Shown piece by piece: positions 1 to 64,000 of a stretch of 64,000 nucleotides of DNA. The DNA is taken from NCBI GenBank assembly GCA_963750475.1, contig CAVVQQ010000003.1, positions 513,191 to 577,190 on the forward strand. The letters run 5' to 3'. The translations under genes and the position numbers were made by a program. The notes beneath the pieces are model-generated. The model was not told the origin of the DNA, did no database searches, and worked only from the letters and a program-made list of their open reading frames with translations. Source of the DNA: an uncultured Acidobacteriota bacterium. Its GTDB lineage: Bacteria; Acidobacteriota; Vicinamibacteria; Vicinamibacterales; 2-12-FULL-66-21. Every line of letters starts with the position of its first letter. The first letter of the stretch is position 1.

Positions 1-95
1 TACCGGTTACTGGCCACTGGCCACTGGCCACTGGTTACTGGTTACTGGTTACTGGTTACTGGTTACTGGTTACTGGCTACTGGTACTGGCTCGCG
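1..95. repeat. Tandem heptanucleotide array (TACTGGT / CACTGGC / TACTGGC; core CTGG), at least 12 units, truncated by the window edge
   Basis: Read directly: taccggt tactggc cactggc cactggc cactggt, then tactggt x5, then tactggc. The array ends just before the stop codon (tca at 96-98, minus strand) of the next gene. Confidence 0.9.
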
Positions 96-1349
96 TCAGC
101 CGCGGACGAAAGGTTCGCGCGGGTCGCGCGGGTCGGCCCAGCGGTCGTTCGGCACCAGCGGCGCCCAGCCGGGGCGGGCCGGATCCTGATCGTAGGGGTA
201 GTTGCCGAGCTCGTCGTAGAGCGCGGCATACTGCGCCAGCTTCGCGCGATCGAGCCGGACGCCCAGCCCGGGGCCGTCCGGCACCCGGATCGCCCCATCC
301 TCGTAGCGCAGCGGCCCGCCTTCGATGATGTCGTCGACGAGGTGATGGTAATGGGCGTCGGCGGCGAACGACAGGTTCGGCACCACCGCACCGAGATGGA
401 GCATGGTCGCCAGCTGGATGCCGAGCTCGCCCGACGAGTGGACCGCGACGCCGAGCTGGAAGGTGTCGCAGACGCCCGCCGCTTTCACGCATGGGCGAAT
501 GCCGCCCCAGAAAGTGGTGTCGAGGAGGATCACGTCAACCGCCCGGTTCAGCACGTTGGCGGCGAGCTGCTCGAAGTTGACGACGACGGTGTTGGTGGCG
601 AGCGGGAGGCGCAGCTTCTCGCGGGCGTGGCGCATGCCGGTGAGGCCGAAGACCGGATCCTCGAGGTAGTCGTTGTCGAGATCCTCGATGGCGCGGCCGA
701 AGCGGATCGCCTGCTCGGTGGTCCAGACCGCGTTCGGATCGAACCGGAACGAGTCCCCCGGCAGCGATGCGGCCACCGCCCGGTAGCATTCGAGATCGTG
801 GTCGGGCGGGAAGACCCCTCCCTTCAGCTTGTGCGATTTGAAGCCGTGTCTGGCCTTGAGGTCGCGCGCGCAGGCGACGAGATCGTCCGCGGTGCGGATC
901 GCGCCGCGTCCGTCGGCTGACGCATAGCGATAAAAGAGATACGACGCGAAGGGGACGCGGTCGCGGACCCGGCCGCCGAGGATGTCGCAGACCGGGACGC
1001 CCCACGCCTGGCCGAGCAGATCGAGGCACGCGAACTCCAGCGCCGCGACCACCTGCGTCCGGTTGTTGTAGAGCGACGCGGTCGGATTGGCGAGCAGGAA
1101 GCGCATGTCCTCGAGCAGCGCCGGGTCGCGCCCGACGAGCGAGCGTTTCAGGGACATCACGGTGGCGAGCGCCGACTCGCCGCCGCCGCCCATCTCCCCG
1201 AGTCCGATCAGACCGGTGTCGGTCTCGATTTCGACGACCGTGCGCACGAACCGTCCCCAGTGGCAGCCGTTGGCATGCCGGAGCGGCGCCTCGAGCGGGA
1301 CCGTGACCGTGGTCGCCCTGACATCACTGATCTTCATGGCTGCATCCAA
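96..1349 (-). CDS. Enolase-superfamily dehydratase (mandelate racemase/muconate lactonizing enzyme family, glucarate-dehydratase-like)
   Basis: 417-aa ORF. It has the N-terminal capping region ([20 protein letters not shown]...IGLGEMGGG) and barrel segments ([24 protein letters not shown]) typical of MR/MLE acid-sugar dehydratases. The true start may be the internal MKISDV. Confidence 0.75.
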
Positions 1350-1354
1350 TACGA

Positions 1355-1478
1355 GGTCGCTTCCAGCTCCCAGCTCCCAGCTCCCAGCTCCCAGCTCCCC
1401 GCTTCCAGCTCGCGGCTGCAGGTGACCCGCTGTCGGCGGCTGGTAGCGGGAAGCGGGGAGCGGGAAGCTGGGAGCTGG
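1355..1478. repeat. Inverted pair of heptamer arrays (CCAGCTC x5 then GGGAAGC/GGGAGCT units) forming a long imperfect hairpin
   Basis: Left arm is gcttccagctcccagctccc...ccgcttccagc. Right arm is gctggtagcgggaagcggggagcgggaagctgggagctgg. The reverse complement of ccgcttccagc matches gctggtagcgg with 1 mismatch. The pair lies between two minus-strand genes. Confidence 0.85.
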
Positions 1479-1919
1479 CTACTGCCCGCATCCCGCCGAC
1501 CGGAAGCGCACCGACCAGACGTCCATGACGGGGATGGTCTCGGGCGGCACCGGGCGGGACGCGCCCGAGCCAGCCACCGGGCTGCCGCCGCCGATGGTGA
1601 TCCGGCGGCCGATCTTGACGCCCGGCTCGATCAGCGCCGACTTGCGCACCAGGCCGGTGACGTCGACGAGGTGATGGTTCTCCTTCTTCACGTCGTCCAT
1701 CACGTCACCCTTCCCGGCAAGGCGGAAGGATTTCGCCCGGACCGGGGGACCGCTCTCCGTGTCGGGGCGGCGGACGTCCGACACCGCGAGCACGCGTCCC
1801 GCCAGGCAGCCGGTGATGGTGAGCTCGATCGAGTCCTTCGGGACTTTCGGTTTGTCGCTGGACGGCTCCTGTGCCGGGGCGGCGGCGAGCAGGGCCAGGA
1901 GGAGAAGGGATGCGGTCAT
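1479..1919 (-). CDS. Secreted hypothetical protein
   Basis: 146-aa ORF with a signal-peptide-like N-terminus (MTASLLLLALLAAAPAQE). No family recognised. Confidence 0.55.
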   Translation of the reverse strand: MTASLLLLALLAAAPAQEPSSDKPKVPKDSIELTITGCLAGRVLAVSDVRRPDTESGPPVRAKSFRLAGKGDVMDDVKKENHHLVDVTGLVRKSALIEPGVKIGRRITIGGGSPVAGSGASRPVPPETIPVMDVWSVRFRSAGCGQ

Positions 1920-2026
1920 GTGCTGATCCTCGCAGACGGCAGGCGATCTGACGATACCACGGCCCCCGGCGGCGCCGCCCCGCCGTCGTCGTAAAATGGC
2001 CCGGTTCGCAATTCCACGAGGACGCC

Positions 2027-5000
2027 ATGGCCTTGACCTCCCTGCGCGCGTTCGTGTTCCTGGCCGCCGCGGCGCTTCCGGCCGCCACCGCCTCTGCCCA
2101 GATCGATGCCCGGATGTTTCGCTATCCGGCGATCTCGAAGACCCAGATTGCCTTCGTCTACGCCGGCGACATCTGGGTCGCTCCGAAGGCAGGCGGCGGC
2201 GCCGTCCGGCTGACGTCGTCTCCCGGTGAAGAGCTGTTTCCGAGGTTCTCCCCCGACGGAACGAAGATCGCCTACAGCGCGTCGTACGACGGCAACGTCG
2301 ACGTGTTCGTCGTTCCGGCGGCCGGCGGCGAGCCGACGCGGCTGACGCACCATCCGATGGCCGACCGCGTCATCGGGTGGACGCCGGACGGCCAGCGGGT
2401 GCTGTTCGCGTCGAGCCGCGAGAGCGGCCGCCAGCGCTTCAACCAGTTCTATACCGTCGGCCTCGCGGGCGGCCTGCCCGACAAGCTGCCCATTCCCTAC
2501 GGCGAGTTCGGGACGTATTCGCCGGACGGCACCGAGTTCGTCTACATGCCGATGTCGCAGGACTTCCGCAACTGGAAGAGATACCGCGGCGGCTGGGCGC
2601 CGGATCTGATGCTGTTCGACCTCAAGACGTTCGCGACGAAGAACATCACCGCCAACCCGGCCAACGACGCGCAGCCGATGTGGCACGACAACACCATCTA
2701 CTTCCTGTCCGATCGCGGCGCCGGCGAGCGCAACAACATCTGGGCCTACGACGTGGCGTCGGGCACGGTGCGCCAGGTGACCCGGTTCGTCGATTTCGAC
2801 ATCACCTTCCCGTCGATTGGTCCCGACAGCGTCGTGTTCCAGGCTGGCGGCCGGCTCTACCTGCTCGATCTGGCGAGCGAGAAGTGGTCCGAGGTGGCCG
2901 TTCACGTCGTCAGCGACGAGACGACGCTGAGGCCGCGCACGGCGAAGGTCGAAGCCCTGGTCTTCGATGCGGCGGTATCGCCGACCGCCAGGCGCGCGGT
3001 CTTCGAGGCCCGCGGCGACGTCTTCACGGTTCCGGCCGAGTTCGGCGCCGTTGTCAACCTGACGCGATCGTCCGGGGTCGCCGAGCGCTACCCGAGGTGG
3101 TCGCCGGATGGGAAGCAGATTGCCTACTGGAGCGACCGCAGCGGCGAGTACGAGCTGACGCTGATGTCCGCCGACGGTACCGGCGCCGAGAAGAAGATCA
3201 CCTCCCTGGGCGCGGGCTTCCGTTATGCGCCGCAGTGGTCCCCCGATAGCAGACGGCTCGCCTACATCGACCAGGCGATGCGCATCCGGATCACCGACGC
3301 GGCCGGGGGCCGCACGGCCGAGATCGATCAGAGCCCGCAGTGGCTCTCTCACGGCGATCTGGAAGCCTTCCGGCTGCAGTGGTCGCCGGACTCCCGCTGG
3401 CTGACCTACGCGCGGCCGACCGCCGCCGGCAACACCGCGGTGTTTCTCTACGACACCCGGTCGTCGAAGCTGGCGCAGGCGACGAGCGGGTATCTCTCCG
3501 ACGCCCAGCCGACGTTCGACCCGGAAGGGAAGTATCTCTTCTACGCCTCGGATCGGGAATTCGACCCCGTCTACGGCAGCTTCGACAACAGCTGGACCTA
3601 TCCGAATCCCACCCGCCTCGTTGCCGTGCCGCTCCGCAAGGACGTCCGGTCCCCGCTGGCGACGCGCAACGAGTCCGAGAATCCGCTCCTCGACACCGTT
3701 GACAGGGAGAAGGACAAGGGAGAGAAGAAGGACGACAAGAAGGACGAAAAGAAGGAGGAGAAGAAAGACGGGAAAAGCGGGCCGGAGGCGAAACCAACCG
3801 ACCAGGGACCAAAGGACAAGGCCAGCGACGAGGCGAAGCCCGAGGAGCGCCCTCCGGCGCCCGCCGTCGTGGACATCGATCTCGACGGCTTCGAACAGCG
3901 CGCCGTCGTGCTCCCGCCGAAGGCCGGCAACTACGCCGATCTCCAGTCGATCAAGGGCAAGCTGCTCTACCGCCGCCAGCCGAGGTCGGGGTCGAGCGAC
4001 GACAAGACGCCGATCGTGTTCTTCGATTTCGCCGAGCGCGAGGAAAAGACGGTGCTCGACGATGCGAACCGGTTCGAGGCGAGCTTCGACGGCAAGAAGC
4101 TGCTGGCGGTGAGCAAGGACAAGTACGCGATCGTCGAGATCAAGCCGGCGCAGAAGTTCGAGAAGCCGATGGCCCTCGGCGAATTGGAGGCGCCGGTCAA
4201 CCCGCGCGCCGAGTGGCGGCAGATCTTCAACGACACCTTCCGGTTCGAGCGGGACTTCTTCTACGACCCGAACATGCACGGCGTCGACTGGGCGGCGATG
4301 CGGGCCCGCTACGGCGAGCTGATGGAGGATGCCGTGACGCGCTGGGACGTGGAGTTCGTGCTCGGCGAGTTCATCGGCGAGCTCAACGCCTCGCACACCT
4401 ATCACGGCGGCGGCGATCAGGAGGCCGTCCCCGAGCAATCGGTGGGGATGCTCGGGGTGGACTGGGAGCTCGCCAACGGAGCGTACCGCATCAAGTCGGT
4501 CGTTCGCGGCGGACCGTGGGACGCCGCCGTCCGCTCGCCGCTCGACGAGCCGGGCGTCAACGTCGCGGCGGGGGAATACGTGCTCGCCGTCAACGGCGTG
4601 CCGCTCGATCCGAAGCTCGATCCGTGGGCGGCATTTCAGGGGCTCGGCGGCCAGACCGTCCTGCTGACCGTCAACGGCAAACCGTCGATGACCGGCGCCC
4701 GCCAGGTCGTCGTCAAGTGCCTGACGAGCGAGACCGACCTGCGCTTCCGCGCCTGGATCGAAGAGCGGCGCCAGCTGGTCGACAAGGCGACCGGGGGGCG
4801 CATCGGATACATTTACGTGCAGAGCACCGGCGTCGACGCGCAGAACGACCTGATGCGGCAGTTCATCGCGCAGTGGAGGAAGGACGGCCTGATCATCGAC
4901 GAGCGCTGGAACAGCGGCGGCCAGATCCCCGACCGCTTCGTCGAGCTCCTCAACCGCCCTCTGGTGGCGTACTGGGGCGTCCGCGACGCGCCGAGCCAGC

Positions 5001-5416
5001 AGTGGCCGCCGGTGGCGCATCGCGGCCCGCAGGTGATGCTGATCAACGGCTGGAGCGGCTCGGGCGGCGACGCGTTCCCGACCTACTTCCGCCAGGCCGG
5101 GCTCGGCCCGCTCATCGGGACGCGGACCTGGGGCGGCCTGATCGGCATCAGCGGCGCCCCGGCGCTGGTCGACGGCGGGACCGTCACCGTGCCCACTTTC
5201 CGGATGTTCGACCCGAAAGGGCAGTGGTTCGCCGAGGGGCACGGCGTCGAGCCCGACATCGAGGTCGAGGACGATCCCTCCCAGCTGGCGAAGGGCATCG
5301 ATCCGCAGCTCCAGCGCGCGATCAAGGAAGTGAGCGACGCGGTGACGAAGGCGCCGAAGGCGCCGGCGCGCCCCCCGTACGAGAAGCGCATTCCGACCGC
5401 CGGGGCGGGGCGCTGA
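2027..5416 (+). CDS. Tricorn protease homologue (beta-propellers + PDZ + S41 peptidase domain)
   Basis: 1129-aa intact ORF with a signal peptide. It has TolB-like propeller repeats (SPDGTKIAYSASYDGNVDVFVVPAAGGEPTRLTHHP) and an S41 core at the C-terminus (IIDERWNSGGQIP...INGWSGSGGDAFP...GTRTWGGLIG). Confidence 0.85.
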   Translation: MALTSLRAFVFLAAAALPAATASAQIDARMFRYPAISKTQIAFVYAGDIWVAPKAGGGAVRLTSSPGEELFPRFSPDGTKIAYSASYDGNVDVFVVPAAGGEPTRLTHHPMADRVIGWTPDGQRVLFASSRESGRQRFNQFYTVGLAGGLPDKLPIPYGEFGTYSPDGTEFVYMPMSQDFRNWKRYRGGWAPDLMLFDLKTFATKNITANPANDAQPMWHDNTIYFLSDRGAGERNNIWAYDVASGTVRQVTRFVDFDITFPSIGPDSVVFQAGGRLYLLDLASEKWSEVAVHVVSDETTLRPRTAKVEALVFDAAVSPTARRAVFEARGDVFTVPAEFGAVVNLTRSSGVAERYPRWSPDGKQIAYWSDRSGEYELTLMSADGTGAEKKITSLGAGFRYAPQWSPDSRRLAYIDQAMRIRITDAAGGRTAEIDQSPQWLSHGDLEAFRLQWSPDSRWLTYARPTAAGNTAVFLYDTRSSKLAQATSGYLSDAQPTFDPEGKYLFYASDREFDPVYGSFDNSWTYPNPTRLVAVPLRKDVRSPLATRNESENPLLDTVDREKDKGEKKDDKKDEKKEEKKDGKSGPEAKPTDQGPKDKASDEAKPEERPPAPAVVDIDLDGFEQRAVVLPPKAGNYADLQSIKGKLLYRRQPRSGSSDDKTPIVFFDFAEREEKTVLDDANRFEASFDGKKLLAVSKDKYAIVEIKPAQKFEKPMALGELEAPVNPRAEWRQIFNDTFRFERDFFYDPNMHGVDWAAMRARYGELMEDAVTRWDVEFVLGEFIGELNASHTYHGGGDQEAVPEQSVGMLGVDWELANGAYRIKSVVRGGPWDAAVRSPLDEPGVNVAAGEYVLAVNGVPLDPKLDPWAAFQGLGGQTVLLTVNGKPSMTGARQVVVKCLTSETDLRFRAWIEERRQLVDKATGGRIGYIYVQSTGVDAQNDLMRQFIAQWRKDGLIIDERWNSGGQIPDRFVELLNRPLVAYWGVRDAPSQQWPPVAHRGPQVMLINGWSGSGGDAFPTYFRQAGLGPLIGTRTWGGLIGISGAPALVDGGTVTVPTFRMFDPKGQWFAEGHGVEPDIEVEDDPSQLAKGIDPQLQRAIKEVSDAVTKAPKAPARPPYEKRIPTAGAGR

Positions 5417-5419
5417 TCG

Positions 5420-5638
5420 TCACCAGCCCTGGCGGACGGCGAACCAGATCGCGGCGGTGAGCGCCGCGCCGACGCCGAGGAGCGACGCGATGCCGGGCGT
5501 GAAGTACGGGTAGACCATGAAGGAGAGGCCGCCGACCAGGTACGGCCAGCGCTGCTCCTTCTTGCCGTAGACAAACAGCACGAACCCGGCCCCGCCGGGG
5601 ATGAGCGACAGAAACAGCCACGTCGGGTCAAACGTCAT
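5420..5638 (-). CDS. Small membrane protein (2 TM), hypothetical
   Basis: 72-aa ORF with two hydrophobic helices (WLFLSLIPGGAGFVLFVY; SLLGVGAALTAAIWFAV). Convergent with the tricorn gene. Confidence 0.45.
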   Translation of the reverse strand: MTFDPTWLFLSLIPGGAGFVLFVYGKKEQRWPYLVGGLSFMVYPYFTPGIASLLGVGAALTAAIWFAVRQGW

Positions 5639-5653
5639 TGCTTACGTCATCCT

Positions 5654-6964
5654 ATGCCCAATCGCACTCCGCTCTATAAGAGCCTCTACATCCAGGTCCT
5701 CGCCGGCATCATCGCCGGCGTGCTGCTCGGGGTGCTCGCCCCCGCCACCGGCGTGGCGATGCGGCCGCTCGGCGACGGCTTCATCAAGCTGGTCCGGATG
5801 CTGATCGCGCCGATCATCTTCGCCACCATCGTCGCCGGCATCGCCCGCATGGGAGAGTTGAAGGAGGTCGGCCGGATCGGGCTGCGCGCCTTCATCTATT
5901 TCGAGGTCCTCTCGACCGTCGCGCTGCTGGTCGGACTGGTCGTCGTCAACGTCGTCCGTCCGGGCGACGGGCTGCACGTCGTGCCGAGCGCCGCCGACAT
6001 CCAGGCCGCGTCCGGCTACGGCACCGCCGCCGGCCAGGCGACCGGCACCGTCGCCTTCCTGCTCAACATCATCCCGACCACGTTCGTGGATGCGTTCGCG
6101 CGCGGCGACATCCTGCAGGTGCTGCTGATCTCGACCCTGGTGGGCCTGGCGCTGCTGATGCTCGGCGAGCGCACGGCGGCGCTCGTCGGCGTGATCGACG
6201 AGGCCGGGCAGGCGCTCTTTGCGGTGGTCGGGATCGTCATGCGGGCGGCGCCGGTCGGGGCCTTCGGCGCGATGGCGTTCACGGTCGGCCGCTACGGCAT
6301 CGGGACGCTGCTGTCGCTCGGCAAGCTGATGGCGGCGGTCTATCTCACCTGCGCGCTCTTCGTCGTCCTCGTCCTCGGCCTCGTCCTCCGCGTCGTCGGC
6401 CTCGGGCTGTTCCGCTTTCTCCGCTACATCGCCGACGAGATCGTCATCGTCATCGGCACCTCGTCGTCCGAGTCGGCGCTGCCGCGCCTGATGGTGAAGC
6501 TTGAGCGGCTCGGCTGCGCCAAGCCGGTCGTCGGGCTGGTCATCCCGGCCGGGTACTCGTTCAACCTCGACGGGACCGCGATCTACATGACGATGGCGGC
6601 GGTGTTCGTGGCGCAGGCAAGCGGCGTCGCGCTGTCGGTGCGGGAGCAGATCTCGATCCTCGCGGTCCTGATGCTGACGTCGAAGGGGGCGGCGGGGGTG
6701 ACCGGCAGCGGATTCATCACGCTCGCGGCGACCCTGTCGGCGATTCCCTCGATCCCGCCGGCCGGCCTGGCGCTGCTCGTCGGCGTCGATCGCTTCATGT
6801 CGGAAGCCCGGGCGGTCACCAACCTCATTGGCAATGCGGTCGCGACCGTGGCGATCGCGTGGTGGGACCGCGCGCTCGACATCGAACAGGCGCGGGCGGA
6901 GCTCGGCCGCCGCGGCGAACCGGCGCTGCTCGTGCCCGAGCCGGTGCTGGCGCCGGAACCGTAA
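5654..6964 (+). CDS. dctA: C4-dicarboxylate / dicarboxylate-amino acid:cation symporter
   Basis: 436-aa ORF. The N-terminus LYKSLYIQVLAGIIAGVLLG and the motifs SSSESALP and MSEARAVTNLIGNAVA are typical of DctA/DAACS carriers. Confidence 0.9.
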   Translation: MPNRTPLYKSLYIQVLAGIIAGVLLGVLAPATGVAMRPLGDGFIKLVRMLIAPIIFATIVAGIARMGELKEVGRIGLRAFIYFEVLSTVALLVGLVVVNVVRPGDGLHVVPSAADIQAASGYGTAAGQATGTVAFLLNIIPTTFVDAFARGDILQVLLISTLVGLALLMLGERTAALVGVIDEAGQALFAVVGIVMRAAPVGAFGAMAFTVGRYGIGTLLSLGKLMAAVYLTCALFVVLVLGLVLRVVGLGLFRFLRYIADEIVIVIGTSSSESALPRLMVKLERLGCAKPVVGLVIPAGYSFNLDGTAIYMTMAAVFVAQASGVALSVREQISILAVLMLTSKGAAGVTGSGFITLAATLSAIPSIPPAGLALLVGVDRFMSEARAVTNLIGNAVATVAIAWWDRALDIEQARAELGRRGEPALLVPEPVLAPEP

Positions 6965-6967
6965 GGC

Positions 6968-7052
6968 GACAGGAGCCAGTTCCCAGTCGCCAGTGGCCAG
7001 TCGCCAGTGGCCAGTCGCCAGTCGCCAGTCGCCAGTCCCAGTCGCCGGTTCC
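6968..7052. repeat. Tandem heptamer array (CCAGTCG / CCAGTGG / CCAGTTC), about 11 units, single orientation
   Basis: ccagttc ccagtcg ccagtgg ccagtcg ccagtgg ccagtcg x3 and so on. It starts 4 nt after the dctA stop and ends about 18 nt before the stop of the convergent gene at 7070. Confidence 0.9.
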
Positions 7053-7069
7053 GAGTTCGCGAGCGGATG

Positions 7070-7390
7070 TCAGGGGCGGGTGCTGAGGCGGCGGACGGCA
7101 TCGACGAGCGCCTGCAGCGCGGAATCGGCGATGGGATCGTCCACCGTCACGCGGTGACGCCTCCGCCCGTCCTCCACTTCGATTTCGTGGGACTGATGGT
7201 CGGCCGAGCCCGCGGGCGCGGGCAGCCGGCTCGGGAGGGTAAAGAACCCGGCCTCCTGCACCAGCCGTTCGAGTGCGGTCCGGTCCGCGGGGGCCAGCGT
7301 CCCGGCGTCAACCGTCCGCGCCGCCTCCAGCCCGGGGAAGGCGCCAATTCCCCCGGTCGTCCTGACACTCACCCTGAGGGGGACACTCAT
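7070..7390 (-). CDS. Small hypothetical protein, possibly emfourin-like (metalloprotease-inhibitor family)
   Basis: 106-aa ORF. LRVSVRTTGGIGAFPGLEAARTVD...LERLV resembles the R-x-GG-x-AG...VD N-terminus I associate with emfourin-family proteins, but the match is weak. An alternative GTG start lies at 7372. The ATG lies inside the 33-nt repeated motif. Confidence 0.4.
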   Translation of the reverse strand: MSVPLRVSVRTTGGIGAFPGLEAARTVDAGTLAPADRTALERLVQEAGFFTLPSRLPAPAGSADHQSHEIEVEDGRRRHRVTVDDPIADSALQALVDAVRRLSTRP

Positions 7391-7409
7391 CTTTAGCGTA
7401 ACTCGTTGA
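7377..7409. repeat. 33-nt conserved motif, copy 1 (AGGGGGACACTCATCTTTAGCGTAACTCGTTGA)
   Basis: Identical except for 1 base to 24094-24126. Both copies are intergenic. Confidence 0.85.
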
Positions 7410-7448
7410 CCCGTAAGGGCAAACAGTAAAACAGGGGCTGATCGGCGC

Positions 7449-9401
<1,953 letters not shown>

Positions 9402-9405
<4 letters not shown>

Positions 9406-10046
9406 GAACACGCATGCGAATCGTTGTGATGGCCCTGGCGGTTGCGGCGGCGCTGCTGCCGCAGGCGGCCGCCGCGCAGGTCGGCAAGTCCCAGGGCGTC
9501 GTCGACGCGAACACCGCCGCCGAGAAGGACCTCGCGGTGATGCCGCACATGACGCCGGCGATTGCCGCCGCGCTGGTCGCGGCGCGGCCGTTCAAGAGCG
9601 TCACCGAGCTGAACGCCTTCCTGCTCGGCCACGGCCTGTCGCAGGAAGACGCGATGGAGCTCTATCGCAAGGCCTTCGTCCACATCAACCTGAACACGGC
9701 GAGCCGCGAGGAGATCCTGCTGGTGCCGGGGGCCGGAACCCGGATGGTGCGCGAGTTCACCGAATACCGACCGTGGAAATCGTGGGCGCAGTTCGACAAG
9801 GAGATCGGCAAGTACGTCGGCGCCGAGGCGACGGCGGCGCTGGCGCAGTATGCCTTCATTCCGGTCAACCTGAACACCGCGACCGACGCCGACATCCTGA
9901 CGATTCCGGGAGCGGGCGCGCGCATGGTGCGCGAGTTCAAGGAGTACCGCCCGTGGACGTCGTGGGCGCAGTTCGACAAGGAGATCGGCAAGTACGTCGG
10001 GCAGAAGGAAACCGACCGGCTGAAGCGCTACGTGACGTTCGAGTAG
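9402..10046 (+). CDS. Secreted helix-hairpin-helix (ComEA-like) repeat protein
   Basis: Starts at MRTRMRIVVMALAVAAALLPQAAAAQ (signal peptide). It carries three HhH-type segments; the last two are a tandem duplication (INLNTA..VPGAGTRMVREFTEYRPWKSWAQFDKEIGKYVG and VNLNTA..IPGAGARMVREFKEYRPWTSWAQFDKEIGKYVG). Confidence 0.7.
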
Positions 10047-10049
10047 CGA

Positions 10050-12731
10050 TCAGCCGGTGTTGCGCATCCCGGCGGCGATGCCGTTGACGGTGACCATGAA
10101 CGCCTTGGAGATCTGCGGGTCGACCTCCTCGGTCTCGCGCAGCCGGCGGAGCAGCTCGATCTGGACGAGGTTGATCGGGTAGACGTACGGGTTCCTCACC
10201 TCGATCGAGCGCCGCAGCACGACGTTCTCGGTCAGCAGGCGCTCCTTGCCCGAGGTGCGCAGCACCGCGGCGGTGGTCTCGACGAGGCGGCGCCGCAGGT
10301 CGGCGCCGACCTCGTGCAGGCCATCGGGCACCAGCCGGCAATCGTACTCGGCGGCAATCCGCGCGTCGGACTCGGCCAGGACCATCGCGATCAGATCGAT
10401 TGTCGACCGGAAGAACGGCCAGCCGGCGTACATCTCGCGCAGGATCGGCAGCTCGCCGCGGTCGAGCGCCGCGCTCAGCGCCTCGCCGGTGCCGAGCCAC
10501 GACGGCAGCAGCAGCCGGGTCTGCGTCCAGGCGAACACCCACGGGATGGCGCGCAGCGAATCGACCCCGCCGCCGGCGACGCGCCGCGCCGGCCGGCTGC
10601 CGATCGGCAGCGAGCCGAGCTCGATCTCCGGCGTCGCGGCGCGGAAGTATTCGATGAACCTCGGGTCCTCGTAGACGACGTCGCGGTAGACCGTGCGGGC
10701 GGCGGCGGCGAGGCGATCCATCTCGTCGCGCCAGCCCGGCTCGGGCGCCGGCGGCAGCGCCAGCGTCGTCCCGAGCGTCGCGGTCGTGTAGAGCTCGAGG
10801 GTGCGGGCGGCGATGTCGGGCAGGCCGAACTGCGCCTGGATCATCTCTCCCTGCTCGGTGACGCGCAGCCGGCCCTCGACCGATCCCGGCGGCTGCGACT
10901 GGATCGAGAGGTAGGTCGGCCCGCCGCCGCGGCTGATGCTGCCGCCGCGGCCGTGGAAGAGCGTCAGTTCGACCCCCGCCTCGCGGCAGACCTCGACGAT
11001 CGACTCCTGGGCGCGGTAGAGCGCCCAGTTCGCCGACAGCCGGCCGCCGTCCTTCGCCGAATCGGAGTAGCCGATCATGATTTCCTGACGCCCCTCGATC
11101 CGATCCCGGTACGCCGGCATCGCGAGCAGCGACCGCAGCGTCGCGGCGGCCCCCTCGAGGTCGTCGACCCGTTCGAAGAGCGGCACGACCCGGAGGCGCG
11201 ACGGCGATCCGGCCTGGAGGGCCTCGACGGCCAGAACGTCCGACGGCGCCTGGGCCATCGAGACGACGTAGGCCGAGAGTGACTCCGGATGGATCTCGGC
11301 CGCCGTCCGGAAGGTGGCGAAGACGTCGCGATTCTCGTCGCTGGCGGCGAGGTCTGGCGGCACCAGCGGGCGGCCGTCGCTGATCGCGGCGGTCAGGAAC
11401 GCCTGCCGGCGGGTTTCGTCCCAGTCCTCGTAGCGACCCAGCCCGCGGTGCTCGGTCACGGCGGTCAGCGCGGCGGCATGCCGCGAGGCGTGCTGGCGGA
11501 GGTCGAGGCGGACCAGGGTCAGGCCGAAGGCCGCGGTGCGGCGGAGGACGTCGGCGAGCCGGCCGCTGGCGATCAGTTCCTGGCCGGTGGCGACGAGCGA
11601 GTCGTAGCAGAGCCGCAGCGGCTCGACCAGTTCGGCGATGGCGACGTACGGCGCGGCCCGGCCGCTCTCGGCCCGCGGCGCCTCGGACTGGAAGAGCTCG
11701 GCCCGGGCGAGCTGACGGCCAAGGTCGTCGCGCGTCGCGCGCAGCCGGTCGCGCACCTCGCGGAGGACGGCCCGGTACGGCTCGCGCGCGCCCCGCCCCC
11801 GGGCGCGGAGCTCCGCGGTCGCGCCGGTCATCGAGAGCTCGGCCCGCAGCGCGCCGATCTCCCGTTCGTAGAGATCCGCCGCCATCCAGCGCGCTACCGC
11901 GCAGGCCAGCTGGGTGACGCGCGGCGTGACGGTCGGGTTGCCGTCGCGATCGCCGCCCATCCACGAGCCGAAGCGGATCGGCGCCGCGTCGAGCGCCAGC
12001 GATCGGCCGGTGGCGGCGGCGAGCGCGCTGTCGAGCGATCGCACGAAGCGCGGCACGGCGTCCCACAGCGTCTGCTCGAAAATCAGCAGCCCGGCGATCG
12101 CCTCGTCGACCGGCGTCGGCCGGCGCGGCCGGATCTCGTCGGTCTCCCACGCCGCCATGATCTCGCGGCGCAGCAGCCCGGCAATCTCCTCCCGCTCCGG
12201 GGCGGTCAGATCGCCGCGGTCCTGGCGGGCGAGCGCCGCCGCGATGCGCAGATGCTTCTGAATCAGCGTCCGCCGCGTGATCGTCGTCGGATGCGCGGTC
12301 AGCACCAGCTCGATGCGCAGCGCCGCGGTGGCGTCGTGCAGGGTCTCGGGCGCGACCCCGGCGGCGAGCAGCCGCGCGAAGGTCTCCTCGCACGAGCCGC
12401 GCTGCGGCGGCGCCGTCTGATCGTGCTGGTAGGCGCGCCGGCGGCGCACCCGATGGTGCTGTTCGGCGATGTTCGCGAGCGTCAGGAAGTGCGAGAACGC
12501 GCGCGCGATCGGGACGGTCGACTCGACCGGCAGCTGGCGGAGCAGGTCGGCGACGGCATCGAGGTCGCGGTCGCTGCCGGCGCGGCCGCTCTTCGAGAGC
12601 GCCCGGACCCGCTCGACGATCTCATACAGCTCGGCGCCCTCGCGGTGCCGGAGCGTCTCGCCAAGGATGCCGCCGAGCATCCGCACATCGTCCCGCAGCC
12701 GCTCGTGAGGATCCCGCATGCGCGTCGTCAT
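10050..12731 (-). CDS. ppc: Phosphoenolpyruvate carboxylase
   Basis: 893-aa intact ORF. It has the conserved VLTAHPT and GYSDSAKDGG motifs, FHGRGGSISRGGGP, and the canonical C-terminus GIAAGMRNTG. Confidence 0.95.
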   Translation of the reverse strand: MTTRMRDPHERLRDDVRMLGGILGETLRHREGAELYEIVERVRALSKSGRAGSDRDLDAVADLLRQLPVESTVPIARAFSHFLTLANIAEQHHRVRRRRAYQHDQTAPPQRGSCEETFARLLAAGVAPETLHDATAALRIELVLTAHPTTITRRTLIQKHLRIAAALARQDRGDLTAPEREEIAGLLRREIMAAWETDEIRPRRPTPVDEAIAGLLIFEQTLWDAVPRFVRSLDSALAAATGRSLALDAAPIRFGSWMGGDRDGNPTVTPRVTQLACAVARWMAADLYEREIGALRAELSMTGATAELRARGRGAREPYRAVLREVRDRLRATRDDLGRQLARAELFQSEAPRAESGRAAPYVAIAELVEPLRLCYDSLVATGQELIASGRLADVLRRTAAFGLTLVRLDLRQHASRHAAALTAVTEHRGLGRYEDWDETRRQAFLTAAISDGRPLVPPDLAASDENRDVFATFRTAAEIHPESLSAYVVSMAQAPSDVLAVEALQAGSPSRLRVVPLFERVDDLEGAAATLRSLLAMPAYRDRIEGRQEIMIGYSDSAKDGGRLSANWALYRAQESIVEVCREAGVELTLFHGRGGSISRGGGPTYLSIQSQPPGSVEGRLRVTEQGEMIQAQFGLPDIAARTLELYTTATLGTTLALPPAPEPGWRDEMDRLAAAARTVYRDVVYEDPRFIEYFRAATPEIELGSLPIGSRPARRVAGGGVDSLRAIPWVFAWTQTRLLLPSWLGTGEALSAALDRGELPILREMYAGWPFFRSTIDLIAMVLAESDARIAAEYDCRLVPDGLHEVGADLRRRLVETTAAVLRTSGKERLLTENVVLRRSIEVRNPYVYPINLVQIELLRRLRETEEVDPQISKAFMVTVNGIAAGMRNTG

Positions 12732-12892
12732 ACAGCGCTATTTAATCAGGTTCCGCGACGGTCATGCGGAATGGCGCTGCCGCGGACCGGCGCCGGGCCC
12801 TTCGAACAGACCGCACTCGACTCGCCGCGCCGGACCGGCTACCATTTCACGGCAGACGACCCGGGCCCCGATCGCCCGTCGCAGGGACCACC

Positions 12893-14372
12893 ATGCCTCA
12901 GGCCGACCCGAACGATGCTCACCTTCGACTCCACACCGGCATTACCGGCCTCGATCAGCTCCTCGACGGCGGGCTGCCCGCCAACCGTCTGCACCTGATC
13001 GAAGGGGATCCTGGCACCGGCAAGACCACCCTCGCGCTGCAATTTCTCCTCGAGGGCGTCCGACTGGGCGAAACCTGCCTGTACGTGACCCTGTCGGAAA
13101 CCGCCACCGAGCTCGACGGCGTCGCCAGGTCGCACGGCTGGTCGCTCGACGGCCTCGAGGTGTTCGAGCTCGCCCAGCCCGAGATGCGCACCGCGGCGGA
13201 ACAGTACACGCTCTACCATCCCTCCGAAATCGAGCTCGGCGAGATGGTCAAGTCGGTGCTCGAGATCACCGACCGCATCCGGCCGACGCGCGTCGTCCTC
13301 GACTCGCTGTCCGAGATGCGGCTGCTCGCCAGGGACCCGCTGCGCTACCGGCGGCAAATCCTCGCGCTCAAGGAATATTTCTCCGGCCGCGACTGCACCG
13401 TCCTGATGCTCGACGACCACACCGGGGCCGACAACGACCTCCAGCTGCAGAGCATCGCCCACGGCGTCGTGCTCCTCGAACAGGCGCCGTTCGAATACGG
13501 CCGCTCGCGCCGCCGGGTTCGCATCGTCAAGCTGCGCGGCGTCGCCGTGACCGAGGGTTACCACGACTTCAAGATCCAGCGCGGCGGGCTGATGGTGTTT
13601 CCGCAGCTGGTGCCGGAGCGTAAATCGGGACGACGACCCGGCGCCGTCAGCAGCGGCGTCGAGGCGCTCGACCGCCTGCTCGGCGGCGGCCTGACCTGGG
13701 GCACGACGACGCTGTTCATCGGCCCGGCCGGCGTCGGCAAGTCGACGGTCGCGGCCCAGTTCGTCACCGCGGTGGGCGATGTGCCCGCGGCCGCGTATCT
13801 CTTCGACGAGCGAGTGGAGACCTTCATCGAGCGCTGCGAGACGCTCGGCATGGACATGCGGGCGAGGATCGCGTCCGGCCGTGTTTTCCTCGACCAGATT
13901 GAGCCTGGCGAGCTCTCCCCCGGAGAGTTCGCGCATCGCGTCCGCGCCCGAGTCGAAAAGGACGGCTGCCGGATAGTGCTCGTCGACAGCCTGAACGGCT
14001 ATCTCAACGCCATCCCGACGGGGCACGCGCCGCTCGTCCGCATGCACGAGCTGGCCGCGTACCTCAATGACCGCGACGTCGCGACGCTGCTGATCGCGGC
14101 GCAGCACGGGATGATGGGCATGCAGATGGCCTCCCCGATCGACGTCAGCTACCTCGCCGATGCCGTCGTCCTGCTGCGCTTCTTCGAGGCGGAGGGCATG
14201 GTGCGCAAGGCCATCTCGGTCGTCAAGAAGCGCACCGGCACCCACGAAACGACCATCCGCGAGTTCGCCATCGGCCCGGACCGGGTGCGCGTCGGCGAGC
14301 CGCTGGCGCAGTTCCAGGGTGTGATGACCGGAGTGCCGCAGTATCGCGGCACCACCGGGCCGCTCTTGCAGG

Positions 14373-14395
<23 letters not shown>
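12893..14395 (+). CDS. KaiC-like double-domain RecA-superfamily ATPase
   Basis: Two Walker A motifs (GDPGTGKTTLALQF; GPAGVGKSTVAAQF). TGITGLDQLLDGGLP and GVEALDRLLGGGL head the two domains, and the C-terminus VVLLRFFEAEGMVRKAISVVKKRTGTHETTIREF parallels KaiC CII. I take the start at MPQADP (12893) rather than the upstream ATG at 12764. Confidence 0.85.
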
Positions 14396-15980
<1,585 letters not shown>

Positions 15981-16035
15981 GCTCGAGCGGCGGCGGCAGA
16001 GCTCACCGCACCGCCACAGGCATTAAAATACGGAC

Positions 16036-16536
16036 ATGACATCCGCGTCCTCGAAGAGTCCCCGGAGGGTCCGCACCAACGGCCTGCTGGCGGTCGCGGC
16101 AGCGGCGGCGATCGGCACGGCGACGATCCATGCCGGGCAGCTGCCCGATGGTCCCGGCAAGGACGCGCTGGTCAAGGTCTGCAGCCCCTGTCACGAGCCG
16201 AGCCGGGCGGCGGCCTTCCGTCTGACCCGCGAGGGCTGGGAGGCGACCGTCGCCGACATGCACTGGCGCGGCGCCAGGGGGACGGACGAGGAATTCGCCG
16301 CCATCGTCGACTACCTCTCGACGAACTTCCTGGGGGAGGCGTCGCCGAAGCTGAACATGAACCGGGCGACGTCGGTGGAGCTCGAGTCGGTGGTGTCGCT
16401 GCTGCGCAAGGAAGCGGCGGCGGTGATCGCGTATCGGGACAAGTCCGGCGGTTTCAAGTCAATCGAGGATCTGCGCAAGGTTCCGGGCGTGGACTTCAAG
16501 AAGTTCGAAGCGGCGAAGGATCGGATCATTTTTTAA
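16036..16536 (+). CDS. c-type cytochrome domain fused to a helix-hairpin-helix domain (secreted)
   Basis: 166-aa ORF with a signal-like N-terminus. It has a single CXXCH haem motif (CSPCH) followed by EGWEATVADMHWRG, then a ComEA-like segment (LNMNRATSVELESV...FKSIEDLRKVPGVDFKKFEAAKDRI). Confidence 0.6.
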   Translation: MTSASSKSPRRVRTNGLLAVAAAAAIGTATIHAGQLPDGPGKDALVKVCSPCHEPSRAAAFRLTREGWEATVADMHWRGARGTDEEFAAIVDYLSTNFLGEASPKLNMNRATSVELESVVSLLRKEAAAVIAYRDKSGGFKSIEDLRKVPGVDFKKFEAAKDRIIF

Positions 16537-16542
16537 AGGGTT

Positions 16543-17529
16543 ATGGAATACCGACAGCTTGGCCGCACCGACATGCGCGTTTCGGCGATTGGCTTCGGCG
16601 CCTGGGCGATTGGCGGCAGCTGGGGCGCGGTCGACGACGAGGCGTCGATGCGCGCACTGCATGCGGCGGTCGACGCCGGCGTCAACTTCATCGACACCGC
16701 GGACGTCTACGGCGACGGCCACAGCGAGCGGCTCGTCGCCAGGCTGCGGCGCGAGCGTCCCAACGACACGCTGCACGTCGCGACCAAGGCCGGCCGCCGC
16801 CTGCCGGCGCAGACCGTCGAAGGATATTCGCGCGCCAACCTGACCGCCTGGGTCGAGCGCAGCCTGCGCAATCTCGAGACCGAGGCGGTGGATCTCCTCC
16901 AGCTGCACTGCCCGCCCTCGGAGCTGATCCGCCGGCAGGAGGTCTTCGCCATCCTCGACGATCTGGTCAGCGCCGGCAAGCTGCGCTACTACGGCGTCAG
17001 CGTCGAGACGGTCGAGCAGGCGCTGGCGTCGATGGCCCATCCGCGCGTTCAGTCGATCCAGATCATCTTCAACATGTTCCGGCTCAAGCCGGCCGAGGAG
17101 GTGCTGCCGGCGGCGCACGCCGGCGGCGTCGGCATCCTCGCGCGGGTGCCGCTGGCGAGCGGGCTGCTCACCGGCAAGCTGCGCCGCGACACGGTGTTCG
17201 CGGCGGACGATCACCGGCAGTTCAACCGCGACGGCCAGGAGTTCGACAAGGGCGAGACGCTGTCGGGCGTGCCCTACGAGGCGGGGCTCGACGCCGTCGA
17301 GGCGCTGCGGCCGCTGGTGCCGGCCGGCCGGACGCTGGCGCAGCTGGCGCTCCGCTGGACCCTGATGTTCGACGGCGTCACCTGTGCGATTCCCGGCGCC
17401 AGGACCGACGCCCAGGCGCGCGAGAATGCCGCTGCCGCCGACCTCCCGCTGCTGCCGCCGGCGACGATGGCGGCGGTGGCCGACATGTATACGGCGCGAA
17501 TCCGCCGGCACGTCCACTCGGCTTGGTGA
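16543..17529 (+). CDS. Aldo/keto reductase
   Basis: 328-aa intact ORF. MEYRQLGRTDMRVSAIGFGAWAIGG...GVNFIDTADVYGDGHSE is the AKR N-terminal signature. Confidence 0.9.
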   Translation: MEYRQLGRTDMRVSAIGFGAWAIGGSWGAVDDEASMRALHAAVDAGVNFIDTADVYGDGHSERLVARLRRERPNDTLHVATKAGRRLPAQTVEGYSRANLTAWVERSLRNLETEAVDLLQLHCPPSELIRRQEVFAILDDLVSAGKLRYYGVSVETVEQALASMAHPRVQSIQIIFNMFRLKPAEEVLPAAHAGGVGILARVPLASGLLTGKLRRDTVFAADDHRQFNRDGQEFDKGETLSGVPYEAGLDAVEALRPLVPAGRTLAQLALRWTLMFDGVTCAIPGARTDAQARENAAAADLPLLPPATMAAVADMYTARIRRHVHSAW

Positions 17530-17542
17530 AAGCGGGGCAGTC

Positions 17543-18535
17543 ATGCGCACGCCGCGGCACATCCCGGGCCCCCTCGCCCTCGCAGCCCTGCTCTCGCTGG
17601 CCGCGCCCATAGTCGTTCGACCCCAGGAGCCGGTGTTCCGTACCGGTGCGCGCACCGTCGCCGTGTATGTGACCGTCTCGGATGAGGCCGGCAAGCTCGT
17701 CGGCGACCTGAAGCAGGACGACTTCGAGGTCTACGACAACGGCCGCCTTCAGCCGATCACGCTGTTCGACAGCGGCGTCCAGCCGATCACCGTCGTGCTG
17801 ATGCTCGATCGCAGCGGCAGCATGTTCAGCAACTTCACCCTGGTCCGGTCCGCCGCCGAGGTGTTCGTCGGCCAGCTGCTGCCCGGCGACAAGGCGCGGG
17901 TCGGCAGTTTCGCCAACCGCATCCAGGTCGATCCGCGCGATTTCACCGGCAGCAAGCGCGACCTGATCGAGATTCTCCGGACCGACCTCCAGGAGCCCGG
18001 GCCAACGCCGCTCTGGAACGCCGTCAACGTCGGCATCACCGCCCTCCAGCACCAGGACGGACGGCGCGTCATTCTGGTGTTCACCGACGGCGTCGACCGG
18101 CCGATGAACAGCCGCAGCATCAGCCTCGCCGAAGTCATGAAGAACGCCGAGGAGCACGACGTGATGGTCTTCGCGATCGGCCTGGCCGGACGCACCTACT
18201 ATCCCGGCCGGGGCCGGGGCCGAGGGCGCGGACCGTCGGTCGGCGCGATCGGCACGCCGGGCGGGATCGGGGCCCCGCCGGAGTTCGAGAAGCCCGACCC
18301 GGGTCTGCCGCACATCGCGCTCTCGACCGGCGGCGGCTACTTCGAGCTGACCTCGGCGAACAATCTGTCGACGACGTTCAGCGCCGTCGCCGACGAGCTC
18401 CATCGCCAGTACGCGCTCGCCTTCACGCCGCAGACCTTCGACGGCAAGACGCACCGCCTCGAGGTCCGGCTGCGCCAGCCGGGCCTGAAGGCGCGGGCGC
18501 GGAAAACCTACGTCGCGCGGCCCGACGTCCTCTAG
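17543..18535 (+). CDS. VWA-domain protein with VWFA-related acidobacterial N-terminal domain
   Basis: Starts at MRTPRH with a signal peptide. FRTGARTVAVYVTVSDEAGKLVGDLKQDDFEVYDNGRLQPITLFD is the acidobacterial VWFA-related N-domain pattern. It is followed by a VWA core (VVLMLDRSGSM...ILVFTDGVD). Confidence 0.8.
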   Translation: MRTPRHIPGPLALAALLSLAAPIVVRPQEPVFRTGARTVAVYVTVSDEAGKLVGDLKQDDFEVYDNGRLQPITLFDSGVQPITVVLMLDRSGSMFSNFTLVRSAAEVFVGQLLPGDKARVGSFANRIQVDPRDFTGSKRDLIEILRTDLQEPGPTPLWNAVNVGITALQHQDGRRVILVFTDGVDRPMNSRSISLAEVMKNAEEHDVMVFAIGLAGRTYYPGRGRGRGRGPSVGAIGTPGGIGAPPEFEKPDPGLPHIALSTGGGYFELTSANNLSTTFSAVADELHRQYALAFTPQTFDGKTHRLEVRLRQPGLKARARKTYVARPDVL

Positions 18536-18580
18536 CGAAACGCCCGGGCAGGCGCTCGATCGCCCGCGAAAGGTCCAGAC

Positions 18581-18874
18581 ATGTGCAGGAACATCAAGCC
18601 GCTGTTCAACTTCGCGCCGCCCGCCACCGACGATGAGGTGCGCGCCTCGGCGCTGCAGTTCGTCCGCAAGGTGAGCGGCTTCACGAAACCGTCGAAGGCC
18701 AACGAGGCCGCCTTCGACCAGGCGGTGGACGAGGTCACGGCCGCGGCGCGCCGTCTCATCCGGTCGCTCGTCACCACCGCCCCGCCGAAGAACCGCGACG
18801 AAGTCGCCGCCCGGGCCCGCGAGAAGTCGGCGGCGCGCTACGGCGGCGGCGAACTCACCGCCGCGCGGAAGTAA
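18581..18874 (+). CDS. DUF2277-family protein
   Basis: 97-aa ORF. It begins MCRNIKPLFNF and continues DEVRASALQFVRKVSGF, which is characteristic of DUF2277. Confidence 0.7.
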   Translation: MCRNIKPLFNFAPPATDDEVRASALQFVRKVSGFTKPSKANEAAFDQAVDEVTAAARRLIRSLVTTAPPKNRDEVAARAREKSAARYGGGELTAARK

Positions 18875-18896
18875 CGGGTTGCTATAATCGAGCGGA

Positions 18897-20278
18897 GTGC
18901 CGCTTCCCCCCATCGCCCGCAACATCCTCGACGCCATCGGCAACACCCCGATGGTCCGGATCAACCGCATCACGCGCGACGTCACCGACGCCACGGTGCT
19001 CGCCAAGATCGAGACCTTCAATCCCGGCAACTCGATCAAGGACCGCATGGCGGTGCGGATGATCGAGGATGCCGAGCGGGCCGGGCTGCTGAAGCCGGGC
19101 GGCACGATCATCGAAGGCACCTCCGGCAACACCGGCATGGGCCTGGCGATTGCCGCGGTGGTCAAGGGCTACAAGTGCATCTTCACGACCACCGACAAGC
19201 AGTCGAAGGAGAAGGTCGACGCGCTCAAGGCGTTCGGCGCCGAGGTGATCGTCTGCCCGACCAACGTCGATCCGGAGGATCCGCGCTCGTACTACTCGGT
19301 GTCGTCGCGGCTGGAGAAGGAAGTGCCCGAACTCCTGGAAGGCCAACCAGTACGACAACCTGTCGAACTCCGCGGCGCACTACGAGCAGACCGGTCCGGA
19401 GATCTGGGAGCAGACCGACGGCACGCATCACCCACCTGGTCGTCGGCGTCGGCACCGGCGGCACGATCAGCGGCGTCGGCGCGCTACCTGAAGGAGCGCA
19501 ACCCGAAGATCAAGGTCTGGGGCATCGACACCTACGGCTCGGTGTTCAAGAAGTACAAGGAGACCGGCATCTTCGACAAGAACGAGATCTATCCGTACAT
19601 CACCGAGGGCATCGGCGAGGACTTCCTGCCGCAGAACGTCGACTTCTCGGTGATCGATCACTTCGAGAAGGTCACCGACAAGGACGCGGCGATGATGACG
19701 CGCCGCATCGCCCGCGAAGAGGGCATCTTCGCCGGCAACTCGGCCGGCTCGGCGATGGCCGGCCTGCTGCAGCTGAAGGAGCACTTCACACGACGGACGA
19801 CGTCGTCGTCGTGATCTTCCACGACCACGGCTCGCGCTACCTCGGCAAGATGTTCAACGACGACTGGATGCGCGAGAAGGGGTTCCTCGAGAAGTCGGGC
19901 ATGACGGCGCGCGACCTGGTCGCCTCCGGCCTGTCGGGCGAACTGCTCGCCATCGAGGGCGCGGAGCCGGTCGAGACGCGCGGTCAAGCTGATGAGCCGA
20001 GCACGACTTCTCGCAGATCTCGATCACCCGCGACAAGCGGCTGGTCGGCTCGCTCAACGAGACGCACCTCTACGAGCGAGCTGATTGCCGATCCGGCGGT
20101 CAAGACGAAGCCGGTCGAGACGATCATGCAGCCGGCGTTTCCGTTCGTCGACATCTCGACCCCGGTCGACCTGCTGTCGACGATGATCACGCCGGAGAAT
20201 CCGGCGGTGCTGGTCCGCGACTTCAAGACCGAGAAGACGTTCATCATCACGCGGTCCGACGTCATCCGCGTGCTCTGA
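18897..20278 (+). pseudogene. Cystathionine beta-synthase (PLP CysK-like domain + CBS pair), interrupted by about 7 frame changes as assembled
   Basis: The PLP domain is GNTPMVRINRI...NPGNSIKDRMA...GTSGNTGMGLA. The expected [30 protein letters not shown] and [18 protein letters not shown] segments lie in the other two frames, for example through an extra C in the 19326-19328 run. The C-terminal CBS domains (AVKLMSEHDFSQISITRDKRLVGSLNETHLY) are again reached only by +1 shifts near 19977, 20003 and 20078. Confidence 0.85.
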
Positions 20279-20290
20279 GGCGCCAGGTCA

Positions 20291-20716
20291 ATGCTGCAGA
20301 GCCTGCGGAGCGTCGCCGCCGTGCTTGTCGGGTTCGGCTTCATGGCCGCCACGGTGATGGCCGGCACGATCATCGCCACGCAGTTGTTCATTCCAGGAGG
20401 CATGCGGGCGGCAGCGGCCGGAGCGGCGCCGGCGGCGGTGCCGCCGCTCTACCTGGCCGCCAATCTGGCGCTCAGCTTTATTGGCGCCGTGTTCGGGGGC
20501 TGGCTGGCGGCTCGAATCGGGGACCGGGCGCCGATGGCGCACGCGGCCGCCCTCGCCGCGCTGACGGCGCTGCTGGCGATCATTTCGGCGAGCCAGACGG
20601 TGGCCGGACCGCAGCCGTCGTGGTACGCGGCCGTCGTCGGCACGATTGGCGTCGTCGGGGTGCTGGCGGGAGGAAAGCTGCGCTCGGCGGCGGCGGACCC
20701 TGGCGTGGTAGCGTAG
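20291..20716 (+). CDS. Membrane protein, hypothetical (4 TM)
   Basis: 141-aa hydrophobic ORF (VLVGFGFMAATVMAGTIIA...). No family recognised. Confidence 0.5.
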   Translation: MLQSLRSVAAVLVGFGFMAATVMAGTIIATQLFIPGGMRAAAAGAAPAAVPPLYLAANLALSFIGAVFGGWLAARIGDRAPMAHAAALAALTALLAIISASQTVAGPQPSWYAAVVGTIGVVGVLAGGKLRSAAADPGVVA

Positions 20717-20824
20717 GATGCCCTCCGTTGCAGAGGGTCGTTGCGGGCGGGAGCTGCGGGCTCGCGAACGACGGAAGAGTCAGCGCAGCGAAGCCGGGCT
20801 GATCCGGGAAGAAGAGAACAGAAG

Positions 20825-21520
20825 ATGAGCTTGCAGAAACTGCTGATGTGCGGGCTGGGCCTGCTGGCGTTTGCGGCGCCCGCGGCCGCGTCGCCGGCCG
20901 ATGTCGTCGGCACCTGGACCGTCAACGTGACGCTCGACTCCGGGCCGATCCCGCCGTCGACGCTGACGCTGAAGGACGATGGCGCCAAGCTGGTGGGGGT
21001 GTTCTCGGGCCAGCAGGGGGACATGCCTGTCGAAGCCAGCGTCAAGGAACAGGCGGTGACGATCTGGTTCACGGTGCCGACCCAGAACGGGCCGATCGCG
21101 ATCACCATGAACGGTACCGTGGACGGCGACGCGATGAAGGGCTCGGCGGATCTCGGCGGCACCGGCAAGGCCGAGTGGACCGCGCGGCGCGGTGCGGCCG
21201 CCGCCGCCGCGGCGGCGGCGAGCGTCGACGTCAGCGGCACGTGGGCGGTCGCGGTCGAAACGAGTGCGGGATCCGGATCGCCGACCTTCGTCTTCACGCA
21301 GAATGGCGAGCAGCTCACCGGCCACTACACCGGCCAGCTTGGCGAGGCGCCGGTCACCGGCACCGTCCATGGCTCGGCGATCGCGTTTGCCGTCGACCTC
21401 GACGTCCAGGGCACCGCGATGCACATCGCCTATACCGGCACTGTTGACGGCGCGTCGATGAAGGGCGCCGTCAAGTTGGGGGACCTCGCGGAGGGAACCT
21501 TCACCGGGAAGAAAAACTAA
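20825..21520 (+). CDS. Secreted protein with two homologous beta-rich domains, hypothetical
   Basis: Starts at MSLQKLLMCGLGLLAFAAPAAA (signal peptide). Two repeats (VVGTWTVNVTLDSG...KLVGVFSG...TVDGDAMKG and VSGTWAVAVETSAG...QLTGHYTG...TVDGASMKG) are separated by a poly-Ala linker. Confidence 0.6.
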   Translation: MSLQKLLMCGLGLLAFAAPAAASPADVVGTWTVNVTLDSGPIPPSTLTLKDDGAKLVGVFSGQQGDMPVEASVKEQAVTIWFTVPTQNGPIAITMNGTVDGDAMKGSADLGGTGKAEWTARRGAAAAAAAAASVDVSGTWAVAVETSAGSGSPTFVFTQNGEQLTGHYTGQLGEAPVTGTVHGSAIAFAVDLDVQGTAMHIAYTGTVDGASMKGAVKLGDLAEGTFTGKKN

Positions 21521-21546
21521 CACCTGTCAGGATTTGGAAAGATTTT

Positions 21547-22932
21547 TTGTCATTTACCGATCTCAAGCTTCACCCCAGCCTCCTCAAGGGCATCAAGGAA
21601 CTTGGCTTTGCGCGGCCGACACCGATTCAGGCCGACGCGATTCCTCCAGGGCTCGAGGGGCGCGACGTCCTGGCCTGCGCGCAGACCGGCAGCGGCAAGA
21701 CCGCGGCCTTCCTGCTGCCGATTCTCAACAAGCTGATCGAGAAGCCGCGCGGGACGACGCGCGCGCTCGTGCTCGCGCCGACGCGTGAGCTCGCCGCGCA
21801 GATCCTGGCCGACCTCAACGACCTGGCGGTCCATACGCCGATTACCGGCGCGTCGATCTTCGGCGGCGTCGGGATGGGGCCGCAGGAGCACGCCTTCCGC
21901 AGCGGCGTCGACGTCCTGATCGCGACGCCCGGGCGCCTGCTCGATCACCTGCGCGCGCCGTACGCCCGGCTGACGTCTCTCGAGTTTCTCGTCCTGGACG
22001 AGGCCGACCGGATGCTCGACATGGGCTTCCTTCCCGAGATCCGGAAGATCCTCCGCTACGTTCCGGCCAAGCGTCAGACGCTGTTCTTCAGCGCGACGAT
22101 GCCGCCGCCGATCGCGGCGCTGACCGGGGAGATGCTCCGCAACCCGGTATCGATCCAGCGCGAGCGCCAGGCGGCGCCGGCCTCCGGCATCACCCAGGCG
22201 GTCTATCCGGTCAGCCAGGGGCTGAAGCCGGTGCTGCTCGTCAGCCTGCTGCAGCGCGGCGACATCAAGCAGGCGCTCGTCTTCACGCGCACGAAGCATC
22301 GCGCCAACCGCCTTGCCGACCACCTGGTGAAGGCCGGCGTCCGTGCCGAGCGCATTCACGGCAACCGATCGCAGGCGCAGCGGACCGCCGCGCTCGAGGG
22401 CTTCAAGACCGGCCGGTTTCCGGTGCTGGTGGCGACCGACATCGCGGCGCGCGGCATCGACGTCGATGCGCTCGGCCACGTCATCAACTTCGACGTGCCG
22501 CTGGTGCCGGAGGATTACATCCACCGCGTCGGCCGGACCGGGCGCGCCGAGGCCACCGGTGATGCGTTCACGTTCGTCTCACCCGAGGAGGAAGGCAACC
22601 TGCGCGATATCGAGCGGGCGATTTCCCGCCGGCTGCCCCGGGTGACGGTGCCGGACTTCGATTACAACGCCAAGACCGCGCCGAAGCTGGAGATCCCGCT
22701 CGCCGACCGCATCGCCGAGATCCGGGCGCGCAAGCGGGACGAGCGCGCCCGTGCGGCCGTCAACGCCGCGCGCCGATCCGCGAACCAGCGCGGCCAGGCA
22801 GTGCCGCCGGCGTCTCCGCATGCGCCGCGGCCGGCCCACGGCGGGCGGCCGGGGGGCCAGGGCCGGCCATCTCGCTACGGCGGCCCGCGCCGCGGGCCGG
22901 GCGGCGGCTCCAGCAGCGGACGCCCCCGCTGA
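21547..22932 (+). CDS. rhlE: DEAD-box ATP-dependent RNA helicase (RhlE-like) with basic Gly/Arg-rich tail
   Basis: Has the Q-motif (GFARPTPIQ), Walker A (AQTGSGKT), DEAD (VLDEADRMLD), SAT, HRVGRTGRAE, and the C-terminal RGG-like tail. Confidence 0.9.
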   Translation: MSFTDLKLHPSLLKGIKELGFARPTPIQADAIPPGLEGRDVLACAQTGSGKTAAFLLPILNKLIEKPRGTTRALVLAPTRELAAQILADLNDLAVHTPITGASIFGGVGMGPQEHAFRSGVDVLIATPGRLLDHLRAPYARLTSLEFLVLDEADRMLDMGFLPEIRKILRYVPAKRQTLFFSATMPPPIAALTGEMLRNPVSIQRERQAAPASGITQAVYPVSQGLKPVLLVSLLQRGDIKQALVFTRTKHRANRLADHLVKAGVRAERIHGNRSQAQRTAALEGFKTGRFPVLVATDIAARGIDVDALGHVINFDVPLVPEDYIHRVGRTGRAEATGDAFTFVSPEEEGNLRDIERAISRRLPRVTVPDFDYNAKTAPKLEIPLADRIAEIRARKRDERARAAVNAARRSANQRGQAVPPASPHAPRPAHGGRPGGQGRPSRYGGPRRGPGGGSSSGRPR

Positions 22933-23017
22933 GGCAGCTAACCTCAAGTCTGTGTTATGCTTATCCGCTGCTGTCGTCGCGGCGGATGGATTGGCTGCGA
23001 CGTGTCGGCGCCGTGAG

Positions 23018-24088
23018 ATGCCAGCAACTCCTATCGAGTTCTCGCTCGAGCTGACCCCCCGGTCCCGCGTCGATGTATTCGACGTCCGCCGCGAAGTCTC
23101 GGAGCGGCACGGCGATGCCCTCGACGAATACCCTCGCGCGCTCTGCTGCTCCTTCCATACGACGGCCGGCTACATCGACCAGTCCGTCGCCGCCCGGCTC
23201 AACCAGAACCGCGCCGGCGTCATGGCGTACATCGACCTCTTCCGGACCATGTTTCCGCAGGGGGCCGGTTACGAGCACGACAAGATCGAGCGCCGCACGG
23301 AGCTGTCGGAAGCCCAGAAGCCGGCCGAGCCGCTGAATGCGGACTCGCACCTGGCGTTCATGGCCGGAGCGCTGCGGACCTGCGTCTCGTACCTGAACCG
23401 GCCCGGCGAGCCGATGTCGTTCATCGACCTCGATGGCGTGCACGACGGGCGGCCGCGCACGCGGCGCACCACGGTCCTCGGCTATTCGGCTGAAGAGACC
23501 GTCGCGCAGGCGCGGGTGGTGGTACCGGTCGCGGGCCACAGCGTCGAGTCGGTGAACCTCAAGGATCCGCGCCTTGGCGTCTACGAGCAGTGCGCCGAGC
23601 TGCTGGCGCACCACGAGGTGACCAAGGGACGCATCCGCCTCTCGCTCGGACCGGGCGAGCGCCATGCCGGGCTGACCGTGAACGAGTACGAGACGCTGCT
23701 GATGCGCCACGATCTGTCGGAGGTGCTGCGCGACCCGGTGCGGTTCATGGCCGAGAAGGCCGGTCACATGCTCGGCAACCCGCGCGCGATTCCCGCCCGC
23801 ACGCTCGACTACGCGAAGTACGACATGGTCCGCGTCTTCAACCGCTTCGTGGACGCGCTCGGCCTGCGGGAGTCGATGGTCGAGAGCGTGCTGTCGCGGG
23901 CGATCGCGATGCCGGCCTCGCGCTTCCTGCGAATGAAGCGGTCCGTCAGCCTGCTCGTCTCCGACCGCGCCCAGCCCGGTCGCGGCGCCGTCGTCGAAGG
24001 CACCTACCAGAGCCCGATCCTGGTGCAGTGGCACCGCGGTGCGAAGCAGCAGCGCGTCCTCGACGTCACCCTGACCCGCTTCATCTAG
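23018..24088 (+). CDS. Hypothetical protein with YjbQ/UPF0047-like N-terminal domain and an uncharacterised C-terminal extension
   Basis: 356 aa, starting at MPATPIEF. CCSFHTTAGYIDQS, FPQGAGYEHD and NADSHLAFMAG line up with the YjbQ motifs (HTSASL, NYEHD, DMPSHIKSS). The protein is about 2.5x the usual YjbQ length. Confidence 0.5.
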   Translation: MPATPIEFSLELTPRSRVDVFDVRREVSERHGDALDEYPRALCCSFHTTAGYIDQSVAARLNQNRAGVMAYIDLFRTMFPQGAGYEHDKIERRTELSEAQKPAEPLNADSHLAFMAGALRTCVSYLNRPGEPMSFIDLDGVHDGRPRTRRTTVLGYSAEETVAQARVVVPVAGHSVESVNLKDPRLGVYEQCAELLAHHEVTKGRIRLSLGPGERHAGLTVNEYETLLMRHDLSEVLRDPVRFMAEKAGHMLGNPRAIPARTLDYAKYDMVRVFNRFVDALGLRESMVESVLSRAIAMPASRFLRMKRSVSLLVSDRAQPGRGAVVEGTYQSPILVQWHRGAKQQRVLDVTLTRFI

Positions 24089-24093
24089 GGCCC

Positions 24094-24126
24094 AGGGGGA
24101 CACTCATCTTTAGCGTAAGTCGTTGA
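24094..24126. repeat. 33-nt conserved motif, copy 2 (AGGGGGACACTCATCTTTAGCGTAAGTCGTTGA)
   Basis: 32/33 identical to 7377-7409. Lies between two plus-strand genes. Confidence 0.85.
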
Positions 24127-24184
24127 TTCTGCAGGATCAGTCTGAAAAACACGTCCGATCGGCCGCAGACGGTATGATCGGGGC

Positions 24185-24997
24185 GTGATTCGCGAACGTC
24201 GCGTGACCGTCGGCGGGCGTCCGACCCGCTGTCTCGAGGCCGGCGCCGGCTGGCCCGTCCTCCTGCTTCATGCCTTCCCGCTCAATGCCGACATGTGGCG
24301 CGCGCAGCTCGAAGCGGTGCCACAAGGCTGGCGCTTCGTTGCCCCCGACCTGCGCGGCTTCGGACCGGAAGCCGTCTCCGTCCCCGGCGCCACGCCGCCG
24401 ACGATGGACGACTTCGCCGATGACGTGGGCGGGGTGATGGACGCGCTGGAAATTCCGGAGGCGACGATCGGTGGCCTGTCGATGGGCGGCTATGTCGCCC
24501 TGGCGCTCTGTCGCCGCGCGCCCGAGCGCTTCACCGGCATGATCCTGTCCGACACCCGGCCCCAGCCCGACTCGACCGCCGCCCGGGAGGGACGCCGGGA
24601 GATGATCGAGCTCGCCCGGACCGGCGGTGCGGCGGCCGTCGCGGAGCGTATGCTGCCGAAGCTCCTCGGACAGACCACGCAGTCGTCGCGGCCCGAGGTC
24701 GCCGCCGCGGTCCGCGCGATGATCGAGGCCGCGAGCGTGGACGCGATCGAGGGAGCGCTCGAGGCGATGATGGGCCGGCCCGACTCGACCCCCGAGCTCG
24801 CGAAAATCGGCTGGCCGGCGCTCGTGATCGTCGGCGCGGAGGACGAGATCACGCCGCCGGCTGACGCCGAGGCGATGGACCGCGCGATCACCCGGTCGCG
24901 CCTGGTGGTGATTCCGGAGGCCGGGCATCTCGCCAACCTCGAGGCGCCGGCCGTCTTCTCGGCCGCGCTCGCGGATTTCCTCCAGTCCCACCTCTGA
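24185..24997 (+). CDS. Alpha/beta-fold hydrolase
   Basis: 270 aa with a GTG start. Contains PVLLLHAFPLNADMW, the nucleophile elbow GLSMGGYVA, and a C-terminal GHLANLE. Confidence 0.85.
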   Translation: MIRERRVTVGGRPTRCLEAGAGWPVLLLHAFPLNADMWRAQLEAVPQGWRFVAPDLRGFGPEAVSVPGATPPTMDDFADDVGGVMDALEIPEATIGGLSMGGYVALALCRRAPERFTGMILSDTRPQPDSTAAREGRREMIELARTGGAAAVAERMLPKLLGQTTQSSRPEVAAAVRAMIEAASVDAIEGALEAMMGRPDSTPELAKIGWPALVIVGAEDEITPPADAEAMDRAITRSRLVVIPEAGHLANLEAPAVFSAALADFLQSHL

Positions 24998-25023
24998 TTC
25001 CGGGGATGCGCTAGGATCATTCG

Positions 25024-25896
25024 ATGTTTCGATATGCCCCCGCCGGGCTCCTGATTGCCGCTGTGCTGTCCGGCCCGGCCAATGCGCCAGCCGGCGTCGC
25101 GGCCGCGCCCCGCGCCGCGCAGGCGTCTGCGCTCGCCGACACGCTGCACCGGCCGCTCGATCAGATCCTCGATACGAACGTCCGCGACGGCCTGGTGTAT
25201 TACCGGGCGCTCAAGTCCGAGCGCGGCCGGCTCGACCGCTACATCACCTCGCTGAACGTGGCGCCGGCGGTCTACGACGCCTGGCCGCGCGACGAGCAGA
25301 TGGCCTTCTGGGTGAACGCCTACAACGCGTTCGTCCTCCAGACGGTGATCGACAGGTATCCGATTCACGGCACCAGCACGAAATATCCCGCCAACAGCAT
25401 CCGGCAGATTCCCGGCGCCTTCGAGACGCTCCGCCATCGTGCGGCGGGACGCAACGTGACGCTCGACGAGATCGAGAAGACCATCCTGCCCGAGTTCAAG
25501 GAGCCCCGGCTGCAGCTCGCGCTCGGCCGCGGCGCGGTCGGCGGCGGCCGGCTCCACAGTGACGCGTTCACCGGCGGCCGCATCGCCGGGCAGCTCGACG
25601 AGATCCGGAAGGAGTTCGTCGCCGAGCGGACGATGCTGATCGTCGATCGCTCTGCCGCGAAGATTTCGCTGACGCCAATCCTCAGCTGGCACGAGGCGGA
25701 GTTCGTGGCCGCCTACGACAAGGGACCCGAAGGACCCTTCGCGCAGCGCTCGCCGATCGAGCGCGCCGCGGCGGCGTTCATCGCCCCGAACCTGCTGCCG
25801 CTCGAAAAGGAGCTGCTGCAGAAGAACCAGTTCACGGTCGTCTTCCATCCGTTCGACTGGCGGCTCAACGACCTGACCGGCGGCCGGCCCGACTAA
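25024..25896 (+). CDS. DUF547-domain protein (secreted)
   Basis: 290 aa with a signal peptide. AFWVNAYNAFVLQTVIDRYPI and LQLALGRGAVGGGRL match DUF547. Confidence 0.75.
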   Translation: MFRYAPAGLLIAAVLSGPANAPAGVAAAPRAAQASALADTLHRPLDQILDTNVRDGLVYYRALKSERGRLDRYITSLNVAPAVYDAWPRDEQMAFWVNAYNAFVLQTVIDRYPIHGTSTKYPANSIRQIPGAFETLRHRAAGRNVTLDEIEKTILPEFKEPRLQLALGRGAVGGGRLHSDAFTGGRIAGQLDEIRKEFVAERTMLIVDRSAAKISLTPILSWHEAEFVAAYDKGPEGPFAQRSPIERAAAAFIAPNLLPLEKELLQKNQFTVVFHPFDWRLNDLTGGRPD

Positions 25897-25935
25897 TCGC
25901 GGCCCCCGCATCTGCCAGCTTTCCTGCCCATCACC

Positions 25936-26715
25936 ATGGATCTCGCCCTGACCGACAAGATTGCCATCGTCACCGGATCGAGCCGCGGCCTCGGACTGGC
26001 GAGCGCGCGGGCGCTCGTCCTCGAGGGCTGCCGCGTCTGCCTCTGCGCGCGCAACCCCGAGCGCCTCGCCGAGGCGGCGGTCGAGGTCGAGGCCAGCGCC
26101 CGGCGGCCGAACATGGTGATGACGGTCCAGGCCGATGTCTCGACGCCCGACGGCATCGCCCTCGTCGTCGATCGGACGGTCGAGAGCTTCGGCGGCCTCG
26201 ACATCCTCGTCAACAATGTCGGCCGCGGCGGCGGCGCCGGGCTGGTCGATACAACCGACGCCGAATGGCAGGCGGCCTTCGACGAGACGCTCTTCCCGGC
26301 GATCCGTGCCTCGCGCCTCGCCGTTCCGCACATGAAGGCCCGCGGCGGCGGCGCGATCATCATGATCGCGTCGATCTGGGGCCGCGAGTCGGGCGGACGC
26401 ATGACCTACAACGCCGTCAAGGCCGCCGAGATCAGCCTCGCCAAGTCGCTCGCCCAGCAGCTCGCGCCGCTCAACATCCGGGTCAACAGCCTCGCGCCGG
26501 GATCGATTCTCTTCCCGGGCGGCTCCTGGCACGCGCGCCAGCAGGCCGACCCCGCCGGCATCGCCGACTTCGTCAAGCGCGAGCTTCCGTTCGGCCGCTT
26601 CGGCCGCCCCGAGGAAGTCGGCGCGGTCGTCGCCTTCCTCGCCTCCTCGAAAGCGAGCTGGGTCAGCGGCGCGTCGCTGACCGTGGACGGCTGCCAGTCG
26701 AGATCGAATATTTAA
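25936..26715 (+). CDS. SDR-family oxidoreductase
   Basis: 259 aa. Has the TGSSRGLG cofactor motif, NNVG, and the YNAVKAA catalytic YxxxK. Confidence 0.9.
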   Translation: MDLALTDKIAIVTGSSRGLGLASARALVLEGCRVCLCARNPERLAEAAVEVEASARRPNMVMTVQADVSTPDGIALVVDRTVESFGGLDILVNNVGRGGGAGLVDTTDAEWQAAFDETLFPAIRASRLAVPHMKARGGGAIIMIASIWGRESGGRMTYNAVKAAEISLAKSLAQQLAPLNIRVNSLAPGSILFPGGSWHARQQADPAGIADFVKRELPFGRFGRPEEVGAVVAFLASSKASWVSGASLTVDGCQSRSNI

Positions 26716-26872
26716 CGGCTTCAGGCTTCCCGCTTCCCGCTTCCCGCTTCCCGCTGAAGCCAGCAGCCAGTAACCAGTAACCGGTAACCGGTAACCAGAT
26801 AGCTGGAAGCTGGCAGCTGGCAGCTGGAAGCTGGCAACTGGCAACTGGCAACTGGCCCCTGGCCTCTCTTAG
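26716..26872. repeat. Composite heptamer array (GCTTCCC x4 inside a GGCTTCAG/CTGAAGCC stem; CCAGTAA/CCGGTAA x4; CTGGAAG/CTGGCAG/CTGGCAA x9)
   Basis: Read directly. It starts immediately after the SDR stop codon (taa 26713-26715) and ends 17 nt before the symporter ATG. Confidence 0.9.
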
Positions 26873-26889
26873 CTGATAGCTTTATACCC

Positions 26890-28222
26890 ATGCTGCAGTC
26901 GCTCGCCGACGCGCTCTTCATGCCGTGGGTCGTCACGGTGCTCCTTGGCACCGGCCTCTTTCTGACCCTGCGCCTCGGCGTCGTCCAGGTCCGCCGCTTC
27001 GGCGACGCCATTCGCGTCGCCTTCGTCCGCAGAGGCACCGGCACGACCGGCGCGGTGACGCCGTTCCAGGCCTTCATGACGGCGCTCGCCGCCTCGATCG
27101 GCACCGGCAACATCGCCGGCGTCGCCACCGCGATCGTCTCCGGCGGTCCCGGCGCGCTGTTCTGGATGTGGGTCTACGGCTTCGTCGCGATGGCGATCAA
27201 GTTCAGCGAGGCGGTCCTCGGCGTCACCTTCCGCGAGTCGCGCGCCGGCGTCGTCCTGTCCGGGCCGATGTACTACCTGCGCGACGGCCTGAAGTCGCCG
27301 TTCCTGGCCTGGCTCTTCGCGCTCGTCGCCGCGGTCGCCGCCCTCACGACCACCCCTTTCACCCAGCCGAATTCGATGGCCCTGGCGCTCTACAGCGTCG
27401 TCGGCATCCCGAAGATCGTCTCCGGCATCGTCATCGCCGTGATGACCTGGCTCGTGATCATCGGCGGGATCAAGGCGATTGCGAGCGCCGCCGAAAAGCT
27501 GTCGCCGCTGAAAGTCGGGCTGTATCTCGCCGGCGGCTTGATCGTGATCCTCGCCAACGTGACGAAGATTCCGGCGGTGCTCTCGCTGGTCTTCGAGAGC
27601 GCCTTCTCGATGCGATCGGCGGCCGGCGGCGGCATCGGACTGCTGGTCGCGATGCGCTACGGCATCGCCCGCGGCATCTACGCCAACGAGGCCGGCTACG
27701 GCACCGCCGCGGTCGCTTACGGCACCGCCCGGAGCGCGCAGCCCGCCCAGCAGGGGCTGAACGCGGTAATGGAGGTCTTCATCGTTTCGTTCGTGACCTC
27801 CACGATCAGCGCGATGACGCTGCTCCTGACCGGCGTCTGGCAGTCCGGCCTGACCAGCACGGCGGCGGTCGCGGCCGGCTTCAACAGCGTGATGCCGGTC
27901 TTCGGCGGCTACATCGTCGCCTTCTGCGCGTTCCTGTTCGGCTACACCACGCTCATCGGCTGGGCGTACTTCGGCGAGCAGTTCTTCGAGTACATCTTCG
28001 GCCGGAAGGTGACGACGCCGTACCGGTGGGCGTACTGCCTGCCTGATCCCGTTCGGCGCCGTCTCGAAGGTGACGACGGTGTGGGCGTGGGGCGATCTGA
28101 TGAACGCCCTGCAGGTGTTTCCGAATGTGATCGGCCTGATCGGCCTCAGCGGCATCGTCGCCGCGGCGTCGCGCGAGCGGCTTCTGCAGCCGGCGGCTGC
28201 GGACGACGCCCGCGGGGTCTGA
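26890..28222 (+). pseudogene. Alanine/glycine:cation symporter (AGCS family), one +1 frame change near 28040-28044
   Basis: FQAFMTALAASIGTGNIAGVATAI and GIYANEAGYGTA are AGCS signatures. After YRWAYCL the family C-terminus (LIPFGAVSKVTTVWAWGDLMNALQVFPNVIGLIGLSG...) continues in the +1 frame to a stop at 28220-28222. The 835-aa run-through ORF is an artefact. Confidence 0.85.
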
Positions 28223-28228
28223 GTCGGA

Positions 28229-29506
28229 ATGGCGCGGATCGTCTGCACCGCCTGGGGATCGCTCGGCGACCTGCATCCGTTCCTGGCCGTGGCGCTCGAA
28301 TTGAAGCGCCGCGGGCACGACCCGGTGGTCGCGACGCTGCCGTCGTGGCGCGACAACGTCGAGCGCGCCGGCGTCGAGTTCCGGCCGGTCAGGCCGGATG
28401 TGCCGGCGAGCGAGAGCGACGCGCGGGAACTGATTCGCAAGGTGCTCGACGCGAGGAGCGGCCCGCACTTCCTGTTCACCGGTCTCCTCGGACCGCAGAT
28501 GCGCGAGGCCTACGACGATACGCTGGCGGCCGCCGCGGGAGCGGATCTGCTCGTCTCCCACCAGCTGCCGCAGACGGCGCCGATCGTCGCCGAGCGGACC
28601 GGCATCCCGTGGGTGTCGGCGGTGCTCGCCCCGATGGGGTTCATCTCGGCGTGGGATCCGCCGACGCCGCCGGGAGCGCCGGCGCTGCGCGCCGTCCTGG
28701 CGGTGCACCCCATTGCCGGCCGGGCGTTCAGGCAGATCGTGCGCGTCGTCAGCGACAGGTGGATGGCGCCGATCTACCGCCTTCGCGCCGAGCTCGGCCT
28801 GGCGCGCGGCCAGCATCCGCTGTTCGAGGGGCAGCACTCGCCGGCGCGCGTGCTGGCCCTCTTCTCGCCGGTGCTCGGGGCGAAGCAGCGCGACTATCCG
28901 CCGCAGACCGTCGTCACCGGCTTCCCGTTCTACGACGCGGCGCCGTCGCGCCCGGCCGACCCCGGCTTGACGACGTTTCTCGATGGCGGGGAGCCGCCGA
29001 TCGTGTTCACGCTCGGTTCGTCGGCGGTGTGGGTGGCGGACGATTTCTACGAGGTCAGCATCGCGGCGGCGAACGCGCTCGGGCGGCGGGCGCTGCTTCT
29101 CGTCGGCGAGGATCCGGCCCCGCTCCGCGCGAGGGTGCCGCCCGGCATCGGCGTGTTCGACTACGCGCCGCATGCGCTGGTCATGCCCCGCGCATCCGTG
29201 ATCGTTCATCAGGGCGGGGTGGGCACCACCGCCCAGGCGCTGCGCGCCGGCCGTCCCAGCCTGGTCGTCCCCTTCGGACAGGACCAGCCCGACAATGCCA
29301 GGCGCGTCACCCGGCTCGGGGTGGCGCGGACGATTTCGCGGGGTCATTATCGCGTCGACCGGGTGGTTGCGGAGCTGACGCGGCTGATGGCGCCTGATTA
29401 CGCTGCCCGGGCGGCGGCGGTAGGGGAGCGGATCAGGTCCGAGGACGGCGCCGCCCGGGCCGCGGACGAGATCGAGCAGGTGCTCGACGGCCGTTTCGCC
29501 TCTTGA
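28229..29506 (+). CDS. GT1-family glycosyltransferase (UDP-glycosyltransferase / MGT-like)
   Basis: 425 aa. The N-terminus is GSLGDLHPFLAVALELKRRGH. The C-terminal donor-binding motif is HQGGVGTTAQALRAGRPSLVVPFGQDQPDNA. Confidence 0.8.
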   Translation: MARIVCTAWGSLGDLHPFLAVALELKRRGHDPVVATLPSWRDNVERAGVEFRPVRPDVPASESDARELIRKVLDARSGPHFLFTGLLGPQMREAYDDTLAAAAGADLLVSHQLPQTAPIVAERTGIPWVSAVLAPMGFISAWDPPTPPGAPALRAVLAVHPIAGRAFRQIVRVVSDRWMAPIYRLRAELGLARGQHPLFEGQHSPARVLALFSPVLGAKQRDYPPQTVVTGFPFYDAAPSRPADPGLTTFLDGGEPPIVFTLGSSAVWVADDFYEVSIAAANALGRRALLLVGEDPAPLRARVPPGIGVFDYAPHALVMPRASVIVHQGGVGTTAQALRAGRPSLVVPFGQDQPDNARRVTRLGVARTISRGHYRVDRVVAELTRLMAPDYAARAAAVGERIRSEDGAARAADEIEQVLDGRFAS

Positions 29507-29564
29507 TCGCCCGGCCCGCGCCTGCTACGATCGGGCCTCAATTCCTCACCGCTCAACAGTTTCC

Positions 29565-32142
29565 ATGGCGCAAGAGACCCTTCCCGTCGTTACCGGAGAA
29601 AAGGACCGCTCCCTCCAGGAGGCGCTGACCCGGCTGACCGCGTCCCGCGGCCCGGTGAGCGATCCGGCGGATCCGATCGTCACGGCGGCGCATCGCCTGC
29701 CGGCGATTGCAGCGTCGTTCGCCCCCTATCCTGAAGGGACCGACCCGCGGCTGCGGAGCGCGCTGGCGGCGCGGGGCGTCGAGCAGCTCTACACGCATCA
29801 GGCCGAAGCGTTCGGCCACGTCGCTCGGCGGCCGCAACGTCGTCACCATCACGCCGACCGCTTCGGGCAAGACGCTCTGCTACAACGCGCCGGTGCTGAA
29901 CGCGATCCTGCAGGATCCGTCGACCCGCGCGCTGTATCTGTTTCCCGACCAAGGCGCTGGCGCAGGATCAGCTCGCCGAGCTGCACGCGCTGTCGGAGCT
30001 CGTCAGCGAGCGACACCGACGTCGAGATCGGCGTCTTCACCTACGACGGCGACACGCCGTCGGATGCGCGGCGCGCGATCCGCGGCAAGGCCCACGTCGT
30101 GCTCAGCAATCCCGACATGCTGCACTCGGGGATCCTGCCGCACCATCCGCGCTGGGCGAAGCTGTTCGAGAACCTGCGCTTCGTCGTCATCGACGAGCTG
30201 CACGCCTATCGCGGCGTGTTCGGCAGCCACCTCGCGCAACATCCTGCGCCGGCTGCAGCGGATCTGCCGGCACTACGGGTCCGATCCGGTCTTCATCTGC
30301 TCGTCGGCGACGATCGCCAATCCGCGCGAGCTGGCCGAGGGGCTGACCGGGCGCCCGTTCGAGCTGGTCGAGAAGAGCGGCGCGCCGCGCGGCGAGAAGT
30401 TCTTCCTCTTCGTCAACCCGCCGGTCGTCAACGCGCAGCTCGGCATCCGCCGCTCGTACCTGGCCGAGGCGCGGCGGGTCGCGCTCGAGTTCCTGAAGCA
30501 CAACCTGCAGCTGATCCTCTTCGCGCAGAGCCGGCTGGCGGTCGAGATCCTGACGACGTATCTGAAGGATGCCTTCCACGGCCCGCCGGGCGCGGCCGAC
30601 GTCATCCGCGGCTATCGCGGCGGCTACCTGCCGAACCGCCGCCGCGAGATCGAGCGCGGGCTGCGCGACGGGCTGGTGCGCGCGGTGGTCTCGACCAACG
30701 CGCTCGAGCTCGGCATCGACATCGGCGCGCTCGACGTGTCGGTGATGGCCGGCTACCCGGGAACGATTGCCGCGACCTGGCAGCGCGCCGGCCGCGCCGG
30801 GCGCCGCGACGACGCGATCGGCGGCGGTGCTGGTGCGCCAGCAGCGCGCCGATCGATCAGTTCATCGTCCGCAACCCGTCGTATTTCTTCGACGCCATCG
30901 CCCGAGCACGCGCTGATCAATCCCGACAACCTGCACATCCTGCTCGACCACGTGAAGTGCGCGGCGTTCGAGCTGCCGTTCACGAGACGACGAGACAGTT
31001 CGGCGTCGCGAGGCGCCGCGACGAGGTCGACATTCAGGCGGTGCTCGGCGTCCTCGCCGAGGAGGGCTTCGTCCATCAGGCCGACGGCCAGTGGAACTGG
31101 ACCAACGAGTCGTACCCGGCCGACGCGGTCAGCCTGCGGTCGGTGTCGTCCGACAACTTCGTCGATCGTCGACACCACGCACGGCGAGCGGGTCATCGGC
31201 GAGACCGACTTCACCAGCGGCCCGTCGACGCTGCACGAGAAGGCGATCTACATCGTCGAAGGGCGCTGTTCCAGGTCGAGCGGCTCGACTTCGACGGCCG
31301 CAAGGCCTACGTGCGCGCGGTCGACTGCGACTACTACACCGACGCGATCACCTACACGAAGGTCACGATCCTCGACACGTTCGAGACGGGTCGCCAGCTC
31401 GCAGCTTCCAGCTCCCAGCTCACCGCTGACGACGACGAGCTGCCAGCTCCCAGCTCCCAGCTGCCGGCTGACGACGCAGAGCTCCCGGCCCTCGGCAGCT
31501 CGAGCTTCAGCGGCACTCCCCGGCGATCTCGAGCCGGCGGGCGTATCCGGCCCCGGCGCGATCCGCTCGCACGGCGAGGTCCACGTCGTCTCGCGCGTCG
31601 TCGGCTTCAAGAAGATCAAGTTCTACACCAACGAGAACGTCGGCTCGGGCGAGCTCGATCTGCCCGAGCAGCAGATGCACACCTCGTCGTACTGGCTGAC
31701 GATTCCGTCGGCGGTGATGGCGGCGCTGCCGTTTGCCGGCGACGATCGCCGCGACGGCGTCGTCGGCCTGGCGTTCGCGATGAAGAACGTCGCGCAGCTG
31801 CTGCTGATGTGCGACGGCCACGACATCGGCCTGTCGGTGGACGGCGGCGCGCTCGAGCGGTCGGCGCGGACCGGCGGCATCGGCGGCGTGCCCGACGCGC
31901 TCGCGACCGAGCCGAACGTCTTCATCTACGACAACTATCCCGGGCGGCATCGGCTTCAGCCGGCCGCTGTTCGAGATGCACGCGCCGCTGCTGGCGCGGA
32001 CGCGCGAGCTGATTGCCGGCTGCCCGTGCGAGTCCGGCTGCCCGTCGTGCGTCGGGCCCGAGGGCAACACCGGGCCGCACGCCAAGACAGGTGGCGCTCG
32101 CGCATCCTCGACGCGCTCGACTCGCCGCGGAGGCCGCCTGAC
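29565..32142 (+). pseudogene. DEAD/DEAH helicase with C-terminal DUF1998 zinc domain (MrfA/YprA-like), more than 10 frame changes as assembled
   Basis: Pieces alternate between the frames of ORFs 29565 and 29707. They are: LYTHQAEAF; NVVTITPTASGKTLCYNAPVL; VVIDELHAYRGVFGSHLA; ICSSATIANP; STNALELGIDIGALD...WQRAGRAGRR; DCDYYTDAITYTKV; and GCPCESGCPSCVGPEGN (the DUF1998 Cys cluster). The end coordinate is approximate. Confidence 0.8.
31394..31512. repeat. Heptamer array embedded in the helicase reading frame (17 units in constant 7-nt phase)
   Basis: ccagctc gcagctt ccagctc ccagctc accgctg acgacga cgagctg ccagctc ccagctc ccagctg ccggctg acgacgc agagctc and so on. This is the same unit family as the intergenic arrays. 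It lies between the DUF1998 segments ILDTFE and HGEVHVVSRV. Confidence 0.85.
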
Positions 32143-33569
32143 GTGGACCTCTCGTCGCGGCTGCGGGCGATCGTCCGGCGGGAATCCGGGAAGCCGGCCG
32201 GGGCGCCGCTCCGCGAGCTCACCTACGAGCCCGACAGCGGCGGCTACGAGGCGACGATCGGACCTCGGGCGGGTGAGTGCGACTGCTCGGCGGACGCTGT
32301 CACCGAGACCGCGTTCGGCCCGTGCCTCGTCATCGACCGGCGCTACGAGGCCGATCGCTGGCACGGAGCGATCCGCATCGGCGACTGCGATCGCGAGGAT
32401 GGCGATGCGCTCGGCATCCTCGATCCGTCGCTGCGGGCGCTGCGCGGCCGGCGCGGCGGGGAGCGAGGCTGGGGGCAGCGCGCGCCGCTTTCCGCGCACC
32501 GTGTTCATCGACCTCGAGACCACCGGCCTGAGCGGCGGCGCCGGCACGCTGGCGTTCCTGGTCGGCTGCGGCTACTTCGATCTCGGCGCCTTCCAGGTCC
32601 GCCAGTTCCTGCTCACCAGCCACGCCGGCGAGCGCGCGCTGCTGGCGGCGGTGGCCGACTTCTTCGCCGGCTGCGATCTGATCGTCACTTACAACGGCAA
32701 GACGTTCGACGTGCCGGTGATGGAGACGCGCTGGGTGTTCCATCGGCATGCGGATGCCCGCTGGGCGGACGTGCCGCACTTCGACATGCTCCACCCGGCG
32801 CGGCGGCTGTGGCGATCGCGCGCCCGGGTCCGGCGGCGAAATCGAGGAGGCCGGCTGCCGCCTGTCAACGCTCGAGCGGACGCTGTTCGGCGTCATGCGG
32901 GTCGGCGACGTTCCCGGCTTCGAAATCCCGGCGCGCTTCTTCAACTTCCTGCGCAGCGGCGATCCGCGTCCGCTCGAGCCGGTGCTCGAGCACAACCGCC
33001 TCGATCTCGTGTCGCTGGCGGCCGTGACGGCGCGCGCGCCTGCGGCTGGCGCGCGACGGGCACCACGCCTGCCGCGACGAGGCCGAAGCGCTGGCGCTCG
33101 GCCGCGTCTACGAACGGGCCGGTGCGCTCGACCGGGCGGAATGTTGCTACCGGCGGCGGCCGATTCGGCGACCGCGGAGGTGAGGGGAGAGGCGCTCTAC
33201 AGGCTTGGCCTGCGGCGGCGGCGCGAGCGCCGGTTCGAAGAGGCGGCGGCGGCATGGCGGGCGATCTGTCGAGCTGACCGAGCCGCGCCATGTGCGGCGG
33301 CTGGCGCGGCTTGGCGACCTGCGCCAGTTCGCGGTCGAAGCGCTGGCGATTCATCACGAGCACCGCCAGCGGGATCTCTGACGGCGCGCGCGAACTGGCG
33401 ATGTTCGCGCTGCAGGAGGCGAGCCGGCGGCGCGGGCGCTCGGGATGCGCCACCGGCTGGCGCGCTCGACGGAAGATCAGCGAGAGGGTGGAACGGGGAG
33501 GGGCAGCCGGGAGACCGGGACGCCGGGCGCACCCCGGCAAAAACAGACGCCCAGCTCTTTTCGAGCTGA
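32143..33569 (+). pseudogene. RNase H-like/DnaQ-like exonuclease with TPR-like tail (MrfB/YprB-like), several frame changes; boundaries approximate
   Basis: RTVFIDLETTGLSGGAGTLAFLVGCGYF...LIVTYNGKTFDVPVMETRW...HFDMLHPARRLW is the YprB-type exonuclease core. The N-terminal LSSRLRAIV...GPCLVIDRRYEADRWHG and the C-terminal repeats are spread over other frames. Confidence 0.65.
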
Positions 33570-33574
33570 GCGTC
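33537..33574 (-). terminator. Rho-independent terminator downstream of rpmE
   Basis: The minus-strand RNA reads GACGCUCAGCUC-GAAAA-GAGCUGGGCGUC followed by UGUUUUUG. That is 11 bp with 1 mismatch, starting 29 nt after the rpmE stop. Confidence 0.65.
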
Positions 33575-33602
33575 CGGGAGGTCGCGATCGGTGTGGGCGG
33601 CG

Positions 33603-33880
33603 CTACTTGGCGCCGACGGCGGCCTTTTCGGTCTTCTCGGCCTTCTTGGTCTTCGCGGCCGCCTTGCGGCTCTCGGACGTCTGCACGCCGAACCGCTTGG
33701 TGAACCGCTCGACGCGCCCTTCGGTGTCTACCAGCTTCTGGCGGCCGGTAAAGAACGGATGGCAGTTGTTGCAGATCTCGAGGTGCAGCTCGGGCTTGGT
33801 CGAGCGGGTCTTCCACGTCGCGCCGCACGCGCAGCGCGCCTCGATCTCGTTGGTACTTGGGGATGAATCCCTTCCTTCAC
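33603..33880 (-). pseudogene. rpmE: 50S ribosomal protein L31, two single-base insertions as assembled
   Basis: GTG-AAG-GAA-GGG-ATT-CAT-CCC gives MKEGIHP. It is followed by C-AAG-TAC-C-AAC-GAG, where removing one C from the run at 33859-33862 and one from 33852-33853 restores [57 protein letters not shown]... to the stop at 33603-33605. Confidence 0.85.
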
Positions 33881-33909
33881 TGCAGGCTCCTTGGAGGCTT
33901 CGGGCAAAA

Positions 33910-33945
33910 GGGCATTATACCAGCCCGCCGCAAGGAATGGAACCA
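33910..33945 (-). promoter_or_regulatory. Putative sigma-70 promoter of rpmE with extended -10
   Basis: The minus strand reads TTCCAT-N17-TGGTATAAT (TATAAT = 33914-33919). It is followed about 25 nt later by AAGGAG (33887-33892), 6 nt before the GTG. Confidence 0.45.
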
Positions 33946-33999
33946 TGTAGATGCTAAGCGCCGCAATTGCAACGACTTAGCGTGCCTTCTGCGCCCTTC

Positions 34000-34966
34000 C
34001 TACTCCAAGTCGACGCTCCGTTCCCAGCGGTGCTGCCTGAGCTCAGCCATGAGCGTTTCCGGCAGCCGCCTGCCGTCGCTGGCGGCGATGTTCTCGCTCG
34101 ACGTGGCGGAGTTTGCGCATGCCCGGGATTACGGTCGTCACGGCCGGGTGCTGAAGGATGTGCCGCAGCGCCAGTTCGGGGAGCGTCATCCCTTCCGGCA
34201 CGACCGGCTTGAGCCGTCGACGCGCTCGAGCGTCGGCGTGAGCTTCTCGGGCGTGAAGTAGAAATTGCGGAAGTCCCCTTCGGGCCAGCGTGAGTCGGCC
34301 GTCAGCGTGCCGGTCAGGCTGCCCTCGTCGAAGGGAACGCGGGCGATGACGGCGATGTTCTTTTCGCGGCAGGCCGGGAAGAGCTCGTCTTCCGGGCTCT
34401 GGTCGAAGACGTTGTAGACGACCTGGACGGCGTCGATGAGGCCGGTGTCGAGCGCGCGGAGGACGTTCTCCGGCTGCCAGCGGTTGACGCTGATGCCGAA
34501 CGCCTTGACCAGCCCTTCGTCCTTCAGCGCCCGAGGCGGCTTTCTGCCAGCGGTCGTCGTCCGCCCAGGCGTCGCTCCAGACATGGAACTGCTGGAGGTC
34601 GATGGTCGAGACGCCCATGTTGGCGAGGCTCTTCTCGGTGTACTCGCGGATGTAGTCGGGCGGATAAACGTCGTCCAGCGGGTACTCGGGGCGGGCCGGC
34701 CACTTGCGGTTCTTCGGCGGGATCTTGGTGGCGGCATAGAGCCGCGTCCCGGCATGGCGCTTGAGCGCCTCGCCGAGCAGCACTTCGCTGTGGCCGTCGC
34801 CGTAGGCCCAGGCGGTGTCGAAGAAGTTGCAGCCGCGGGCGATCGCGTGGTCGAGCGACTTCAGCGACTCCTCGTCGTCGCTGCCGGTCCACCCGGCCAT
34901 GCCCCACATGCCGTAGCCGATTTCGGAAACGTCCCACCCGGTACCGCCAAAGGGTCTGTAACGCAT
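34000..34966 (-). pseudogene. Aldo/keto reductase, about 3 frame changes as assembled
   Basis: MRYRPFGGTGWDVSEIGYGMWGM...CNFFDTAWAYGDGHSE is in the frame of ORF 34043-34966. LKDEGLVKAFGISVNRWQPENV...IAVIARVPFDEGSLTG is in the frame of ORF 34186-34755. The C-terminus IPGMRK...NIAASDGRRLPETLMAELRQHRWERS reaches a TAG at 34000-34002. Confidence 0.8.
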
Positions 34967-34974
34967 CCCTGAAT

Positions 34975-35130
34975 CATATCCTCTCGCTACCGGCTTCCCG
35001 CTGTCCCGCTTCCCGCTTCCCGCTTCCCGCTACGCTGTCCCGCTCCCACGCTGTCCGCTGCCACGCTGCCACGCTGCCACGCTGCTCCGCTGCCACGCTG
35101 CTACACGGGCACGCTGCTCCGCCACGGTCG
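34975..35130. repeat. Tandem array drifting from 7-nt (CGCTTCC / GCTGTCC) to 8-nt units (ACGCTGCC / ACGCTGCT)
   Basis: Read directly: gcttccc gctgtcc cgcttcc x3 ... acgctgcc acgctgcc acgctgcc acgctgct ccgctgcc acgctgct. It begins about 10-20 nt upstream of the AKR start codon (34966, minus strand). Confidence 0.9.
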
Positions 35131-35134
35131 TGTG

Positions 35135-35306
35135 GCGGCGGGCCGCGCCGCGCCTCCCGCTTCGCACCGTGGCAAGACAGCTCCTTCGGCGCAGCCTGAC
35201 GATGCGGCGTCGCCAGGGACGTGCCGCTGCGGCGTGAGCCGACTGTTCACCCTCCGGTTTGCCGACCGGTCATCACGGCGCTCAGAGGTCGGCGCGGTCC
35301 GGCCCG
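35135..35306. repeat. Dispersed repeat, copy A (172 nt)
   Basis: Aligns with 37188-37423, from gcggcgggcc...cgcctcccgcttcgcaccgtggcaa.acagctcct.cggcgcag.ctgacgatgcggcgtcgccagg to tcacgg.gctcagaggtcggcgcgg. The two copies differ by only scattered substitutions. Confidence 0.85.
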
Positions 35307-35320
35307 ACGCGCCTTCGCGC

Positions 35321-35713
35321 TCAGGCGTACATCGGCCGTCCGCTCCGCAGCCGCAGCCAGCCGCGGACGACGCGATACATGAACCACAGGCTGACGAGGG
35401 CGAGCGGCAGCCAGGCGACGACGATCCCGATGCCGAAGGTGATGAACACGAACAGCACGCACAGGCCGACCCAGAGCAGGCCGTACCAGAACGTCCGGAT
35501 CTGCCATTGGAAATGCGAATCGAGCCACATCCCTCGCACCTCGGACCGTTTCAGGTAATTGAGGATCACCGCAATGATCGACGGCCATCCGGTGAGGAAG
35601 GCGCCGACGACGGTGGCGGTGCCGATGATGCCCGTGAGCAGGCTGAACGCATGGAGCGCGTAGATGAGCTGCGTCCAGTTGTAAAGTGGAGCGGGAGCCT
35701 GGCGGGTGTCCAT
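35321..35713 (-). CDS. Membrane protein (COG3671/DUF4870-like), hypothetical
   Basis: Starts at MDTRQAPAPLYNW. LIYALHAFSLLTG...IIAVILNYLKRSEVRG.WLDSHFQWQIRTFWYGLLW is the pattern of this small-membrane-protein family. Confidence 0.6.
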   Translation of the reverse strand: MDTRQAPAPLYNWTQLIYALHAFSLLTGIIGTATVVGAFLTGWPSIIAVILNYLKRSEVRGMWLDSHFQWQIRTFWYGLLWVGLCVLFVFITFGIGIVVAWLPLALVSLWFMYRVVRGWLRLRSGRPMYA

Positions 35714-35835
35714 GTCTCCATTCGAACGCGGCCGAGGTCCGGCGTCAAGCGCGTCGACCGTGAGCCTGTCCGGAGCCGGCGGGATTGCTCGCCTCCGCAC
35801 CGTGAACGTGTGCGTGGACCCATGGTTGCGCTACT

Positions 35836-37041
35836 GTGCCGAATAGGATGCACATGAACAATCCACTGGCGGTCTCGGCACTGGTTGCGACGCTCGCCGC
35901 GCTTGCCGCAGTCGACCCGCCATCGCGGTCCGCGATCGCCGGCACGCCGGCTCGCGACGGCATTGGCAGAGTGCGCGCCACGGCTTCCCTGGGGCAGCCG
36001 CGCGCGGCGCATACCGCCACCACGCTGCCCGGCGGGAACGTTTTGATCGTCGGCGGCTTCACCGACGACGAGTCACAGCTGGCCGGCGCCGAGCTGTTCG
36101 ATCGCGAGGAGGAGCGCTTCCGGCCGATCACAGGGGTGGCGGTCCTGCGCCACAGTCACTCGGCCACCCGCCTGCCGGACGGAACGGTGCTGATCGCAGG
36201 CGGCATGGGCGGCAACGGTAGGTACCACGACACCGCCGAGCTCTACGATCCATCGGCGGGCACGTTCCGGGCGACCGGACGTATGACGGCGGCGAGGTCG
36301 AACCACGAGGCGGTGCTCCTCGCGGACGGCCGGGTGCTCCTCGTGGGTGGAGTCGGCACCGGATGGACGTTCCTCGCCAGCGCGGAGATCTATGATCCCC
36401 GCACCGGCCGGTTCTCGGCCGCCGGGGTCATGCAGGAGCCGCGCGAGAGCCACGTGGCGGTACGGCTGCGCGATGGGCGCGTGCTCGTCGCCGGCGGGCA
36501 TCGCGGACGCGGCAAGGCAATCGTGATCTCCCGAACGGCCGAGATTTACGATGTCGCCTCAGGCCGGTTCACGCCAACGGCGGCGATGGGCATCCGGCGG
36601 CACAAGCACGATGCCGTGGTGCTCGACGACGGCCGGGTGCTGGTGCTCGGCGGCGCGGACGAGCGTGACAACGAAGGGGTCTATTCGAGCGTCGAGGTTT
36701 TCGATCCGGTCGCGGGGGAGTTCCGCCCGGGCGGCCCGATGCGGCTCGGCCGCTACAAGCACCGGGGCACGTCGCTGTCCCTCGGCGACGGACGGTGGCT
36801 TCTGGCTGGCGGCGCTGCCAGCCCGGAGGAGTACAACGCCGCCACTGGGGCAAGCGACGTCGTCCCCGGCGAGGGTCCGCTGGCAGGCCAGTTCTCCGCC
36901 GCGGCCTCTCTCGGCGGCGGGCGCGTCCTCATCACCGGTGGCTACGGACAGGGGCGCGGCCCCAGGGCCAATGCCTGGATCGTCGACCCTCCCACCGGCA
37001 CGGGTCCAAGCCCACTGATTGCGAAGCGTCCTTCCGACTAA
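35836..37041 (+). CDS. Kelch-repeat beta-propeller protein (secreted)
   Basis: 401 aa with a signal-like N-terminus. It has at least 6 repeats of the type R..H.AT.L.DGRVL.VGG.......AE.YDP..G.F. Confidence 0.75.
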   Translation: MPNRMHMNNPLAVSALVATLAALAAVDPPSRSAIAGTPARDGIGRVRATASLGQPRAAHTATTLPGGNVLIVGGFTDDESQLAGAELFDREEERFRPITGVAVLRHSHSATRLPDGTVLIAGGMGGNGRYHDTAELYDPSAGTFRATGRMTAARSNHEAVLLADGRVLLVGGVGTGWTFLASAEIYDPRTGRFSAAGVMQEPRESHVAVRLRDGRVLVAGGHRGRGKAIVISRTAEIYDVASGRFTPTAAMGIRRHKHDAVVLDDGRVLVLGGADERDNEGVYSSVEVFDPVAGEFRPGGPMRLGRYKHRGTSLSLGDGRWLLAGGAASPEEYNAATGASDVVPGEGPLAGQFSAAASLGGGRVLITGGYGQGRGPRANAWIVDPPTGTGPSPLIAKRPSD

Positions 37042-37187
37042 CGGCGGCTCATCCTCGCTGCGTGTGTGGAGGCGCCCGCTGCTCGAGCAGAATAGTGTTA
37101 CCGCGGACGGAGAGGTCGGTGCACTCTGCGACATCCCCTGCTGGGCGACCAGCGATCTCCCACCACCGGCACCTTCGCGGTCACGAC

Positions 37188-37423
37188 GCGGCGGGCCGGG
37201 GCGCGCCTCCCGCTTCGCACCGTGGCAAAACAGCTCCTCCGGCGCAGGCTGACGATGCGGCGTCGCCAGGGGCTTGCCGCTGCGCCGGTGAGCCGACTGT
37301 TCACCTTCCAGGTTGGCCGGCCCGTCATCGCGTACTCATCGGCGCCGCCGTCCGGGACGCCTCGGACCTGTGTTGGTGCTGCCGCGTGTCACGGTGCTCA
37401 GAGGTCGGCGCGGCCCCGGCCCG
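37188..37423. repeat. Dispersed repeat, copy B (236 nt; carries a ~60-nt insertion at about 37330-37388 relative to copy A)
   Basis: Same orientation as copy A. It lies immediately left of the lower-GC stretch. Confidence 0.85.
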
Positions 37424-37676
37424 CCGCATCGCGACCGCGGCGTGATGAGCGCCGCGCTCCAAAAAATGCAACGGTGGTCTTTGATGCACTCAGTGCTGTC
37501 AACGCGAGAGTCGGGCTAGGGATTTGGATACCGGTCTTGCGAAGCCATCTGGCGCCCGGCGGCCCGTTGCGGATAGAGTCCGGTGTTTGGCTTGTAACCT
37601 AGGGGGCGGTAGCCTGACTCCCGAGCAGTATGTGCCAGGGCTTTGGCAGGTAACGATTGGCTTGACCGACGTCGTC

Positions 37677-37982
37677 ATGAGGCTCGCTTCATTTCTGCTG
37701 CTCGCGGCCTTGCTGCTCTTGGGCGGCGCCGGTGTCCAGTTTGCGCAAGAGGTTGCTGCTGCGGACTCCTGTTTGGATTCCGGAGGCTCTTTCGACTATT
37801 CCCGGTTGACGTGTGACCGTGAGGCCAACCATTCGTTCGTCGCCTACTCCGACCGCCATCCCTTTGTTTGCAGCCCCCATCGGTCTCGGCGTCGGAGCGG
37901 CAGCAACCGCATTTGTGCTCTGGCGTCGAGACTCACGGGCCGAGGTCTAGCAGCCGCAGCAGTCCGCGAGCGGGACCGATAA
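37677..37982 (+). CDS. Small secreted hypothetical protein (weak call)
   Basis: MRLASFLLLAALLLLGGAGVQFAQE is a signal peptide. The C-terminus may be frameshifted: another frame reads PLFAAPIGLGVGAAATAFVLWRR, which looks like a TM anchor. Confidence 0.3.
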   Translation: MRLASFLLLAALLLLGGAGVQFAQEVAAADSCLDSGGSFDYSRLTCDREANHSFVAYSDRHPFVCSPHRSRRRSGSNRICALASRLTGRGLAAAAVRERDR

Positions 37983-38093
37983 GTGTCGACATGAAGGTGA
38001 GCTGGATCGCCAAGCTATCGCTCGAGGCCGAGCGGCATGGCGTTAGGGGAACAACGAACGGTGTGGACGCCCCGAGCTCGTTCGACGACCAGA

Positions 38094-38483
38094 TCAGCGA
38101 TCTTTTGGCGTCGTATGGCGCTCCAGCCAGGCTTCCAGCTCGGGACGACTCGACCGTCCGCTGGCAAGATCGAGGAACAGTGTTTCCTGTTCGTCAATGT
38201 CGGCGCGAAGCTCGAGGCCGTTAAGGGTGAGAAATACTTCCATGGCCGCGTGGGCGACTCGCTTGTTGCCATCCACGAATGCGTGGTTCAGCGCGAGCGA
38301 GTACGCCACGGACGCGGCCTTGCCGGTAATCGTCGGGTGAAGGTCCACTCCGTCGAACGTTGCACGCGGTTGTGCGACGGCGGACTCGAGCGCCGCCAGG
38401 TCGCGAAGCCCAGTTGCTCCGCCGGTGCTTTCGAGAACTGCCCGGTGCAAGGCCACGACCTCACCGAGCGTCAAATACCGCAT
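38094..38483 (-). CDS. doc: Doc-family (Fic-fold) toxin
   Basis: 129 aa. [19 protein letters not shown] and the Fic/Doc motif [15 protein letters not shown] are present. Confidence 0.9.
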
Positions 38484-38677
38484 CAGGCCAGGCGGCGGTA
38501 GAGTTCCTGGTTCCTGGCGACAACCTGCGCGGCGGCGGCCTGGAACTCAGGGTCGGGCGTTGCCAGCAGATCCGTCAGAGCAGCGCGGGCAAGATCTTCA
38601 GGCGACAAGCCCAGCCGATTCGCTTCGGCACGCAGTTTCTCTGCCTGGGGCGCGGGCAGCTCAAAGGCGAGTTTCAT
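38483..38677 (-). CDS. Putative antitoxin of Doc (short Phd/RHH-like)
   Basis: 64 aa, starting at the internal [34 protein letters not shown]. Its TGA overlaps the doc ATG by 1 nt (cTGATGc on the minus strand). Confidence 0.7.
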
Positions 38678-38861
38678 ACTGTTACTGTAGCGCTGGGCAC
38701 GCCGTCTCACAAGCGCGTGCGGCCGGACGGCGGCAGCTGATACCAGGAGGCCCGTGGCGGGAGCGGGGAAGCGGTAGCCGGGCAGATGGTCCCGCAGGTG
38801 CGCTGTCAGTGGCATTGCCAGAGGCCGTCGCAGAACCGACACATTCCAGCAGGAACGAACT

Positions 38862-39365
38862 ATGTGGAAGAGCGATGCAGCGCCCACTTGTGCTCAATGT
38901 CAGCAGCACATTCAGACGCTCGATGATGTCGGCGTGTGCGTCATCTGCTTTCAGGTGTACTGCAGCCGCCACGTGGTCATTCGTAACGGCGTGGCAAACT
39001 GTGCCGCATGCGAAGAGAGCCGACGACGCCGTGAACAACACGGTCCGATCTCTCAGGCAACCGCCGACCGGGTGGCTCGCCTGCTGCACGCGGATCTGCG
39101 GGCAACCATTGGAGGTGGTCACGAATCGGCGGTGGATGAGGCGATTGCCCGCATTCGCATCTTCGCGGCCGATCCAGAGGTTTTCGAGCAGCAGGTCGTA
39201 GACGACGTCCAGCAGTGTCTGCACGACACCGTTGTCGACACGACCTGGCCGGCCTGTCCCGAGCACCCGAATCATCCGCTCTGGTATTCAGAGGGATGGT
39301 GGCGCTGCGAGCAATCGGGTCGGCGAGTGGCGCCTCTTGGCGGGCGGCGTCGAGCTCCGGGCTGA
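38862..39365 (+). CDS. Cys-rich (zinc-ribbon-like) hypothetical protein
   Basis: 167 aa. The N-terminus is CAQCQQ...CVICFQVYCSRH...CAACE. The C-terminus is WPACPEHPNHPLWYSEGWWRC. No family recognised. Confidence 0.45.
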   Translation: MWKSDAAPTCAQCQQHIQTLDDVGVCVICFQVYCSRHVVIRNGVANCAACEESRRRREQHGPISQATADRVARLLHADLRATIGGGHESAVDEAIARIRIFAADPEVFEQQVVDDVQQCLHDTVVDTTWPACPEHPNHPLWYSEGWWRCEQSGRRVAPLGGRRRAPG

Positions 39366-39564
39366 CCGCTTGTCACACTCGCGATCCAGCCGGCGATCGC
39401 CACGGCGCAGGCTCACCGGTAATTTGGTACCCAAAATTCTGACGGCGCTCTGCCGCGCGGCCACGGGTCGGGATAAAGTTCGGTCCTGCAATTGATTTGG
39501 TCTGGCACTCACGGGGCGGGCGCCTGGTTGCCAGGCGCCGAATACGTCCGGGCGTGAAAATTAC

Positions 39565-39843
39565 GTGGCCGCCAACGGGCGCGTCAATGTGGTGAGCGCC
39601 TTGCGATTCGACGGTGCGCTTTTGGAGCCAGGATTCATCGGCTCCTTTCTGGGTGGACCGCCGGCACCGGTACCAGCCGGAGCGACGAGGAGTGAACTTG
39701 TCTCGTTAGTGCCGGCGGAGTCGCATGGCGCTGGCGTGACCGTCCCCACCTTTTATGTGTCGCTGCAGCCCGGACGCCACACCGTGGCGTTTCGCTGCGC
39801 CGGTAAGTGGTCGCAAGAAGTCGCGTTCTATTGGGAGCCGTAA
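39565..39843 (+). CDS. Hypothetical small protein (weak call)
   Basis: 92-aa ORF in lower-GC DNA. No recognisable motif. Confidence 0.25.
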   Translation: MAANGRVNVVSALRFDGALLEPGFIGSFLGGPPAPVPAGATRSELVSLVPAESHGAGVTVPTFYVSLQPGRHTVAFRCAGKWSQEVAFYWEP

Positions 39844-40155
39844 TACCTCTTTGGTAAGAACACTGCGCGAAGTCGGGGCTGTTGGATCGGCCAACTGTCG
39901 TTCCGCTGCAGCGCGGCCTGGGCCGCCACGAGTAGACGCATTTTGATGCTCGCCTGTGGAACCTTGCACTGCATTGGGATGCTCGTGGATACTTCGGGTC
40001 GGCGCCGGGCGCCCGGCCTCGGAGCGGCTCTGCAATGGAGGATGTCGCCGCGATCACGGCGTCGAGACCGTGGTCGACGCGCTGCCGGCCGAGCGCTCCG
40101 CGATCCGGACGCGTCGGGGTGGCGCGTCGTTCACGGGCGCGCTAGGCTTGACGGT

Positions 40156-40880
40156 ATGGAGAGGACATCACGGTCGCGGTCGTGGCGGCCAGCCCGAGTG
40201 ACTGTGACAATCCGGCTCGTGTTCTGCGTCAGCGCTCTGCTGAACAGCGCTCCCGCGTTGGCGCAAGCCTCGGGTTCCAACCGCTCGACGCTGCCGGCGG
40301 TCTTTGTCGGTGCCGGCGCCGGGCCCGCCGCGAACGACGCCGCGTCGCGGATGCGGCTGTACGCCGAGGGGACCGCGTTCGCGTGGCTGGTCGAGGCGGG
40401 CGCCGCGGTCTCGCCCCGGATCGGCATCGGCGTCGAGTATTCGCAGCCGTCCGCCGCAACCGCCTCGACAACGGTCGGCGTGGGACGAACCACGATCGCC
40501 GGTCGCGAGGAAGAGCGCGTCCTGCTGGGCGTGCTTCGCGGCCGGCTGGCGGGCTCGCGGCGCGTGAGCCTTGATGCCCTCGGCGGAGCCGGCGTACCAT
40601 GCACCATCACGAGTCCTGGCGGTGTACCCCGGCATCCGCCTCCTGTGCCGGCACCGGCGTCGCTACCGCAAGCGTCGATGCGGTGGCGCCCGTCTTCGTG
40701 CTTGGCGTCGAGGTACCGTTCGCTGTGGCACGGCATTTCGAAATCGCCGCCGGCGCACGCGCCTACTTCCTGCGCCGCGGCGAGCACGTCAGCGCCGGCG
40801 ATGTCCATCTCGACTGGCAGAACGAGTGGCGCTCGTCCACGCGGGCCGCCCTCCTCGGTAGTGCAAGATTTGTCTCGGTG
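40156..40880 (+). pseudogene. Possible outer-membrane beta-barrel-like protein, frame change near 40590 (weak call)
   Basis: Starts at MERTSRS...VFCVSALLNSAPALAQA (signal peptide), then alternating beta-strand-like segments (AFAWLVEAGAAVSPRIGIGVEYS). It continues in the frame of ORF 40599 (VAPVFVLGVEVPFAVARHFEIAAGARAYFL). Confidence 0.3.
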
Positions 40881-40979
40881 ACCGGGCCGCCGCCCTTGGC
40901 AGTCGGTCAACCGGAAGCGCCGGCCGGCAAGTCAGATGGTGCCTGGTTCCCGCGGCGTTTCACAAAGGAGTCCCGCGAC

Positions 40980-41871
40980 GTGCGTAATCGATGGCTTGCA
41001 CTCTGGATCACTCTGGCCTGGGCCCTCGGCGCCGGCTCCGCCGGCCGCCTTCACGCTCAGACCAATGCCGACTGGACCGAACCCTTTTCACCCTTCAAGA
41101 TCGCCGGGAACCTCTATTACGTCGGCAGCCGGGGCCTCGCCAGCTACCTGATCGCCACGCCGCAGGGGCACATCCTCATCAACAGCGACCTCGAGGCGAA
41201 CGTGCCGCTGCTCCGCGCCAGCGTCGAGCAGCTCGGCTTCAGGTTCTCCGACATCAGAATCCTGCTGATCAGCCACGCCCACTGGGATCACGACGCCGGC
41301 AGCGCCGCCATCAAGGCGCTGACCGGCGCGAAATACATGGTCATGGACGCCGACGTCCCGGTCGTCGAATCGGGCGGAAAGACCGATTTTCAGTACAGCG
41401 ACCGTGCCGGCGTCGCTCTACCCGCCGGCCAAAGTCGATCGGGTACTGCACGACGACGACACGGTCACGCTCGGCGGCGCACGTCTCGTCGCGCACCTGA
41501 CGCCCGGGCACACCAAGGGCTGCACGACCTGGACGATGAAAGTCACGGACGCCGGCAAGACCTACGACGTCGTCATCGTCGGCAGCCCCAACGTCAATCC
41601 CGGGTATCGGCTGGTCGACAATCCGGCTTACCCGACGATCTCGGCCGACTACGAGCGGACGTTCCGAGTGCTGCGATCGCTGCCGTGCGACATCTTCCTC
41701 GGCGCCCACGGGAACTACTTCGATCTTGAATCCAAATACCGGCGGCGGCAGGATGATGGCGTGGCTCCGTTCGTCGATCCTGACGGCTATAAAAGGTATG
41801 TCGCCGAACGGGAGCAGGCGTTTCGGACGGAACTGGCGAAACAGCAGGCGGCGCGGCCGCAGACGAGATAG
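40980..41871 (+). pseudogene. Subclass-B3-type metallo-beta-lactamase-fold hydrolase, one extra base at 41402-41403
   Basis: Has a signal peptide (WLALWITLAWALGAGSAGRLHAQ). Contains FKIAGNLYYVG, the zinc motif ISHAHWDHDAG, and, after the +1 shift, HLTPGHTKGCTTW and FLGAHGNYF. Confidence 0.8.
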
Positions 41872-41873
41872 AG

Positions 41874-42369
41874 ATGGACGACCGACCAACAGATCCTGGC
41901 ATTCCAAGTCGAGCAAATCGATCACGTCGAATTGTTCGTTCCCGATCGGCAGCAGGCAGCCGAATGGTATCGAGCGGTGCTCGGGCTGACCGCCCTCCCG
42001 GCCTACGAACGGTGGGCGGCCGATCCGCAGGGGCCGCTGATGATCTCCAGCGACGGCGGAAAGACGAAGCTGGCGCTCTTTCAGGGCCGTCCATCGGCGC
42101 CTCGGCCGCACGGCGAGCGGCCGGAAAAGCATCTCGAGAGAGCCGGTTTCGATCGGGTTGCGTTCCGGGTCGGCGCCGCGTCGTTCAAGCGCTTCGTGGA
42201 CAGTCTCGCTGACCTGAACCTTGTCGACGACCGGGGACGGCCGGTGACGGTAGATGCGGTGGCGGATCACACGGTGGCCCTGTCGATCTATTTCTGCGAC
42301 CCGTTTGGCCATCGGCTGGAGCTGACCACCTACGAATACGCACAGGCGAAAGCGCTTCTGGGGCGCTGA
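41874..42369 (+). pseudogene. VOC-family (glyoxalase/bleomycin-resistance/dioxygenase fold) protein, probable extra G right after the ATG
   Basis: IDHVELFVPDRQQAAEWYRAVLGL...DHTVALSIYFCDPFGHRLEL is a VOC fold. Reading ATG[G]ACGACC without the bracketed base gives MTTDQQILAFQVEQIDHVELF. Otherwise only a TTG at 41932 is available as a start. Confidence 0.65.
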
Positions 42370-42420
42370 CGCGACGGTGGCCGTCGCCGCCAGGGGTTCT
42401 CCATCGGTGCTGGAGGTCGT

Positions 42421-42879
42421 ATGACTGACACGCCCGCCGAACTGCTCGCACGGTTGACTGCCGCCATGAACCGGCAGGACCTGGCCGCCTTCGTCGCGTG
42501 CTTCGACGCGGGCTACGAGAGCGAGCAGCCGGCGCACCCGGACCGCCGGTTCCGCGGCGCCGCGCAGGTGGAGCGCAACTGGTCGGCGCTCTTCGGCGCG
42601 CTGCCCAACTTCCAGGTCGAGGTGGTTCGGAATGTCGTCGAGGGGGACGAGCTGTGGGTGGAGTGGCGGTGGACGGGGACCCGCGCCGACGGGACTCGCC
42701 TGGACAGCCGCGGTGCCTGCATCTTCGGTGTGCGGGCCGCCCGCCTCGCCTGGGGGCGACTCTACATGGAGGATGTCGCGACGGGGCAGGGCATCCGCGC
42801 CGCGGTCGCGACGCTCGCCGCGGGCGATGCCCCGGCTCGGCCGCGGGACAACCGGGGAAGTTCACCGGACCCCACTTGA
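42421..42879 (+). CDS. SnoaL-like / NTF2-fold protein
   Basis: 152 aa. The layout LARLTAAMNRQDLAAFVACFDAGYESEQPAHPDRRFRGAAQVERNW...DELWVEWRWTGT is typical of SnoaL_2. Confidence 0.7.
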   Translation: MTDTPAELLARLTAAMNRQDLAAFVACFDAGYESEQPAHPDRRFRGAAQVERNWSALFGALPNFQVEVVRNVVEGDELWVEWRWTGTRADGTRLDSRGACIFGVRAARLAWGRLYMEDVATGQGIRAAVATLAAGDAPARPRDNRGSSPDPT

Positions 42880-43101
42880 TACGTGCGGCCGCAGCCCGTG
42901 TGAAGTCACAGAGCCGCAGTCGGCAGGCAGGGCGACGCGTCAGCGACCGCGTGCAATTGCGTGGGCGGCCGTGCGGCGTCGCGCTGCGGATTCGTCGTCC
43001 ACGGCAAGCAAATGGTTCTTCTGGTGATTGACGCGCCGGCGTCGCAGCTCAGATGATTCGTCCACCGCGATTCCCGGTGCGATGCAAGAGGGACTAGAGC
43101 G

Positions 43102-43572
43102 ATGAGGGAGACGATTGCTGGGACTCGGCGTTCGGCTCGATTACTCCGAACGGCGCTCGTTCTTCTCGTCTTGCTGACGGCGTGCAATTCCGTCCGTGGT
43201 TGTGCAGAATCCGAGTTCACACTGGCGGCGCAGTCACGTGTGCCGAGATGGTTTTCGCTTCCGACCGGCGTCCCACGCAGTGAGGTGACAGTCGTCCTCG
43301 TGTATTACACGGCTCCGATCATGGGGCCTCCGATGGCGGAGGTGACACTGCGCTCCAGTCGCGGCGAAACATTGAACAAGGTGGTTGCGACGCTAAGTGG
43401 AGAACCGCAAGGGCTGGAGCCGCAGTCAGGATCGAATCGAATCCCATATCCGATCTACGAAGTCTTGACCGCGAACGGCATTACGGAAGTGATCGAACAT
43501 CGGCGCATGGAGCCAATGTTCTACATCCACGACGATTTGGAGATCCGTCGAAAGCTGGCTGTCGACCGGTAA
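43102..43572 (+). CDS. Lipoprotein, hypothetical
   Basis: 156 aa with a signal peptide and lipobox (LVLLVLLTAC). Confidence 0.5.
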   Translation: MRETIAGTRRSARLLRTALVLLVLLTACNSVRGCAESEFTLAAQSRVPRWFSLPTGVPRSEVTVVLVYYTAPIMGPPMAEVTLRSSRGETLNKVVATLSGEPQGLEPQSGSNRIPYPIYEVLTANGITEVIEHRRMEPMFYIHDDLEIRRKLAVDR

Positions 43573-43700
43573 CGGTGAGGTGCCAATCGGTCCCGCGCTG
43601 CGTCTGACGACCAGCCCCGGCAAGCAGTAGACTCGTCCGGTGATCGACCCGAGGGGGCGGTGACGGTTCATCCAATGGAATCTGACGGGGCACGGCCGAA

Positions 43701-43901
43701 GTGACCGCCGTGCGCCGCCGGGCTGCGATTAGCCGCATGCGCTTCGGTGCGCTGGCCGTGCTGGCCATCCTGGTCGCAGCGCCGGGCATTCACCTCTTCG
43801 AACTGTGGCTGGCCCCCTCGGCCGCGTTCTATCTAAGTCACGTTATGGCGCTGGCTCTGCTGGCCGTGGTGATCTGGCGCTGGCGCGCTTCACGCCCGTA
43901 G
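43701..43901 (+). CDS. Small membrane protein, hypothetical
   Basis: 66 aa with two hydrophobic helices. A heptamer array starts right after its stop codon. Confidence 0.35.
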   Translation: MTAVRRRAAISRMRFGALAVLAILVAAPGIHLFELWLAPSAAFYLSHVMALALLAVVIWRWRASRP

Positions 43902-43965
43902 CCAGTAACGGTAGCCGGTAACCAGTAGCCAGTAACGACCGGTAGCCTGTAATCAGTAACGCTGA
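43902..43965. repeat. Tandem heptamer array (AGCCAGT / AACCAGT / AGCCGGT), about 9 units
   Basis: gccagta acggtag ccggtaa ccagtag ccagtaa cgaccggtag cctgtaa tcagtaa. It abuts the stop codon at 43899-43901. Confidence 0.85.
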
Positions 43966-44080
43966 CGCTCAGGCCGTCGGGCGTCGCGTGGCGGCGGCCT
44001 CCCTGGAGATTGTGGACTGGCAAGCACCGAGCGCGTGTTCCGCAGACCAGACGACGGATGTACGAAGGCGAGGCAAGACA

Positions 44081-44522
44081 ATGAAAGTCGACGTATCGAG
44101 CGTCGTCGTCATCCAGCGGCCGCCAGGCGAAGTGGCCGAATACGCCGCGAATCCCGACAATGCTCCAGTCTGGTACGTCAACATCAAGGCGGTCGAATGG
44201 AAAACGCCGCCGCCGCTGGCGGTCGGCTCGCGGCTGGCGTTCGTCGCGCAGTTTCTCGGGCGGCGGATGGCGTACACCTACGAGGTCGTGGAGTGGCTAT
44301 CCGGCGAGCGCTTCGTGATGCGAACCGCCGAAGGGCCGTTCCCGATGGAAACCACCTACACCTGGGAAGCGGCGCCCGACGCCGCCACCCGGATGACGCT
44401 GCGCAATCGAGGCGAGGCGCGCGGGTTTTCGATGCTGGTCGCGCCGTTCCTGGCAGGCGCGGTCCGGCGCGCCAACCGGAAGGATTCTCGCGGCCCTCAA
44501 GAGACTTCTCGAGAGCCGCTGA
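44081..44522 (+). pseudogene. SRPBCC-family (polyketide cyclase/dehydrase-like) protein, one extra base near 44487
   Basis: Starts at MKVDVSSVVVIQRPPGEVAEYAANPDNAPVWY...ERFVMRTAEGPFPMETTYTWE. After ANRKD the +1 frame gives LAALKRLLESR and then a stop. Confidence 0.7.
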
Positions 44523-44561
44523 ACACAGCACGGACCCAATTCACCGATCCGGGTTCTAACC

Positions 44562-45260
44562 ATGGTGACGATGGGGCCGCGCCTTTTCATTGCCTGCTCG
44601 TGCGTCGTTGCCTGGGCCCTTGCGGCTGGCGCCCAGGCGCCTGAGAACGTGGCCCGCCGCCGCGTGCCGTTTCGCAGTCCTGAAGTCGGGTTGCCGCTGA
44701 CCCCGTACAGCCTCGGCAGCGCCATGGCGGAGGTCGCCTGGGCCGCCAACGTCCCGATCGGTTACGAAGCGCTGTCGGATGAATCGTGGCAGCCGGCCCC
44801 GTCGGAGGCAAGCCTCAGGACGGCGGGTCTCACCCTCGGCGAAATCCTCGACGACATCGTGACAAGGGAGCCACGCTATCAGTGGGCCGTGGACGACGCC
44901 GTCGTGCATCTGCGCCCGAGGACTGCCATCGAGGATCCAGGGAATATACTGAATCGCCCGCTCGACGAGTTTGTCCTGAACGACGCAACGTTGCCGGAGG
45001 CGCTTCGGGAGATTCGAATCGCCCTGCGGCCTGAGCTGAGGCATGGCGGTACTCTGGGCTCGGGCCCGGGGCCGTCGGCACTCGGCCGCCGCCGGTTCAG
45101 TGTCAGCCTGGGGCGGACGACACTGCTGCAGGCGCTCGATGCCATCGTCAAAGCGCACGGCGCGTCGAGCTGGCGTGTGACCTACGAGACGGATCGTGGC
45201 GTTCCATATCCGGATCGCATCAGCTTCGAGACGTTCGACGGATGGGGACAAACCTCGTAG
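44562..45260 (+). CDS. Secreted hypothetical protein
   Basis: 232-aa ORF with a signal peptide (LFIACSCVVAWALAAGAQA). No family recognised. Confidence 0.5.
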   Translation: MVTMGPRLFIACSCVVAWALAAGAQAPENVARRRVPFRSPEVGLPLTPYSLGSAMAEVAWAANVPIGYEALSDESWQPAPSEASLRTAGLTLGEILDDIVTREPRYQWAVDDAVVHLRPRTAIEDPGNILNRPLDEFVLNDATLPEALREIRIALRPELRHGGTLGSGPGPSALGRRRFSVSLGRTTLLQALDAIVKAHGASSWRVTYETDRGVPYPDRISFETFDGWGQTS

Positions 45261-45367
45261 CGCCGCGTCGTGGACTCCGACGCACGACGACGCCGGAGTT
45301 CGGACAAGGGAGGTGACGCCTGACGCCTGTTGATGATCTCGAGGCCGTTCGCGCCGAACTGGAAGCG

Positions 45368-45874
45368 GTGTCGACTCGCGCCAGCCGCCTTCGCCGCCTG
45401 CCGGACGCGACGCTCAGACTCCGCCCTCCCGCGGGCGGGTGGTCGGCGCTCGAGTGCGTCGCGCATCTCAATGTCACGTCCGACGCCTTCCTGCCGGTGT
45501 TGTCCGCGGGACTCGGCCGCGCCCCTGCTTCACAAAGCACGGCGCCGATGCGGTTGGGACTGCTGGCGAACCTCTTCCTCTGGTACATGAATCCTCCGTA
45601 TCGCATCGGGTCGAGGACGCCGGTCCGATTCGAACCGGCGCCGACAGAGGACGCCGCGGCGGTGTTCGACGGCTTCGAGGCCCGTCAGGCCCGCGTCGTG
45701 GCGCTTCTTCAGCAGGCGCAGGGCCGCCGGCTCGACCAGGTCAAGGTCGTATCCCCTTTCGACGCGCGGTTCTCCTATAACCTCTTCGCGGCATTCCGGC
45801 TGTTCGCCGCCCACGAGCGGCGGCACCTCTGGCAGGCCGAAAGGGCCGCGGCGGCCGGGGCGCCGGCCACCTGA
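45368..45874 (+). CDS. DinB-superfamily protein
   Basis: GGWSALECVAHLNVTSDAFLP and the C-terminal FAAHERRHLWQAERA match the DinB_2 metal-binding His pattern. The start is uncertain (GTG at 45368). Confidence 0.7.
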   Translation: MSTRASRLRRLPDATLRLRPPAGGWSALECVAHLNVTSDAFLPVLSAGLGRAPASQSTAPMRLGLLANLFLWYMNPPYRIGSRTPVRFEPAPTEDAAAVFDGFEARQARVVALLQQAQGRRLDQVKVVSPFDARFSYNLFAAFRLFAAHERRHLWQAERAAAAGAPAT

Positions 45875-45939
45875 CCTGAGCCTGCCGTGCGGCGGATTCT
45901 CCGTGATACCCTCCAGCTGAAATCGGAGGCGCAGTACCC

Positions 45940-46700
45940 ATGGCCAGTATCACAGCGACCAGCACCGCAACCCGTTCGCTGACGCGCCCCGCCGGCACCC
46001 ACGACCGCCTGTTCTACGGCGGCATGGCCGTCGCCCTGGGGCTGGCGGTGCTCGCCGGGTTTGCGCCGACCTACTACCTGCGCTTCCTCCACGGCGGCCC
46101 GACTGCGACACTCAGCGGCGGACCGTTCACCCGACTCGTCCACATCCACGGGGCGCTCTTCACGACCTGGATGCTGTTCTTCATCGTCCAGACGGCGCTC
46201 GTCGCCAGCCGCCGGGTGGCGATCCACCGACGGCTCGGTATCGCGGGCGCCGTGCTCGCCGCCGCCATGGTCGCGGCGGGGACGTCCCTCGCAATCGCCA
46301 CCGCGGCCCGCGGCTCGTCACCTCCGGGATGACGCCCCTCGCCTTCCTGGTCATTCCTCTCTTCGACATGATCATGTTCGCGACGTTCATCACCACCGCT
46401 CTCGTCAAACGGCGCGACAAGGAAGCGCACAAGCGCCTGATGCTGCTCGCCTACGTCAGCATCGTCACCGCCGCCCTGGCACGGCTTCCCGGCATCCTTC
46501 CGCTGGGGCCTCCGGCGTTCTTCGGCCTGTCACTCCTGTTCGTGGTCGCCGGCATGGTTTACGACCGCGTGTCGCGCGGGCGGATCCACCGCGTCTACCT
46601 GTGGGGCGGCGCGCTCATCGTCGTGTCGATCCCGCTGCGCCTGGCGATTTCGTCGACGGCCGCCTGGCGGGCACTCGCGGGGATGCTAATCGGGAGCTGA
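45940..46700 (+). pseudogene. 7-TM membrane protein, read as one gene with a frame change at about 46325, or as two ATGA-overlapping ORFs (45940-46332, 46329-46700)
   Basis: LVHIHGALFTTWMLFFIVQTALVASRRVAIHRRLG in the first ORF and KEAHKRLMLLAYVSIV in the second look like halves of one membrane-protein family. The junction reads ccgggATGAcg. Confidence 0.5.
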
Positions 46701-46702
46701 TA

Positions 46703-47104
46703 CAGCTTCCGGCTTCCGGCTTCCCGCTGTTGCCAGTAGCCAGTTGCCAGTTGCCAGTAGCCGGTAGCCAGTAGCCAGTACCACGGCACTGGCAGAACTG
46801 ACCTTACGGAACTCTGCGCAGAACTGAACCTCGGAGAACCGAACCCCGCAGAACCCTGCGGAACCCTGCACAACCCGGCAGAACGCATATCCTGCAGAAC
46901 CCTGTGGAACCCCGCAGAACTCGGTGGAACCCTTTTGAACCCCGCAGAACCCTGCAGAACAGAACCCTGCAGAACTGAACCCTGCAGAACAGAACCCTGC
47001 AGAACAGAACCTTGTAGAACCGAACCTTGGAGAACCGAACCTTGGAGAACCGAACCCTGCAGAACCCTGTGGAACCCCGAAGAACCCCGTAGAACCCGTA
47101 GAAT
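46703..47104. repeat. 400-nt composite tandem-repeat tract (heptamers CGGCTTC / GCCAGTN, then about 15-nt units GAACCCTGCAGAACA)
   Basis: cagcttc cggcttc cggcttc...tgccagt agccagt tgccagt..., then agaaccctgcagaac repeated about 8 times with variants (cgaaccttggagaac), decaying to cccgtagaac. It spans from 3 nt after the upstream stop to 6 nt before the M28 ATG. Confidence 0.9.
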
Positions 47105-47110
47105 GGATGG

Positions 47111-48715
47111 ATGCGCTTTCTGTCCACGGCTTCGGTCGTTGCCTGCCTCACGGTGTCCGTCGCCGCCCAGCCTGGCGAGAAGATCGATCTCCAGACGATT
47201 GCGAAGATTCGCGGCGAGGGGATGAATCACTCGCAGGTGATGGATCATCTCAGCTGGATGACGGATGTCTACGGCCCGCGTCTGACCGGCAGCCCGGCGA
47301 TTCTCCAGGCCAGCGACTGGGCGATGGGGAGGATGAAGGACTGGGGGCTCGCCAACGTCCATCGCGAGACGTTCGCGTTCGGCAAAGGCTGGGCGCTGGT
47401 GCGCTTCAACGCGCAGATGATCGAGCCGCAGGTCCAGCCGATTATCGGCTACCCGGCGCCGTGGACCGGCAGCACGAAAGGCACGGTCGTGGCCCCGGTG
47501 GTGCGCGTCGAGATCGCCGCCGAGTCGGACTTCGAGAGGTATCGCGGCAAGCTCGCCGGTGCGATCGTGCTGCAGCAGGCCGCGCGTGCGGTGCCGCTGC
47601 TCGAGGGTCCGGTCGTGCACCATGCCGCGCCGGGTGACGCACCGGTCATCACCGCCGCCGCCCCGATTGCCGCACCGTTGCCGGACGCCGCCGCGCGCCT
47701 TGCCGCCCAGCGCGCGCTGGTTGCCAAAACCGCGCAGTTCTTCAAGGACGAAGGGGTGGTCGCGATCTTCAATCGCGGCGCCGACGCGGTGCGCGTGCCC
47801 GCCGGCGTCGGGCTGACGGTCGAGGTCCAGCGGACCGACGGCGGCACAATCTTCCCGACTTCCACCGGCGCCCGCGGCGCGGATGCCGGCACCGCCGTCC
47901 CGATCGTCACGATTGCGGTCGAGCACTACAACCGCATGATCCGCGTGCTGGCGAAGGGCCTGCCGGTGAAGGTCGAACTGACGCTCGAGACGAAGCTCTT
48001 CGACGAGTCGTCGCCGAACGGCTTCAACACGATCGCCGAAATCCCCGGCACGGATCCGGCGCTCAAGGACGAGGTCGTCATCATCGGCGCGCACTTCGAT
48101 TCCCTGCAGGCCGGCACCGGCGCCACCGACAATGCCGCCGGCTCGGCGGCGATGATGGAAGCGATGCGCATCCTCAAGGCGATCGGTGCCAGACCGCGGC
48201 GGACGATCCGGCTGGCGCTGTGGGGTGGAGAAGAGCAGGGGCTGCTCGGGTCGAAGGCCTACGTCAGGGATCACTTCGCTGATCCGGCCGACATGCAGCC
48301 CAAGCCGGACCACGCGCGGGTCACCGCCTACTTCAACTCCGACAACGGCGCCGGGCGCGTCCGCGGCATCTGGACGCAGGGCAACACCGCCGCCGCGGCG
48401 GTCTTCGAGCAGTGGATGAAGCCGCTTGCCGATCTCGGCGTCACCGCGCTCGGCGCGCGCTCGGTCGGCTCGACCGATCACGTCTCCTTCGACGCCGTCG
48501 GCCTGCCCGGCTTCCAGTTCATGGTCGACCGCCTCGAGTACAACTCCCGCACCCACCACTCGAACATGGACGTCTACGACCGCGTCCCGAAAGACGACCT
48601 GGTCCAGCAGGCCGTCGTTTCGGCGGTGTTCGCCTACGAGGCCGCGATGCGCGACGACAAGCTGCCGCGCAAGCCGCTGCCGCCACCGCCCGCGCCGCGC
48701 TCGACCGCACGGTAG
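47111..48715 (+). CDS. M28-family aminopeptidase (secreted)
   Basis: 534-aa intact ORF with a signal peptide. NTIAEIPGTDPALKDEVVIIGAHFDS...GATDNAAGSAAMMEAMR...LWGGEEQGLLGS are the M28 zinc-ligand motifs. Confidence 0.85.
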   Translation: MRFLSTASVVACLTVSVAAQPGEKIDLQTIAKIRGEGMNHSQVMDHLSWMTDVYGPRLTGSPAILQASDWAMGRMKDWGLANVHRETFAFGKGWALVRFNAQMIEPQVQPIIGYPAPWTGSTKGTVVAPVVRVEIAAESDFERYRGKLAGAIVLQQAARAVPLLEGPVVHHAAPGDAPVITAAAPIAAPLPDAAARLAAQRALVAKTAQFFKDEGVVAIFNRGADAVRVPAGVGLTVEVQRTDGGTIFPTSTGARGADAGTAVPIVTIAVEHYNRMIRVLAKGLPVKVELTLETKLFDESSPNGFNTIAEIPGTDPALKDEVVIIGAHFDSLQAGTGATDNAAGSAAMMEAMRILKAIGARPRRTIRLALWGGEEQGLLGSKAYVRDHFADPADMQPKPDHARVTAYFNSDNGAGRVRGIWTQGNTAAAAVFEQWMKPLADLGVTALGARSVGSTDHVSFDAVGLPGFQFMVDRLEYNSRTHHSNMDVYDRVPKDDLVQQAVVSAVFAYEAAMRDDKLPRKPLPPPPAPRSTAR

Positions 48716-48756
48716 CGGCTGGGCCCGTCGCAGCTAATCTGAGATCAGGCGCTCAG

Positions 48757-50193
48757 TCACTCTCCACGCATCAGGCGGGCTGGTTCGATGCGGAGCGCGC
48801 GGCGCAGCGGTACCGCGGCCGCCAGGATCAGGGCCAGCGAAATGACGCCAACACTGAGGGCAACATTCGTCGTCGACGCTGGAACCAGTCCTGCCTGCGC
48901 AGCGGCGGCGAGGCGCGTTGCCGATACACTTAGCGTCATTCCGACGGCCGTGGCAGCCATCCACCAGCGCAGCACCGACGTCGTCACCGCCCTGCGGGCC
49001 TGCGCCGGCGTGGCGCCGATCGCCTGGCGAATCGCGATCTCCCTCGACCGACATGCGACAAGATGGGATGTGGCCGCAAAGGCTCCAAGCGCCACCAATA
49101 GGATTGTTACTCCCGCAAACACAGCCCCGACCGCCGCGTAAGCGGCAATCTGTTCGACCTCCTGAAATCGCGCGCTGCCGATGGTCCTGGGGGTGCCCAC
49201 TGACAGCCCCGGCACGCTTCGCTCGACGAACTCCTGCAGCGGCTGTGCGCGGATTGCACCGCCGCCGGTCCGATTTGTCGCCTTCATCAACAACACGAGA
49301 TCGTGCGTGCTCGATGGCGTCCCCGGCCTGTCGGCAACCCTCGCGAAATGAACATAAACGACCGGCAGTTCCTCTGCATCCCAGATGCTCCGCCTGACGT
49401 CACGCGCAATCCCGATGATGGTTGCGCTGCTCTCGAGGCTAGGGACGCGGACGGACTTGCCGATCGCCGCGTCCGTTGCGCCAAACCGTTGCTTCGCCAG
49501 CGAGGCATATTTATTTTGCGGTTGGCCGAGCACCTGCACCTGGAGGATGCTGACGACCGTGCGGCCTCGGGCATCCTTCGCGAACACTGGCCCCGTCGTC
49601 AGGGGCATGAAGAGGTCGACGTCAGTGCTGGGAAACGCGTGTCGATCCCGCACGACGCCGACGACGCGGCAATTCTGACCTTCGACGGCCAGGTCCTGAT
49701 TCACGGCGGCTGCGTCGCCGCCGAAGATACGCAGAGCAAATCGCTGCGTCAGAACCGCTGCACACGGCGTCACGTTCTCGTCTTGCAGTCGCATGACGCG
49801 TCCGGCAATCGGCGTGACGCCGAGCGTGCTGAAAAAGTTGCCGCTGACGCGTGCGGCGACGCCGCGGGCTGTCCCTCGTGCCCCCGTCGAGAAGGAGACC
49901 TCAGATCGCTGATACGCCGCAAGGGACGCAAAGGCCTCCCCATAGTTCCGCCATCCTGCATAGTCTGGGGCCGTGATGGTGTCGCGGCCGCGGGACGCGA
50001 CCCATCCTGTGCGGACCGGCTGAACCAGGGCCGGCCCGTTCGGGAACACAGCGGCCTGGCGATTCAGCGCGACGCCGACCGCCGACATTGTCATCCCCAG
50101 CGCCATCGCTAGACCGAGAGTCGACACCACCGCCACGGCCACACCTGGTCGTCGCCGCCACGGTCGGAACGCGAGCCTCCAGGCTTGTGGCAT
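48757..50193 (-). CDS. FtsX/MacB-type ABC transporter permease (ADOP-like, single module), no ATPase partner in the window
   Basis: 478 aa. Layout is N-terminal TM (GVAVAVVSTLGLAMALGM), a large periplasmic domain, and a C-terminal FtsX 3-TM bundle (REIAIRQAIGATPAQARRAV). Confidence 0.75.
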   Translation of the reverse strand: MPQAWRLAFRPWRRRPGVAVAVVSTLGLAMALGMTMSAVGVALNRQAAVFPNGPALVQPVRTGWVASRGRDTITAPDYAGWRNYGEAFASLAAYQRSEVSFSTGARGTARGVAARVSGNFFSTLGVTPIAGRVMRLQDENVTPCAAVLTQRFALRIFGGDAAAVNQDLAVEGQNCRVVGVVRDRHAFPSTDVDLFMPLTTGPVFAKDARGRTVVSILQVQVLGQPQNKYASLAKQRFGATDAAIGKSVRVPSLESSATIIGIARDVRRSIWDAEELPVVYVHFARVADRPGTPSSTHDLVLLMKATNRTGGGAIRAQPLQEFVERSVPGLSVGTPRTIGSARFQEVEQIAAYAAVGAVFAGVTILLVALGAFAATSHLVACRSREIAIRQAIGATPAQARRAVTTSVLRWWMAATAVGMTLSVSATRLAAAAQAGLVPASTTNVALSVGVISLALILAAAVPLRRALRIEPARLMRGE

Positions 50194-50465
50194 GTGATTG
50201 GTTCACTCCGATCCGGCGAACTCGCGCAGCGCAGCGCTGCCGGCCACGACAGTCGTGAACGCATACACGGACACGTACGACGGCCCGGTGCGCTCCCGCA
50301 GTCTGGTCGGTATCCGCATGCCGCCGACGGTTGTCGTCGCCTCGACGGTGACGACGCGGGGCATCATCCCGGCGCTGGTTTCCCCCGTCGTCGACCAGCC
50401 AGCGATAGTGGAGCCCACTTTTCGGATAAACAGCGTGCAGACGGGCTCCCCGGCCTTTGTGATCT

Positions 50466-50735
50466 CTAGCGGAGTCGTGCGCTCGCCGTTGAAGGAGGTC
50501 TCGGGCCCCGCGCGGACCGTATCGGCGTGGCCTGCGGTGGGTGACGGCGAACGTCAGTGAAATCCCGGTCGAGCGTAACGAGAACCCGACCCTCCGATGC
50601 GGCCACGCCGAGCATCCGCTCATCGACGGCGCCGACCAGTTCCTGGTCACGCGCAAGCGCGACGTCGTGGCCCGCCTCGCGCAACACGGTTGCGACGGAA
50701 TCGGGCACGTTCTCGTCGAGCTTGACCGCCGCCAC
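50466..50735 (-). CDS. DUF5615-family (PIN-like) putative toxin
   Basis: VKLDENVPDSVATVLREAGHDVALARDQELVGAVDERMLGVAASEGRVLVTLDRDF is the DUF5615 pattern. The C-terminal ~25 aa look atypical, so there may be a frame change. Confidence 0.65.
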   Translation of the reverse strand: MAAVKLDENVPDSVATVLREAGHDVALARDQELVGAVDERMLGVAASEGRVLVTLDRDFTDVRRHPPQATPIRSARGPRPPSTASARLR

Positions 50736-50740
50736 GATCG

Positions 50741-50971
50741 TCAGGCGGTCAAGGGAACGATCCGGTCTCTGGCAAGATCGGCAGCGTAGGCGAGCGCGGC
50801 CCGCACTGCGTCCGCTGGCAGCGTGGGATAGTCGGCGTGCAATTCTTCGGGCGTGACGCCCGCGGCGAGATTGTCCAGTACCACCGAAACCGGAATTCGG
50901 GTGTTCCGGAAACGAGGCGATCCGTGAAGCGTGTCGGGTGTGGAAACGATGTGATCCTGCCAGCGCAACAT
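50741..50971 (-). CDS. DUF433-family putative antitoxin
   Basis: GSPRFRNTRIPVSVVLDNLAAGVTPEELHADYPTLPADAVRAALAYA matches DUF433. It ends 5 nt upstream of the DUF5615 gene. Confidence 0.8.
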   Translation of the reverse strand: MLRWQDHIVSTPDTLHGSPRFRNTRIPVSVVLDNLAAGVTPEELHADYPTLPADAVRAALAYAADLARDRIVPLTA

Positions 50972-51205
50972 CTCAGCCCCTCCACGATTCTACGCCCAGG
51001 CCGGCCGCCAGGGCCAGGAACCTTGTCGACTCCGAATCGGGGCAAGCTCGCTGTGCGGGGCACGCCGGCTGAGACGGTCGACGGCCACCCTCTCGGACAA
51101 TGAGCTATGATCCTCGTGGCCGACCGTCGCGCATCACCCAGAGTGGCCCGGTTGCGATCTGTCGTGGCGCCAAATGCCTGCACCCGCTTTGATAAGATCC
51201 CCCTC

Positions 51206-52756
51206 ATGACTCGCGTCTCCCTCGTCCGCTGGGCCATCGTCGCCTGCCTCGGCATCCTGATCGCCATGGCGGTGGTGGCGGGCCTCGGCTCCCGGACCGC
51301 GACGCTGCGGCAGCTGGTCGTCGAGACCCTCGCCGATCGGCTCGACAGCGATGTCGAGCTCGGCGCTTTCAGCGTCGATACCTTTCCCCGCGTCCACATC
51401 ACCGGCGCCGGCCTCGTCATCCGGCACCGGAACCGGCGCGACGTGCCGCCGCTCGTCGCCATCGACAGCTTCACCGTCGATGGCGGCCTGTTCGGCCTGT
51501 GGCACCGGCCGCGCCGCTTCCGGACGGTCACCGTCACCGGTCTGCGAGTCAGCATTCCGCCCGGCGGCTTCAAGAAAGATGATGCGGCGGACACGCCGGA
51601 CGACGACAAGGGCGGGGCAGGGGCGATCGTCGTCGACGAGCTGATCGCCGACAACGCCGCCCTGGTGCTGGTGCCGCGCCGCGCCGACAAGGAGCCGAAG
51701 ATCTTCGACATCCACCACCTCACCATGAAGCCGCTTGGCAAGGGAGAGGTGATGTCGTACGAAGCCGCGATCACCAACCCGCTGCCGAAGGGGCTCGTCC
51801 AGGCCAGCGGCACGTTCGGACCTTGGCATCGCGGCGACCCGGGCGGCACGCCGCTGACGGGACGCTATACGTTCGACGATGTCGACTTGTCGACGGTGAA
51901 GGGTATCGGCGGCAACCTGAGCTCGACCGGGAGCTTCAACGGCCAGCTCGATCGGATTGCGGTGTCCGGTGAAACGCGGACACCTGACTTTTTCGTCAAG
52001 GTGGCGGGCAATCCGATTCCGCTCCAGACGAAGTTCGACGCGGTCGTCGACGGCACCGACGGCGACACCTATCTCAACGCCGTGTCGGCGACGTTCCTCA
52101 AGACGTCTCTGACCGCGCGCGGCGCGGTGGTCGGCGCCGAGGGGGTCAAGGGGCGGACCGTCAAGGTCCACGTGAAGATAGACGACGGCCGGATCGAGGA
52201 CATCCTGCGCGTCGCGGTCCACGGCGAGAAGCCGGTGATGGGCGGACGCGTCGCGCTCCACGCCGACATGAACCTGCCGGCCGGGCCGGCCGACGTCATG
52301 GACCGGCTCGCACTGACCGGCGAGCTCGATGTCGCAGGTGCCCGCTTCACCGACAAGGGCGTGCAGACGAAGATCTCGGACATCAGCGAACGTGCGCGCG
52401 GAATGGATCCGGAGGCGAGCAACCAGAACGTCGCCTCGGATCTGCGGGCGAAGTTCACGCTGGCGCGCGGCGTCATCACCCTTCGCGACGCGTCGTTCGC
52501 GATGCCGGGCGCGAACGTCCAGCTCGCCGGCACCTATGGCCTGTTCAGCGAGGCGATCGAGTTCGACGGCACGGCGCGGATGAAGGCGACGATTTCCCAG
52601 GCGGCAGGCGGCGGCGTCAAGCGCGTCCTGCTGAAGGTGGTCGATCCGCTGTTCCGCAGGGACGGCGCCGGCGCGGTCCTGCCGCTCAAGATCCGCGGCA
52701 CCCGCAAGGAGCCCAAAGTGGGCCTCAACGTCGGCCGGGTTTTCGGCCGAAACTGA
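51206..52756 (+). CDS. AsmA-family-like envelope protein
   Basis: Starts at MTRVSLVRWAIVACLGILIAMAVVAGL (N-terminal anchor). The rest is a long beta-rich body with a C-terminal segment (GANVQLAGTYGL...VLPLKIRGTRKEPKV) typical of AsmA-like C-termini. Confidence 0.6.
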   Translation: MTRVSLVRWAIVACLGILIAMAVVAGLGSRTATLRQLVVETLADRLDSDVELGAFSVDTFPRVHITGAGLVIRHRNRRDVPPLVAIDSFTVDGGLFGLWHRPRRFRTVTVTGLRVSIPPGGFKKDDAADTPDDDKGGAGAIVVDELIADNAALVLVPRRADKEPKIFDIHHLTMKPLGKGEVMSYEAAITNPLPKGLVQASGTFGPWHRGDPGGTPLTGRYTFDDVDLSTVKGIGGNLSSTGSFNGQLDRIAVSGETRTPDFFVKVAGNPIPLQTKFDAVVDGTDGDTYLNAVSATFLKTSLTARGAVVGAEGVKGRTVKVHVKIDDGRIEDILRVAVHGEKPVMGGRVALHADMNLPAGPADVMDRLALTGELDVAGARFTDKGVQTKISDISERARGMDPEASNQNVASDLRAKFTLARGVITLRDASFAMPGANVQLAGTYGLFSEAIEFDGTARMKATISQAAGGGVKRVLLKVVDPLFRRDGAGAVLPLKIRGTRKEPKVGLNVGRVFGRN

Positions 52757-52889
52757 AATAATCCACTCGCCCAGGGTCGGTGTCGATCCTGGACCTTCCC
52801 GTTCGACGTATCCATAGAAGCCACGGGGCAGCCGCTTCGGCAGGGGGCCGGCGGAACGCCGCAACGGCATTGTTTCAAAGGAGATAGCG

Positions 52890-53309
52890 ATGAGGTTCAT
52901 GGTAATCGTCAAGGCCAGCAAGGAATCCGAGGCGGGTATCCTGCCGCCGCCCGAAGTGTTCGAGAAGATGAGCAAGTACAACGAAGAGCTCGCCAAGGCC
53001 GGGATGATGCTGGCGGGCGAGGGACTGCAGCCGAGCTCGAAAGGGGCGCGCATCCGTTTTTCCGGCGGCAAGACGACGGTTACCGACGGGCCGTTCGCCG
53101 AGACCAAGGAGCTGATCGCCGGCTTCTGGCTCCTGCAGGCGCGGTCGCGCGAGGAAGTGCTCGAGTGGGTCAAGCGGGCGCCGTTCGACGGCGGGACCGA
53201 ACTCGAAGTCCGGCAGATCTTCGAGACGGAAGATTTCGGCGACGCGCTGCCGCAGGAGGTCAAGGAACAGGAGGCGCGGCTGCGGGCGCAGGGCATCAAC
53301 ATCGGCTAG
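52890..53309 (+). CDS. YciI-family (DGPF-domain) protein
   Basis: MRFMVIVKAS...YNEELAKAGMMLAGEGLQPS...VTDGPFAETKELIAGFWLLQ is the YCII/DGPF signature. Confidence 0.8.
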   Translation: MRFMVIVKASKESEAGILPPPEVFEKMSKYNEELAKAGMMLAGEGLQPSSKGARIRFSGGKTTVTDGPFAETKELIAGFWLLQARSREEVLEWVKRAPFDGGTELEVRQIFETEDFGDALPQEVKEQEARLRAQGINIG

Positions 53310-53342
53310 CAACCGAGACGACTGGCGGCTACGATCGGGCGT

Positions 53343-54614
53343 GTGACTGACACGCACGCCTCGATCGACGCCGTCTGGCGCATCGAGTCGCCGAGGATCA
53401 TCGGCGGGCTGATGCGAATCCTGCGCGACCTCGAAGCCGCCGAGGACGCGGCGCACGACGCGCTGGTCGCGGCGCTCGAGCAGTGGCCGGCAGCCGGCAT
53501 TCCTGCGAATCCCGGCGCCTGGCTGATGGCGACGGCGAAACATCGCGCCATCGATCGGCTGCGCCGCCAGGCGAGCCTGGCGCGAAAGCTGCCGGCGCTC
53601 GGCGTCGAGATCCAGGCCAGAGAGCAAACCGCGCCGGATCACGACGCCGCCCTGGACGATGATGTCGGAGACGATGTGCTGCGGCTGATCTTCGCGGCCT
53701 GCCATCCGGTGCTGTCATCAGAGGCGCGCGTCGCGCTGACGCTGCGGCTTCTCGGCGGGCTGACCACCGAGGAGATTGCCCGCGCCTTCCTGGCGCCGGA
53801 GCCGACCATCGCGCAGCGGATCGTCCGTGCCAAGAAGACGATCGCGAAGGCCGGGGTGCGCTTCGAGATCCCGCGCGGCGCCGACCGCGCGGCGCGGATC
53901 GACTCGGTGCTCGAGGTCGTGTATCTGATCTTCAACGAGGGCTACGCCGCGACCTCCGGCGACGGCTGGATGCGCGGCACCCTCTGCGAGGAGGCGCTGC
54001 GGCTCGGCCGCGTGCTCGCCGGCCTGGCGCCAGACGAGGCGGAGGTGCACGGACTGGTCGCATTGATGGAGCTTCAGGCGTCGCGGCTGCGGGCGCGGCT
54101 CGGGCCGGGCGGCGAGGCCATTCTGCTTCTCGATCAGGACCGCGGCCGATGGGATCGGCTGCAGATCGGCCGCGGCCTTGCGGCGCTCGCCCGCGCCGAG
54201 CATCTCGCGGCGAGTCCCGGCCGCTACACCCTCCAGGCGGCGATTGCCGCCTGCCACGCGCGAGCCGTCGCGGCGGCCGACACCGACTGGGCGCGGATCG
54301 CCGAGCTCTACGTCGTCCTCGCCCGCGTCGCGCCGTCGCCGGTCGTCGAATTGAACCGGGCGGTGGCGGCGGGGATGGCGCATGGGGCGATCGAAGGGTT
54401 GCGCCTGGTCGAGGCGCTGGCGGACGTGCCGGCGCTGCAGGGTTATCCCTATCTGCCGGCGGCGCGCGCGGACCTGCTGGAACGGCTCGGGCGCCGCGAT
54501 CAGGCGCGCGCCGACTACGAACGCGCGGCGGCGCTGACGGAGAACGCGCGCGAGCGTGAGGTCCTGCTCGAAAAAGCCCGCCGGGTGGCGTCGGACCCGG
54601 CGGACCTCTCCTGA
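53343..54614 (+). CDS. ECF-type sigma-70 family factor with long C-terminal (TPR-like/DUF6596) extension
   Basis: 423 aa. Region 2 is AEDAAHDALVAALEQWP...PGAWLMATAKHRAIDRLRR. Region 4 is LTLRLLGGLTTEEIARAFLAPEPTIAQRIVRAKKTI. The YciI gene immediately upstream is the usual pairing. Confidence 0.8.
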   Translation: MTDTHASIDAVWRIESPRIIGGLMRILRDLEAAEDAAHDALVAALEQWPAAGIPANPGAWLMATAKHRAIDRLRRQASLARKLPALGVEIQAREQTAPDHDAALDDDVGDDVLRLIFAACHPVLSSEARVALTLRLLGGLTTEEIARAFLAPEPTIAQRIVRAKKTIAKAGVRFEIPRGADRAARIDSVLEVVYLIFNEGYAATSGDGWMRGTLCEEALRLGRVLAGLAPDEAEVHGLVALMELQASRLRARLGPGGEAILLLDQDRGRWDRLQIGRGLAALARAEHLAASPGRYTLQAAIAACHARAVAAADTDWARIAELYVVLARVAPSPVVELNRAVAAGMAHGAIEGLRLVEALADVPALQGYPYLPAARADLLERLGRRDQARADYERAAALTENAREREVLLEKARRVASDPADLS

Positions 54615-54630
54615 AACATGCCGCTGCCGG

Positions 54631-55617
54631 CTACGCCGCGCCGACGGTCTCGCGGACGCGTTTCGCGGCGCGGCCGACTGCCAGCGACCCGGTGAAGATC
54701 GCCTTGACCGGGACGACGCCGCCGAGCCGGTAGTCGCCGACTGCGGCCAGGCCGACCGAGGCCATGCAGCCGCACTGGCTGCAGTCCGGGTTGCCGCCGA
54801 ACTGGCAGGGCGCAATCGGCTGCTTCAGGTCGGCCGAAATGCACTCGGTCGTCTTCGAAAAAATGCACGCGTCCGGATTCGGCGGCGGGTCCAGGTAGCC
54901 GCGGACCACCGACGGCCGCATGTCGCTCAGCTTCGGCTCGTCCCGGTAGAGCGCGGTGATCTCCTCGACGAACAGCGCGCGGTCCTCGGCGCGCAGGCGC
55001 TCGGCCGACTCCTCGCCGATCTGCGGCGTGTAGAGGCTGAACCAGATCCGCCGGACGTCGGGATTCGCCGCCCAGAAGCGTGTGAACTCGGTGACGTAGC
55101 CGGGCCGCGCCTGCTGCCGCGTCAGCGTGCAGTGCACCGTCACCTGCTGTCCGGCGATGTGCTTGAGGATGCGGTCGTAGGTCGCGGGGGTGCGGCGGAC
55201 GTCGTGCTCCGGCTGGAGGCCGTCGATCGAGACGACCACCTGGAGTCTCGGGATGTGCGCCCACGCCGCCGGGATCGGCCGCACCGCGCTGGTCACGACC
55301 TGCGTGTGCACGCCCATCGCCGACAGCTGCGGCAGGATGACATCGAGCTCGCGGAAGCGCACGAGCGGTTCGCCGCCGACGATCGACAGGTGCAGGGGCT
55401 TGCGCGCCCGCACCAGATCGAGCATGCCGTCAATCAGCTCCTGGCCCTTGCGGTCCGAGAGCTGACGCAAAACGACGCCGCCGCCGAGATGCTCATCGCC
55501 GTAGGCGTAGCATCCCGGGCAGCGCAGCGGACATTCACGCGTGATTTCGATGGAGAGGTTCGGGCGATATCCGGAAAGGATCCGCCCCCAGGCTTTGACG
55601 ACGTCGTGTTTTTCCAA
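54631..55617 (-). CDS. Radical SAM protein with C-terminal Cys-rich motif
   Basis: 328 aa. Has the CX3CX2C motif in ITRECPLRCPGCYAY and the GGEPL motif (SIVGGEPLV). The C-terminal APCQFGGNPDCSQCGCMAS may bind an auxiliary cluster. The subfamily is not recognised. Confidence 0.75.
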   Translation of the reverse strand: MEKHDVVKAWGRILSGYRPNLSIEITRECPLRCPGCYAYGDEHLGGGVVLRQLSDRKGQELIDGMLDLVRARKPLHLSIVGGEPLVRFRELDVILPQLSAMGVHTQVVTSAVRPIPAAWAHIPRLQVVVSIDGLQPEHDVRRTPATYDRILKHIAGQQVTVHCTLTRQQARPGYVTEFTRFWAANPDVRRIWFSLYTPQIGEESAERLRAEDRALFVEEITALYRDEPKLSDMRPSVVRGYLDPPPNPDACIFSKTTECISADLKQPIAPCQFGGNPDCSQCGCMASVGLAAVGDYRLGGVVPVKAIFTGSLAVGRAAKRVRETVGAA

Positions 55618-55683
55618 AACGAATACCCCTGGCGAACGGCGCCCGGGTGATCGCGAAGCGAGCGGGCGCTGTCCTATCCTAGC

Positions 55684-57050
55684 TCACCGACCGCCGTTGG
55701 CCATCGAGCCGAGGAACTCGGCGTTGTTCTTGGTCTTGCCCATCTTCGACAGCAGCAGCTCCATCGCCTCGACCGGCGAGAGCGGCGTCAGCACCTTGCG
55801 CAGCACCCACACGCGGTTGAGGTCTTCCTTCGGCATGAGCAGCTCTTCCTTGCGCGTGCCGCTCTTCTGGATGTCGATCGACGGGAACACGCGGCGGTCG
55901 GCCAGCTTGCGATCGAGGTGGATTTCGAGGTTGCCGGTGCCCTTGAACTCCTCGAAGATCACTTCGTCCATGCGCGAGCCGGTGTCGATCAGCGCGGTCG
56001 CGATGATGGTCAGCGAGCCGCCTTCTTCGATGTTGCGGGCGGCGCCGAAGAAGCGCTTCGGGCGCTGCAGCGCGTTGCTGTCGACGCCGCCCGACAGCAC
56101 CTTGCCCGAGGGCGGCACGATGGTGTTGTAGGCGCGCGCCAGGCGGGTGATCGAGTCGAGCAGGATGACGACGTCCTTCTTGTGCTCGACCAGGCGCTTG
56201 GCCTTCTCGATGACCATCTCGGCGACCTGGACGTGGCGCGTGCGCCGGCTCGTCGAACGTCGACGAGATGACCTCGCCCTTGACCGAGCGCTGCATGTCG
56301 GTGACTTCTTCGGGCCGCTCGTCGATGAGCAGGACGATCAGGTAGACCTCGGGATGGTTGGTCGTGATGCTGTTGGCGATGTTCTGCAGCAGCATCGTCT
56401 TGCCGGTGCGCGGCGGCGCGACGATCAGGCCGCGCTGGCCCTTGCCGATCGGCACCATCAGGTCCATGACGCGGGCCGACAGGTTGTCGGAGGCGGTCTC
56501 GAGCTTGATGCTGCTCCTGCGGGTAGAGCGGCGTCAGGTTCTCGAAGAAGATCTTCTCGCGCGCCCGCTCCGGCGGCTCGAAGTTGACCGCCTCGACCTT
56601 GATCAGCGCGAAGTAGCGCTCGCCTTCCTTCGGCGGGCGGATCTGGCCCGACACCGTGTCGCCGGTGTGCAGGTCGAACTTGCGGATCTGCGACGGGGAG
56701 ACGTAGATGTCGTCGGGGCCGGGCAGGTAGTTGTAGTCGGGGGCGCGCAGGAAGCCGAAGCCGTCGGGCAGCGTCTCGAGCACCCCTTCGGAGAAGATCA
56801 GGCCGCTCTTCTCGGCGCGCGCTCTGCAGGATCTCGAAGATCAGCTCCTGCTTGCGCATGCCGGTCGCGCCGGGCACGTCGAGCTGCTTGGCGATCTTGG
56901 TCAGCTCGGTCGACGCTCATGTCCTTGAGCGTCGAGAGCTCGATACGCTCGACTCCGCCGGCGGGGCGGTCGGCCGGGGCCGTCGTCGCGGGCGTCGTCG
57001 CTGCCGGTGCCGCTGTTGTCGGCCCCGCCGGAGCGGCTTGTCTGCGTCAT
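55684..57050 (-). pseudogene. rho: Transcription termination factor Rho, at least 5 frame changes as assembled
   Basis: The pieces across frames are: [38 protein letters not shown]; [41 protein letters not shown]; [24 protein letters not shown]; and [16 protein letters not shown]...[22 protein letters not shown]. Confidence 0.9.
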
Positions 57051-57650
57051 CGGTTGTTGTCCCTGGCCGGGCCAGTCTTGCGATCAGTTGTCCACAGTTC
57101 GTCCAGTCCTTCGCCGCTCGTTGCCGAGACCGGCAGGGCGGCGCATGCCAAATACGTGTTCCGAGGTCGCGCAGGTTGCGCACCCGTTCGCGCGCGCGAC
57201 AGTTTGTCGACCTTGGTCGCGACGATCTGCCGGCGTCGGCGCCGACCGTCGACAGCCACCGGTAGGCCGCGGCAGGTCGGGCTCGAGCCCGGGATGCCGC
57301 GAATCGACCAGCAGCAGCGCCGCGCGGTCCCGGCGCGGCGCTCGGGTCAGCCGCGTCCGGCGAAATAGCTGGCCGCGACCGCCGCGAGCTCGTTCGCCGA
57401 GTCGCTCGCCGCCCCGGGCGTAGCCGTAGCCGGGCAGGTCGACGAGGTAGAGGCGCCATCGGCCCGGACCGCCGGCGCCCCCTTCGACCGTCAGGCGAAA
57501 GATGTTCGCCAGCCGCGTCTTGCCGGGGCGGCGCTGGTCCGCGCCAGCTTGCGGCGGCACGAGCGCGTTGATCAGGGTCGACTTGCCGACGTTCGAGCGC
57601 CCGGCCAGCGCCACTGCGGCAGCCGTCGTGCGGGATGTCGCGCGGCGCAC
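57047..57650 (-). pseudogene. engB: Ribosome-biogenesis GTPase YihA/EngB, frame changes as assembled
   Basis: [45 protein letters not shown] and [12 protein letters not shown] are spread over three frames. The stop TGA overlaps the rho ATG (cgATGAcg). Confidence 0.8.
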
Positions 57651-57770
57651 GGCGGCGCTCGTGACGAAGTCAGCGGAAGAGCTTCAAGGTCGGCGCAGGC
57701 GGGCCGGGCGGGGCTGCCGTGGACCGAACGTCGGCGCTCAGCACGACCCCGAGTCCCTGCCAGCCATGCG

Positions 57771-60169
<2,399 letters not shown>

Positions 60170-60184
60170 GTATGGGTGATTCGT

Positions 60185-60300
60185 GCAGCTGCTCAGCTTC
60201 AGCTGTCAGCTACCGGCTGCCAGGGCGTGCAGCTGGTGGCGAGGTCGCGGGAGCGGCTGAAGTGCTGCCAGCGGTGAGCTGGCAGCTGGAAACGGCAGCG
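60185..60300. repeat. Heptamer arrays in both orientations (CAGCTNN then AGCTGGN) between lon and clpX
   Basis: The first part is cagctgc tcagctt cagctgt cagctac cggctgc, and the second part includes agctggc agctgga aacggca. The two parts share several complementary 8-12-nt blocks, for example ccggctgccag and ctggcagctgg. Confidence 0.85.
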
Positions 60301-60301
60301 T

Positions 60302-61557
<1,256 letters not shown>

Positions 61558-61650
61558 GGTCGTTGTCAGCTTCCAGCTTCCAGCGTCCGGCTTCCCGCTG
61601 GCACCCGTGACCGGAAACGCTGGCAGCTGGGAGCTGGCAGCGGTGAGCGC
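61558..61650. repeat. Inverted heptamer arrays forming a ~24-bp hairpin between clpP and clpX
   Basis: The reverse complement of cagcttccagcttccagcg (61567-61585) matches cgctggcagctgggagctg (61618-61636) at 17 of 19 positions. tccgg and ccgga extend the stem. The loop is about 20 nt. Confidence 0.85.
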
Positions 61651-62252
61651 CTACGCCCGCTTGCGGATGACATCATCAATAATACCGTATTCCTTGCCCT
61701 GGTCGGGCCGCCATGATGTAGTCGCGCTCCGTATCGTCCTGGATGCGCTTCAGCGGCTGGCCGGTGTGCTGGGCCAGGATCTGGTTGAGGCGCTCGCGCG
61801 TGCGCAGCAGCTCGCGGGCATGGATGTCGATATCGGTCGTCTGGCCGCCCAGGCCCTGCACCCACGGCTGGTGGATCAGGATCCGGGAGTTCGGCAGCGA
61901 GAACCGCTTGCCCTTGGCGCCCGGCCGCCAGCAGCACCGCCGCCACCGACGCCGCCTGGCCGATGCAGTAGGTCTGCACGTCCGGCTTGATGAACTGCAT
62001 CGTGTCGTAGATCGCCATGCCGGCCGTGATCACCCCGCCCGGGCTGTTGATGTACAGCAGGATGTCGCGGTCCGGGTCCTCGGCCTCGAGGAACAGCATC
62101 TGGGCGATGACCAGGTTGGCGACGTTGTCGTCGATCGGCGTGCCGATGAAGATGATGCTGTCCTTCAGCAGGCGCGAAAAGATGTCGTAGGCGCGTTCGC
62201 CGCGGTTGGTCTGCTCGACCACCATCGGGATGAGCTGCATGCGTTCAGACAT
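61651..62252 (-). pseudogene. clpP: ATP-dependent Clp protease proteolytic subunit ClpP, frame changes as assembled
   Basis: [53 protein letters not shown]...[21 protein letters not shown]...YCIGQAAS, then LIHQP...[11 protein letters not shown] in another frame. An extra base in the GGG run at 61704-61706 precedes the C-terminus [17 protein letters not shown]. Confidence 0.9.
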
Positions 62253-62362
62253 ACGGACTCGGACTCCGGACGTGCTGCGCGAGAATCGGATTGCAGGGGA
62301 GCCGGCGTCGCGGCAGGTCTGGCTCGTGTCTGATTATATCGGCCGCGACCGGCGAATGTCAA

Positions 62363-63726
62363 TTACCGTACGGTCGATCCCTCCTGGATGACCGTGGCCC
62401 TGCGACAGCAGGAAATCGACCGACTTTCTCCCGCCGCAGGCCGGCATACAGCCGGGCGAGGCCGCCCTCCTTCTCGAGCCGGGCCCGGACCGCGGCCGGC
62501 GTCCGGCCGGTGCGCTCGGCATAGCGGCTCGACCTCGGCCTCGACCTCGTCGTCGGTGACCTCGATCTGCTCGCGCCGGGCGACCTCGTCGAGCACCAGC
62601 GCGCCCTTGACCGCCTCGATGCGCCGCCTCGCGCTGCTGCTCGCGGAACTCCTCCCAGTTGATGCCGGCCTTCATCGGGTCGATCTGCTGCTCGATCAGC
62701 CGGCGCGACGAACTCCTCGACCCGGCGGTCGATCTCGCGGTCGAGCAGCGTCGCCGGCACCTCGAACGTCACCCGCGCCGCCAGCTGCTTCAGCAGCTCG
62801 CCGCGCGCCTCGCGCTCGGCCTCGTGCTCGCCTCGTGCTCGAGATCCTCGCGCACCCGCGTCCGCAGCGCCTCGAGCGATCTCGAACTCGCCGAGATCCT
62901 TGGCGAACTCGTCGTCCAGCTCGGGCATGACCGCGGCGCCGGATCGCCTTGACCGTCGACGTGGTAGGTGACGGTCGTGCCGGCCAGCTCCGTCGATGGC
63001 GTAGTCGGCCGGGTAGTGCACGTCGAACGACTTCGACGTCGCCGTCCTGCAGGCCGATCAGCTGCTCGTCGAAGCCCGGCGGGTTGGCGGTGGCGCCGAT
63101 CTCGACGGTCACGTTGTCGTGCCGATCGGTGCTGCGGCTCGCCGGCCGCCGGCGGCGGCGCCGGCTCACCGGCGATCACGACGCGGCTCGTCCGTTTCGG
63201 CAGCGCCGTCCGCTCGATGTCCAGCACCACCGAGTCGCCCGTCTCGATCGCCGCGCCCTTCGACCGGCTCGTAGCGCGCGGCGCGCTCGCGCAGCCCTGC
63301 GAGCGCCTCGTCCACGGCCGCATCCTCGACCCGGCTGCGCCTTGCTGCGTGCAGCGTGATGCTGGCGTAGTCGCCCGGCTCGATCGGCGGGACGGTGTCG
63401 AAGGTCGCCGTGAACTTCAGCGGCTGCCCCTCTTCGACGACGACGTCGCGGATGTCGGGCGTGTCGACCGGCTCGACGCCGCGCTCGCGCAGCGCCTCGT
63501 CGACGGCGCGCGGGATCAGGCCGTGCGCGACGTCGTGCAGGATCTGATCGCGGAAGCGCTGGCGGACGACCTTGGCCGGCACTTTCCCGGGCCGGAAGCC
63601 GGGGATGCGCGCCGCCTTGCTGTAGTCGCGCGCGACCTTGTCGATCTCGGCATCGACGGTGACGCTCGGAATCTCGACGACGAGGTTCTTCTGGGTGTCG
63701 CTGACGTCTATAAATTCTGTCTTCAT
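62363..63726 (-). pseudogene. tig: Trigger factor, frame changes as assembled
   Basis: The N-terminus is MKTEFIDVSDTQKNLVVEIPSVTVDAEIDKVARDYSKAARIPGFRPGKVPAKVVRQRF. The later domains are split over three frames, ending AGLRREKSVDFLLSQ. Confidence 0.85.
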
Positions 63727-63747
63727 TGAGCTTCTGATGAGATCGAG

Positions 63748-63831
63748 TGCGAAAGGGGGGAGTCGAACCCCCACGGCCTTTCGGCCACCGGATCCTAAGT
63801 CCGGCGCGTCTGCCAGTTCCGCCACTTTCGC
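63748..63831 (-). tRNA. tRNA-Leu (anticodon UAG), class II with long variable arm
   Basis: The minus strand reads GCGAAAG-TG-GCGGAACTGGCAGACGC-G-CCGGA-CTTAGGA-TCCGG-TGGCCGAAAGGCCGT-GGGGG-TTCGACT-CCCCC-CTTTCGC-A. The acceptor, anticodon and T arms all pair. No CCA is encoded. Confidence 0.9.
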
Positions 63832-63849
63832 GCGGGGACCGGCAACATT

Positions 63850-63934
63850 TTAGCGTATCACGCGGGAAGCCGGCAGCGGGAAGCGGGAAGCGGGAAGCTG
63901 GAAGCGGGAAGCTGGCAGCTGGAAGCCGGAAGCT
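63850..63934. repeat. Tandem heptamer array (GCGGGAA / GCTGGAA / GCTGGCA / GCCGGAA), about 11 units
   Basis: gcgggaa gccggca gcgggaa x3 gctggaa gcgggaa gctggca gctggaa gccggaa. It lies between the stop codon of the partial gene at 63935 and the 5' side of tRNA-Leu. Confidence 0.9.
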
Positions 63935-64000
63935 CTATTTTGCCCCCAGCTCGACGCTGTAAAGCGTCTTGCCGGCGACATCGCGCAGCTGGACGGTGAG
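63935..64000 (-). CDS. 3' end of an unidentified gene (partial, continues beyond the window)
   Basis: The open minus-strand frame reads ...LTVQLRDVAGKTLYSVELGAK and ends at a TAG (63935-63937). Confidence 0.35.
   Translation of the reverse strand, partial: LTVQLRDVAGKTLYSVELGAK

Follow-up and report, generated by a model that had tools for sequence, protein, structure and literature searches.

The window analysed here is a 64-kb stretch of DNA from an uncultured soil bacterium of the Vicinamibacterales (Acidobacteriota), the acidobacterial origin agreeing with what an earlier note had surmised from the bare sequence. It holds eleven sites (A1 to A11) at which units of mostly 7 nt are repeated in tandem beside genes for, among others, MR_MLE proteins, symporters and the ClpP, ClpX and Lon proteins. 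With the matches of Tandem Repeats Finder (TRF) and folding scores (z), they are as follows:

A1, 1..95, minus strand: single-armed run of CCAGTAA/CCAGTAG/CCAGTGG, at least 13 units (TRF 1-89, 12.9 copies), starting 6 nt past the TGA stop (98-96) of an MR_MLE gene and continuing off the window start; unstructured as RNA (z = +0.15).
A2, 1350..1478, minus strand: inverted pair (TRF 1359-1411 and 1445-1475); C-rich arm (CCAGCTC/CCCGCTT) 0 nt after a TAG stop (1481-1479), G-rich arm (AGCTGGG x5-7) stopping ~18 nt short of the MR_MLE start (1337); hairpin dG -94.8 kcal/mol, z = -8.0.
A3, 6968..7056, plus strand: single-armed (GCCAGTC/GCCAGTG) x ~11 (TRF 6975-7056) between convergent genes for an SDF symporter (stop 6964) and an Emfourin (stop 7070), both by Pfam; structure weak, z = -2.3.
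A4, 26716..26872, plus strand: compound inverted array (TRF 26725-26863) of, in order, (GCTTCCC)x4.4, (CCAGTAA/CCGGTAA)x4.6 and (AGCTGGA/CTGGCAA)x9, occupying the gap from an SDR stop (26715) to a Na/Ala symporter start (26890); z = -3.1.
A5, 31394..31512, plus strand: intragenic, CCAGCTC-type (TRF 31394-31483).
A6, 34975..35130, minus strand: on the plus strand (GCTTCCC)x6.6, then period-8 (ACGCTGCC)x11 (TRF 34985-35031 and 35032-35122); on the sense (minus) strand the G-rich arm ends 9 nt upstream of an aldo/keto reductase start (34966), and the array lies 190 nt downstream of a membrane-protein ORF, 35321-35800 (minus); the plus (C) strand folds less than its own shuffles, z = +3.0.
A7, 43894..43965, plus strand: degenerate (CCAGTAA/CCGGTAG) x ~9 (TRF 43894-43961), in a co-directional gap upstream of an SRPBCC gene (43988-44644, Pfam).
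A8a, 46703..46780, plus strand: (GCTTCCG)x3.4, then (GCCAGTA/GCCAGTT)x7 (TRF 46705-46728 and 46732-46780), starting 2 nt past a TGA stop at 46700.
A8b, 46817..47103, plus strand: non-heptameric repeats adjoining A8a, GAACCCTGCA / CAGAACCCTGCAGAA (TRF periods 10, 15 and 30), ending ~4 nt ahead of an M28 peptidase start (47111, Pfam).
A9, 60185..60300, minus strand: short degenerate inverted pair, CCAGCTG/CCAGCTC ... CAGCTGA/AGCTGAG (weak TRF row 60186-60211), filling the clpX-lon spacer (clpX stop 60302, lon start 60169); z = -3.1.
A10, 61558..61650, minus strand: inverted pair TGCCAGC/TCCCAGC ... GGAAGCT x3 (TRF 61567-61599 and 61619-61648), filling the clpP-clpX spacer (clpP stop 61651, clpX start 61557; genes by Pfam); hairpin dG -44.8, z = -2.4.
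A11, 63850..63934, minus strand: single-armed, C-rich (GCTTCCC/GCTTCCA) x ~10 (TRF 63862-63934), 0 nt past a TAG stop (63937-63935) and ending 18 nt before a tRNA-Leu (63831-63747); unstructured, z = -0.6.

Run on the whole window, TRF returned a period-7 match at each of the 11 sites listed in the earlier note, confirming the existence of the arrays as well as the CCAG/CTGG and GCTTCC/GGAAGC cores described there; the core is conserved within units, while positions 5-7 vary. Fifteen arrays of period 7 reach at least 4 copies; each of the other periods has two at most, and 20 Markov-1 random windows yielded no period-7 array. The window contains no additional heptamer arrays, as the remaining period-7 TRF rows have 3.3 copies or fewer. 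That all eleven arrays are heptameric holds at every site except for 46817-47103 (period 10/15), and 60185-60300 is only weakly periodic; likewise, the total of roughly 1.5 kb included ~290 nt of that period-10/15 stretch. Four arrays are inverted pairs with the potential to form long hairpins and the rest are single unstructured runs. They are tandem heptanucleotide arrays of the STRR or long-SSR (LSSR) type and not CRISPR, as the note had held. The point variants from unit to unit, also reported there, are unreliable at base level for A5-A11 (31394-63934), since the assembly carries many indel (frameshift) errors from ~28 kb onward.

By the gene map and Pfam, 10 of the 11 sites are intergenic. 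Nine arrays begin 0-10 nt past a stop codon and most of these reach the next start codon too; some adjoin a start codon only, such as 34975-35130, which abuts the minus-strand start at 34966 and not a stop. The stop-codon abutment claimed earlier stands, at 0-10 nt on the transcribed strand, for the stops at 96, 6964, 26715, 46700, 60302, 61651 and 63935. The 'stop at 43901' is the end of a putative 66-aa ORF, whose TAG forms part of the first unit of A7, and the stop at 1479, adjoined by 1355-1478, had been overlooked. The stretch 31394-31512, previously grouped with intergenic arrays, sits within a DEAD/MrfA-type helicase gene. Placement is indeed non-random relative to genes, but it is tied to whole spacers and not, as first proposed, to 3' ends alone, the arrays filling intergenic DNA from stop to start. 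In the clean first 26.9 kb they make up ~29 % of intergenic bases.

Orientation follows the genes as well. Stop-adjacent CCAGTAR arrays lie in sense in 32 cases and in antisense in 8 (p = 2e-4), or 27 and 8 when only co-directional gaps are counted, and in 13 of the 32 the array itself supplies the stop codon of the upstream ORF. Polarity differs by unit family, and the stop-less CAGCTNN/GCTTCCC family is also polar (7/7 in the window); a neutral filter accounts for polarity only in stop-containing units, so that polarity is only partly explained. It tracks the gene and not the direction of replication, A1 and A2 being opposite to A3 within 7 kb.

Period-7 arrays occupy the same intergenic sites in relatives, with variable units, copy numbers and presence, and 7 is the predominant period in each group of relatives. 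At the site upstream of MR_MLE, the hairpin pair of the window is replaced by a single-armed (CCAGTTY)13 in L001, by GCACGTR or GGTGCCAGG units in L003 and L004, and by remnants only in L002; the unit switches between species despite flanking proteins that are 91-95 % identical. At the A4 site, L201 and L203 have a 9-nt spacer and L202 a 144-nt inverted heptamer pair running from stop to start, while at the A9 site L202 has an inverted pair of the same kind, the stop-to-start hairpin architecture being kept at both sites. At the A6 site, L201 and L203 have period-7 and period-8 arrays of other units, and copy number, for which a comparison between strains had been proposed, differs between the two (8 versus 10 and 7 versus 12 units). 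Since arrays are missing from the corresponding positions in sister species, none of the sites is essential on its own. Heptamer enrichment is seen in Vicinamibacteria and Blastocatellia; density is 20 arrays per 100 kb in the window versus ~0.55 in Terriglobia/Bryobacterales loci. Within a genome, 36-41 % of pairs of arrays at different sites match with at most 1 mismatch, compared with 6 % between genomes, and the words that make up the units are not frequent elsewhere (observed/expected 0.65-1.25). Local slippage cannot explain this sharing of units across the sites of one genome. As the words are not common elsewhere, it would require inter-array conversion, dispersal or a trans-acting selector, each hypothetical here. 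A single genome can nevertheless hold several unrelated families (CAGCTTC, CAGGGCT, AGCTAGG and CCTTGAG in L202), and TCAGTTA arrays co-occur with CCAGTAR-type arrays in L091 and L105. At least 120 JGI/ENA metagenomic contigs of 35-72 % GC contain exact (CCAGTAR)3 arrays, and the CCAGTAR unit is therefore not specific to acidobacteria.

The literature searched holds no published description of heptamer arrays for Acidobacteria, in keeping with the novelty suggested by the earlier note, and the window adds a new lineage to a repeat class known from cyanobacteria, Xanthomonas and Beggiatoaceae. In the LSSR survey of Huang & Mrazek 2014 (PMC4060949), heptamer repeats were normally represented in the Acidobacteria then sequenced; those were of the Terriglobia type, whereas the enrichment here concerns Vicinamibacteria and Blastocatellia. 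Like LSSRs in general (5-11 nt units; Mrazek 2007; PMC4060949), for which a slippage origin has been proposed, the present arrays have heptamers as the dominant class, a sporadic phylogeny and exclusion from coding DNA. The cyanobacterial STRRs offered as closest analogue are alike in class, as dispersed, mostly non-coding, lineage-specific heptanucleotide arrays with few unit families per genome, but the STRR family is defined in heterocystous cyanobacteria, a phylum of other GC content. Closer are the Xanthomonas/Nostoc heptamers (PMC4692102) and TAACTGA (PMC4679880), for which intergenic bias, gene-relative polarity, inverted pairs and same-site variation between species are on record. The Xanthomonas GGGAATC and Nostoc GGGGA(C/T)T repeats (Rehm et al. 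2015, PMC4692102) are built of 7-nt units in which a core is constant and other positions vary, and they lie at dozens to hundreds of dispersed intergenic loci near ORF ends and beside genes of all functional classes. They also resemble the present arrays in gene-relative orientation bias, occasional inverted pairs with stem-loop potential, occupancy of the same sites in related species at highly variable length and sequence and, for Xanthomonas, a high-GC host. The units differ, however, with G4 or i-motif formation possible only for the GCTTCCC/GGGAAGC and CCCAGCT subfamilies and not for CCAGTAR; arrays here are longer (typically 5-13 units versus a mode of 4), often spanning the whole stop-to-start spacer, and polarity is opposite, the sense strand after stops being C-rich here and G-rich in Xanthomonas. 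The TAACTGA repeats of Beggiatoaceae, Cyanobacteria and Bacteroidetes (MacGregor 2015, PMC4679880) are likewise patchily distributed intergenic heptamers with strong gene-relative orientation, whose forward units give stops in three frames and may overlap the upstream stop, as CCAGTAR units do. Unlike the longer, stop-anchored and frequently hairpin-paired arrays here, they mostly comprise 2-6 copies directly upstream of start codons, with a proposed role in translation. Enterobacterial REP/BIME elements are also dispersed, species-specific hairpins just past the stops of co-directional or convergent genes, each dispensable, and might serve as a working analogy for the action of inverted pairs on mRNA; REPs, though, are copies of a conserved ~35-nt palindrome associated with RAYT transposases, whereas here the heptamer unit is the only conserved element and many arrays lack a palindrome.

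On balance, we favour the view that these are a lineage-specific family of heptanucleotide long SSRs, in a class shared with cyanobacterial STRRs, Xanthomonas GGGAATC and Beggiatoaceae TAACTGA, and we lean towards regarding them as fast-evolving slippage arrays, held by selection to non-coding DNA, dispensable at each site and at most modulatory in transcripts. Slipped-strand mispairing would allow arrays to arise, lengthen, shorten and switch unit sequence quickly, exchange between arrays may contribute further, and expansions into coding sequence would be purged. Given that the genome is very compact (~6 % non-coding) and that 7 cannot be divided by 3, selection against coding expansions is to be expected, and such selection would leave arrays flush with stop and start codons or let them replace an entire spacer. 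Such a filter is supported by the CCAGTAR arrays that furnish the stop of the upstream ORF and by the sole intragenic array, A5. This has an in-frame super-period of 42 nt (6 units, 14 aa) and interrupts a DEAD/MrfA-Hrq1-like helicase at a variable loop, on the evidence of Pfam domains to both sides and of tblastn frames; the loop is ~58 aa long in the window versus 8-11 aa in homologues, and the site 179 nt versus 60-90 nt in relatives. Inverted pairs probably derive from fold-back or template switching and would yield long hairpins, single runs giving unstructured tracts. Presumably the arrays are transcribed along with their genes, within 3' UTRs or between cistrons, where their orientation to the gene would matter. 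Any function would be modulatory and REP/BIME-like: the upstream cistron might be insulated or terminated, 3' ends shielded, or a termination factor loaded. Slippage leaves unexplained both the preference for 7 and the restriction of array-richness to some lineages; Mrazek 2007 has put forward a rationale for period 7 that rests on slippage.

It is possible, though unlikely, that the arrays are instead functional cis-acting RNA elements at cistron boundaries, with single C-rich, G-poor unstructured runs acting as Rho-loading (rut-like) tracts and inverted pairs as U-tract-less terminators or, like E. coli REP/BIME, as 3'-end stabilisers or translation-uncoupling insulators. The onset close behind stop codons, the gene-directed orientation and the two hairpin sites kept in L202 are consistent with this, as are the unstructured single-armed arrays with a C count ~2x the G count, the strong folding of inverted pairs (z = -8 to -2.4), the presence of a rho gene and the lack of genomic enrichment of hairpin-plus-U terminators (7 observed versus 6.6 expected, all within genes). 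Yet sense RNA folds no better than antisense; in 3 of 4 hairpins the antisense strand has the greater stability, so that a G-U signature of RNA-level selection is absent. With no U-tracts at the arrays either, termination of the classical intrinsic kind, as one form of the termination entertained in the earlier note, is unsupported. Moreover, the C-rich-after-stop rule does not extend to other loci, where G outnumbers C on the sense strand of most stop-adjacent arrays (10:2 and 15:4); A6 has a G-rich sense strand, 10 of 53 CCAGTAR arrays lie in divergent (promoter) gaps, and a 9-nt spacer suffices in sister species. Rather improbable, in our estimation, are multivalent platforms, to be bound by a DNA- or RNA-binding protein with sequence specificity that would read the conserved 4-nt core CCAG/CTGG every 7 nt and co-evolve in specificity with the unit of each lineage. 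HutP recognises UAG-N4 repeats, also of period 7. Such platforms would fit unit families that are common to dispersed loci of one genome but differ between species, family-specific polarity and units in which positions 5-7 vary beside a constant core, a pattern also reported for the Xanthomonas GGGANTN repeats. Tandem heptads are known to be recognised by proteins elsewhere, for instance TTTTGAT in the V. cholerae ctxAB promoter. Against them, no candidate protein was identified, L202 holds several unrelated families, individual sites are dispensable, and unit switches at such high flanking-protein identity would need very fast co-evolution.

Active spread appears very doubtful, whether by MITE-like palindromic mobile elements with heptamer-run arms or by templated repeat-writing at gene boundaries, with a polymerase or RT slipping on a fixed template. 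An identical rare unit at many loci, the breadth of GC content over which CCAGTAR is found and the A4 spacer, replaced by left arm, loop and right arm in the window and L202 but only 9 nt in closer relatives, would suit it, and MacGregor 2015 (PMC4679880) suggested horizontal spread for TAACTGA. The hairpin arrays, however, have no common loop or terminal sequence and no target-site duplications, a single arm is all that many arrays possess, neither the window nor the loci showed an associated transposase or RT gene, and gradients of copy number and unit inside arrays resemble the in-situ slippage of the favoured explanation. The chance that the arrays are an artefact of noisy long-read assembly is negligible: the second half of the window is rich in frameshift errors, but A1-A4 lie within the error-free part, and recurrence in independent assemblies, namely same-site arrays in the short-read (Illumina) SPAdes/megahit contigs L001, L003 and L021 and arrays in the JGI/ENA contigs, effectively refutes it.

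The account best supported by this analysis is that the arrays form a fast-evolving family of heptanucleotide simple sequence repeats (SSRs) in a compact genome, where selection keeps them within what little non-coding DNA there is. Tandem Repeats Finder (TRF) recovered period-7 arrays at all 11 sites that the earlier note had listed. The window as a whole holds 15 period-7 arrays with at least four copies, against no more than two at any other period and none in 20 Markov-1 random windows, so period 7 is specifically enriched; array density is about 20 per 100 kb. The arrays are as follows.

Repeat arrays of the window
1-95, A1: single run beside the MR_MLE gene
1350-1478, A2: inverted pair on the other side of the MR_MLE gene
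6968-7056, A3: heptamer array
26716-26872, A4: inverted pair between an SDR gene and a Na/Ala symporter gene
31394-31512, A5: array inside a helicase gene
34975-35130, A6: period-7 run followed by a period-8 run
43894-43965, A7: single run
46703-46780, A8a: single run
46817-47103, A8b: period 10/15 repeat
60185-60300, A9: inverted pair, short and degenerate, between clpX and lon
61558-61650, A10: inverted pair between clpP and clpX
63850-63934, A11: single run

The proposed unit cores are borne out across the 11 sites, as CCAG(T/C)NN and GCTTCCN families. In the CCAG cloud, the core is fixed and positions 5-7 vary (CCAGTAA, CCAGTAG, CCAGTCG, CCAGCTC, CCAGCTT); a second group, CCCGCTT (= GCTTCCC), is a one-step relative of that cloud. 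The claim that every array is built of 7-nt units fails at 46817-47103, a separate repeat of period 10/15 (GAACCCTGCA / CAGAACCCTGCAGAA) that adjoins a heptamer array on its downstream side, with 4 nt left between its end and the start of an M28 peptidase gene. The GAACC core of this repeat recurs elsewhere as heptamers, namely GGGTTCC in contig L013 and (AGAACCG)x17 adjoining a CCAGTAR array in L168. A CRISPR had rightly been set aside, as the units are contiguous 7-mers without spacers, in contrast to CRISPR repeats of about 23-50 nt with unique spacers. By direct reading, the (GGGAAGC)n and (AGCTGGG)n runs of A2, A4, A6 and A11 fit a G3-N4 pattern, and the CCAGTAR/CCAGTCG arrays A1, A3, A7 and A8a do not; G-quadruplex formation of the Xanthomonas type would call for at least four G3+ tracts with short loops on one strand.

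The acidobacterial origin is confirmed by the MR_MLE protein (96-1349, minus strand), whose orthologues in metagenome-assembled genomes (MAGs) labelled Acidobacteriota/Vicinamibacterales are 95-82 % identical. Genes are intact up to ~26.7 kb, and from ~28 kb essential genes are broken by frame changes, as follows.

Frame-broken genes
29565-33027: helicase, at least three frame changes
55692-56813: rho, at least four
57774-60169: lon, at least five
60305-61524: clpX, at least four

Multiple breaks in essential genes beyond an intact first 26.7 kb point not to pseudogenes but to indel errors in the consensus of a long-read MAG, so that neither unit-level variants nor exact copy numbers can be relied on in A5-A11. 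The features of these arrays are nevertheless shared by A1-A4, which are in the clean part of the sequence. Arrays also occur in short-read assemblies (L001, L003, L021) and are thus not long-read artefacts.

The arrays had been said to be tied to gene 3' ends, which holds only in part. Nine of them (A1, A2, A3, A4, A7, A8, A9, A10 and A11) start 0-10 nt after a stop codon on the sense strand, the stop at A7 being that of a putative 66-aa ORF. Most, however, also extend so far that only 4-30 nt separate them from the following start codon (at A11, from a tRNA-Leu gene), so that whole intergenic spacers are occupied; A6 abuts a start codon only, and the array at 31394-31512 is intragenic. Ten of the 11 sites are intergenic in a genome that is only ~6 % non-coding, a figure that holds for the clean first 26.9 kb, where arrays make up ~29 % of the non-coding DNA. 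The same non-coding bias is seen in relatives. Selection limiting arrays to scarce non-coding bases would leave them flush with stop and start codons. The tRNA-Leu gene (anticodon TAG; 63747-63831, minus strand) lies between A11 and the trigger-factor gene; an ORF at 63166-63825 overlaps it, so the tig start is probably near 63726.

Period 7 dominates the repeat-period spectrum in every group of Acidobacteriota loci compared, at differing densities.

Density of period-7 arrays (number per 100 kb)
Window: 20
Vicinamibacteria-like loci: 5.3
Blastocatellia/Pyrinomonadaceae: 3.6
Terriglobia/Bryobacterales: 0.55

Units vary by lineage (CCAGTTC, GCACGTA, GGATCCC, GGGTTCC, AGTAGGC, GACAGTC and others), and the comparison with relatives that had been suggested shows length and sequence varying at the MR_MLE flanks and at the A4, A6 and A9 sites; nucleotide alignments between the window and its relatives break exactly at arrays. 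Upstream of MR_MLE, the hairpin pair of the window is replaced in L001, whose protein is 95 % identical, by a single-armed (CCAGTTY)13 that spans the whole stop-to-start gap; the units there are GCACGTR and GGTGCCAGG in L003 and L004, L002 has remnants only, and downstream of the gene L001 has no array. The L003 orthologue is bracketed by mirror-image arrays at 1724-1872 and 3127-3190, the upstream (GGGGTGCCA)n(GCACGTG)n and the downstream (AACGTGC)n(ACCCTGGC)n being reverse complements in reversed order. Among the contigs syntenic with the window (L201-L203), the A4 site, 174 nt in the window, reads TAG-N9-ATG in L201 and L203 and TGA-(CAGCTTC)n-loop-(AGCTGAG)n-ATG, 144 nt, in L202. At A9, L202 carries a CAGCTNN...AGCTGGR pair of the same kind as the window's; its DUF547-SDR gap also holds a pair, and that of the window is 40 nt without an array. 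The A6 site has a period-7 run and then a period-8 run in all three species (the window, L201 and L203), built in the window of units that differ from those of the other two, and copy numbers in L201 versus L203 are 8 versus 10 and 7 versus 12.

Arrays at the A6 site, upstream of the aldo/keto reductase gene
Window, 34985-35122: GCTTCCC/ACGCTGCC
L201, 13362-13490: GACAGTC/CCGAGCTA
L203, 13425-13641: GACAGTC/CCGAGCTA

The ~20.7 kb of the window at 34970-55690, which include A7, A8 and genes with weak codon-usage scores, have no counterpart in L201-L203 between the aldo/keto reductase gene and rho, where their gap is 1-5 kb; an island or a rearrangement is possible.

What the arrays might do was considered in terms of several known kinds of element. 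In the window's own unit families, the C-rich reading comes first after a stop and the G-rich reading before a start in seven of seven independent arrays, and A1/A2 and A3 point in opposite directions within 7 kb, so orientation follows genes rather than replication. This speaks against Chi-like sites or DNA-uptake sequences, which, moreover, are not tandem arrays. Nor are they phase-variable contingency SSRs, which lie in the 5' coding region or promoter spacer of surface or virulence genes and switch expression through copy number: the arrays follow the stops of housekeeping genes (clpP, clpX, an SDR gene, transporters), and the sole intragenic array, A5, has an in-frame 42-nt super-period. 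The role in termination that had been proposed is not supported in its classical intrinsic form. The inverted pairs do fold as long hairpins (A2, dG -94.8 kcal/mol, z = -8.0; A4, z = -3.1; A9, z = -3.1; A10, z = -2.4), and the single runs A1, A7, A11 and A8a are unstructured, with the C-rich strand of A6 folding worse than its own shuffles (z = +3.0). No array, however, is followed by the T-run of a Rho-independent terminator, and in 1-20 kb the number of hairpin-plus-U terminators is close to chance (seven found, 6.6 expected), all of them lying within genes and none at arrays or gene ends. Given this lack of enrichment and the presence of a rho gene, the genome may rely on Rho or on U-less hairpins. 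Nor do the hairpins appear to be selected as RNA, as the sense strand showed no consistent advantage over the antisense in folding energy or number of G-U pairs and the antisense strand is the more stable in three of four hairpin arrays. No sigma-70-like promoters were found in window positions 1-20000, and Rfam at the gathering threshold returned only a tRNA, with no match at arrays. Individual sites are dispensable, some orthologous sites in relatives being without an array. As a fast-evolving SSR family, the arrays, in hairpin and single-run forms, would probably be co-transcribed with flanking genes, and any role would be no more than modulatory, with no single site being essential.

Exact (CCAGTAR)3 matches in metagenome contigs comprise at least 120 loci; their GC contents span 35-72 %, and the unit is thus not lineage-specific. 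No orthologues of window regions were found among the matches listed, in which partner arrays include CTACTGA, ACTGGCT and TCAGTTA, the reverse complement of TAACTGA. Among these listed matches, with genes called approximately by a GC-adaptive ORF heuristic, 32 arrays with a stop within 30 nt have CCAGTAR on the sense strand of the gene concerned and eight have it on the antisense strand (p = 2e-4), co-directional gaps give 27 sense and eight antisense, and 13 of the 32 contain the end of the ORF, the TAR of the unit forming the stop; 10 of 53 listed arrays lie in divergent gaps. In these 13 loci (among L081-L200, e.g. L082, L111, L125, L127, L139, L184 and L189) the stop distances are -7, -14, -21 or -28 nt. 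On the sense strand, 21 nt of CCAGTAR repeat are enough to put a stop in each of the three frames, and the antisense strand has none, so a neutral selection filter can produce its polarity, a point also made by MacGregor for TAACTGA (PMC4679880). The CAGCTNN/GCTTCCC family has no stops, and its polarity cannot be accounted for by such a filter. A general rule of C-rich after stop and G-rich before start holds in the window's families but fails or reverses in other loci: arrays next to stops there mostly have G>C in sense (10:2 and 15:4), so that each unit family has a polarity of its own. In L091 and L105, near-identical contigs from two samples (GC 0.42-0.43) with identical copy numbers, TCAGTTA arrays (flipped strand, ~1144-1185; 4510-4548 / 5658-5696) have CCAGTAR-type arrays at a distance of ~50 nt and are the reverse complement of the TAACTGA of Beggiatoaceae and cyanobacteria.

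When array pairs at different sites were compared, allowing rotation and either strand, 36-41 % matched within one mismatch inside one genome versus 6 % between genomes, and unit distance was 2.06 versus 3.00. Seeding of arrays by common genomic words is ruled out, as unit words outside arrays occur at 0.65-1.25 times expectation and CCAGTAA only eight times in 62 kb. Sharing of words that are not over-represented outside arrays is not explained by independent local slippage from random seeds and needs a homogenizing or selecting force. A fast-evolving SSR family under selection thus leaves unexplained the within-genome sharing of rare units, the polarity of stop-less families and the preference for period 7. 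If the arrays were not passive products of slippage, a dedicated lineage-specific agent that writes, spreads or maintains them, either a co-evolving protein recognizing the 4-nt core at 7-nt intervals or an activity that adds repeats from a template, would cover the fixed period across phyla, the shared rare units, the rapid unit switching and the family-specific orientation, and could answer what STRR-type repeats (short tandemly repeated repetitive heptamers) are; we nevertheless consider it improbable.

Cyanobacterial STRRs were first described around 1990. The earlier reading of the arrays as STRR-like in an acidobacterium is broadly right as to period, dispersed unit families, non-coding bias and turnover. 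They belong to the broad class of heptanucleotide long SSRs, with head-to-tail 7-nt units at dispersed loci, non-coding bias and locus variation; they are not STRRs in the strict sense, a term for the STRR1-3 units of heterocystous cyanobacteria, the host here being of the Acidobacteriota/Vicinamibacterales. Neither are they REP/BIME elements, as the loops and stems of A2, A4, A9 and A10 have only heptamer units in common and no conserved palindrome. The closest descriptions are of TAACTGA repeats (PMC4679880) and of the GGGAATC heptamers of Xanthomonas and GGGGA(C/T)T heptamers of Nostoc, which are intergenic, near ORF ends, with gene-relative strand preference and some inverted pairs, and whose sites are shared between related species although length and sequence vary widely (PMC4692102). 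In bacterial genomes rich in SSRs, heptamers are the commonest kind of long simple repeat according to Mrazek 2007, in the summary given in PMC4679880, and they dominate long SSRs also in Huang & Mrazek 2014 (PMC4060949). In the latter survey, which had four acidobacterial genera to draw on, the representation of heptamer repeats in them was scored as normal (PMC4060949), which agrees with the low density (0.55 per 100 kb) in Terriglobia-type loci. Consistent with the claim of no prior description, heptamer arrays in Acidobacteria or Vicinamibacteria were not found in the literature covered, most subscription journals lying outside that coverage. This is a new lineage for a known class of repeat, and such arrays are thereby shown in soil Acidobacteria that are abundant and uncultured, the Vicinamibacteria and also the Blastocatellia, at a window density that is unusually high (~30 % of intergenic DNA). 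Whole-spacer replacement, turnover between species with proteins 90-95 % identical, shared rare units and gene-relative orientation sharpen the puzzle. At gene boundaries, arrays interrupt both alignments and synteny, and they can supply stop codons or enter coding loops; they are therefore relevant to MAG annotation and copy-number strain typing.

Entry into a coding loop is seen at 31394-31512, a listed site that lies inside a gene for a DEAD/MrfA-type helicase, where the WHD_HRQ1 domain is on one side of the array and the MZB domain on the other. A frame change across A5 is inseparable from nearby assembly errors. The super-period found by TRF, 42 nt or six units, equals 14 aa, and A5 could thus be an insertion that keeps the frame within a variable loop at the protein surface. 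The region is 179 nt in the window versus 60-90 nt in syntenic relatives; between 'TILDTF' and 'HGEVHVV', helicase homologues have a loop of 8-11 residues and the window ~58, array-encoded. Two homologues (P0004, P0013) carry insertions of ~30 residues at the site of the window's heptamer insertion, which suggests, from sequence comparison, that this loop may be a recurrent insertion hot spot.

Follow-up and report, generated by a model that had tools for sequence, protein, structure and literature searches.

An in-frame heptanucleotide array probably encodes a hypervariable loop of the MrfA-type helicase in Vicinamibacterales

The window analyzed here, a stretch of 64,000 nucleotides from an uncultured member of the Vicinamibacterales, carries a helicase gene followed directly by a gene for an exonuclease, and within the helicase gene lies a tandem array of heptanucleotides of the CCAGCTC family (Table 1). 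In the preliminary description of this DNA the helicase was placed in the frame of ORF 29565 upstream of the array and in that of ORF 29707 downstream; this holds for the two sides, but two long ORFs do not make up the gene, which takes about a dozen hops among the three frames. The stitched protein matched in Pfam the dual RecA core (DEAD/DEAH, PF00270, 2.3e-32; Helicase_C, PF00271, 5.5e-13), WHD_HRQ1, and MZB/DUF1998 (PF09369, 3.4e-18) at residues 735-828, and a four-cysteine zinc site (CPCESGCPSC) is encoded in frame 2 at ~32020-32050. The MrfB partner gene (PF13482, RNase_H_2) is located directly 3' of the helicase gene in the related loci L001, L083, L085, and L086 and is syntenic in the window. 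Judged by its sequence the helicase is of the MrfA/YprA type, with a role in mitomycin C repair suggested by family membership.

Table 1. Features of the window, with positions counted from its first nucleotide.
Feature	Position	Strand	Basis or remark
Intergenic inverted heptamer array pair, GCTCCCA (rotation of CCAGCTC) x7.6 and AGCGGGA x4	1350..1485		TRF; long hairpin, -90.1 kcal/mol, z = -5.7
Intergenic heptamer arrays GCTTCCC, CCAGTAA, AGCTGGA, CTGGCAA, between adh_short and Na/Ala symporter genes	26725..26863		
mrfA/yprA-type helicase gene	29565..32141	+	DEAD, Helicase_C, WHD_HRQ1, MZB/DUF1998; readable only by hopping between three frames
Variable loop-coding segment, 193 nt, net +1, between invariant anchors ...KVTILD and HGEVHVV...	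31377..31569	+	
Heptamer array proper, CCAGCTC family, 13 units in unbroken 7-nt phase, readable in frame 0	31394..31484	+	TRF, lag-7 identity
42-nt higher-order duplication (6 heptamers, 14 codons)	31402..31483	+	TRF period 42, 2.0 copies, 85% matches; lag-42 identity 0.80
Tail without heptamer periodicity (earlier "units 14-17")	31485..31512	+	Lag-7 identity 0.33, equal to background
Candidate extra base, TT pair	31505..31506	+	Removal of one T gives GSSSSAALPGDLEPAGVSGPGAIRSHGEV, colinear with GSQLSAALPGDLEPAGISGPGAIRSHGEV of L001; inference, unprovable from sequence alone
mrfB/yprB-like exonuclease gene, RNase_H_2 domain, directly downstream of mrfA	32143..33569	+	Synteny with L001 9171-10598; PF13482
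Inverted heptamer arrays CAGCTTC / GCTGGCA, CCAGCTC family, in the clpP-clpX spacer	61560..61655		TRF; fold z = -4.8; ORF context

Over positions 31394-31512 the autocorrelation at lag 7 was 0.58, against 0.30 ± 0.04 in dinucleotide shuffles (z = 6.5; none of 2000 shuffles reached 0.58), a value which is attained by 0.7% of the 119-nt segments of the 64 kb; these fall into seven clusters, namely the helicase array and six others coinciding with period-7 arrays called by TRF. In the helicase gene TRF called period 7 at 31394-31462 (9.9 copies), and the length of the additional 42-nt unit means that both heptamer phase and reading frame are kept. Five of the 13 units are perfect, one has one mismatch, four have two mismatches, and three are spacer units of the ACCGCTG/ACGACGA type. 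An unbroken array of 17 units over 119 nt had been proposed; a real period-7 array does run from 31394 onward, but its last four supposed units are at background level. Two frames had been said to stay open across the array, and indeed frames 0 and 1 are open throughout while frame 2 has two stops. The further point that 119 nt is not a multiple of 3 rests on arbitrary borders, and the relevant length is that from anchor to anchor, with its net shift of +1. No long hairpin is predicted for the window's own helicase loop (fold z = -1.0).

The array unit is common to intergenic arrays, as had been claimed for the CCAGCTC family, since the dimer CCAGCTCCCAGCTC (at most one mismatch) occurs 10 times against 0.02 expected, including intergenic copies at 1363-1397, 1465-1478 (minus strand), and 61624-61637 (minus strand); the unit at 1363-1397 is identical to that of the helicase loop. 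In the window and in L024 the loop unit recurs no more than a few kb away in an intergenic array, as it does with one mismatch in L001, where the spacer orthologous to 26725-26863 also holds an array. It should be noted that L083 is chimeric at a heptamer array, where the shared unit links it to a different locus, and that L085 ends inside the loop. In 1.05 Mb of related DNA periods of 7, 8, and 9 were represented by 90, 22, and 24 tandem arrays, respectively. Merging gave 84 period-7 arrays, of which 19 are in helicase loops, four lie at sequence ends and are unclassifiable, and 61 are others; by a GC3/ORF test none of these 61 is inside another gene, and the 11 arrays which share GC3 phase on both flanks looked intergenic when inspected. 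This census covers neighborhoods of the helicase only, ~1 Mb, and uses the GC3/ORF heuristic instead of a gene caller; the search for other intragenic arrays in this related DNA returned none outside helicase loops. Rfam gave no RNA family on any array, its sole match being a tRNA at 63748-63831, and a literature search found no papers on heptamer repeats in Acidobacteria or Vicinamibacter.

The place of the loop in the protein was determined through the orthologue P0001, which is similar over its full length to the solved structure of B. subtilis YprA/MrfA (6ZNP_A; E = 3.5e-235), the WH, OB, and CON regions included. The two align at residues 39-604 and 664-843, and the alignment breaks exactly at the loop (query 604 / 664 equivalent to chain 577 / 588). 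Residues ~598-661 of the stitched protein correspond to B. subtilis MrfA 577-588, within the CON element at 557-630 (boundaries from PMC7797055), and the site aligns to a turn of the CON connector beta-sheet which links the OB and Zn-binding domains. The loop is thus upstream of DUF1998/MZB and not between DUF1998 segments as previously described. The CON element follows the MZB 'drum' in its movements and forms part of the lining of the DNA entry funnel (PMC7797055); because of this latter position an acidic insert of 60-90 aa in the element might affect function. With a 78-sequence alignment AlphaFold2 gave a mean pLDDT of 52.8, a poor model attributable to an alignment too shallow in diversity, in which residues 585-663 all scored below 50 and had no secondary structure. 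The loop is probably disordered and surface-exposed.

Comparison of orthologues showed conserved flanks around a hypervariable loop. In all 78 Vicinamibacterales species-level loci analyzed the loop length is divisible by 3 (24-243 nt) with the same frame on both sides, and in 120 database proteins (82-91% identity) the flanks are invariant and the loops variable; the alignment of orthologues, proposed earlier as a check, places a loop at the array position in every one of these loci and proteins. Loops are 8-92 aa in size; the 199 compared comprise 187 distinct sequences, with no conserved sequence, length, or charge. The equivalent stretch has ~10 residues in B. subtilis MrfA and distant orthologues and ~64 in the window, and is almost absent in some close relatives (P0070, L020). 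The closest orthologue, L001, which is clean and syntenic, has a TCCCAGC x5.1 array at the site, in frame, in a loop of 186 nt; the same in-frame TCCCAGC x5.1 array is found at the matching site of L002, an independent assembly of this closest relative, and at least 13 further species-level loci carry arrays there, all in frame. Inserts in some clades are non-repetitive (the AALAAG[LI]E type of L021, L022, L027, L029, and L033), and others are near-perfect inverted repeats which fold into hairpins (L004, z = -5.6; L024, z = -3.7; L049, z = -3.2). Neither a conserved element sequence nor a target-site duplication, as for an RPE- or MITE-type element, was identified. One metagenomic allele, L084, has an in-frame TAG inside the loop. 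C-terminal "proteins" of 183-191 aa, considered as natural OFF alleles, were rejected, as they stem from contigs which stop within the array or are chimeric there, and in one case from a contig with the TAG. The array is an old, clade-wide feature which is still expanding and contracting, not a recent invasion of the genome from which the window derives.

Often the loop is made up of heptamers which, read in all three frames, yield 7-aa repeats. Autocorrelation of loop DNA peaks at lags 7, 14, and 21 (0.38, 0.36, and 0.34 versus ~0.27) with no signal at lag 3, and that of the loop peptides peaks at lag 7 (0.17 versus ~0.09). In 55 of the 187 loops there are heptads which are three-frame translations of just five heptamers, compared to one in shuffled controls. 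Within one cluster at 90% identity there are alleles of 852, 859, and 894 aa; the first two differ by exactly one PDPEPRV heptad and the third is longer by 35 aa, which is five heptad lengths, and a second such cluster has alleles of 881 and 902 aa. This comparison of alleles within clusters is better evidence than the quantization of loop length in 7-aa steps, which over all orthologues is weak (chi-square p = 0.16 for all loops, 0.013 for loops of at least 30 aa; samples non-independent). Higher-order repeats are also found, such as the PGSRTTD x4 of the P0066 loop, a 21-nt unit. Perfect runs are short, at most 4.3 copies in any loop and 2.9 in the window's loop, while intergenic arrays reach 10.6.

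The frame break of the window has to be read against this background. The mrfA gene of the window is 92.5% identical in nucleotides to L001 6616-9171, with 14 single-base insertions and four single-base deletions; at least 14 such insertions exist besides the loop shift. Many single-base indels are present in mrfB too, and the hops in frame are grouped in two stretches, 29.8-34.9 kb and 56.2-63.8 kb, with mrfB, the gene for ribosomal protein L31, clpX, and clpP among the genes affected. Similarity to L001 is seen in frame 0 as far as ...ELPALGS and in frame 1 from SAALPGDLEPAG... onward, and the switch between the frames most probably lies in the tail. Its placement by DNA alignment to L001 is ambiguous, as the repeats can be aligned equally well in several registers. 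As one heptamer (+7 nt) is equivalent to +1, and 193 - 7 gives the 186 nt of the L001 loop, a one-unit slip, real or assembly-made, is possible. Unfortunately, no independent clean copy of the window allele was found in metagenome contigs by exact match to GCCGGCTGACGACGCAGAGCTCCC or CCCCGGCGATCTCGAGCCGGCGGGC, and an exact look-up of the intact neighboring glycosyltransferase gave no match either. Since the loop of the relatives is always in frame at the matching spot, the frameshift is most likely sequencing noise. Two readings had been left side by side, a tolerated loop with its frame obscured by indels and an insertion which inactivated the gene. The in-frame arrays of L001 and L002, the 78 in-frame loci, and the at least 14 other insertions support the former. 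Given the net shift of +1, these insertions, the frameshifts of clpX, clpP, L31, and mrfB in the same noisy stretches, and the 132 synonymous versus 32 non-synonymous differences from L001 outside the loop, assembly indel noise and not inactivation is the best explanation.

We consider it likely that the array codes for a loop, hypervariable and probably disordered, in an MrfA-type helicase which is functional, and that the frameshift is an assembly error. A lineage rich in heptanucleotide tandem arrays, otherwise located between genes, would have had such arrays join the helicase reading frame at a single permissive point. Since a set of three heptamers spans 21 nt, equal to seven codons, the unit would be read in all three frames to yield heptad peptides, CCAGCTC for example giving PAPSSQL. 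Replication slippage, the presumed mechanism, and unequal recombination would keep altering the array, with selection passing only those changes which keep the frame; the outcome would be short perfect heptamer runs, amplified 21-nt and 42-nt higher-order units, and alleles differing by whole 7-aa steps. The loop itself would be neutral, and the net +1 across it would be one among the numerous single-base insertion errors of an assembly which is noisy in this part.

That the gene is off or dead, either because a one-unit slip puts the Zn-binding domain out of frame in a neuO-like phase-OFF state or because the mrfAB operon is a pseudogene, is quite unlikely. A net shift of +1 is what +7 gives modulo 3, subtraction of one unit restores the L001 length, the indels are concentrated in mrfA and mrfB and not spread evenly over the window, and the loop of one related metagenomic contig contains a stop codon; moreover, slippage of heptanucleotides is known to act as an ON/OFF switch in neuO (PMC3046976). 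Against this stand the 78 loci, none of which is out of frame, the perfect runs too short to predict more than low slippage, the 14 other frame breaks, which are single-base insertions and not unit changes, and the same noise in clpX, clpP, and the L31 gene, while the 132:32 ratio indicates purifying selection up to the present. Natural gene decay in bacteria is biased toward deletions, whereas insertions dominate here. A related proposal, that the array is a functional module, a slippage 'dial' in which 21-nt steps would tune the loading or activity of the helicase, in the way that NeuO heptads tune acetyltransferase activity, and rare 7-nt steps would reversibly switch MrfA off, is equally improbable; if it were true, soil Acidobacteria would have a heritable, reversible way to vary a DNA-repair pathway.

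Only slightly less doubtful is an adaptive loop whose length or charge tunes DNA entry or the activity of the helicase, much as more heptads make NeuO more active, or which diversifies a surface targeted by inhibitors. The loop has long been retained in many lineages, at up to 92 aa, it projects from the CON element at the DNA entry funnel, and the density of arrays is higher in loops than between genes (19 in ~9 kb of loop DNA versus 61 in the non-coding part of 1 Mb); YprA-family helicases also act in defense systems (PMC12458937). Yet an adaptive loop sits poorly with the range of 8-92 aa, the absence of conserved sequence, length, or charge, the near absence of the loop in close relatives such as P0070 and L020, and a composition set directly by whichever heptamer is present, and the MrfB neighbor marks a repair type and not a defense operon. 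A native low-complexity linker unrelated to the intergenic repeat family, which was anticipated as a challenge to the shared-unit claim, is very improbable: a variable linker does occupy this position in all orthologues, with non-repetitive inserts in some clades, but the unit is that of the intergenic array 1363-1397, the periodicity of loop DNA is 7 and not 3 nt, loop units recur in nearby intergenic arrays (L024, the window, and L001 with its one mismatch) or, in L083, mediate a join, and several loops consist of arrays paired in inverted orientation, as do the intergenic hairpins. Still further from belief is an assembly artifact, a chimeric join or collapsed repeat placing an intergenic array in the gene; heptamer arrays do break or mis-join short-read assemblies, as in L083 and L085, and the window assembly is noisy at the helicase, but the DNA on either side is colinear with the orthologue, a same-family array occupies the same codon position in two independent assemblies of the closest relative, and at least 13 further loci have in-frame arrays there.

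Our preferred reading, an in-frame hypervariable loop, invites comparison with two known systems. Rickettsia palindromic elements (RPEs) reportedly were described by Ogata et al. in 2000 as lying in frame within protein-coding genes. In the neuO poly-psi VNTR of the E. coli K1 CUS-3 prophage, coding AAGACTC heptanucleotides give RLKTQDS heptads (PMC3046976). As in neuO, heptanucleotides lie in an ORF, three units make one 7-aa heptad via all frames, the protein is intact only at multiples of three units, copy number varies between alleles, close alleles in our clusters included, and the peptide is flexible or unresolved. The tracts of neuO, however, are long and perfect, of 2-93 copies, at the 5' end, and switch ON/OFF at high frequency, whereas those of the helicase loop are internal, short, and imperfect; unlike neuO the loop mixes unit families, amplifies 21-nt and 42-nt units, and shows no OFF allele in the 78 genomes analyzed. 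High-frequency ON/OFF phase variation by single-unit slippage was not seen among these, the only out-of-frame copy being that of the noisy window. Like RPEs (reviewed in PMC10969869), the loop is repetitive, often hairpin-forming DNA, also intergenic, which is made part of an ORF and translated as an extra fold-compatible segment, the near-perfect inverted repeats of L004, L024, and L049 being cases in point. RPEs, in contrast, are discrete (~150 bp), have a conserved peptide, and enter many unrelated genes, while the helicase insert, an array of simple sequence, varies in unit as well as length and occupies one site of one gene in the DNA sampled.

Cyanobacterial STRR are intergenic heptamer arrays; so are heptamers arrayed in the TAACTGA repeats of Beggiatoaceae (PMC4679880), and long heptanucleotide SSRs were noted by Mrazek et al., 2007, as cited there. 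These arrays of other phyla share with those of the Vicinamibacterales a dominant period of 7, a mostly intergenic location, many units, and occasional translated copies; the Vicinamibacterales arrays differ by their high-GC genome, their units, their frequent inverted pairs forming long hairpins, and one conserved intragenic site common to the whole order. With B. subtilis MrfA/YprA (6ZNP, 6ZNQ, 6ZNS; PMC7797055) the window shares the domain set, the four-cysteine zinc site, and the MrfB-type neighbor, and differs in the length of the CON turn.

For annotation, a repeat which seemed to disrupt a gene is a conserved, in-frame, and very variable loop, and failure to recognize it would lead to annotation of an intact mrfAB repair operon as a pseudogene; for assembly, heptamer arrays break or mis-join short-read assemblies at mrfA. 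The connector-sheet turn of MrfA takes inserts of 8-92 residues, which bears on the tolerance of the connector 'canopy' to bulky additions and is of interest in protein engineering. The Vicinamibacterales, a soil order rich in uncultured members, have heptamer arrays in great number, frequently in inverted pairs which form hairpins, and the DNA sampled showed exactly one coding site that takes them up. The short perfect runs and the 21-nt and 42-nt units at this site illustrate cleanly, in a natural setting, how a simple-sequence repeat is remodeled by selection on reading frame.

The MrfA/YprA-type helicase is readable at 29565-32141 in three forward frames, with about a dozen frame changes, and the stitched protein carries DEAD, Helicase_C, WHD_HRQ1 and MZB (DUF1998) domains. 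The next gene 3' encodes an exonuclease with an RNase_H_2 domain, which is the gene order of the mrfA-mrfB operon. The closest intact orthologue, the database protein P0001 (851 aa, 91% identical), matches the crystal structure of B. subtilis YprA/MrfA (6ZNP) with E = 3.5e-235, and the alignment is interrupted exactly at the variable segment containing the array, here called the loop (query 604 = chain 577, query 664 = chain 588). In MrfA the CON connector spans residues 557-630; its three antiparallel strands form a sheet that bridges the OB domain and the Zn-binding MZB domain (residues 631-749; PMC7797055). Since the break falls within 557-630, the array is placed by alignment and published domain map at a turn of the CON sheet, where B. 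subtilis has an equivalent stretch of only ~10 residues, and not between DUF1998 segments as the preliminary description had it.

That description had also counted 17 units of a CCAGCTC family at 31394-31512. The period-7 array is real and shares its unit family with the intergenic arrays, as indicated by the lag-7 signal, the Tandem Repeats Finder calls and dimer matches, but it comprises only about 13 units, in order CCAGCTC GCAGCTT CCAGCTC CCAGCTC ACCGCTG ACGACGA CGAGCTG CCAGCTC CCAGCTC CCAGCTG CCGGCTG ACGACGC AGAGCTC. The 119 nt have a lag-7 self-identity of 0.58 against 0.30 +/- 0.04 after dinucleotide shuffling (z = 6.5; 0 of 2000 shuffles as high); the signal stems from 31394-31484, and the last four claimed units (31485-31512) have lost the family resemblance and lie at background (0.33). 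In the window, with a G+C of 68%, the dimer CCAGCTCCCAGCTC (at most one mismatch) occurs 10 times against 0.02 expected, the intergenic array 1363-1397, the inverted array paired with it and the clpP-clpX spacer being among the sites.

Repeat features of the window and an adjacent tRNA gene
Feature	Position	Setting	Details
Inverted heptamer-array pair, GCTCCCA x7.6 then AGCGGGA x4	1350-1485	intergenic	hairpin -90 kcal/mol, z = -5.7
Heptamer array	31394-31484	helicase loop	13 units
Period-7 array	31394-31462	helicase loop	Tandem Repeats Finder
42-nt repeat	31402-31483	helicase loop	Tandem Repeats Finder, 2.0 copies, 85% matches
C-rich array, period 7 (CGCTTCC) drifting to 8 and 16 (ACGCTGCC)	34985-35122
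Tandem repeat, periods 10, 15, 30, consensus CAGAACCCTGCAGAA	46817-47103		8.1 copies, 92% matches
Inverted heptamer-array hairpin, CCAGCTC family	61560-61655	spacer exactly between clpP and clpX (minus strand)	z = -4.8
tRNA gene	63748-63831	minus strand
Heptamer array GCGGGAA/GCTGGCA	63862-63934	immediately flanks the tRNA gene

The loop is hypervariable between invariant flanks. Among the 120 best database matches (82-91% identity; the named ones from Acidobacteriota or Vicinamibacterales), DYYTDAITYTKVTILDTF and RSHGEVHVVSRVVGFKKIKF are present in all 120 proteins, and the segment between them differs in almost every cluster. With one genome sampled per species, 80 loci were obtained; both anchors were located in 78, and in all of these the loop length (24-243 nt) is a multiple of 3 and the frame is identical on either side. 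Proteins and loci together gave 187 distinct loops in 199 sequences (8-92 aa). The closest relative (contig L001) carries TCCCAGC x5.1 in frame at the site of the window's array; a loop here in orthologues is what the preliminary description had proposed to look for. Short, non-repetitive loops are found in B. subtilis and in many of the orthologues at greater distance (64-70% identity), which makes it probable that the ancestral state was a short turn. A separate clade (L021, L022, L027, L029 and L033) carries a non-repetitive insert with the common motif AALAAG[LI]E at the loop site, and since these inserts lack heptamers the CON turn would be a hot spot for insertions in general and not for heptamers alone. 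A second insert of ~15 aa (DQSAHAPEEGSDRSIGS) is found in the RecA1 region of the orthologue P0152 (residues ~140-165), where other orthologues read TRDTDVEIGVF.

The broken frame of the window was compared with L001, a clean, syntenic contig (GCA_031393955.1) whose helicase gene is also represented by a second, independent assembly (L002). The helicase genes share 92.5% nucleotide identity, and outside the loop the window has 14 single-base insertions and 4 single-base deletions. On the GC3-phase track the frame hops, mostly stepwise +1, cluster at ~29.8-34.9 kb and 56.2-63.8 kb, the remainder of the window being clean. Single-base indels, overwhelmingly +1 insertions, break mrfA, mrfB, the ribosomal protein L31 gene, an aldo-keto reductase gene, clpX and clpP in 29800-34900 and 56200-63800, which look like locally unpolished long-read assembly; outside these stretches adh_short is free of indels and the GT28 ORF unbroken. 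Excluding the loop, the helicase codons that differ from L001 do so synonymously in 132 cases and non-synonymously in 32, similar to intact neighbours (adh_short 58:18; symporter 86:21). This strong purifying selection, the insertion bias and the breaks in the highly conserved clpX, clpP and L31 genes point to local assembly error and not to gene decay.

Between its anchors (31377-31569) the loop measures 193 nt, a net +1, which is the commonest error type of the window; with insertions observed about every 170 nt, a segment of this length should contain about one. Relative to L001, frame 0 persists to ...ELPALGS and frame 1 begins from SAALPGDLEPAG..., which suggests a switch in 31494-31512, after the array. 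Removing one T from the TT at 31505-31506 yields GSSSSAALPGD..., colinear with GSQLSAALPGD... of L001, and we would place the extra base there, the DNA alignment to L001 giving no unambiguous position for it. Exact-match scans of metagenome contigs and a look-up of the neighbouring glycosyltransferase found no independent clean copy of the window's allele. The supports for a helicase truly inactivated, or in a phase-OFF state, amount to two: the coincidence that gain of one heptamer is also +1 modulo 3 (193 - 7 = 186 nt, the loop length of L001), and one metagenomic allele whose loop contains a TAG. Such a state is very unlikely. Of the two readings in the preliminary description, inactivation by the insertion is thus disfavoured, and that of a tolerated loop with its frame obscured by indel errors gains support from the in-frame orthologue loops and the clustered single-base indels.

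In loops with DNA of 90 nt or more, self-identity peaks at lags 7, 14 and 21 (0.38, 0.36 and 0.34 against ~0.27), the 3-nt periodicity usual in coding DNA being absent, and loop peptides show an identity peak at lag 7 (0.17 against ~0.09). Only five heptamers, translated through all three frames, account for heptads in 55 of the 187 loops (up to one mismatch allowed), against 1 among composition-matched shuffles: CCAGCTC gives PAPSSQL, GGGATCC gives GIRDPGS, its complement GSRIPDP, and GAATCCC ESRIPNP, the fifth heptamer being GGGATTC. In one 90%-identity cluster alleles of 852 and 859 aa are apart by exactly one PDPEPRV heptad and an 894-aa allele exceeds the longer of them by 35 aa (five heptad lengths); a further such cluster holds alleles of 881 and 902 aa. 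Across all orthologues the 7-aa quantisation of loop length is a weak signal. Perfect heptamer runs have a median of 2.65 copies in loops (maximum 4.3; window 2.9) and reach 10.6 copies in intergenic DNA; the units amplified inside the gene are higher-order ones of 21 or 42 nt, such as PGSRTTD x4 in the orthologue P0066 and the window's 42-nt duplication. Short perfect runs, whole-heptad steps and 21/42-nt units are the pattern expected if slippage continued and only frame-preserving outcomes survived. Short C-terminal "proteins" in the clusters were rejected as OFF alleles, since they derive from assemblies broken or chimeric at the array. Among metagenomic contigs with a related gene, L083 (1-250), probably a chimera, runs into unrelated sequence via an AATCCCT/GAATCCC array, L085 (1-20) ends inside the loop, and in L084 (250-300) a 24-unit GARYCCC array contains an in-frame TAG. 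Heptamer arrays disrupt short-read assemblies of the helicase gene.

A census of 1.05 Mb of helicase neighbourhoods (window, 79 species-level loci and L001) identified 90 arrays of at least 3.5 copies with period 7, against 22 with period 8 and 24 with period 9. Merging gave 84 period-7 arrays, 19 of them in helicase loops (13 loci and the window) and 4 at sequence ends and unclassifiable; the GC3/ORF heuristic called 0 of the other 61 intragenic, and the 11 of these with the same GC3 phase on both flanks were intergenic in appearance on inspection. Within this heuristic census no gene but the helicase has a heptamer array, the loop codon position is the sole coding site hosting the family, and array density is higher there than in intergenic DNA. 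Arrays are frequently arranged as a unit and then its reverse complement. The hairpin 1350-1485 lies immediately upstream of where a minus-strand gene starts (~1340), and that of the clpP-clpX spacer may be an attenuator, terminator or processing site. Long hairpins are also formed by the loops of L004 (z = -5.6), L024 (z = -3.7) and L049 (z = -3.2), and folding gave none in those of the window (z = -1.0) or L001 (z = 0.1). The C-rich array is less structured than shuffles (z = +2.6); an array is present in the orthologous spacer of L001 (12012-12095) too, so different species can keep arrays at corresponding positions. The CAGAACCCTGCAGAA repeat, a family distinct from the heptamers, directly follows heptamer arrays at 46705-46780. 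Nearly all heptamer units of the window rotate to CC[AC]G[CT]NN (CCAGCTC, CCAGCTT, CCAGTAA, CCAGTAG, CCAGTCG, CCAGTTG, CCCGCTT); the units of other genomes are unrelated (e.g., GGGATTC, AATTGGG, CAATCAG), which suggests a family or constraint particular to the genome. No Rfam family matches the arrays.

We consider it probable that a working helicase tolerates the array, a simple-sequence insert filtered for frame, at a permissive turn of its connector, and that the frameshift in the window is sequencing noise. Slippage would generate the loop arrays and frame-preserving changes alone would survive in the gene. The loop is predicted to be disordered and exposed, residues 585-663 having pLDDT <50 and no secondary structure in a weak AlphaFold2 model, and it would be functionally neutral. 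An adaptive or tuning role, to which the long retention of the loop and the situation of the CON element at the DNA entry funnel could speak, is unlikely, no loop sequence, length or charge being conserved. The alternatives raised in the preliminary description, a native linker unrelated to the intergenic repeats and a chimeric assembly, are both contradicted by the orthologues and by unit identity with the intergenic arrays; the former is hardly credible and the latter even less so.

Heptamer-rich intergenic DNA occurs in cyanobacteria. It is also known from Beggiatoaceae, and more generally as one class of long simple-sequence repeats (PMC4679880). The neuO gene of E. coli K1 has AAGACTC repeats that are translated as RLKTQDS heptads, and protein is made only with copy numbers in multiples of three (PMC3046976); heptamers are read as heptads in the helicase loops too, but with 0 OFF alleles in the 78 genomes analysed and short, imperfect tracts the loop does not behave as a phase-variable contingency locus of this type. 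Rickettsia palindromic elements (PMC10969869) likewise bring repetitive, partly palindromic intergenic DNA in frame inside genes, whereas the helicase loops have no discrete conserved element and one gene is affected. Our literature search found no account of heptamer arrays in Acidobacteria.

Follow-up and report, generated by a model that had tools for sequence, protein, structure and literature searches.

Heptanucleotides are the commonest long simple-sequence repeats (SSRs) in many bacteria, where they lie mostly between genes and nearer to the 5' neighbouring open reading frame (ORF), differ between close relatives and have no assigned function (PMC4679880, PMC4692102). Known examples include GGGAATC in Xanthomonas, GGGGAYT in Nostoc/Anabaena, TAACTGA in Beggiatoaceae and the heptamers of Calothrix PCC 7601 (PMC4679880, PMC4692102). 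In the literature searched, we found no description of such arrays in Acidobacteriota. The TA repeats of hif and the homopolymers of Neisseria porA and opc lie between unique -35 and -10 hexamers. Mycobacterial MIRU-VNTR loci have units of 40-100 bp, often overlap stop and start signals and are mostly neutral markers; OmpR/PhoB-type regulators bind direct repeats that are arranged head to tail at intervals of about 10-11 bp. In the case of hmw1A and hmw2A of H. influenzae, (ATCTTTC)n is transcribed within the 5'UTR from a conserved upstream promoter (PMC12721329). Leaderless genes are recognized by a TANNNT motif some 12 bp ahead of the start codon and make up 9.7-19.4% of the genes in three Acidobacteria genomes (PMC3160421).

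Against this background, we have analyzed a repeat tract upstream of an M28 aminopeptidase gene in a 64-kb window, by which we mean the whole stretch of DNA under analysis (64,000 nt). The window has a GC content of 68%, and its nearest relatives are Acidobacteriota MAGs of the Vicinamibacteria type. The 400-base tract (46703-47104) is real. As the earlier note had stated, it fills the spacer (410 nt) from just after the upstream stop codon, a TGA at 46698-46700, to 6 nt before the M28 ATG at 47111, and it is non-coding. The two flanking genes are the following.

45940-46700, + strand: upstream membrane-protein gene, divided by a 1-nt frameshift into the ORFs 45940-46332 and 46329-46700
47111-48715, + strand: M28 aminopeptidase gene, 534 aa (PF04389, 1.2e-35)

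The upstream gene has a weak DUF2306 match and corresponds to a single 253-aa gene in the related locus L161, to whose protein the two window halves are 88% and 91% identical. The M28 gene is labelled carboxypeptidase Q in some source annotations and its hydrophobic N-terminus, judged by eye, reads like a signal peptide. Several genes of the window assembly are frameshifted, so that single-base details of the repeat units are uncertain. The many frameshifts could also be taken to mean that the tract itself is an artefact of error-prone long-read assembly; this is hardly credible, since the independently assembled L161 genome contains a homologous tract with the same block order, which corroborates the existence of the array, and similar arrays occur in many independent assemblies.

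The tract consists of two adjoining arrays, heptamers followed by GAAC-anchored units of 10 and 5 nt, which can be divided into the following blocks.

46703-46790, + strand: heptamer block, with CAGCTTC, CGGCTTC twice, CCGCTGT and then (T/A)GCC(A/G)GT seven times
46791-46840, + strand: transition segment with irregularly spaced GAAC anchors, containing AGAACTGACC
46820-46889, + strand: higher-order copy of 70 nt, 84% identical to the promoter-proximal block 47031-47100
46841-46944, + strand: distal block of degenerate 10-nt units GAACCYYGYR (period 10, 69% matches)
46945-47051, + strand: homogeneous 15-nt block of about seven units, each GAACN plus GAACCCTGCA (92% matches)
47052-47098, + strand: promoter-proximal 10-nt units GAACCCTGCA, GAACCCTGTG, GAACCCCGAA, GAACCCCGTA and GAACCCG, in the position expected for a -35 element

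Tandem Repeats Finder (TRF), which was used for array calling, reports GCTTCCG x3.4 at 46705-46728, GCCAGTA x7.0 at 46732-46780 (90% matches), the 10-mer GAACCCTGCA x12.4 at 46841-46960 (69% matches), the 15-mer CAGAACCCTGCAGAA x8.1 at 46945-47065 (92% matches, score 172) and the 10-mer GAACCCCGTA x5.3 at 47052-47103. The succession from heptamers to 15-mers to 10-mers described in the earlier note is thus recovered in that order, but 10-mers also precede the 15-mer block. Within the heptamer block, CNGCTTC units come first and NGCCAGT units second, and the 3' end forms a short hairpin-capable GCCAGT-N8-ACTGGC. The remainder of the tract is built around 33 GAAC anchors, spaced by 10 nt in 19 cases and by 5 nt in nine; each 15-mer is therefore composed of a 5-nt GAACN and a 10-nt GAACCYYGYR. 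GAAC is invariant in all units, the other positions differing mostly by transitions. At most four identical 10-mers occur in the longest run of perfect units, where they are separated by 5-nt units, and outside the 15-mer block the matches amount to 69-90%. With up to two mismatches, GAACCCTGCAGAAC is found 19 times in the window, 18 of them within the tract, compared to 0.24 per window expected from shuffles, so that the repeat is not due to chance. The 70-nt copy indicates that the tract grew at several scales.

No coding signal was detected in the tract. Spurious antisense ORFs are usual in high-GC genomes, and the antisense ORF 46595-48559, which reads part of the tract as (VLQGS)n, had already been regarded as a by-product. 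We agree: both this ORF and a plus-strand (EPCRT)n ORF overlap a real gene out of frame, and they are rejected as coding because no reading frame can be kept across units of 5, 7 and 10 nt. A scan of 46000-48000 with Rfam covariance models gave no match at E <= 1, a consensus scan for sigma-70 promoters and terminators found no intrinsic terminator on the + strand, and the number of inverted repeats in the tract is zero. We also considered folding of the tract RNA as a whole, which yields a z score of -4.55 on the + strand but a diffuse ensemble with an MFE frequency of 0. The pairing arises from CUGCAG palindromes inside the units and is consequently not read as a defined structure.

The heptamer block is a member of a CCAG/GCTTC family that is found throughout the window just 3' of stop codons. 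Most arrays of this family begin 3-10 nt beyond a stop codon and occupy the spacer that follows. TRF detects about ten period-7 sites in the 64 kb, corresponding to nine non-redundant arrays.

1-89: period-7 array
1359-1475: period-7 array
6975-7056: period-7 array
26725-26863: period-7 array
31394-31483: period-7 array within a helicase ORF, the exception to intergenic placement
34985-35122: period-7 array on the opposite strand, G-rich on the sense strand, the exception to polarity
43894-43961: period-7 array
46705-46780: period-7 array, in the M28 tract
61567-61648: period-7 array
63862-63934: period-7 array near a tRNA-Leu gene

Every heptamer consensus in the window is a variant of CCAG(C/T)NN or CCGCTTN, hence of one related unit family. 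Matches to GCCAGTWGCCAGT with up to two mismatches number 39, against 1.6 expected, and are distributed over seven array sites plus two isolated positions. According to a gene map based on GC3 with Pfam checks, six arrays start 3-13 nt from a gene end and fill the spacer. After the stop codon at 26713-26715, (CNGCTTC)n is followed by CCGCTGA and (NGCCAGT)n, in an order matching the start of the M28 tract. In at least seven arrays (including the clpP-clpX spacer and L161), the sense strand shows the C-rich form immediately downstream of the stop codon. Pure neutrality would not lead one to expect such a polarity relative to the upstream gene. Some arrays precede their own inverted complement, as in the hairpin at 1350-1482 (-97 kcal/mol, z -8.7). 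Among 164 fetched loci of Acidobacteriota and Gemmatimonadota, 40 arrays have period 7, compared to four with period 6 and ten with period 8; period 7 is over-represented among the periods that are not multiples of three. The period-7 units in these loci differ between genomes and often occur as inverted pairs. Comparable arrays also occupy the promoter-less spacers of convergent gene pairs.

The M28 tract is thus not specific to its locus. It is one instance of a genome-wide class of arrays, and the notion of a local adaptation does not hold in view of about ten similar arrays in 64 kb, one of them before the promoter of tRNA-Leu. All four features tested for the class of long intergenic SSRs were found: units of 5-11 nt arranged head to tail, mostly with period 7, a related unit family, intergenic placement near an ORF end and variation between relatives. 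Similar to bacterial heptanucleotide SSRs, the arrays are numerous, dominated by period 7 and derived from one genome-specific family. They lie between genes near the 5' ORF end, form inverted pairs in some cases, and keep their position among relatives while varying in length and sequence. They differ from the known systems in the host phylum, in the units themselves and in being joined, in the M28 spacer, to a 10/5-nt array that reaches a -10 box. The arrays in the window are also reminiscent of REP/BIME elements as far as they are dispersed, located at gene ends and sometimes associated with long hairpins (1350-1482). In contrast to REP/BIME elements, they consist of tandem heptamers and not of a single palindromic unit, the window contains no RAYT gene and the M28 tract is non-palindromic. 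A REP/RAYT origin was hinted at by the related locus L003, where six 61-nt hairpin units lie downstream of a RAYT-like gene; we have rejected it because the window lacks a RAYT homologue and the tract lacks inverted repeats.

The position of the heptamers raises the question of whether the tract, or at least its heptamers, ends or insulates transcription of the upstream gene via Rho loading or RNA structure, leaving the peptidase promoter to act on its own. The C-rich sense strand right after the stop codon in the arrays mentioned above, the excess of C over G in the tract (137 versus 96), the stable folding of the inverted-pair arrays such as 1350-1482 and a + strand without an intrinsic terminator are all consistent with such a boundary element. 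However, the C/G bias is moderate and not extreme: it ranges from 1.3 to 1.7 per block, which is close to the 95th percentile for segments of 78 nt, and never reaches 2, a value attained by eighteen other + strand segments of the window. The RNA of the heptamer block (46703-46790) folds no better than its shuffles (z -0.74). Moreover, two arrays, 34985-35122 and the rho/radical-SAM array of relatives described below, are G-rich on the sense strand, one array of the family is embedded in the helicase ORF, and L162 manages with a unique spacer. We therefore regard a transcription boundary as an unlikely role for this tract.

At its other end, the tract runs into a candidate promoter.

47099-47104, + strand: -10 box TAGAAT, the last repeat unit carrying a C-to-T change; the distance from its first T to the ATG is 12 nt

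The last unit of the tract reads CCCGTAGAAT. The TAG at 47099 is an in-frame stop that closes the frame upstream of the M28 ATG and thereby excludes a start codon further upstream. Only GGATGG (6 nt) separates TAGAAT from the ATG, too near to the start codon for a Shine-Dalgarno role. We located the start codons in 162 orthologous M28 loci for a survey of this box. In about 20 orthologues with at least about 55% protein identity, TAnnAT is found 6-7 nt before the ATG and GGAGG is absent, while orthologues below about 50% identity have GGAGG in place of the box.

L001: box-to-ATG sequence TAAAATgggcgtATG
L002: box-to-ATG sequence TAGAATggacagATG
L003: box-to-ATG sequence TAAAATggcgtATG
L161: box-to-ATG sequence TAGAATggtcgtcATG
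L162: box-to-ATG sequence TAGAATggacggATG
L024, L081-L083, L017, L023, L097-L099 and L018: TAnnAT-N6/7-ATG pattern likewise
L165, L166 and L174: boxes TACAAT, TAGAAT and TACAAT, respectively

Because the upstream genes and spacers of these orthologues are unrelated, the TAnnAT box belongs to the peptidase gene. One repeat unit (CAGAACCCA) is retained beside it in orthologues without an array. In the window as a whole, TANNNT offsets peak at 12-13 nt before the start, and seven genes show this pattern. Both marks of a leaderless gene are present at the M28 start: TANNNT lies at 12 nt, and no Shine-Dalgarno sequence is seen between -5 and -12. The M28 mRNA is thus probably leaderless, having neither a 5'UTR nor a ribosome binding site (RBS), and from the sequence the transcription start is predicted at A47111, give or take 1-2 nt. 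Leaderless genes described previously agree with the M28 gene in the motif, in the spacing to the ATG and in lacking a Shine-Dalgarno sequence, and the phylum is known to use this mode (PMC3160421); the difference is that the DNA upstream of the M28 -10 box is a tandem array in which no specific -35 element is evident. Indeed, no TTGACA-like hexamer is found 16-18 nt upstream of either the M28 box or the tRNA-Leu box, which leads us to infer that the -10 element is the main determinant of these promoters. The sigma-70 consensus scan missed TAGAAT, which is without a -35 partner. The order of stop codon, array and -10 box recurs at tRNA-Leu.

63862-63934: array of the tRNA-Leu layout
63852-63847: TAAAAT box
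63831: 5' end of the tRNA

The earlier note had placed promoter, 5'UTR and RBS of the peptidase inside the repeat. As to the promoter this is borne out in so far as it touches the repeat, the -10 box being the last, mutated unit, but a 5'UTR and an RBS do not fit with the conserved TAnnAT 12-13 nt before the ATG and the lack of a Shine-Dalgarno sequence. Read-through from the membrane-protein gene, suggested as the alternative, is unlikely as the main route because the -10 box is kept in orthologues with different upstream genes; it is possible as an additional route into the M28 gene.

Comparison with relatives shows that the tract has changed between species. L161, with 81% identity of the M28 protein, has the same upstream membrane gene and a tract in the same block order within a spacer of 266 nt, versus 410 nt in the window: GCTTC/GCCAGT heptamers, AGAACTGACC, about nine 10-mers and then CATAGAATGGTCGTCATG. 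The unique AGAACTGACC common to both identifies the two tracts as homologous. The 15-nt block (46945-47051) is specific to the window genome and missing from the L161 tract; it is young, the youngest part of the tract. The three assemblies L162-L164 represent one species, in which the M28 protein shares 91% identity with its L161 counterpart; here the membrane gene is retained, but the spacer is unique, 221 nt long and contains a single unit (cccccagaacccaTAGAAT). Different upstream genes are found in L001, which has one unit (cccgcagaacccaTAAAAT), and in L002, which has an 8-mer array (GGTGCCRG x18). Judging from these sequences, the tract is old but labile, with only the unit beside the -10 box being kept. 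The persistence of the composite tract in two lineages (81% identity of the adjacent protein), together with the invariant GAAC, could reflect either constraint or ongoing homogenisation. A second strain of the host species was not found: a metagenome scan gave no match above 65% identity, and the only 100% match in a protein search was the source contig.

The same GAAC unit family is arrayed elsewhere, namely at the rho/radical-SAM spacer in L161-L163 and L169-L173 and after the radical-SAM stop codon in L165 and L174. At the former spacer, exactly one 15-nt unit distinguishes L162 from L163, which otherwise agree throughout; this is a difference between short-read assemblies and could reflect assembly collapse. 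L169, L170 and L171 are identical, as are L172 and L173, so that identity within species is observed in two of three comparisons; between the three species groups, the differences amount to at most about 105 nt. The radical-SAM orthologue of the window itself (54634-55617) has no such array. These alignments indicate that arrays of the GAAC unit family change in unit number. The recurrence of this unit family at two other spacers in relatives also weakens the idea, which we had considered, that the 10-mer is purely a duplication of the M28 promoter.

Variation in unit number is the starting point for a regulatory interpretation, in which the number of 10/15-nt units would tune M28 expression as in a contingency locus or rheostat, either through the length of curved or quadruplex-prone DNA or, if some transcripts start upstream, by altering how long a large intercistronic leader is and how it folds, as in hmw1A. 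Similar to phase-variable promoter repeats, the tract comprises short tandem units upstream of a gene for an exported protein, in which slippage can change the number of units. Besides the variation within the GAAC family, the 92% homogeneity of the youngest block makes it prone to slippage, and hmw1A offers a precedent for graded expression by heptamer number (PMC12721329). The DNA itself has features that could serve such a mechanism.

46844-46876, - strand: G3-N7 quadruplex-type motif, complement of the 10-mers, by regular expression only
47065-47097, - (template) strand: G3-N7 quadruplex-type motif directly upstream of the -10 box, by regular expression only

A wedge model, to be read as indicative only, gave the expected result for a control of phased A-tracts. 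Of all 100-bp segments of the window, it assigns the highest curvature to 47026-47125; the 10-mer blocks rank within the most curved 0-3%, and the 15-mer block comes out straight. Curved 10-mers and G3-N7 motifs could affect promoter strength.

Nevertheless, the position of the tract speaks against a switch. Contingency repeats are located between the -35 and -10 elements, in the leader or in the coding region, and the tract is in none of these places given the conserved leaderless layout; it lies wholly upstream of the -10 box, without a unique -35 hexamer whose spacing could vary, and, being periodic, it holds the promoter-proximal sequence constant. The spacing switch proposed in the earlier note finds no support on these grounds. 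In contrast to hmw, hif, porA and opc, the units are imperfect, a leader is apparently absent and arrays occur genome-wide. Furthermore, orthologues function with zero or one unit, comparable arrays occupy convergent spacers without a promoter, the sister array at rho/radical-SAM is identical in most of the within-species comparisons, and the M28 enzyme is a housekeeping-type secreted peptidase and not a typical phase-variable surface antigen. Tuning of the peptidase by unit number is accordingly considered improbable.

Alternatively, the units could be binding sites, with GAAC(C) as the core recognized by an OmpR/PhoB-type response regulator or a nucleoid-associated protein. The invariance of GAAC in all anchors and its frequent 10-nt spacing would suit such a protein, as would the recurrence of the core in arrays of other species and loci and the single unit kept beside the -10 box in array-less orthologues. 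Yet, thirty-odd sites by far exceed known operators, the 5-nt insertions break the helical phasing, and arrays are found in convergent spacers that have no promoter and face either way with respect to the genes. No regulator gene was found among the neighbours scanned (43988-50193). A protein-binding array is thus a very remote explanation.

We propose, with somewhat better than even confidence, that the tract is a tolerated, fast-evolving non-coding spacer in which two adjoining lineage-typical arrays run up to the leaderless M28 promoter, and that it is not a switch. A heptamer array would adjoin the membrane-protein gene at its 3' end and a GAAC 10/5-nt array would extend from there to the M28 promoter. 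Such arrays presumably grow and shrink via replication slippage plus larger unequal duplications, of which the nested periodicities (5, 10, 15 and about 70/211 nt) may be the trace. They would expand until they run into selected sequence, namely the stop codon at the 5' edge and the -10 box at the 3' edge, which would explain why the tract fills the whole spacer. The M28 promoter would be essentially TAGAAT (47099-47104) alone, and transcription would start at or beside the A of the ATG to give a leaderless mRNA. As the tract is periodic and lies upstream of the -10 box, neither the proximal 30-40 bp nor the distance from box to ATG changes when units are added or removed, and M28 expression is expected to depend little, if at all, on unit number. 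In this respect the tract resembles MIRU-VNTR loci, where tandem units likewise fill the spacers of co-directional genes and copy number differs between strains, apart from its much smaller units of 5-15 nt.

A broader reading, which we hold to be rather doubtful, is that the arrays of Acidobacteriota (and Gemmatimonadota) are selected boundary modules of transcription units. Heptamers after the stop codon would then aid 3'-end formation via Rho loading or, with an inverted copy, a hairpin, and the helically phased 10-nt array would provide curved or quadruplex-prone DNA replacing a -35 element. If true, unit number would set insulation and promoter strength, and the lineage would have a repeat-based organization of its intergenic regions.

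In practice, arrays of this kind probably cause breaks and errors when metagenomes are assembled, and they could be used as markers for strain typing. For annotation, the M28 gene of this clade has a conserved, -10-only and probably leaderless promoter, and the repeat before it reflects a genome-wide habit and not a dedicated switch. The 10/5-nt array abutting a leaderless promoter and the polarity of arrays relative to the upstream gene are modest additions to what is known of these repeats. Since arrays reach up to the -10 boxes of both the peptidase and tRNA-Leu, promoters of this host appear to need no specific -35 sequence. The over-representation of intergenic heptanucleotide arrays, earlier described mainly in Xanthomonas, cyanobacteria, Burkholderia and Beggiatoaceae, is hereby extended to soil Acidobacteriota.

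The heptamer array opening the composite repeat tract upstream of the M28 peptidase gene belongs to a set of period-7 arrays distributed over the window, which include the following among others:

1-89, period-7 array
6975-7056, period-7 array
26725-26863, period-7 array
46705-46780, period-7 array
61567-61648, period-7 array
63862-63934, period-7 array

The units in all of these window arrays form one family, being variants of CCAG(C/T)NN or CCGCTTN. In seven cases or more, the C-rich strand reads in the sense direction of the gene upstream, and the array starts 3-13 nt past that gene's stop codon. Exceptions are the array at 34985-35122, where the C-rich heptamers are on the opposite strand, and that at 31394-31483, which is located within a helicase ORF.

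Heptamers also occur as inverted pairs. One such pair occupies the entire spacer between two co-directional genes:

1350-1482, minus strand, CCAGCTC/CCCGCTT array followed by its inverted complement GAGCTGG/AAGCGGG

This strand folds into a single hairpin with an energy of -97 kcal/mol, which has a z of -8.7 and accounts for 27% of the ensemble; weaker versions of the arrangement are present at 26731-26875 and between clpP and clpX (61558-61655).

Other repeats take the place of the tract in orthologous loci. In L002 (86% identical), 18 copies of the 8-mer GGTGCCRG (3834-3977) take up the interval that separates a DinB-family gene from the peptidase gene; this unit is unlike that of the window, yet it does the same in spanning the gap as far as the -10 box. 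In L003 (3000-3900, 74% identical), six copies of a 61-nt unit precede the peptidase gene, with a hairpin, CTTCCGGCTGAAGCCGGAAG, whose arms are similar to the GGCTTCC heptamer of the window. Judged by eye from its protein sequence, the gene directly upstream of these units putatively resembles the REP-associated tyrosine transposases; no gene of this kind was found in the window.

GAACC-type 10-nt arrays are found at other spacers in relatives:

L161 (81% M28 protein identity), 7300-7373
L162 (M28 protein 91% identical to that of L161), 7330-7500
L165, 4500-4600
L174, 2600-2645
L082, 2873-2921

In the first four, the array keeps to the DNA strand that such units occupy at the peptidase gene, whatever the orientation of the neighbours. 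The L082 array has the complementary form and precedes a divergent gene, which likewise has 6 nt between a -10 box and the ATG. About 90 nt upstream of a radical-SAM (AslB-like) gene (L169 1410-1500, corresponding to L162 7246-7330 on the reverse strand) are highly conserved in three species groups, and the adjoining array varies. This segment may be a leader or regulatory element.

Several genes of the window look frameshifted or truncated, which points to indel errors in a long-read assembly:

45940-46700, membrane-protein gene preceding the tract, divided between two ORFs of 130 and 123 aa that overlap at ATGA (46329-46332)
26890-29397, putative alanine/cation-symporter-like ORF (family by eye from the N-terminus), nonsense beyond about 390 aa
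29565-33027, DEAD/HRQ1-like helicase, spread across two frames
34043-34966, aldo-keto reductase, matching its 291-position profile over positions 1-116 only
60672-62252, clpX and clpP

The break in the membrane-protein gene is a 1-nt frameshift; its L161 counterpart is one 253-aa protein (88-91% identity). An assembly indel is the more likely origin, ahead of a pseudogene.

The arrangement at the peptidase gene recurs at a tRNA gene, the common layout being stop codon, array and -10 box:

63747-63936, minus strand, tRNA-Leu(TAG) region, with TAAAAT upstream at 63852-63847

Here the heptamer array 63862-63934 begins right after the stop codon TAG (63936-63934) and lies directly upstream of the TAAAAT. 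In addition, six further window genes (16036, 18897, 24185, 25024, 51206 and 53343) have a TAnnnT box whose first T precedes the ATG or GTG start by 12-13 nt; these are candidate leaderless genes and represent about 13% of all genes there.
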